Assembly: GCF_033153115.1 (NCBI RefSeq)
Contig: NW_026889758.1
Location: 34,162,001 to 34,226,000 of the forward strand
Reading direction: 5' to 3'
Length of the DNA stretch: 64,000 nucleotides
DNA from: Saccostrea echinata
Lineage: Eukaryota
In this document: piece after piece, positions 1-64,000 of the stretch
Layout: the number at the start of each line of letters is the position of its first letter
Position numbering within the stretch: position 1 is the stretch's first letter
The notes under the pieces: generated by a model
Seen by the model: only the letters and a program-made list of their open reading frames with translations
Database searches by the model: none
Told to the model about the DNA's origin: nothing
Made by a program: the position numbers and the translations under genes

Positions 1-14274: not shown

Positions 14275-14807
14275 TCAAAACGTGCTAATTTCATTTTATT
14301 TTAATTTTTATTTTAAACTGATACTTACGATGATAACCGATTCAACAATTGTTTACAGCAATTGACAATAACTCGTATTTTATAGCTTCTTTTTAACCCA
14401 GAAGTTTTGACTAACTTGGAAAGTAGTAATATGCTATTCGGGATACGCTACTGGGGATATACTAAACACACTATTCTGGATACAGTATCATGCTACTGGG
14501 GATATAAGACAGAACACGCTATCTGGCATACTGTCTGGGATTCCGCAACAAGAGCGTCTTCATTTGATGGACAATTTGTTTTGATTTTTTGATGATCTAT
14601 TTTACTTTTATATAATAATAAGAAACTGACCTTCACCATCTGTGCAAGAATCCGCTCCCCGCATCTACGTATGGCAATGTGTAACATATCCCAGAGACAA
14701 CAAGAGACATAGGTCTCAGAGACAAAGCTTGGACAGTGATTCACTCACAATGACACATTGCCTACGCAGTAAGCTTCAAAGAAGGACAGGCTTTATAAAA
14801 ATATCTA

Positions 14808-15215
14808 TTCTAATGAAATATATGGAAATAACGAACAGTATTCATGCTCATTAAACAATACAAATTTTGGAGCAGAGCAAACACGGACCTCTAAAACATC
14901 AGAAGTGGGATCAGGTGTCATGGAGGAGTGAGCCTCCCCTGCCGACCGGTCACATCCGCCGTATGCTCCATGTCATGATCGGGAAATAACGAAAAAAAAA
15001 ATCATTCGACAATTCTGTGTTTAAATAATGGCCTAACAATTAGTATGAAAAACGTCAGTCAGCATTTGACTTAATGATAAATTGTATTTGCTGACAAGGT
15101 CATTGCATCGACCATAGAACTTAGTAAATGACGACTTTAAACGAGACTGCTGATATTTTGGTTCCATCAACTTGTTTGTCAATAACTTACCTCGTTTTAG
15201 AAATTAATGATAAGA
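14808..15215 (-). mobile_element. Penelope-like retroelement 3' fragment
   Basis: Homologous to 20420-20810 and to the reverse complement of 38430-38710 and 63395-63780. Encodes a decayed RT C-terminus plus the conserved tail. Confidence 0.7.
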
Positions 15216-15561
15216 CACGATTTCCCTCAATAGCATTACCAATTCTTTCAATACACGATCCCTCACAAAAGAGGCGCGCACTAAGGCTTTCATGGACTAC
15301 CCTTGGGTTTAGACGTATAAAATATATATTTATATAATTTATATGAATGTGCGATTTATTACACAAGCGGTCATAAATAAAACATGATAAACTTTGAACA
15401 ATCTTCTTAAGATAAAAATAATAATTTTCTATTTAGAAAAATGAATCGAATGAATTGAGAAAAAAAAACTTTTTTGAAATCAATTACGTAATGCCTTTAT
15501 TATCTACATATATATGTTTACATTTAAACATTTATTTCGTTCCCAGTACCCCCTCTATATA

Positions 15562-17127
15562 TCATTGATCATACTTAAACACCATGACGTGACCTTCCTC
15601 AAATCCTAACCACAAGGTGTAGTGATCAACGCCCAGACAAATAGGATGCTTGTCGAGACCGTGCCCAGTCGTGACGAATTTCTCCAACAGCTTCCCGTAA
15701 CTATCGATAAATCGAACCTCACGACTTTGACAGCCACTAACAATGATTCTATGGCGATCATCACAGCACACGTCCCATGCAGATATATCAACCACCCAGC
15801 GGTCCCAAAGAGGCGCCTTCTTGTTGTATTCTTTATAAATAAACTTCAGACGGCCATCACTATCCAGAACGCACAAACGACCCTTATTTTCCCCTAAAAC
15901 ATCAATGACGCAGATATCTCGGTTTCCGTTTTCGACGGCCTTTCTTGGTGCTGTAAATAAGTTTTCTGTTCCATAAACTTGAACCTCTATTCCATCCATT
16001 TTCATTTTTGATATTTTTCTTTGGCTTTGCCTGGAAAGTATGAATTCAAACTTGTCCACCAAGCTGACTAAAAGATGACCATCATGGGTTAAAGAAACAC
16101 TTGTTGGACGTAGCTTTTTTGTTTCAAACAACTTCACGATAGAACCGTCGGATGATATTACTCTGTAAATGCTTTTGTTGCGGAAGTCTGCACAAAACAA
16201 CGTTCCATCGCGTGTTTTACTGAATGAATTTACAATGAAGTGGAAGTTAAGCTTTTTGATGACCTCTCCATCTTTGTCCACCAAAGCGTTCGTATGGCCT
16301 TCTCGTTGATGGATCCATGCCTTTTCTGCAATTGGACATATTGACTGTATATCAAATATTCCGTGCCTAAATATGGAAATAACATCAAAGGTGATCTTAA
16401 AGTCCATCTCTTGATCACGTGGTCGATGTGCAGACCTTGGTGTTTTAACATCGACTGGTCGCTTTAATGGTGTCTTTTCATAGATACTTTCTTTAGGAGT
16501 AAATCGCCCAAACATGTCTGCCAGAAGATCTTTATCAATGTTTCCTTGCTCGAAAGACCACGATACCATCTGTTTCCGAAAGTTATCGGGCGAATATTCA
16601 TCCATTGCCATCTTCAAATTGCGATTAGCTAGTATTATTTCTGCATCAGATCCAGATTTTGATTTCTCTGCGCAAATCCGTCGGACGCTCTCTAAATAAA
16701 TCTTGTCGGATTCTGCCTTTCCAACTGCATTTCTAGATAATTTGACTTTATCCCTACAATTCTGTTTCAATTTTTCTTGGATGTCCCGCACAATGGATAT
16801 TATTTTGTCGCCCTGAGCGTCAATTCTTGCCAACTGGTCACTTATATCATTGGTAGCCCTTTTGGTATTGGAAATACTTGCCGACAAAAGACGAAGGTGA
16901 TCTCTTTGAATTTGACGCAAATTTTCCGAGAGTTCGTATTTTTTTATAGTAACGATATCGCTAACTTTGCACCAATCGTGTGACTTGTGAAGATTTAAAA
17001 TACAGTCCATGCACACTAAAACGTCACACGATTTACAAAAACAGTTCAGGATCAAGGGTTTATGAACTTCACATTTTATATCCCCATCACTTTGGGTGTC
17101 TTGAGAAATTCTTTTTACGTATGCCAT
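15562..17127 (-). CDS. Intronless TRIM-like protein (single B-box, coiled coil, C-terminal NHL-like beta-propeller; no RING), 521 aa
   Basis: Long ORF with B-box CEVHKPLILNCFCKSCDVLVCMDCILNLHKSH, a helical coiled-coil segment, then NHL-like blades (RPTSVSLTHDGHLLVS, APRKAVENGNRDICVID, AWDVCCDDRHRIIVSG, PICLGVDHYTLWLG). This architecture resembles the TRIM2/3/71-like family that is expanded in bivalves. Confidence 0.88.
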   Translation of the reverse strand: MAYVKRISQDTQSDGDIKCEVHKPLILNCFCKSCDVLVCMDCILNLHKSHDWCKVSDIVTIKKYELSENLRQIQRDHLRLLSASISNTKRATNDISDQLARIDAQGDKIISIVRDIQEKLKQNCRDKVKLSRNAVGKAESDKIYLESVRRICAEKSKSGSDAEIILANRNLKMAMDEYSPDNFRKQMVSWSFEQGNIDKDLLADMFGRFTPKESIYEKTPLKRPVDVKTPRSAHRPRDQEMDFKITFDVISIFRHGIFDIQSICPIAEKAWIHQREGHTNALVDKDGEVIKKLNFHFIVNSFSKTRDGTLFCADFRNKSIYRVISSDGSIVKLFETKKLRPTSVSLTHDGHLLVSLVDKFEFILSRQSQRKISKMKMDGIEVQVYGTENLFTAPRKAVENGNRDICVIDVLGENKGRLCVLDSDGRLKFIYKEYNKKAPLWDRWVVDISAWDVCCDDRHRIIVSGCQSREVRFIDSYGKLLEKFVTTGHGLDKHPICLGVDHYTLWLGFEEGHVMVFKYDQ

Positions 17128-17554
17128 GTTCTTCGTACATACAAAATAACGAAAACTTACCCTTGCCTTTAGAGAACACAGTGTGAATGGAAAAGAGGAT
17201 ATGCATATATGAATTAAAAGAATGGTAATATTGGTAATTTATCTATCACGCTCGTTGCTCCCTTTGTAACCTGATCGTGTGCAAGTACGTGTAAGTATTC
17301 ATGTTAAAGTCAGAAATGTCAAAATATCATGTTTATTCGAAAAAGAACAATAAAACTGTACTAAATCACATTCAAAAAAAGAAAAAAAATTGTGCAAAGG
17401 GCTTCACTAAACATGTTTCAGCGTGTTCCAAATAAGTACTAAAAGAATACTAGTGCATATGAAAAAAAATGCATAGAGAAAAATTGAGAGGTAGGAGTCA
17501 CAAAGCATAAAAATTGACCAATGCAGTTTAGTTATAGTCAGAAACAGTTCTTTA

Positions 17555-19527
17555 CTATGATCGAATCGCAGCTAGAATCATGCAGCCAAAATTGACCGCG
17601 TTCAGAACAGTTCTAAAGAGATGTCTGCTATTCCAACGCTCTACCGCGTCTTCCAGCCATTTTTCACCTGCAAAAAATATTTTAAAATTTTCTTAATATT
17701 TGAAAGATTCCATCGTTGATAATTTCTTTGTGTACACAGTGCGATCAGATTGCACGATTTAAAAATAAAGCATTTAATCCGCAGACTGACACTTGTACAA
17801 ATACCTTTAAGTTCTATAGGGAGACTGGGACTTTTTACACTATATCTTAAATTGTTTTAAATAAAAACCACTGAATGAATTTATCATCTACTTGGAATCT
17901 GGATAATTTTGACCTCTGATGAATTATAGAAAATAACACCCTGAATATGAATTCTCGGACAGAAAATTAAAATCTCTGCAAGACACAAATTACTTCAATT
18001 GTTCACTATTTAAATATAGAATAAAAGTTACACAAAAGCTGACAATACTTTTGATTTTTTTTTTCTTTAAAGTACATTTTGATAGGGTTTCATTCAATAC
18101 AAGGAAATATAAGTGTTGAAATATTGTAAAAGCTTCAGATGAAAGGGAAAAAAACAAAGAAATTTATACTTCTCATAAGCAAAGTCTCACTTAATAATTG
18201 AAAATATTTTATTATAAACTCTAAGTCTCCACAATAAAGTGAACTTCATGCCTCTGTCATGATAAGGATCAATACACAGACAGTATGAACTATTCTTGTA
18301 AAAGGAGGCAGTTACACCTAGTACTCTTAAGCCTAATTTTTCTATTACCAGTAGTAGTAACCTATGTGAATGTTGAATTTTTTTTTACTGGATCACAATG
18401 ATGGAATCATACTGATGCAATATTAAGGGCATGTAGCAGCTAGGTCATCCCATTTGAGAACTTTCGCTCTATGTACCAATGTATATCGTAAATAGATTTG
18501 ATGATCAAAACCTACGAAAATATGAGTAGGTGCATGGAAAGTGACTTAATAAAAGAGAAGACAATTCTATACATCAAAGTGAGAATCAATAATGAAAAAA
18601 AATTACTAGTAAACAGGATTTAAAAAACGTACAGCTTCAATTCCTGTTTGCGAGTCAAAATACATACTATTTACTTAGGTCCCTATATGTATGATGCTGC
18701 TTCATGATACTACTAATGCAACGAATTTTCCCGATTTTTTCACAAAGAAAAAAAAATTAAAATGAAATCAAATAATCAAATGGCATATATTCAACTCGGT
18801 CAATAACTTGGACAGAATAATTAATTTTAATATAGATAAAATAAATCAAAATAATGAGTACCTTTTTTCTCTATAACTTTCTCGTCTAAAATAACGTTGA
18901 CCTCTGGAATGATAATAGTAAAGGTATAGATTGATCCAATGAGGAAACAGGCAGGGGACACCAACCATAAATTCCTAGACGGCGACTCCTCAAGGGCGAA
19001 ATAGAGGTAGGTGGGGGCGGAAGCAGTAACAAGAGTGGAAGCCAACTGAAAGAGAACGAAAAGATTTCATCTGGAGAGGAAAACGAAATACTTTTTCATA
19101 TTTAGCTAATTTTTTTTTTAATTCAACCAAAATAATAATGAACGAAATAATAAACAAACATTATCAATAAATGCTTCTTATTGTTTCATATGCATTGGAA
19201 TTAAATGCAGTTCTAGATAACTAACTTAGTATTAATTATTAAAATGTCGCAATTTCTTATAAATCTCGAGCCCGGTATAAAATTAACCAGTTTTTCTGCA
19301 GCTTATTCTTAAATTAAAAGGCTTAAATGCATTTAACGTAACTTGAATACCATTGATTTGGCCGCCATTTTAAAACTTCTTGTAAACTGCTGCCACAATG
19401 CTTTGGCTGGCAACGATCGTCTGCTTTGAACTTCCACCAGAGAAACGTAAATTCCAGCTCCAGCCATGTATCCCGTGGAAAAAACAGCCGCTAGCTTACA
19501 TCCTTCTATCAGATCCAAAGGTGCCAT
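17555..19527 (-). CDS. DUF1772 / anthrone-oxygenase-like small membrane protein, copy 1 (3 exons, 157 aa)
   Basis: Exons 19527-19351, 19045-18862, 17667-17555; GT-AG; 474 nt in frame. The pattern GAGIYVSLVEVQSR...W..F..S / YTFTIIIPEVNVIL / ERWNSRHLFRT matches the DUF1772 (PF08592) signature recalled from memory, with about 4 hydrophobic helices. Confidence 0.8.
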
Positions 19528-20011
19528 CGTTAATCTTGAAACTCTTTTCCTTAAATAAGGTTGACGTTCGACGTGCGCACCTTGCTATACCTGGCTTTCA
19601 GTTGATTTGCCCTACTTTACAATGTGCTACGCTTTGCTGAGATTAAGATGATTGAAAACCCTATGCACAGAAGACATTTCGAATTGTAATATTAACACGT
19701 ACTTCAAAGTTCCATAACCCACAGACGAAGAAAAAAACAAGTTTAAAGAGAAATATGTTTTCAAACTTCAGATATAGGACATTACATATTTTGCAGTTAA
19801 AATCTAAATATCTAAAGTATCTTTTTATCTAATGGAAAAAAGGTAAAAGTCCTTATGCTGAGTTGTTTAAGTATGTCACTCCTCCAAAACCCAGGGTCAG
19901 GATGAAACACAATAGTTGTTCATAGTTTTGAACAGGGGCTGGGGAATCAAAATATTGGTATTACTCAAACAGTAACGAAACTGATTTTCGTACAACTAAT
20001 TAGCGAAACAG

Positions 20012-20090
20012 TCATATCAATGAGATCATGCAGCCTAAATAAAGCTTGAAAAGTTCTGTCAGTCTAAAGTACAACCACTTTTCACCTGAA
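20012..20090 (-). pseudogene. Orphan degenerate DUF1772 exon-3 relic
   Basis: Reverse strand reads ttcag|GTGAAAAGTGGTTG...GGCTGCATGATC (GEKWL...GCMI) with an internal deletion. The adjacent intron sequence 20100-20215 resembles 17680-17790. Confidence 0.55.
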
Positions 20091-20409
20091 AAAGATAATT
20101 TAAGTTTCTTAAATAAATAATGTAAAAATCCACTGTTGAATTATTTTTGTTTACACAGTTCATTCACGATTGCTTAGCTGAAAGGATTCATATTATATGC
20201 ACGGCTGACACCTGAATCCACATTTCGAAAGGATATTTGAGGACATTAAGATTATATTCTCTTTTTCGAAAGAAGAAATTAAATTGAGTATAGAATTGTA
20301 AAGTATGGAGAGCATTAACAAAATGCAACATATTCTCTTGGTACTCGAAACAAAACTATTCCTAATCAGTCTTCTGGAAAGAACATTATACAGCTAAGTT
20401 AGAAAAATA

Positions 20410-21425
20410 CATTGTATGAAAATATGGAGATAACGAACAGTAATCAAGCTCAAAAGTTCATTGAAACAATACAAATCGGGAGCAGAGCAAATACGAACCT
20501 CTAAAAGCATCAGAGGTGGGATCGGGTACTATGGAAGAGTAAGCATCCCCAGTCGACCGGTCACACCGTTGCTCCTTGTCATGATCGGACAAATGGAAAA
20601 ATCCGCAGACAATTCAGTGTGTAAGTAATGGCCTAACAAATAGTATGAAGAACGCCAGTCAGCATTCGACTTAATGATAGACTGTGTTTGCTGACAAGGT
20701 CATTGTATCGACCATAGAACTTGCGAAATGTTTACTTCAACGAGACTGTTGATATCCTTGTTTCATCAACTTGTTTGTCAATAGCTTGCCTCGTTTTAGA
20801 AATTGTTCGAACGTAGAGTATGCTCTTGTGTATCGAATCAACTGGGAGACATTAACTCCATATGTCCAAATGTGAAACAGATGGTGTCAGACTCTGTGAT
20901 ATCTTTTATTTCAAGTTCACTAGGATATATCGAGTCAACATATGAATGGAGGTAACTTTTATTAATTGATAATGCGTCGTTGATATATCGAAATGTAGAG
21001 CTGAAGGTCACAACAAGTGTTTTCTTCATCTCATGTATACGTTTTTTTCTTCTTCATATGAATCTAAAGATAGGTCTGCTAAAAAAGGAGCACAATTTAT
21101 ACCCAAGGGATTTCCGACAGGTTGTTGGAGGACTTGAACTCCAAATACTACATAGATATAGTCAATAAGAAATTTAATATCAACTTCGAAGTACTTGTGC
21201 GTACAATCAGAATGTTCAATGTGGTGGTATAATTCAACTGTGGATTCTGAAAACCTCATCAGAACTTTAACTTTTTAGAAAATTAAAATTCACTAACAAA
21301 GAAACACAATTCGTGAGCATGGGAATTCCAACATATTATTGGAGGACCTGGTCTCCAAAGACAACACAGATATTGTAAATGAGGAACTCCTGCATCTTTT
21401 TTATAACAACTTCATAGTGCTTGAT
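20410..21425 (-). mobile_element. Penelope-like retroelement remnant (RT domain and 3' tail, with a partial tandem piece)
   Basis: Decayed peptides VFGVQVLQQPVGNPLGINCAPFLADL.L.SYE and TFRYINDALSIN...IYPSELEIKDITES resemble Penelope-type RT (GIPMG.NCAP; RYIDD). A second VFGDQV...GIPM copy lies at 21290-21420. Confidence 0.78.
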
Positions 21426-21429
21426 GGCT

Positions 21430-21818
21430 GATGTTATTATTTGATAAGGAAAAAATGATAATGTTTATACGATGCACTAATAGTTTCTGGTGTAAACTTA
21501 TGTGTTTCAAATAACTTTTGGAATGGTGTGAAAGATAACTCCAATATGAGTTACCTGACCCTAAACTTTTTTGAGCATCTTAAAACACCACACTTACATA
21601 GGCAAAAATACAATCTTCTTTGCTTTGAGACTGAATTTTTGTGATTTCTCCTAAGTAAACTTTTCATTATTGTTAATATCACTTTTGATCAAGGAATCTG
21701 GATATGGAGGTAATATACCAGAGAAAAGTGCAAGGCATACAGATATAAACTTGTTAGAAAAAAGGGATATTTGAAAGGGATATATTATCTGCGGAGGGGA
21801 TAGGTTTACATATGCCAT
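21430..21818 (-). pseudogene. Decayed, internally deleted paralog of the TRIM-like gene
   Basis: Start context gaagaacATGGCATATGTAAA mirrors the TRIM start (gaagaacATGGCATACGTAAA), and upstream 21900-22190 resembles 17210-17550. Residual peptide FETHKFTPETISAS compares with FETKKLRPTSVSLT. Stops and frameshifts are present, and the relic is truncated by a Penelope-like fragment. Confidence 0.6.
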
Positions 21819-22199
21819 GTTCTTCTTGCGTGGAAGTTCCGGAAAGTTTACTCATAACGATAGAGAATGCAATGCTAATGAACAATAGAATACATCAACT
21901 TGAACTAAAAGAAGGCTATATTAGTAATGTCTATCGTGCTGATTGCTCCTTTTGAAACATGAGCGTTTGCAATTAAAGTCTAATATGTCAAAATATCACG
22001 TTTATTATGAAACTGCTTTACAGAAAAAGAGAGAAAGAAAGCAAAGTACTTTCCTACACATGTTACAACATGATCATAATAAGCACCTATAGAACACTAA
22101 AATAATTGATGAATGTATAGAAATGGACGTCACAAAGGATAAAAATTGACTAATTCAGTTAATTTTGGCCAGGAACAGTGAGTTGGTAAAATTTCTTTG

Positions 22200-23149
22200 C
22201 TATGATCTAATCGCAGCCAGAATCATGCAGCCGAAATTGACCGCGTTCATAACTGTCCTGAAGAGATGTCTGCTATTCCAACGCTCTACCGCGTCTTCCA
22301 GCCATTTTTCACCTGAAAAACACCATTAATATCGCTTAATATTTGAAAGATTCCACGGTTGGTAATTTCTTTGTGTACACACTGCGATCAGATTGCACCA
22401 TTAAAAATGAAAACATTTAATCCGATGTGTTCCCTGCAAGATTGACACGTATTAAGACTCGGATTTTTTTCAGTTAATAAGCGTAAACCGTAAAACAACA
22501 CTTAAGCAAAATAGGTATAGATAGAGAGTACGGAATAAATCATACTGAATATATTTAATGTCTAATTTAACTGAAAGTATATGTAGCGCCCCGANNNNNN
22601 NNNNNNNNNNNNNNNNNNNNNNNNNNNNNNNNNNNNNNNNNNNNNNNNNNNNNNNNNNNNNNNNNNNNNNNNNNNNNNNNNNNNNNNNNNNNNNNNNNNN
22701 NNNNNNNNNNNNNNNNNNNNNNNNNNNNAAACATCTGGATGTCCACATACGCTGATCAAATTAAAAGAGCATGTAGAAGGTCATTCCATTTAAGAACTTT
22801 CGCTTTGTATGATTGCTTTTCGCAAATTTGATATGATACTTACTTCCATTTAGGCAAGTGCTTGGCAAGTATGTCAATATATGAATAAAACAATTAGAAA
22901 AATTGAAAACAATATTTTTATAAATGACAAAATGGAACATAATGCAAAATAATAAACAGTATGAATAAACTGTACAGGTTCAATGCAGGGACAAAATGCA
23001 TAACTTAGGTCCCTAAATCTAATATGATATTGTCACTTCTTGATATTGCTATAATTTTTCGGATATTTTGAAATTGTAACATTGTACTGAAATTAATTGA
23101 AGTAATAGACTTTGAAAGAATAAGTAGGTAACAGTGATTGAATAAATCC

Positions 23150-23180
<31 letters not shown>

Positions 23181-23821
23181 ACCTTTTTTCTCGATAACCT
23201 TCTCGTCCAAAATAACGTTGACCTCTGGAATGAAAATCGTGAAGGTGTAGATTGACAAAATGAGGGAACAGGCAGGGGAAACTAACCATAAGTTCCGAGA
23301 CGGCGACCCCTCCAGGACGAAATAGAGATAGGTGGGGGCAACAGCGGTAACAAGAGAGGAAATCAGCTAAAAGAGAACGAACATTTCTTGTTTACATGTA
23401 TGATCTGGCGAGACTAAAATGCCTTTACATAAAACAAGATAATAATCACAGTTGTTTCAAAATTTGCTATAAATTCTTTTTATATGCAGTAGAGTATGAG
23501 AATCTTATTTATTTTAGTATAATTCTAGTTGCCAGCATATTGCAATTTCTGCTAGTATAAAATCCATCAGTAGAACTGTAATTTCTCATGTTGGAAGACT
23601 TAAATTCATCTAATTAATGTAACTTGAAATAACCCTGAAATTACCATTGACTGGGCCGCCACTTTAAAACTTCGTGTAAACTGCTGCCACAATGCTTTGG
23701 CTGGCAATGATCGTCTGCTTTGAACTTCCACCAGAGAAACGTAAATTCCAGCTCCGGCCATATATCCAGTGGAAAAAACAGCTGCTAGCTTACATCCTCC
23801 TTTCAGATCCAAAGGTGTCAT
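22200..23821 (-). CDS. DUF1772 / anthrone-oxygenase-like protein, copy 2 (3 exons, 157 aa)
   Basis: Exons 23821-23645, 23366-23183, 22312-22200 have the same lengths as copy 1 (177/184/113), an intact frame and GT-AG sites. Intron 2 contains an N-gap. Confidence 0.8.
22595..22728. other. Assembly gap in intron 2 of DUF1772 copy 2
   Basis: N-run. Confidence 0.95.
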
Positions 23822-24217
23822 TGTTAATCTTTAATAATTTTCTTTTTCTTAAAAGAGGTTGATGTTCGATGAGCAGACCTAGCTATACCTGGCTTTCAGT
23901 CGATTTGCTGTATCTATGCAATGAAGCTACTTCTTTCTGCAGTTTAGATGATTGATTGTCCTATTCACAAAAGGTATTTCAAATTTCAATGAAATAAAGA
24001 GACTGTTTAAAGAGGAGTGTGCTTATGACATTAGGCACGTAGCATGTTTTCAAAGTTAGGAAGGAGTAGTGGCAGAAAAAAATTAAAAAGGAATGAAAAT
24101 TGCTGAACAAAGCGATAACTGCCCAAATTTGAAAAACCTATTTCATGGAGGGGGTTCAGCGATTCAAACTTTCCGCAAAGAAAGGATGCAATTATGTGTG
24201 AGGGTTGATTATACATG

Positions 24218-25714
24218 TGTTACACTAAGAGTTTAAATCTAAAGTTTGTCTGTCTGTCCGTCTGTCTGTTTAAATTGTCAAAATGTAAGGTTACTCAATT
24301 TTGCACAGTTTCTTGTAGTGTTTAGTTTAATTGAAGAAAAATCTTTTGTTCTTTTGATGTGACTTGTCGTTACTCGTGAAGATTTAGACGTTAGATTTCT
24401 AGGTAACAAAGTTAATTCTCACTTCCTTTGTATTAAATTAGCATGTCTCTTAAGATCAAATAGTCATATCAAGCCAATGAGTAAATAAATAAATTCTTCT
24501 TTATTTCGGCATCTTTGGAAATAAATTCTTTATACACTTAACTTGACACTTCGAAATTCCTCATCACGGAAAATGTTTACTTTGTTTCGGCTTTTCTTAA
24601 TCCGTTTTTGTTATTAAAAAAGTGTCCGCGGACAGATAAGTAATTGAAGTAACACTTTCATTAGTTGAGCGATTAGTGTCAAACATAAAAGAAATTTTGC
24701 CGAAATTGGCTAAAACTATTCTGTAACATGCTTCCTGATTGGTCAGAATTCAAGTCTGTAGAATGACCGCATCGGTTAGTGATTTCAGCAAAATCACTTT
24801 CTGATCTGGTCTGAAGAAATAAAGTTCATTGTAATTCTACAGATTTGATTCTGTCTTTTTAGGTAAGCTTGAATTTTTATTCTAATTACTTAAAGAATTT
24901 TCATCTTAAAATAACGATATTTAAATAAGATTGAAAGTTTTCATTTAGGTTAAGTTAAGAATTTTAAAAGGAATTTGTAGACTTCTTTGTTTGATTATTT
25001 TTACTGTTTAAGTATTGTGTTTAAAATTATTTTTCATTTATAACTTACTTACTGGTAGAAAATATTTTATTGTAATTTGCAAATTCATATCAATTCATTT
25101 TATTTTTACTTAATCTCTAAATCATATTTTGTTTATAATTTTCTGAAAGTTTTTCTTTGAATTTTTACTTTTTGTTTACTTGGAAATTTTTGTGTTTCGA
25201 ATTTACCGCTAAAATTTTATGTGTAACTCTTTAGTAAGCGGAGGCGAATAGCTTAGTGTTTACAAGCTAAAACCGAAAGTAGTAGCACTAAATTCTAAAA
25301 CTGCTTAAATTTATTTAATCTTTGATACTCGCTTATTTATCTATTGATCATTATGACAGACATTTGTAACAGTTTAATCGGTAAGCTTAATTATTCTTTA
25401 TTTTGGTAAAAAGTTTATTTTCTTTCATAAATGGATATTTCTCCGATAGTGTTCGTGACTTTGTTTAATAAATAATGATGTTTACTTCCGATGTTGTTTA
25501 TGACTACTACAGTTTGTAAACTTTATTATTATTGATTGATATTGATTTGTATTGAAAAGATCACTTTCCGATCTGGTCTAAAGAAATAAAGTTCATTGTA
25601 ATTCTACAGATTTGATTCTGTCTTTTTAGATTTATACTGTGATTGTGATTTACTCACATCAGACACAGCTAATTCCCCAAATAATCACGAGGGTGAAAAC
25701 CAGAGGGTGATACA
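24218..25714 (+). mobile_element. About 1.5-kb insertion, solo-LTR-like
   Basis: TGTTACAC...GTGATACA ends, an internal direct repeat of about 68 bp containing AATAAA (24795-24862 and 25561-25629), and ATACATGT at both boundaries. Absent from the paralogous segment at 19700-19860. Confidence 0.5.
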
Positions 25715-26094
25715 TGTACTGCTATAAAGAGTGGGGGAGGCGCCTTTCAATCATAATTTTCATACTAAATAAACAGAAAAAGTCCATTCTGGGGCAAAGT
25801 GGCAGAGAGGACCCCTTCCCCTTGATAGGTGACTGTAACACTAGACTTGTTTTGCAGTTGAAATTTGGCAAATATAAGTCTTTTAAGTATCGCATTGTCC
25901 AATGATAAATCTTTTGTTTCGGATTAAGAGGCATAAATACTAATGTTGTGTTGTTGAAAGTATGTCACCCCAGTGTCAGGGTGTGATACAACAGTGGTTT
26001 ATTGTTTTTGAACAGGGGGTAGTCTCCAGGATCAAAATATCGGTATAACTCAAATAAGAAAAAGAGAATGACTAAGAATTTACATAAATCATCA

Positions 26095-26203
26095 AAAAAG
26101 AAACACAACAGTCAGAATCATGCTGCCGAAATAAACCATGCAAGATCAGTTTCCATCAAGTTACCGCTTCTTCCATTTTTATTGTCCAACCATTCTCGCT
26201 GCA
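26095..26203 (-). pseudogene. Second orphan degenerate DUF1772 exon-3 relic
   Basis: Reverse strand reads tgcag|CGAGAATGGTTGGAC...TTCGGCAGCATGATTCTGACT with frameshifts. Flanks 25950-26060 and 26210-26550 are homologous to 19860-19975 and 20090-20410. Confidence 0.5.
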
Positions 26204-26744
26204 AAATGTAATAAAAGTTTCTTAGGAGAAATAAGAAAATCACTGTTGATAATTTGTTTGTCTACACAGTGGGGTCAGATTACTTACCTAAAAGGATTCA
26301 ATATAAAGTACCCAGTATTAGTTGCACGGCTTACAACTGAACGAACATTTCAAAATAATATTTGAGGACATTTTTTGCTTTTTTGAAAGCAGAAATGACA
26401 CACGAGGTACACATCTGTAATGCTTGGAGAAGTATTAACAAAAACATTATTCCGTTTGTATTAGAACCAACAAAAATATTCGATGAAAACGGAGTAAGTA
26501 TTGTCCAGAAAAAAGTATAATAGCATTTTACAGCTAATTTATAAACAAATGATTTGAATGTGATATGGCACATTGTAACTTAAATGATATTTAAGCTACT
26601 TATCAAAGGGTCATTTGCAGTATATGTATGCACCAGAAAAAAGTTCATGAACGACCCCACCAAAGATGGATCATGAAACAGACATAAGGTCCCAATAGAG
26701 TTCATCTTCACGAAGTTTACGTACAAAGATATCGGATGATACCG

Positions 26745-26826
26745 TATAAACCGAGTTCCCGTGTCGCAGTAGATGCTGGCACGAAAAAGATCCCTCACTG
26801 CTCAATGCGAGTATAGGTCTAAATTT
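26745..26826 (+). mobile_element. SINE central-domain fragment (mollusc tRNA-SINE-like)
   Basis: ccgtgtcgcagtagatgctggcacgaaaaagatccctcactgctcaatg...ataggtctaaattt resembles bivalve SINE cores recalled from memory. Confidence 0.4.
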
Positions 26827-27399
26827 AATTATGATTTATGAATAGGAGAAAAAGCTGCCAATCATAGAAATCTCAATATAAATGGTAAGGGAGTGGGATG
26901 CTGAGGCAGTGGAGTACACTGAGAACAAAAATGAGCAAGAAAAGTGATATCTAGAAAGCGGACAGGTTTTCCTAGGAAGAACAACGTCTATATCTACCGG
27001 AATTGTGTATAAGGTAGAATAATGACCAATAATGCGATCTGGAATTTCTATAAGTCTATGACATAGATGAAGAGATGAATAAACAATCACCTGCTAATAT
27101 GTTTGGGTATATTGAAATGTTTTGCATCCTCTTGATGCTTTAATTAATTTCCCATAGTACCTACAGTTATCTGTATTAAAGAGTTATATGGACAAAATGC
27201 AGGTTATGTGAGAGGTCAAGGGTGAAAAGATACTTGAAGCAATATTTATCATAGATCAGAAGAAATTGGTCAGAAAGGATCACTGCTCGGAAAACCAAAA
27301 TAAAGAGGCAATATATACAAGGTTCATAGTAGTCAACAAGGTGTTAATATAATTAAAACCATGTTCATAAATTTGTATTGTTTGTAGTTTTTTTAAAAA

Positions 27400-27610
27400 A
27401 TGAATCACTGTTCGTTATCTTGTCCTTTTTCATTTCACACTTAATTTGACTACAGATTACTGTGTTTATCTAATCAATTCACGGCGGTTCACCAGTGGAC
27501 AGGGAATACTTTGTCCTCTTAGGTACCTGATTCCACCACTAATAGTTCCAGGGTTCCGTGTTTTGTCCGGTTCTCGACTTGTAATTGTTTATAGGATTCA
27601 CAAGATTTTC
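27400..27610 (+). mobile_element. Penelope-like 3' tail fragment
   Basis: acggcggttcaccagtggacagggaatac...ggtacctgattccacc...ccaggggttccgtgttt is similar to 63637-63722. Confidence 0.55.
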
Positions 27611-28092
27611 TTTTATCTCCTTGTCATACTATGCAATGCATGATGTCACAACATCCCTGGTTTGGAGAGCTTTAATCTCAGCCAATATTTTACAACATGC
27701 CATTAACATGTGACATTTGTTTATTGTAAAACAAGATAAGGTCCGGTGCTTTTCCGGAGATCTCAGGTAAACTGGACACGACTTTTTACAGCTTTATATA
27801 TGCTTATATTATTTTAGCCACTAGCCCTCTGCGTAGAGGGAAAGTGTCACTGGTTATTTCTTTGTGTCCAGTGATCTGCATCTTCTTTCACTTTGTTCAG
27901 TTCGGTTGGTCCAAAACATAAATCTTGCCAAAGCGGTAGTAAATTTTATTTCAACTTCTTATTGATAACTACAGTTACGAAGAAAACGTTGGTGTATTTT
28001 TTAAACAGAACATCTTCGGTATGAGATTTTGTATATATATATATTTACTTCTCTTTATGCAATAAATTAGCCAAGTGCGTGTAGAATTGAAG

Positions 28093-31000
28093 ATGACAGA
28101 AAATGGTGCCGAAAATCCCAAAAAGGCCCGACTTGAAGACGACCCTTTCAGATGGCCTGGGTACACAGGCGAAGCGTACCCAGAACTGTGTGACATTCGT
28201 GCGATGCCCCCGCAGCCGAAAGAACTAAAGCCCGGACAGCTTAAGGAAGACCTGATTCGGCAATATTTTGAAGAGGTATGAGCCACATTAACTTTAGGTG
28301 TTAACTAAACTGAGACTCAGAGTCTCATATCTCTTATGAATCTATATCTGAAATTTTCAAAATATCAACTAAAATATAATACTATTTCCCCCTTTTTTTG
28401 TAAATACTTTATTTTCCTTGTGTGATTCCACGTGATGGATCAATTTTGAAGGCAGTATGTAAAATGTAGATGCTATTTTTAGCAGAGACATCTATAAAGA
28501 GGACATCCGAAACGTGGATTAGATAAGAGGCAATGTGAAGTGTTACTGGAGATAACTTATCGCAGAAATTGAGCCAAGTCTGGGCTTATGCACCACCTTC
28601 TTTAAATTCTTTTGATTTTCATAGCTAGGGATTATTTCTAAATTTGGTTCAACAACCATTTTAAATTTTCTGAAACAGTGATTGTAAAAACCCTTGGCTG
28701 TCTTATCTGAGGGTAAAGGTCAGTCTTAAGGAGAGGCACAGTAGAAAACACAGCGATACAATGTAGTGCATTTTGGTAAATATAGATGGAAGGCAAATAT
28801 TTTAGGAAAATGAAATTAAAACGGATACTATTGCTCTGAAACATTATGCATGCCTAGGCCAATTTGGAATCGACAATGCGTGAACACGTATATAGCCTTG
28901 ACATTCTGAATAATTCCAGGAAAACACGTGGTTTCCCTTGAATACTAGCCTAACGTATCATGACTCCAATCTAATTAAACTTAGATGTTCCGAATCCGCT
29001 ACCGCTTGAGAAGGGGTAGCGGATTCGGAATATCTGATTTTAATTAGATTGTCATGACTCATGACTCGGAAATATTGATCAAACACTTTTCATTAACATT
29101 ACACAATTTTGTGATGAACATCGTCTCGTATTTCAGGGTTACTTGATAATAAAGGACTTCTTTACGGATGACGAGCTCCAGGCTTGTAGGGACGATCTAG
29201 AGGACGAAGTTGATCAACTAGCAAACAAGCTGTACAAGGCGGGAAAAATAAAAAGTTAAACTACTTATTATTTTATACTTCTTTTGCAAATGGATGCGAT
29301 GGTAAAAAGAAAAAAAAATTATTGAACAAATGTGAAAAAAAATTCTGAAACTGAATATCACAATGGCATTTTTTCAGATCTCTACGAGGAATACGACCTC
29401 GATCATCGTTTGATTAAGATAGATGAAGAGTTCCCTGGAGCGGTCATTTTGCTGCACAAAATCGGCCGTTTACCGCCGGTAAGTGTATATAGCTATAGGG
29501 CCTAAGTAAAATTTTTATTATGTGTTTAAAACATCAACTGGACATGTATGTATATCGGTAGATAATTTTTTTTCTTGAAGGAAGGAAGCATTTGTGAACT
29601 TTGCATAATTACGCATCAACCTGAGTTAATTGGATTCATGAAAAACAGCCTACTTACGGATTGTATCAGAGTCAAAATTACTTTGGATTTATGTAAACAA
29701 TACTTTTGTCTTTTTAACAGTCCTTCAGGAAACTATGGGGCAACGAGAGACTTTTAAACCTAATAGAACAGCTGATTGGTCCAGACATTGCGGGTATGCC
29801 CAACTGGAATTTGCGGGATAAAACACCTCACAACGAGGCCACAACAGTACCATGGCACCAAGGTATTGAGAACGTATTAGTAGCCCTTATACATTGCATG
29901 ATTTTTTTTTTCAGTTTTCATAAGGATATTAGCAAAATGACAGTTTGGGTGGAAGAAAATGAATTTTAAAAACCCTACCCGCGGGAATTGGAAATACAGT
30001 TATCTTTAATCTGACTTACCTGAACCTAAACTGGTATTTATTTGTGATTAACATCCATCCATAAGCACCATCCAAGCCCTTTAGTTAGCAAAAATACTTT
30101 TCTCTTTGTGGTGATCAAGGCTGAATTGATATGAATATTTCTTCTTGTCTTCAGTAAATTTATTATGTATTTCTAATTTCATTTTTGAAATTTAATGAAA
30201 ATGTTATTTATGGAGAGCCTTTGAAACCATGGATATTCTTAAAGAAAGGCCTAACGGCCTCAAGCAAACAGTTCGGTTTTCGGGTCCGAAAAACACGTTG
30301 TCCTCAAACCTAGTCAATAAATGTTTACGGTTTCAATCCAAACATTCACTAATTTAGTTTTTATATAATGCCTATATATAATAGCATACTTGTAATATGT
30401 CAGAATTTGTACTTTCGGAGAAAAAAGGTCTAATCACAAATAAAAAACGTAAAATAATGTGATTCACAAAATATTGAATATAACCAGAAGTAATGCCTGA
30501 GTTACTGATCGTTCCAGATCTTTCGATTAGTAAACAATCATAAAATCTTTGTGCTGGAGCAGTGCATGTCATCTCAGTAATGGTGTCAAAATTAATGAGA
30601 ATTTTCTTGAGAAAGTCTTTTTTTTTTTTTTTACATTCGTCAAGCACATTTTAGCTCTACTGGCCAGAGACCGGAAGAGTTTATGCAATGGTCACATATC
30701 TGTACGACTGTCTGTTTGTTAATAAACATTTTCTCAAAACGCTCTTCCTCCTACAGTTTTAATCCGATTTGAAAAAGTACGCAACTATACTACACTAAGA
30801 TACATAATTTTATATACTGTGAAATAACAAATTTTCGTTGGGGTTTAATTTTTCGTTGTTTCATGGTATGGAGATTCCCACGAATTCATGTCCTCCACGA
30901 AATTTTAAAAATTACAGAGTACAGTATCGTGTACGTGTCTACTAACTAATAAATGAAATCACCTTGAATTGTATTTTTTCATAAATCAGGAAAATTTGAT

Positions 31001-32736
31001 CCCACGAAAATGAGTGATTTTACAGTACATGTATCGGATTTTGATTTCGACGAACGATATTCTAATGCTTTCTAAAAATAGAAATTTCCTTTTAAAATGC
31101 TACTTCTCCTAACGTTTTAGACGTCCATGTATCTCAATAAAACTTACTACATAAGTAGAATACAGGCAACAGTAGTTGTTTACAGTTATTGATGATTTTA
31201 GATGCAGGATATCTGTCCAAAGACATTTACAAAGTCTTCATGCCTACTGTTTGGATCCCATTTGTCAACACAAACAAAAAGAATGGTTGTATGGAGGTAA
31301 TGTAGAAAGAGAAATATGCCATACAAATAAAACTCAAAATTTGTCCAAAAATCGATATTTTTAAAGATACATTAATATCACAGATATTTGAAAGGAAAAA
31401 TAAAAACTTTTACGAAATACAATAGATCTACAACAAAGCATAACTCAAAATTCATTGTCAATTTAATTTACTGTCCATTGTATATTAAAGGTAATACCGA
31501 AGGGTCATTTGAGCGGAAAGGTTGCGGTGCACCAGTGCTGTGCAGGGGACACATGGTATATCATGTTGGAGGATGAGGAAATGAAAAAGAGGCTGGGTGA
31601 GAACTCTGTACCCTGCTGTCTGTCTCAGTAAAGTGATTGATAACGCAATACACATTTGAGGGTCTCCCTGTCCATGATATAAATTTTGCTTTAACGGCAA
31701 TGCTTTAATAAATCTAATTTATTAATAAAATGCACAGAATTAAACCGTACATTTACGGGGCAAAGTGGAAAAAAAATCACATTATTTTCTTACTAGTATA
31801 TCACAGCAAAAGTTATCTCTCTTATCAGAGGGTCAGTGAATCTTAATGAAACTCGGAAAGTAATGCTGAATGTGCTTTGGAACAATAAAATTATTGTGAC
31901 AATCTATTTTGGAGAAAATGTCGGACGAATCGTATACTTCCTTATGTTTCAGCACAGAATTTCAACTGTTTCTGGTTGTTATATCTGCTCATTACAGGCC
32001 GTGAAGAGACCAAAGCTACGACAAAGGTTCAGAAAAAAATGTAATTTATGCAATCCTAGTTTAAACATTATTATAAAGAACTTTTTTTTGTTTGTAGGTT
32101 GCTCAACAAAAGATGCGGTTGTGTGTGAAATTCCCTACGGAGGATTTCTACTTTTCAATAATTTCATTCCCCACCGAAGGTAAAATATTATCAAAGTACT
32201 GTGTACTATTATGTCATAGATTTCGAAAGAATAAAAAAAAGTCCCATTGATGATTTGCTTCAAATATCATTAAGTCTAGTCATTTTCATGATTTGAAAAT
32301 AGATCTAAATTACTTACTTAAAAAAAATTCTTCATTAAAGTCTTGACAACAAATCGGACCACATCCGCTGGAGTGTAGACCTTAGGTTCAAAGTTCCAGG
32401 CGAAAATAACGGGATGTTTGGGCTCAAACCTGACGTCATAATGCGCACGAAAGAGAAACCTAACATGGAGATCGACTGGGAAACCTTTGATTCTCTAAAC
32501 AGAACGGAACTCCAGATGAAATCCGTCAAAGATATTGTTGACGTATGCATTAATTTACAGTTGATTATTTAGTTTTATTTAGTCCAAAGGGACCAGATGT
32601 TATGGAATGGACTCAGTCCCCTTTCTTTAGTAAATGGTCACTTGTGGATAAGACCCCCCCCCTCCCCCTATACACCCTGAGGACTTTTCGACATTTTTCA
32701 TAAATTATTGTTCTTAGACTATATTTTGTCCCAAAA

Positions 32737-32775
<39 letters not shown>

Positions 32776-33133
32776 GAGAAAAACCATACAAGGATATGGT
32801 CATTTCAGTTTATACCAGAACTCTATTAACATTGTTTGGGACTTTTTCCGAATCGTAGCATACCGATTCAGAAGGTATTTAGATTAGATTCTAATCACTG
32901 CCATAGAGAAACTCAACCAAGTGATAGGAGCATGAGATTAAAATCATATTGTAATGTAAAAATATATATTCATTTATACCATTACTCTCTTACAATGATT
33001 TGTATCACTGCAGGTGAAAGAGGACCAAGAATTCGATACAACCGTGCAGGGGCCCTGGATGAGAAAATGGGAGATAACTCACATTAATACGCATGTCCAA
33101 AAGCACCAACAGAAAGAAAAGTCAAAGAGCTGA
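28093..33133 (+). CDS. PhyH-family Fe(II)/2-oxoglutarate dioxygenase, paralog A (9 exons, 382 aa)
   Basis: Exons 28093-28275, 29137-29254, 29378-29478, 29721-29862, 31202-31296, 31491-31596, 32098-32179, 32341-32542, 33014-33133; 1149 nt in frame. PhyH motifs: QYFEEGYL, VPWHQDAGY, TVWIPF..T.K.NGCMEVIPKGH, PHRSLDNKSDHIRWSVDLR. Confidence 0.9.
28967..29051. mobile_element. 85-bp hairpin MITE with a 9-bp TSD (Mutator-like)
   Basis: Near-perfect palindrome caatctaattaaac...tttaattagattg flanked by TCATGACTC at 28958-28966 and 29052-29060. Confidence 0.75.
30815..31027. mobile_element. TACTGT...ACAGTA MITE nested in a decayed HINE (about 30648-31140)
   Basis: Imperfect TIRs tactgtgaaataacaaattttcgttggg / cccacgaaaatgagtgattttacagta. 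Confidence 0.6.
32735..32775. repeat. (AAAT)n microsatellite
   Basis: Directly visible. Confidence 0.95.
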
Positions 33134-33977
33134 AGACTATACTTACCTATCTCTCTTAAAAAACTATGTTTGTGCAATCAGCCATATATCATGGCTGACA
33201 GGATCATTTTAATTTTTTATCTATACTTTCCATGTACATGTACAATTATTTGTGATATTAAGACATAAAACAGTTTTTGATTATTAATTCTTGTTTAAGT
33301 GGGTGAATAAAAATAAAGTATTTTGATTATGCGCAAGAAGAGTTTAATCATATTTAAGAAAATTTTTATAACATGCATGAAAAAAGTTCGTTCAAACACA
33401 AAATAAAATGCACTTTAGAGTTACTGCAATGCTGAAAAGTAGCAATGAATGCCACTGTCAATCAAAAAATCTGTGAAAGTGTGAGAAGCGCCAGCTATTC
33501 CTCTTCCTACAATGTACATGTAGCTAGCTGTGTCAGAAACATTAGTACAAAATTTCTGAATTTGAAAATAAGAAAGCTCATATTTTTATGACAATTGATA
33601 TTCTGATTTTTACTTTCTCTTTGGCTTTTTGTATAGTGTGCATGACTTTCCTTTTCGCCCTGCAAGAGTCGATTAAAGCGAGGGGTTACGAGGGTTGTAA
33701 CAAATTCTAGTGAAGGAAGCACATATGACACTGACTACTTATGATCAACATTTAATTAAACAATATTTACAATTTCGAATGTTTTTGTCCGAGATAAAAC
33801 TACAAATTAGGTAACAGATTTATATCCTCATAAAGCCATTTGCTCAGCACGTAGCAGAACTGCATGCTTTCTCGCTGTGTGTTGCTTTGTAATACATTGG
33901 ATGGCGCTGGCGCAGATTCCTTATTATTGAATAAAAACATTTTTCATTGAGACAAGGATCGGGTAAAAATATAAATA

Positions 33978-34144
33978 TAAGGAAAAACTGTCTTTTGTAT
34001 GCGTGTTGGTTTTATGATGATGATCAATCAATTTGCTCGCGTGATAATTTTATGCATAGACACCTTCGGCGCTTTTGCTAATTATCACGCAAGCAAACTG
34101 ATTGATCACTTAAATAAACCAAAAAACTAGACAATTATTTCCTA
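33978..34144. mobile_element. Palindromic MITE (second copy at 57957-58117)
   Basis: taaggaa(a/t)aactgtc ... gaca(a/g)ttatt(t)cct with inner arms tgatcaat...gcgtgataatt / aattatcacgc...attgatca. Confidence 0.7.
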
Positions 34145-34547
34145 GATATAAAATTCTTTCTTTGGTTGATAGTACGGGAATTAACGTTGCAGTTTCTGCA
34201 GAAAAAATATGATATATTGTGAATAAAATATGTTCAAAACAAATTCTGATTTTATTTTAAGCACTTTTACGAGTCACTCGAGTATCTTTATTCTGTTGAA
34301 TGAAAAGACTTGACATTGATTTTTCTACCTTTTCAACTAAGACTTGCATGCTTACACAGTTAGAAAAAAACCCACGTCATTTCCTTAAAAAGGTTATTTG
34401 AGATTAAAAAAAACATACATGAATACAAATTGAATTTCTATTAAGGAGATACAAGATAACCATATTTTAGTACATGCCTGACTTATGCACACACAGATAA
34501 CTCCAAAGTACACACTTATATGCACCATTCAGATTTGGTGGTCAGCA

Positions 34548-37500
34548 ATGGATCCCCGGAAAGCGGCACCTGGATATACGGGCGAGGAACACCCTGAGAT
34601 CGTAGACATCCGGGCAATGTCACCTCAACCCAAGGAGCTAAAACCTGGCCAGGTCCCCGAAAATCTTATCAAGCAATTTTTTGAAGAGGTTAGCAAAATT
34701 ACTTGATATGATACTTTTGCAAAAGGGAATTCATTTTGACAAATTTGCAATATCATATTCGCTGCCTTTTGATAATTTAAAAATATTTTATTCACATACT
34801 AAACCAAGGGAAAAGATCTTTTATATGCTTATGTGGATTCTTGCAAAAACTTTTCAGGATATTCCTTTTACTAAGTGGGTCTTTTATAATTCCGATACAT
34901 TTAAAAATAGCAGTGTGAACCAATTTTAGGGTTATTTGCAACTCGATAAATTCTTTGATCCGCCTACGGAGCTTGATCCTTGCCGGGAAGCTATCAGTGA
35001 ACTGGTGGATGAGTTAGCCCAAAAGCTATATAAAGGCGGCAAAATCAAGAGTGAGTTATGCTTTGAATACAAAAGAAGAATAAAACGTCTTAAACTTTCC
35101 ATCTATAAAAGCAGTGAATGGAGAACGTAGTTGGACAGCTTCTTTCCATGACAAGTAGTTGTTCTAATTTCTAATTTCATGTATATCATTATAGTATCCA
35201 ACAGTTGCACAATTATTTTCGCTTCTAAATGTAGACTTGCATGAAGAGTTAGGGCTCACCCAAAGACTTACCAAGCTGGACGAAGAATTTCCTGGTGCCA
35301 ATGTTTTGCTTCACAAGACTGGAAAGCTCCCAGAGGTATTATTTTGAGTTTACATGAAGGAAGAGCCTTTGAATTATGTATCTACAATTTACATGTATAA
35401 ACACCCCATCATAAATCATAAACAGGCTTTCATGAAAGTTTGGGGTAATGAGAGGTTATTGAATCTGATGGAGCAGATTCTCGGACCGGATATTGCTGGA
35501 ATGCCAAGCTGGAGTTTGCGTTGTAAGACACCTACAACAAAAGCTGCAACAGTACCATGGCACCAAGGTGACGATTTTAATTTCATTTCCACATTTTAGA
35601 TCTTTTAATTTATTCCTTTTAGGTAAGCTCTAGATTCAAAAGATAAAGTATAAATAAAGTCTATTTCAAATTTCAGATTCAGGCTACCAGAGTGTTGACG
35701 CCTATCAGACTCTTGTGGTGACAGCATGGATTCCATTCGTTGATGCTAATGAACAAAACGGTTGCATGCAGGTATTACTCTACTCTATACTGTTATTAAA
35801 ATCTATAACTCAGTTCACACAAACCCTTGCGCATTCTATTAAAATAAATAAAGTGCAATATACAGCTCAAGATTTTCCATTACCGCTATTTAAGATAAAT
35901 TAATTGATGCATTAAGTTTGAGTGATTTTTAGCCCTGGGATGATGGGAAAGAATGAAACTTCAGTCATCTGCAACATATTTATATCGGTGAACCGATACT
36001 CTAAATCTGCAGATGATTATGAATTGCGTTTTCACTTTGAAATGATTGAATCGTAAATACTTGCAGAACAATATATAGATTCTAACTTAAGCTTAAGATA
36101 ATTTATTATCCTGGGACCTGAGTGTTTTACAGTTTGGGGGTGGGGTGTTTGTTTTGTTCTTTGGTTCACTCGTAAAATAAAAAAGCAAAGTGTTATATAA
36201 CTATTAATATAACTATTAAGAGCTTTACGACATCCAAAAAATTATGCCAATTAAGATTCTTTAAAATAAATTCAGATTCTTCCACGTGGTCATTTGAAAG
36301 GCAAAGTTGGACGCCATTACAGTTGTGTTGGTGACACGTGGTATATTAATTTACCAGAAGAGGAAATGAAAAATAATCTCGGTATGGTGAAACAATTCGT
36401 AAATCTGGTCTTTGATTAAAAATAATAAAAATGGTAATTGGAATACGGAAAATGTATTTCAATCCAAAATATAAAGTAAAACAGAGTTTGATAAAAACAA
36501 ATTTGCAAGAATTAATGCTTGCTACAGGTGTTGACGTAAAAGACGCAAAAATCTGTCCCGTCCCTTACGGTGGAATACTAGTCTTCAGTAACTTCTTGCC
36601 ACATCGAAGGTATGTTCTGATTTTCCACAGGACTAGCTTAAATTTAAACAATAAAATGCTTTCTTTGGTCGTTAGTACGAGAATTAATGTCGCAGCTTAC
36701 GCGGGTTATGTATTTTTTCTGCAATTTCCCGTACTAACGAACTAAGAAAGGCATTTTATTTATATTTATATCTGTATGAAAAAAAATTAAAGTAAATCTT
36801 AATATGTTAAAAATTGTATTATAGACGTGTATGTCATTGTATGCATAATTGATGGAAGGGCCATTGCTCAAGAAATCTGCAGCTGGGAAGTGGCTTGCTT
36901 AGTGGCATTTACTGGCTGATAAACGGCAATGGTTTTCATAAGAAATAAAGGAAATAATATTCAGTGGATGTAAATATATGGCTATTTACATTATAGAAAA
37001 AAATCTGTTAAATTTGTTCTATTTAGTCTCGAAAATTATTCCAACGGAATCCGATGGAGCGTTGATCTGCGATTCAAGAAAAAAGATCTTCCGAATGGCA
37101 TGCATGGTCTGAAGGATGACGTCATACTTCGCTCATCCAAGGACCCGGATATGAAAATTGACTGGAGCATGTTTAATTCAGTGGAAAGACTGAAAATTTT
37201 GCGCAACAAGGATGGCAGCATTATAGACGTAAGAGTTAAATATAAAGAACAATTTTCATTTGATGTTGATTGATTTCTTCAAACTGAAGCTGCTGATAAG
37301 CCCAATAGAACCGATTCCCTAAGTGAGTAACCAACAACAGAGGAAGGGAGGGGTTTAAGTTACTTAATTAAAGTTTCTTCTGGTGAAAGTACCCCCCCCC
37401 CTTTGTTTTGTTTCAACTATTGATTATTCAGCTCAATTAATAGATAAGATACAAAGCAATTAAATATGTGTTATTAAAAGAAATGAATCTGCTTTGTATC

Positions 37501-37689
37501 TTAGGTACTTTACAGAGCTTATTTTTGATTTGTTGGATAAATATTAGAATAATATTAGACTTTAATGTTTTTCTATTGTAGAGGAAGGATGATGAATTTG
37601 ACACCATCATTTCTGGTCCCTGGATCCGGAAGTGGGAACTTGTCCACTCAAACAAACACACGGACCAAGCTTGGAAAGAATACATGTAG
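34548..37689 (+). CDS. PhyH-family dioxygenase, paralog B (9 exons, 365 aa)
   Basis: Exons 34548-34688, 34930-35050, 35235-35335, 35426-35567, 35677-35771, 36276-36381, 36528-36609, 37027-37228, 37582-37689; 1098 nt. Motifs WHQDSGY and PHRSLENYSNGIRWSVDLR. Confidence 0.9.
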
Positions 37690-38394
37690 TTCATGAAGAA
37701 AGAGAAAATTCGGACTGCAATGAAAATGGAAATAAAAAGGCGTAAATTCACTGGTTCGTTTGCTAAAAATGTTGTAATATGCATGTCAGTGCGATATCGA
37801 TTTACTTAAAGTGATGATCCCCCTCCCCAAAGGAGGGAAAAGTTTAGATTTCCGAGAGAGGGAAGGGTTGTTTTTCTCAGTTATCTACAACAAACTTTTC
37901 GCTGGATTCATTGGGTCTCTTTTGGACAAATATATGATACAATTGTTAATTATCAACAACAATTCTAAGATTTTTACATCTTATAGTTAACAACAATGCA
38001 AGTATATTTGTGCTCGTTTCTGTGATATTTGTTATGACAGCAGGGTGTTTCATTAGAATTTTATTCATGATTTATTCAATGATATACATGATTCAATACA
38101 AAATAGGCTATTGATATGAACGGTAAAGTATCATTCAATTTTTTTAAAGAAAAAAAGCGGAACCACATGTTTTAATTTTTATTCCAGGTGTTAACGTTTC
38201 TACGACAATCAATGTTTGCATTTGGCATGTAATAATGCAGCTTTGTTCTGTCAATACAACCATTCATCATCATGTTTCATCAATCACATTTTCGAAATTT
38301 TTTCGGTTTGGTTTTAAGATATGTAGCTGTATTATTAGTATACCTAAATATGCTGTTTAGTAAATATACGTATGCACAGATATTGATCTACATC

Positions 38395-38712
38395 TAGATG
38401 TAGCTTGAGCAAGAGCATGTTCTACGTATGAACAATTTCTAAAACGAGGCAAACTATTGACAAACAAGTTGATAAAACAAGGATATCAACAGTCTCGTTT
38501 GAAGTCATCATTTCGCAGGTTTTACGGTTGATACAATGACCTTGTCAGCACATACAACCTATCATTAAGTCAAATGCTGACTGATGTTTTTCATACTTAT
38601 TGTTAGGCCATTACTTATACACTAACCTGTCTACGGATTTTTCCGTTTTTTTCTTACCGATCATGACAAGAAGAACACGGCGGGTGTGACCGGTCGGCAG
38701 GGGATGCTCAGG
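38395..38712 (+). mobile_element. Penelope-like 3' fragment
   Basis: Decayed RT end (ARACSTYEQFLKRGKLLTNKLIKQGYQQSRLKSSFRRFYG) plus the tail ggcgggtgtgaccggtcggcaggggatgct. Confidence 0.72.
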
Positions 38713-39364
38713 GGAGGCAGGAAGACGGTGTAGACATGGTGAAATAGAGAAAGTTAGATGTTATATACATGCTTTAAATTTCATAAAGGACATGAACGTA
38801 TTTTTGGTTTGGTGTGATGCATAAGAAGTGAGATCTTTTAATCAAATCACTGCCAAGGAGAACATAATCATGGGTTTGTCGAAGGAAAAAGCTACCAAAT
38901 AGATTAATCAACACATATACTACATGTCTTTTTACTATCATTTTCGCTTTGCACTAAATAAGTCCGGGGCGCAAAAGGGCAGAGACACACCCTCAGGAAG
39001 AAAGGGTTTTAAAAGAATAACTAACATGCAATTTATTTTTAATCCATCTATAGTAAGTTTATTTTCTCTTCCTTGATAGTCATACACAAAATAAACAAAT
39101 CTTAAACGTTTGAGAATGTTATATAACTGGGTATTTAGAATTTGTTGCACTAAGGATGAATACGTGACTCTTGTACAAATTCAATTCATAAGAATTTTCA
39201 TATTATGGATTATTTTTGTTGAACAAGTTGATGAAAATACTCTGACGACAATCATCTATCACTTGATCTACTTAATTAAACCCTTTAAAACCATGAATGC
39301 TATTGTACCTTTTTAAAACAAAAAAAATTATACATGTACAATCTTCATAACGAACATAAAAAAA

Positions 39365-40353
39365 ACAAGATGTGTTTGTGAAACACTGATGCCCCCGTAC
39401 GGCAGCTCGTGGCGAAGGTTAAAGTTTCTCAAATGCAAGTCAAACTCTAAGGTCAAAGCCAAGAGATAAAAAATAATGGTACCCGAAGAAATGTATTGTC
39501 ACAAGAAAAACACCTGTGAAATAAGACAGTCCAAGTACAAACTGTTCAAAAGGTATGGCCAAGGTTAAAGTTTTTTCAAAAAATGTCAAAGGGTCAAACT
39601 TAATGGAGCCCCAGGGAAGGTTTTTTTTCCACAAGAAATACACATTTGAAATATGAAAGTCCTAGCACCAACTGTTCAGAAGGTATGACCAAGGTTAATT
39701 TTTTTCAAAAGTAGGTCAAACTCCAAGTTCAGGGTCAAAGGTTGAAAATTGTTGGTACGCAAGGGAGGCCTTGCCACAAGAAATACACCTGTGAAATATA
39801 AAAGCCCTTGCTCTAACCATTCAAAAGTTATTGGACAAGTTTTTCTAAAGTAAGTCAAACTCAAAGGTCAAAGGGTCAGAATTGTTGGTACCTTAGGGAT
39901 GGCCTTGTCACAAGGAATATACCTGTGAAATATGAAAGCCCTAGCACTAACTGTTGAAAAGTTATGGCCAAGGTTAAAGTTTTTTGAAAGTAGGTCAAAC
40001 TCCACGGTTAAGGTCAAGAGGTAAAAAATATTTGTATCCAAGGAAAGGTATTATCATTAGAAATATGCAATAGACTTTGAAAGCCTAAGCACCAACCATT
40101 CAAAAGTTATGGCCAAGGTAAAAGTTTGGTAATTTTTTTCAAAAGTGGGTCAAGGTCAAGTATGTTCACACCCAAAGAAAGTCTTGTCACAAGGAATACA
40201 CCTGTACAATATGAAAGCCATAGCTCCAGCCAATCAAAAGTTATGGGCAAGGTTAAAGTATTCGCAGACAAACAGATTAACAGACAAACAGACAGACGGA
40301 CGGACAGGCCAAAAACTTTATGCCCCCGAAATCTTCGATTACGGGGGCATAAC
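39365..40353. mobile_element. pearl/HINE-like element with about 7 internal 120-125-bp repeats, ACAG microsatellite and terminal hairpin
   Basis: acaagatgtgtttgtgaaacactgatgccccc ... (acag)n ... ttatgcccccgaaatcttcgattacgggggcataa. Confidence 0.8.
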
Positions 40354-54100: not shown

Positions 54101-57100
54101 ATTATTAGTTATGTCTTGTTCTACATTTTAAGATGTTGGATACTTGGACAACAACTCTTACAAGGTCCTACAACCGACTGCTTGGATCCCATTACTAGAT
54201 GCCAACGAAGTAAATGGATGTTTGCAGGTACATTGTAAACTATCCATACTGACTACACACACTCTCAGTATATAATTACCATGACTCTCCTCCAGTCATC
54301 GACGGTCTTTTCAGAAAACAAAACATTGCAACAAAGACTTCCATTTTAGGCTTTGAGTGAAAATTTTGGATACAATACTCCGTATTGAGACACGCTCCTA
54401 AAATACATAAGTTTGATATGCTATAATCACTCCATAGGTAAAACTGCTTCAGTGAATAAAAATAATGTGTTTAAAAAATACAATATGTAGCAGAACTTGA
54501 ACATTTATGGAAAATTGCAGTTGGCAGTAAAAGGTCACAAGACCGGAAGGGTGGGTACGCATCAATGTTGCTATGGTGGCACGTGGTATGTGATGCTGGA
54601 GGAGGAAGAAATGAGAAAAAAATTAGGTGCGTTCATGTACGTTTTGTTGCTTGCTTTCAGAATACAGGTGAAAATTCAAAGATAAATAGAGTCTATTCGA
54701 ATTGTTTTCTTAAAAAGTCCCGAAGAACTTGTATAGGCTTAGAAGTAGCAGATTACTCATTAAGATTTAATGTTTTTATGTATTTTTGATAACAGATATT
54801 GACACTGAAAAAGATTTCAAGATATGCCCCATAAATTACGGTGGCATGTTACTGTTCAACAACTTAGTGCCACATCGGAGGTAACAAGACTTTCTTTTGA
54901 TTTTAATGTAATTAAGTCATGATTCAAAATTATTGTTAAAGCTATTTGATTTCAATGTACCTGCCCTTTTCATTCTGTTAAAAATGTGTCTATTATTTGG
55001 TGTTTATGAGATGATAACCAATTTGAAATATACATTTCCAGGTTGGTTCATCCTTGTAAACATAATGAAAATACATGTATTTACATTCTTTAATTACAAA
55101 CCGATTAAATCTGGGGTAAGAACTTTGTAACAGCATGGAATATTGTGTAACTTTGGAATATTGTGTAACTTGTAATATTATACTTTCAAGTAAATTAGTT
55201 GAACCTGATTCGTCGAGAAACATTTTTTAAAAAACACTATTACCCGCTGAGTAATGAAGCCACGCCCTCCAGCGCAGCAGCAGTCGACATTGCTTTACGA
55301 TGGGTGATACTCAAAAAAATATTGACTGCGCAGAATTTATGCGGGCAAGGTTCACTGTAAAATGTATTTGTATAAACATTCAGTATAATATAATAAATAT
55401 TGCATGTAGTTGAGTGTAACATTGAAAATTTTCTCCCCTCGAAAACCATTGTCAACCTCGACTGCGCATCGGTTGACAATGGTTTTCTTGGGGTGAAAAT
55501 TTTCAATGTTACACTCAACAGGGATTTATCAGCCTATTTTGGGAAACGCCATTTTGGGGGAATTGGGAAAAAATTATCGGCTTTTTGATGAAATTGGGAA
55601 AAATTAAAAATGTTGCTTAAATCATGTATTCAGGCGTAATTCATTTAACATTTCAGCATGAACTCTAATTTGGGCAACCTAAAACAGACAATTAAATCAT
55701 GATCCAACTTCATACAAGATCATGCAATTATAAATAATAGACTAATAAAAGTAAAATTGACTTCAATGAGTATAAAGTGTTTATACAACTTAGGGTAGTA
55801 CAAGTGTGTATGAGATTCCAATTTAGGTCATTATAGAATCTGATTATAAACCTCCTGCAAAAAATTATAAGAAGAACACATTTTCTCAAAGTCCTCTTTT
55901 AATATGTATTATTATGCATTGAAAATATATTTTTCTATTTGAAATAATGCCTACAGTCCTTACCATTTACTCATAGATCAATTGAGTAGGTAGAAATAAC
56001 TTAATAAATCTATATAATAACACAATATCACCATTTTCAGAAAAATGGAGGAAATTCGGATTAAAAGTTGTCGATGTTTTTACAGTGTTTTTAAATGTGT
56101 GTTATGATTGTAGCTTTGCTAAACAAGTTAAATAGATGAAAATTACAGACATTCTGACAATTTTACTTAGTGTTTTCCAAGATAATTAAATATAAAAGCA
56201 TTGTTCACCAATTGGGAAAAAATACTGCCAAATTGGGGAAAAATGAACTCATTTTCAATTGGGAATGGGGCCGAATTTCGGCCCCTGAGAAGGTACTGAT
56301 AAATCCCTGCTCAACTACATGCAATATTTATATAATAAATAATTCTTATGTGAGCTTATTTGATTTTGTTTTGATATTGTGTAGCTATAGTGTCGTTTAG
56401 GAAGCGAGAAAGTGGCTAGAGGAGGAGGAAGAACTGAAAACTAATTGTTTAATTCAAGTTTCTGCGATGTATGTTTACCTATTTATTCCACGTTTTCACA
56501 TAGAAAAGACAATTATGTAATTGCATATTAGAGATGGGTATCGGCAAAATTTTCGTATCGTGATATATCACGATTTTCCCAAAAAAAAATATCACGATAA
56601 ATCGTGATTTTTTACACACAATTTTTACTACAATTTCAAATGAATTTCCGTAAAATTTCTTAAAAATATGCCCTTAAAAACATAACTTAACTTTTTGAAT
56701 TTTTATTTATTTAATTTAAAGCATGTTTGGATACCGTTGTTTAACTGTTTTTAACATTTTTTACACTTCCTATGTCATTCAATAGTTTGATTAAATAAAT
56801 GAATAATTTCCGGAATTTATAATTATGTACCAAATACTGGTATTTTAGTCTCCGTATCACGATACGTATCACGCAATAAAAAATTGCGATATACCGGTAT
56901 ACCGATAAAATCGCACATTCCTATTGCATATCTAAAAGGTTATTGTCATAGTGCACATAAACGGAAAAGGAACTTGCATTATCTTGTACTTCATTTTCAC
57001 GTATCACTCCTAATATTAAGGAAGCTCTATAAACACTGACATAAAATGTTTTTGGGACTTTGAGAAAATTTTTCATATAAAGATATACATATTGAATTTT

Positions 57101-60100
57101 TCTTTCATTTTCAACATAGGGTACCTGTCGTATTTCTGCAGAAAAAATGTTCAAAAACAGTGAAGTATTATTGAACTTAAATAACCTCTGTTTACTTAAA
57201 TTGGGAAAGTACTTGAAAATAATGTTTTCAATTACTTTATCTTGGTCTAATATAATATTAAGAATGCTTTAATCTATTTTAAATTGTGTCATTTAATGTA
57301 GAGTTCCATGTATTCCATTTTACATCAAAGAGCAGATCACTCTAACCGCATAAAACTGCCATAGAATTTGAACTCTTTAGTGAGCAGTGTTTAGAGCTTT
57401 CTTAACATTTTACAAGTTCTTCCCACCTTGTTGAAGCCACTTTGTCCACCTCCTAGGCACATTATTACTTGCTGCATTTTAACGCACACACAATTTTCTT
57501 TGTATTGCCATAACACTATTTTGGGTCGCCTTTTTCTTAAGCAACTTATACGATTTTATGAAGGGTTAGGAATAGGGTTAGGTATAATTCCAGGTTTTAT
57601 TGGTTATTATTGACAAAATAGTAGCAAATGCATATGTGTACTTTTGTAATGTTTTTTAAAGGTATAGCTGGGAATGTCAGGGACACGAACGACACGTGGA
57701 AATGTGGGGTAATTTATGCATAACGGGATTCGCCGCTATGCAAACTATCCCACGTTTCCAGCTTTTGTTAATGACCTGGCATACCCAACAAACTAGTCAG
57801 TGATTCCTTACATTAACATTTATACGTAAAATAAAAAATAAAATGTAAAATCAAAAATGTTGTCTTGTAGAATTGAAATATACAAAAATATTCGTGTTAA
57901 TTCCCATAGTCCCCGGCCATTGATGTCAAACGCAACGGCAGCCCGGGAAATTGACTTAAGGAATAACTGTCTTATTTTTTGGATTCGTGATGTGATCAAT
58001 CGAGAGGCTTGCGTGATAATTTGCATAAACGCCGAAGGCGTTTATGCATAAAATTATCACGCAAGCCAATCGATTGATCATCGTCATGAATCCAAAAAAT
58101 TTGACAGTTATTCCTTATATTTACATGCTCCTGATTCTGCAAATTCCCGTGCTAATAGCCCCGCTTCTGTCTTTATTTGTCTTTATTTGTCACGCCCCGC
58201 ACGTGATTTTTTTTTAACCGCGCCTATCGATGAACCAGTAGATTTATGTAGAAATAAAGTATTTTTACAATTTGTAATTTTATCTCGGACAAAGACATTG
58301 GAAATGTAAATATTTGCATATTAAGCACCTGACCTTTCATTTGACGAAATTTACATTCAGTTGTCAATGTCATATTGTAATTTTTGAATTTACCGGGTGG
58401 TAGTAAATACAAAAATTACAATATGACAACATTGTAATTTTTGTATTTACTACCACCCGGTAAATTAAAAAATTACAGTATGATATCAATATCGAGAAAT
58501 ATTTACATCCACTGAATATTATCTCCTTAATTTATTTCTCAAGAAAAACATTGCATATCACTGTGTAGATTTCTTGAGCAGTGGCTGTTCCATCAATTAA
58601 ACGTACAATGGCGTATAAATCAATAATATTCCATGTACTAAATTCTACTTTAAATGATTATTTGTACAGATCTATATAAATATAAACAATAAAATGTCTT
58701 TCTTTGTTTGTTAGTACTGGGATTAACGTTGCATCTATTGCAGAAAAAATACATATCCGCTTACGTGGGTTATGCATTTTTTCTACAACAGCTGCAACAT
58801 TATTTACCGTACTAACAAAGAAAGCATTTTATTGTTTAGAATTAACACACTTAATTTTTAAAGAGTTATCAAATAGAATAAAGTTTGGAAATTGTATCAC
58901 CTTTTGTATTTTTCATTAAATCAATAGAACTTACACATATTTCTATATAATATAAATCTCAATGATATTTTAATCTTTAAAAAATTAATTTGATGGTAAA
59001 ATTTCAAGAAAGAATGATTTTTTCAAGGATTACGAAATTATTGTTTAGGTTTTTTCATATTCTTTCTTCAAAGTTTATCTTCATGTATATATAAGGTAAT
59101 ATTCAATATTTTTTTCCTTCTTACAAGTTTACCAAATCTATCAAAGTCGATTCGTTGGAGTTTAGACCTTCGTTGGCAGAGACCAAGTGAACCTGTGGGT
59201 TTCTATGGACTGAAAGAGGGAATTCTAATGAGGTCTTCCAAAGATCCCAACATGAAGATTGACTGGGAGTCATTCGACGCCATTAACCGACATGATAAAC
59301 AAACGTCTGCAATGACTGGCAAGGTGAGGCATATGAACCCTACAATTACTTTAGGTTTGTCACCGACTGTCCACAGTTAACCAAGTAGGTGGAAATAAAA
59401 TTTTAACAAGATATAAATATTACACTTATTTCAAACCACATTTTTCAAATAAAAATATTACAATACACTGTATACATGCAGCACTAATTCTAGTTAATGG
59501 TTTTGTATGAGCTAAATGATGTCCACTGAATTATATGTCAGTAACTGTGCTTCGCCTTCCATGGACTTGAACAACCCGTAATATTTCTGAGGACAGTATC
59601 AAACCATATAAGTGTTTTGTTTTGTCGAGAACCAATAACAGTTAACAAACCTACCGAGATCGATTAAAATTGAATTATTTTATCGTCTGTGCAAATCTGT
59701 TAACTCATTACGTCACTAAAAATGGGCTCCGCTCTAAATTTAATCGCAGCAATGCCAAATCGGTAGGGACATTTAAGGACTGAATCATTATTTTTTGAAA
59801 GATATTTACATTTTTACTTCCTTGCCTTGACTCCAGATGTGATTTATATTTCAAAATCCCTGTATTTTCCTTCGGGTAAGTACAATTCATGGAAGAGCTA
59901 TTGCAACAGCTTTTGTTCAATGTGAGCGTGAATTTTGATTTTCGCTTATGACGTTGCACTTACATGGCTTTCAACGTTTGTCACGTCAAAATATAACGCA
60001 TACTTTAACCCTTAACCCCCTGTCCGTGTTATGGTGGGTAACTGGACGTGAATTGCATTCTTTAGTGGATTTACCCAGACTGAAGGCGTTGCGTTAGGCT

Positions 60101-60271
60101 GAAACGGAAGATAATATGAATAATTTTTACTCTTCACAGGAAGAAATTGATGAGTTTGATACAACCATTCAAGGGCCATGGATGAAGAAATGGGAAATTG
60201 TGCATGTGAATCGACATGTAGAAAGACACAGAGAAATGGAAGACCAGCCAGAAACTTGGACGAAGGCATAA
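51175..60271 (+). CDS. PhyH-family dioxygenase, paralog D (9 exons, 368 aa)
   Basis: Exons 51175-51306, 52806-52923, 53726-53826, 53916-54057, 54133-54227, 54521-54626, 54796-54880, 59128-59323, 60140-60271; 1107 nt. Motifs WHQDVGY and PHRSLPNLSKSIRWSLDLR. Confidence 0.9.
52358..52716. mobile_element. MITE with CAGG termini and 5-bp TSD (ACCAA)
   Basis: accaa|caggggcgtagcta ... taggtacgcgcctg|accaa. Confidence 0.7.
55385..56335. mobile_element. Palindromic MITE interrupted by a later insertion
   Basis: Left arm aatattgcatgtagttgagtgtaacattgaaaattt. The right arm is split into aaattttcaatgttacactcaa and ctcaactacatgcaatatt. Confidence 0.75.
55519..56309. mobile_element. 791-bp TIR element with a 5-bp TSD (CTCAA), hAT5-like
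   Basis: Perfect 14-bp TIR cagggatttatcag / ctgataaatccctg, TSD at 55514-55518 and 56310-56314, subterminal ttgggaaa repeats. Confidence 0.8.
56529..56923. mobile_element. hAT-type MITE with an 8-bp TSD
   Basis: TTGCATAT|tagagatggg ... cacattccta|TTGCATAT, with subterminal atcgtgat/atcacgat repeats. Confidence 0.8.
57957..58117. mobile_element. Palindromic MITE
   Basis: taaggaataactgtc ... gacagttattcctta. Confidence 0.75.
58368..58465. repeat. Double palindrome (inverted duplication of a hairpin)
   Basis: tgtaatttttgaatttaccgggtggtagtaaatacaaaaattaca followed by its near-exact reverse complement. Confidence 0.75.
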
Positions 60272-62304
60272 TTCTCAGCAACACCATGCCAGCTGCCTGG
60301 TGCATAGGTAGAGAGTCATCATTTTCATTTTGTTTTGTTCCAAACGTCCATTTTGTCTTCTACATATGCAAGCAAGGGTCTCTTCGCAGATTCCATTGTT
60401 TTAAATGGATAATTTTTGGCATGTGGATATCATACTATACCTTAAAACTAGACACGCAGAATTCATGATCTGAACACACAGCATGATAATCATAATAGAT
60501 ATCATATAAGGTGGTTTTTGTTCCATAAGATATCTATTCTAACAAATATCTATTAAAAAAAAAAGATTATTACATTTAGATTTATATGTCCAATTATGGA
60601 AGCTCATCTTCCTAGAGAACATCTTTTTTGTGTGAAAAACTACATTGTATATACCATATTAGTAATTAAATTTTTGTCTGGTTTATTTCGCATGACTAAA
60701 AAAAATCCACATGTGTCTATACTGGTATTGGTGTACTGGTATTGAATATACTGATGTAAAAATATTGAATATGCTGATATAAGAATACAATATATTGTGA
60801 TGTTTTTTTTCTTGTATGCAGATATGCAGCATATTATTAATCAGATTATGTAAAATAGTGTATTCCCTGTATATGATGCATTATATTCTGTTATACTATG
60901 TTATACATTCATTGGATTAAAGAAATATATAATATACAGATGTTTTAGAAGTTGCAAATACCCGGTAATATATTTACATGAATGCACTACTTTTATAAAG
61001 TCTTGGCTCTTCTTGGATTTTATACAATTTAAAAATATCATTTGAAAGAGTTTTTGAATGATTTTATTTCATGTAGAACATTATGTATTACAGACAGTGT
61101 AAATAAATCTTAATAGGCCTAGAGTACCGAGATCAGAAGGATGACAGATATATAGTCCACTTCTCAACAATAACAGCCTTAGTCTGTAGAATAAAAAAAA
61201 TCACAAGGTATACATCAGTAATTGTAATACATGTACTGTAAAATGGTTGATTTTAATTTACAGCAAACATACTGACATGGATGTGATAGATTGGAGCAAT
61301 TTTCAAATTTTTCATTAGAGATAAATTTCTAAATGTATTTTGTTCAGGAAAGTGAGTTAATATTGTTATTCATGTATAAATTATAGATGTACAATATTGC
61401 TCAAACTATGTAACTAAATTTTTGCAGATAAGCTTTTTGTGCCGTTTGTTTTCAAAAGCAGAATGTACATTAGATTTGAAGCAAAAAGATCAAATTGGAA
61501 ACCAAACATTCTTAAACTTCATGCGACCCCTAGAGATGCTATCACTTAAAATCATAGCTGTGTGCTAAAACTGATAGTCAGTTTGCAGGTCAAAAACAAT
61601 AACTTTATAAATATGTTCTATGTCATGTTAGAATATTTATGACATTTCATATTCAATTTACTTAATATAGCTTGAGTATTTCTGACGTTTTGTCAGTGCA
61701 TACTTGCCATTCGGAAATGCATCTTGTTTGTTATATAAAACATCCAGTATTGGATGACCTTCGTTTTATTTCGGTAATTTTGATTAAGTCCATCTGTACT
61801 TTCTCGTAAAAAATGAAGTTCGACACAAAGAAAATATTTATTCTTCACAGAGAACTTTTTTAAAACTTGACATCTTTGTTATAACAAAAGATGTGCAAGT
61901 TGAATAAGCTATAAATAATTTTTTGTGACGGGATTTTTTGTGGGAACCCCATGGCACGATGTCGCAATTTTTTCAGTTATGTTTATAACATAGCGAATTT
62001 TCTGTTTATTTTGTGGTGCAATTTATAAACAAAGGAAGATGAAGTTTATATGATTAAGTTTTCTCGAACTTTTGAATTAGGTCAGACGAGCAGAGGCCTG
62101 TCAGAGTAACAAGCATCTTGCACATTTGTAATAATTTTTGGTGGATGCTAACAAAGTTTCATATAATTTTGTCATTGGTCATCTACAAAACTACCTTGTT
62201 GACCATTCTGTATCTAAACACAAGTACTCTGAGGTTGATATTAAAAAGATGCTTGAGATTCCTCCTTTACCATATATACATGTTATGTAGTCTTTGGAGA
62301 CCAG

Positions 62305-62550
62305 ACTCCGGGGCCATAAAAATTAGACGAGCTCACTTTTGATCTCAATCTCACTTTTACAAAAGGAATGGAAAAGTGAGACTGAGATCAAAAGTGAGCT
62401 CGTCTAAGTTTTATGGCCCCGGAGCCAGACTCCGGGACATAAAACATGAGCTCAGTTTTAATCCCAATCTCACTTTTATCAAAGGAATTAATAGTGGAAA
62501 AGTGAGACAGAGAGCAAAAGTGAGCTCGTCTAAGTTTTGTGGCCCCGGAG
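62305..62550. mobile_element. Tandem pair of about 120-bp foldback MITEs at a CCAG site
   Basis: ccag[actccggggcc...ggccccggag]ccag[actccgggac...ggccccggag]ccag. Confidence 0.8.
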
Positions 62551-62953
62551 CCAGGTCTTCCAATGATCTGTTGGTATGTCCATGGATACTAATGTTCCTT
62601 TGTTAGCAGACATGTTTTTGTATTCTTATGAAGCACAATTTATTCAAAAACTACTGTCTACATGAACAGAAGTCTCTTGCTGTGGCCTTCAATCCGATAA
62701 TAAGATATATTGACGACGTTTTATCACTTAGAAGTATTCATTTTCAATTTTCATTCATGATTCATAAATTGGTATGTCCCATTGAACTGGAAATAAAAGA
62801 CACCACAGAGTATTATACAGGTTTTACATGGATGTTTTTCCAGAAAAGACATTGATGGCTATCTAACGGCTTAACTTTATGACAAACGTGATAGCTCAAT
62901 TTTTCTATTGCCAACTCCCTTTATTTGTGTAACAATATAACATAATACGTGTA

Positions 62954-63351
62954 ATAATAACAATACTTTTTTTAAAGAAGGTAACATGATCAGTGCACTA
63001 TTATTCCCCAGGGCCTTCTGTCAATAACCATACATATAAATGCATAAATATATACAGACAAGCAAATAAGAATTACAAATTATTTCGACATTAAATTACA
63101 TAATTTTTTACTCGTTTCTTGAAAGCATTTAGAGTTTGTGACATTTTATATGTACAGGTAAGTCATTCAATAAAATAGCACCAGAATATTGGAACGAATT
63201 TTCAAGAAGTTTACATTTATGAATTGGTACACACAAGTCGGAGTTGGATTCGGATCGAAGATTGCATTGATTATTACTTTGAAATTGAAACGTTATTTAA
63301 ATAATTTGAACAAGAATGAAAAAAGGATTTATATAACAAAACGTATTAATT
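62954..63351 (-). mobile_element. CR1/L2-like LINE 3' fragment with an 8-bp TSD
   Basis: The reverse strand encodes NLRSESNSDLCVP...NSFQYSGAILLNDLP, followed by a short (TTA)n tail. TACGTGTA occurs at 62946-62953 and 63352-63359. Confidence 0.65.
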
Positions 63352-64000
63352 TACGTGTATTTCATTCGATATGCAAGAGCATGTTCTACGTACAAACAAG
63401 TTCTAAACCGAGACAGGCTACTGACAAATAAGTTGATGATACAAAGGTACTAACAATCTCTTTTTACATGTCAACTTTTCAGAAATTCTATGGTCAATAT
63501 AATAACTTTGTTTTCAAATTCATTCTGTCTTCAGGTGGAATGTTGGCTGACATTTTTCATACAAATTATAGGACCATTACTTTTATTTGTAAATTGTAAA
63601 AGATTTCTCCGTTAATTCGATCATGACAAGGGACTTACGGAGGGTGTGACCGGTCGACAGGAGAGGCTTACTCCTCCGTGGCACCTGATTCTACCTCTGA
63701 TGTTTTCAGGGGTCCGTGTTTTTGTATTTTCTATAATTGGCACATTGAGCATGGTTACTATTCGTTATTTTCACATTTCATGTAGAGAGAAATTAAGATT
63801 TTATCAATGTTTATTCGCATGACGGACTTCTGAATTAATCTTCCCGATTTTCTCACTAAATCATGATGATGCGCTATACAGTCCATTTGTTTCATATACA
63901 TGTAGATCTCTGACACTTTAATAAAAACAATTGCTAGAGCATCATTATAAAGGCGTGAGGTTTTGACCGCTATTTCATTTCAACTCCATATAATGCAGTC

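Follow-up and report, generated by a model that had tools for sequence, protein, structure and literature searches.

Neighbouring DUF1772 and PhyH gene arrays in the oyster Saccostrea echinata, most likely a case of ordinary oyster-level microsynteny

The window of Saccostrea echinata DNA analysed here, a stretch of 64,000 nucleotides, carries genes of two enzyme families side by side, and it raises the question of whether they form a co-regulated small-molecule module, as the first-pass annotation proposed, or two tandem arrays that are simply neighbours. The locus is real, and its uncharacterised enzyme genes are most probably neighbours through ordinary microsynteny at the level of oysters.

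Gene content and family assignment

The locus is composed of two minus-strand DUF1772/Anthrone_oxy genes of three exons opposite four plus-strand PhyH genes of nine exons (Table 1). All six gene models could be rebuilt at their proposed coordinates with GT..AG introns and zero internal stops, so that six intact spliced genes of two families, both locally expanded in this bivalve, are upheld. The divergent layout stands insofar as the arrays are opposed; with DUF-A lying behind DUF-B, however, the one strictly head-to-head pair is DUF-B with P1. The proposed shared region of about 4.3 kb corresponds to the 4,271 bp between the ATG codons of DUF-B and P1, but an untranslated 5' exon of P1 extends back into it to ~27.3-27.5 kb. 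No further DUF or PhyH copies were found in the window by tblastn, and the flanking genes are YIF1 and a B-box gene. At position 20088, a 22-nt match marks a possible remnant of a third DUF exon 3 (it scores 34, where 291 random stretches reach 27 at most).

Table 1. Coordinates of the genes and of the transcript features between DUF-B and P1
Feature	Position	Strand	Details
DUF-A, DUF1772/Anthrone_oxy, 157 aa	17555..19527	(-)	exons 19527-19351, 19045-18862, 17667-17555
DUF-B, tandem copy, 157 aa	22200..23821	(-)	exons 23821-23645, 23366-23183, 22312-22200
Putative intron, distal 5' exon (from ~27462 upward) into DUF-B exon 1	23800..27461	(-)	
Exonic in both directions: P1 5' UTR exon and DUF-B distal exon	27335..27935	(.)	contigs
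P1, PhyH-family Fe(II)/2OG dioxygenase, 382 aa	28093..33133	(+)	triad H180-D182-H274, R285
P1 exons 1-5		(+)	28093-28275, 29137-29254, 29378-29478, 29721-29862, 31202-31296
P1 exons 6-9		(+)	31491-31596, 32098-32179, 32341-32542, 33014-33133
P2, PhyH paralogue, 365 aa	34548..37689	(+)	H167-D169-H261, R272
P3, PhyH paralogue, 365 aa	40497..46680	(+)	93% identical to P2
P4, divergent PhyH paralogue, 368 aa	51175..60271	(+)	H163-D165-H258, R269

The product of DUF-A is letter-for-letter the NCBI Saccostrea echinata protein XP_061173012.1 (P0001, LOC133182255). Full-length database copies were used for the Pfam searches, single exons falling below the cut-offs, and the 157-aa DUF-A matched PF08592 with an E value of 1.8e-10 and 41.4 bits (cut-off 27.3), which confirms the DUF1772 assignment. 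DUF-B is 91% identical to DUF-A with both introns at matching positions, and it matches an alignment-built profile (A4) at E 7e-51. With a dN/dS of 0.15 and a dS of 0.32, the two are a young duplicate pair under purifying selection. Four residues that are nearly invariant in 109 relatives (G23, W132, H136 and R139) are kept in the oyster proteins. The AlphaFold2 model (pLDDT 97) contains four long helices. Foldseek gave no matches to it at E <= 0.001, the best VIA match (Z 14.0) was a designed helical bundle with fold searches otherwise returning generic helical bundles, and no clear PDB relative was found by sequence. The DUF1772 genes are predicted, from the modelled fold, to encode small four-helix, probably membrane-associated proteins, which by analogy with fungal members may be oxidases that need no cofactor or may bind reduced aromatic compounds.

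Those fungal members are the anthrone oxidases HypC, EncC, GedH, MdpH2 and TpcL of emodin/aflatoxin clusters, which likewise belong to PF08592; a corresponding function of the oyster proteins would be a prediction from family membership. In contrast to the fungal enzymes, the nearest named relatives of the oyster proteins are bivalve proteins, with named DUF1772 relatives in oysters, pearl oyster, mussels, scallop, ark shell, clam and unionids. Unlike the fungal anthrone-oxidase clusters, the oyster window has neither a polyketide synthase nor a thioesterase that could be seen.

P1 is identical letter for letter to XP_061173013.1 (P0029, LOC133182256), also an NCBI Saccostrea echinata protein, for which the top Atlas clusters are 100% PF05721. 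A protein 93% identical to P1 (P0008) matched PF05721 with an E value of 5.5e-21 and 76.3 bits (cut-off 22), and P2-P4 were assigned by alignment-built profiles, which they match at E <= 5e-167. The H-x-D...H iron triad and the 2OG-binding Arg are present in all four paralogues, and together with the PF05721 match they bear out the PhyH assignment. P4 is 49-53% identical to P1-P3, and all four genes share the intron phases 0,1,0,1,0,1,2,0. P2 and P3 are a second young duplicate pair under purifying selection (dN/dS 0.12, dS 0.30). The PhyH genes encode soluble Fe(II)/2-oxoglutarate oxygenases. Their putative substrates are small metabolites from the diet or from turnover, which they most probably hydroxylate or O/N-demethylate in the digestive gland.

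Human PHYHD1 has the PF05721 fold in common with these proteins, and the triad and Arg of P1 align to its H156/D158/H246/R257. The aromatic residue at His+5 (F161 in PHYHD1) is Y185 in P1. The ribose-binding residues K102, H105 and Q139 of PHYHD1 were left unaligned by HMMER and were placed by spacing, W277 being unplaced; on this basis K102 would correspond to K128 of P1, and the equivalents of H105 and Q139 are not conserved, varying over P1-P4 (R/K/K/S and N/S/D/V). The match of PHYHD1 to the oyster proteins is only E 0.017, weaker than to four other structures, and PHYHD1 is shorter than the oyster proteins by 75-90 residues. The oyster PhyH genes are a clade separate from PHYHD1 and not its orthologues. 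PHYHD1 and PHYH-like enzymes are 2'-O-methyl nucleoside demethylases (PMC12709175). A phosphonate dioxygenase identity for the oyster clade (PhnY*/HtxA-like) is unsupported by PDB and NCBIfam hits, NCBIfam giving sub-threshold hits only; the sole pointer to it was the automatically assigned name of a relative in scallop.

Linkage and family spread in other genomes

Synteny in relatives was judged by accession order and record length as a proxy for coordinates. By this proxy the genes appear to have stayed adjacent in Saccostrea and in two species of Magallana, with (near-)consecutive LOC/XP numbers and equal chromosome length, and in C. virginica the DUF1772 and PhyH counterparts lie on one chromosome. 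In Pinctada, however, the closest counterparts are split between records of 114,981,146 and 67,888,243 bp, and in the bay scallop Argopecten between records of 75,513,862 and 71,477,355 bp. In the trees, the Pinctada DUF gene FSP39_005249 groups with the oyster DUF genes (SH-aLRT 99) and the Pinctada PhyH gene FSP39_007424 with P1 (support 100/99). Orthologues of P2-P4 have no assigned position in pearl oyster, scallop or mussel, and the DUF gene there may therefore have a different PhyH paralogue beside it. Linkage in relatives had been set beforehand as the refuting test of the module idea, and for the closest counterparts in these two genera it breaks down beyond Ostreidae; the DUF1772-PhyH pairing appears confined to true oysters. 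No account of the linkage was found in the openly accessible literature mentioning DUF1772.

The DUF1772 family also multiplies elsewhere. Mercenaria has four named copies on one 82.4-Mb record, and Magallana has a second paralogue on a different chromosome. Table 1 of PMC8382680 has one row for a bivalve-expanded orthogroup annotated DUF1772, OG3835, with 3.3 genes per bivalve species and 0 in 17 other species; the row comes with neither a function nor a linkage, and the oyster genes would belong to this orthogroup by annotation. Bacterial DUF1772 loci lack a PhyH gene in all 80 cases, and none of 10 PhyH-like loci has a DUF1772 gene. A metagenome scan for the PhyH clade gave 10 loci, five short ones at 36-59% identity and five at 23-27%, and 101 pattern matches yielded no confirmed relative of this clade in a prokaryote genome. 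Horizontal acquisition of the DUF gene is a possibility weighed on a quick tree of 121 relatives, in which deep support is weak and most rows are unnamed.

Two independently arisen tandem arrays that are neighbours in true oysters, that is, ordinary microsynteny, are therefore the probable explanation, because Pinctada and Argopecten have the closest counterparts on separate chromosomes, DUF1772 copies multiply independently of this locus, the bacterial loci are unpaired and no synthase was seen in the window. A rearrangement around the oyster lineage would have joined or separated the arrays, with the adjacency kept afterwards. The apparent adjacency in Saccostrea and Magallana, the shared chromosome in C. 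virginica and the similar ages of the young duplications argue against this explanation, as do the overlapping 5' exons seen in two studies, described below.

Transcripts and expression

Transcript evidence comes from contigs of four runs labelled 'RNA?', none of which is recorded as RNA; the contigs are spliced, and they carry no strand, start or abundance by which genes could be ranked. All eight P1 introns are joined as GT..AG in all four runs, and a spliced P3-type contig is likewise present in each. A deep contig placed on P2 bears P3 letters and hence gives no P2-specific signal. Contigs lie on the DUF-A exons; for DUF-B, runs X1 and X5 have contigs on the exons as well as on the 3' UTR. 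The placed contigs concern DUF-A to P3 and do not extend to P4.

The P1 5' UTR is spliced from plus-strand donors after 27766 and 27935 to an acceptor before 28071. In the opposite direction, contigs of X1 and X5 (two of the four runs, from two studies) join 23800 to 27477, and the window has minus-strand splice letters at this putative DUF-B intron (GT at 27461-27460, AG at 23801-23800), the contig letters at the junction being 1-2 bases off from the window. The overlap of the DUF-B distal exon with the P1 5' UTR is a hint of a shared promoter. A functional bidirectional promoter common to P1 and DUF-B (or a single ancestral DUF gene), giving co-regulation outside any one pathway, would also fit the head-to-head layout of this pair and the preserved adjacency that accession order indicates among oyster genera, but it is an unlikely reading. 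The distal isoform bypasses the ATG at 23821 and enters DUF-B downstream of it; the contig letters hold an in-frame stop upstream, and only a 137-aa product from Met21 is possible. Alternatively, the joint may be a heterozygous deletion allele instead of an intron, which would resemble a spliced joint in contigs. Sequence just upstream of the DUF-A and DUF-B ATG codons is conserved (19318-19685 with 23595-23985, 81%), which suggests that each gene has its own proximal promoter, and this speaks for two separate arrays. With separate arrays, the 5' overlap would most likely be antisense transcription from the P1 promoter that is spliced at a cryptic site, rather than the main promoter of the DUF genes. 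A crude regex count found no ARE/XRE/MRE/HSE motif common to the upstream regions of the genes.

In the Pacific oyster, the P1 orthologue LOC105320095 is in a list of 1,527 hepatopancreas-enriched genes, and the DUF1772 orthologue LOC105320098 is absent from it. This separation favours two arrays over a shared promoter, though the list is one thresholded table and absence from it is weak evidence on co-expression. Digestive enrichment is established for a single gene, the P1 orthologue of Pacific oyster. A role in digestion finds some support, limited to the PhyH genes. The gene ids occur in no full texts and in the supplements of one of six oyster papers, the other lists holding selected genes only. 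For the proposed co-regulation there is the hint from the overlapping DUF-B/P1 5' ends, against the unlinked counterparts beyond Ostreidae and a tissue list that splits the families.

Metabolic module readings and biological meaning

An oyster-specific module in which DUF1772 oxidases and PhyH oxygenases act sequentially on dietary algal polyphenols/quinones or an endogenous pigment is decidedly unlikely. It has a precedent in the endocrocin cluster, where the anthrone oxidase EncC stands alongside the 2OG-Fe(II) enzyme EncD, and the specificity of HypC/AknX is described as relaxed in the same source (PMC9890505). At family level only, toxic Pseudo-nitzschia is reported to up-regulate most PF05721 genes in the digestive gland of scallop (PMC6410316). 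Six intact genes, purifying selection in both tested pairs and duplications of similar age would also fit. Against it, no scaffold synthase, as had been remarked from the start, and likewise no methyltransferase or transporter was found among the inspected ORFs of the 64-kb window; linkage of the closest counterparts is missing in Pinctada and Argopecten; and the bacterial loci offer no neighbourhood precedent. The oyster DUF proteins also depart from the family consensus at several positions (P34Q, A35S, Q59M, P98I and N108V), and DUF1772 proteins are not always oxidases, ChrI being described as an accessory membrane protein (PMC10214503). For pigment or quinone tailoring no supporting evidence was found, and two papers on shell pigmentation do not list the gene ids in their supplements, in itself weak evidence. 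A synthase-free oxidative module in true oysters, in which a bivalve DUF1772 oxidase came to face a digestive-gland PhyH array across a shared bidirectional promoter, with coeval duplications and one class of dietary or endogenous aromatic compounds processed jointly, is quite unlikely.

ChrI raises a further reading, in which the DUF1772 proteins would have no catalytic role of their own and would serve the adjacent iron enzymes as partners in the membrane. The DUF1772-containing ChrI is described as required for the activity of the multinuclear iron enzyme ChrH (PMC10214503, PMC11252979), but ChrH belongs to an enzyme family other than PhyH, the PhyH-family enzymes of PMC12709175 are active alone and the closest counterparts are unlinked in Pinctada and Argopecten, which makes this reading highly improbable.

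Octocoral terpene clusters likewise place genes of unrelated enzyme families next to each other in an animal genome. They are anchored by a scaffold synthase and their product is known. The oyster locus differs from them in having no synthase seen in the window and no established product.

If the locus is ordinary, it provides six intact uncharacterised genes of two families whose bivalve substrates are to be found. Should the module reading hold, it would offer a rare animal case of unrelated metabolic enzymes that are clustered and co-regulated, and would bear on how filter feeders handle algal chemistry. The oxidative module, if real, would make the locus a catabolic cluster of animal genes and supply animal DUF1772 proteins with a first function.

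Gene models and family assignment

The six genes proposed in the first-pass annotation are all present at the claimed positions, with canonical introns and open frames in each. The tandem DUF1772 genes DUF-A and DUF-B encode proteins of 157 aa that are 91% identical, and the PhyH-family dioxygenase genes P1–P4 encode proteins of 365–382 aa from nine exons each, all in the same phases. Identity is 93% between P2 and P3 and 49–57% for the remaining PhyH pairs. DUF-A and P1 match the NCBI Saccostrea echinata proteins XP_061173012.1 (LOC133182255) and XP_061173013.1 (LOC133182256), respectively, at every letter. Assignment to DUF1772 holds, with DUF-A scoring 41.4 bits against the PF08592 cut-off of 27.3, as does assignment to PhyH, for which a 93% relative of P1 scores 76.3 bits against the PF05721 cut-off of 22. 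The six genes are new members of known families and are annotated as uncharacterised by NCBI. Both the DUF-A/DUF-B pair (dN/dS 0.15, dS 0.32, Fisher p 2e-9) and the P2/P3 pair (dN/dS 0.12, dS 0.30, Fisher p 6e-21) are under purifying selection; the synonymous distances of the two duplications are almost equal. The regions upstream of DUF-A and DUF-B are homologous, and the duplicated unit therefore took in 2–3 kb of upstream DNA.

The predicted DUF1772 fold, modelled with 109 relatives, is a confident four-helix bundle (pLDDT 97) for which searches of solved structures gave no informative relative. The oyster proteins keep the near-invariant G23, W132, H136 and R139 and differ from their relatives at several majority residues. 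Alignment to human PHYHD1 shows the H-x-D...H motif and the 2-oxoglutarate arginine in all four PhyH paralogues. All solved PhyH-type proteins are only weakly similar (best E 7e-7), so the substrate cannot be read from structural relatives.

Features of the window, in window coordinates. The two internally repeated families have periods of about 165 bp and about 140 bp.
Feature	Position	Strand	Remarks
YIF1 gene	about 1,000-7,150	-	three exons match PF03878
Internally repeated element	4757-6018; 44935-46374		two inverted copies, 84%
Second internally repeated element	2264-2850; 39362-40368		two copies
Assembly gaps (N)	14133-14274; 22595-22728		second inside DUF-B intron 2, exons unaffected
Dispersed repeat	14793-15205; 20399-20841; 38409-38710; 63361-63786		four copies; very deep coverage in runs at 19.9-21.2 kb
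B-box zinc-finger gene	15565-17238	-	one long ORF; B-box and weak propeller-like match; TRIM-like kind, expanded in bivalves
Segment copied with DUF duplication	17114-17781; 21805-22424		71%
DUF-A	17555-19527	-	3 exons
Homologous DUF-A/DUF-B upstream regions	19838-20361; 25926-26481		65%
Possible third-copy remnant	about 20070-20095	-	22 nt matching the acceptor and start of DUF exon 3
DUF-B	22200-23821	-	3 exons
P1	28093-33133	+	
P2	34548-37689	+	
P3	40497-46680	+	
Open stretch	50387-50995	-	203 codons; no Pfam match at E 0.01; by eye, resembles the C terminus of a LINE-type element
P4	51175-60271	+	

Transcripts and the region between DUF-B and P1

Contigs from four runs, presumed to derive from RNA, join all eight P1 introns; a spliced transcript of the P3 type and fragments of the two DUF genes are also among them. 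Contigs from two studies (runs X1 and X5) lead from the interior of DUF-B exon 1 to about 27462 with a skip of 3.7 kb, continue to 27935, and then pass through plus-strand introns into P1. A contig from run X4, from the same sample as X5, extends from 27335 into P1 without the skip. The minus strand carries GT at 27461-27460 and AG at 23801-23800, and at the skip junction one or two letters are not those of the window. The contigs are most simply read as a minus-strand DUF-B transcript, with a first exon overlapping the P1 5' UTR, that was fused to P1 by unstranded assembly; the skip may otherwise represent a deletion allele. The skipping transcript omits the DUF-B start codon, and a product would be possible only from Met21. 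Sequence directly upstream of the ATG is conserved between DUF-A and DUF-B, which suggests that each has its own proximal promoter. A functional promoter shared by the DUF1772 and PhyH genes is doubtful.

In Pacific oyster, the PhyH orthologue LOC105320095 is listed at FPKM 136 in hepatopancreas, 77 in digestive gland and 9–75 elsewhere (PMC8149454, supplement file 3). This gene and the neighbouring locus LOC105320097 are among the 1,527 hepatopancreas-enriched genes in that supplement, which points to the digestive gland for the PhyH array. The DUF1772 orthologue LOC105320098 is missing from this list, which speaks weakly against tight co-expression. The gene identifiers were absent from the searched supplements of other oyster papers (for PMC8917759, all but five files). 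At the family level, nine PF05721 genes are reported in the digestive gland of scallops given toxic diatoms, most of them up-regulated (PMC6410316).

Proposed roles of the two families

In the digestive gland, the PhyH paralogues would oxidise small molecules with Fe(II), O2 and 2-oxoglutarate. Residues near the site differ among them, suggesting that P1–P4 act on different substrates. 2'-O-methyl nucleoside O-demethylation, described as widespread in PF05721 (PMC12709175), is a testable lead for the oyster paralogues, although the oyster clade is distinct from PHYHD1, with which it has PF05721 in common. The DUF1772 proteins would form membrane-associated bundles and may accelerate the oxidation of reduced aromatics by O2, as reported for HypC (PMC9890505, PMC5635595); alternatively, they may be accessory, like the protein ChrI (PMC10214503, PMC11252979). 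That the two enzyme types serve a common pathway is very unlikely, and their physical partnership is improbable in the extreme.

Linkage in bivalves and bacteria

Synteny was approximated from consecutive or near-consecutive LOC/XP numbers and matching record lengths, an imperfect proxy because the two S. echinata identifiers are consecutive despite DUF-B lying in between; its coverage extends to P1 but not to the P2–P4 orthologues, the PhyH genes of mussels or a DUF gene of Ostrea. The orthologues lie on records of equal length in Magallana angulata (LOC128176302 and LOC128176303; XP_052698511 and ...512) and M. gigas (LOC105320098 and LOC105320095), and in C. virginica the record length matches and the numbers are not near each other. 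The Pinctada DUF gene groups with the oyster genes (99 SH-aLRT; quick tree of 121 rows of 135–190 aa) and lies on a record of 114,981,146 bp; the Pinctada orthologue of P1, which is 83% identical and falls in a 100/99 clade, lies on one of 67,888,243 bp. The closest Argopecten counterparts, of weaker orthology, are likewise split between records of 75,513,862 and 71,477,355 bp. By this proxy, the linkage expected across relatives fails outside true oysters for the closest counterparts in Pinctada and Argopecten.

Of 468 bacterial DUF1772 loci, the 80 best were examined, and their available flanks (up to 5 kb, often shorter) contained no PhyH gene; one marginal candidate proved to be 2OG-FeII_Oxy_5. 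DUF1772 was absent from all ten PhyH-like metagenome loci, and the literature searched held no paper on DUF1772–PhyH linkage. Within the window, 17 chosen non-cluster pieces of the ORFs listed revealed no synthase, methyltransferase or transporter. A co-regulated, synthase-free oxidative module of true oysters is unlikely, and the adjacency is probably oyster-level microsynteny. Four named DUF1772 copies lie on a single Mercenaria record, and Table 1 of PMC8382680 gives a DUF1772 orthogroup that counts 3.3 genes per species in bivalves and is absent from 17 other species. DUF1772 multiplies across bivalves regardless of this locus.
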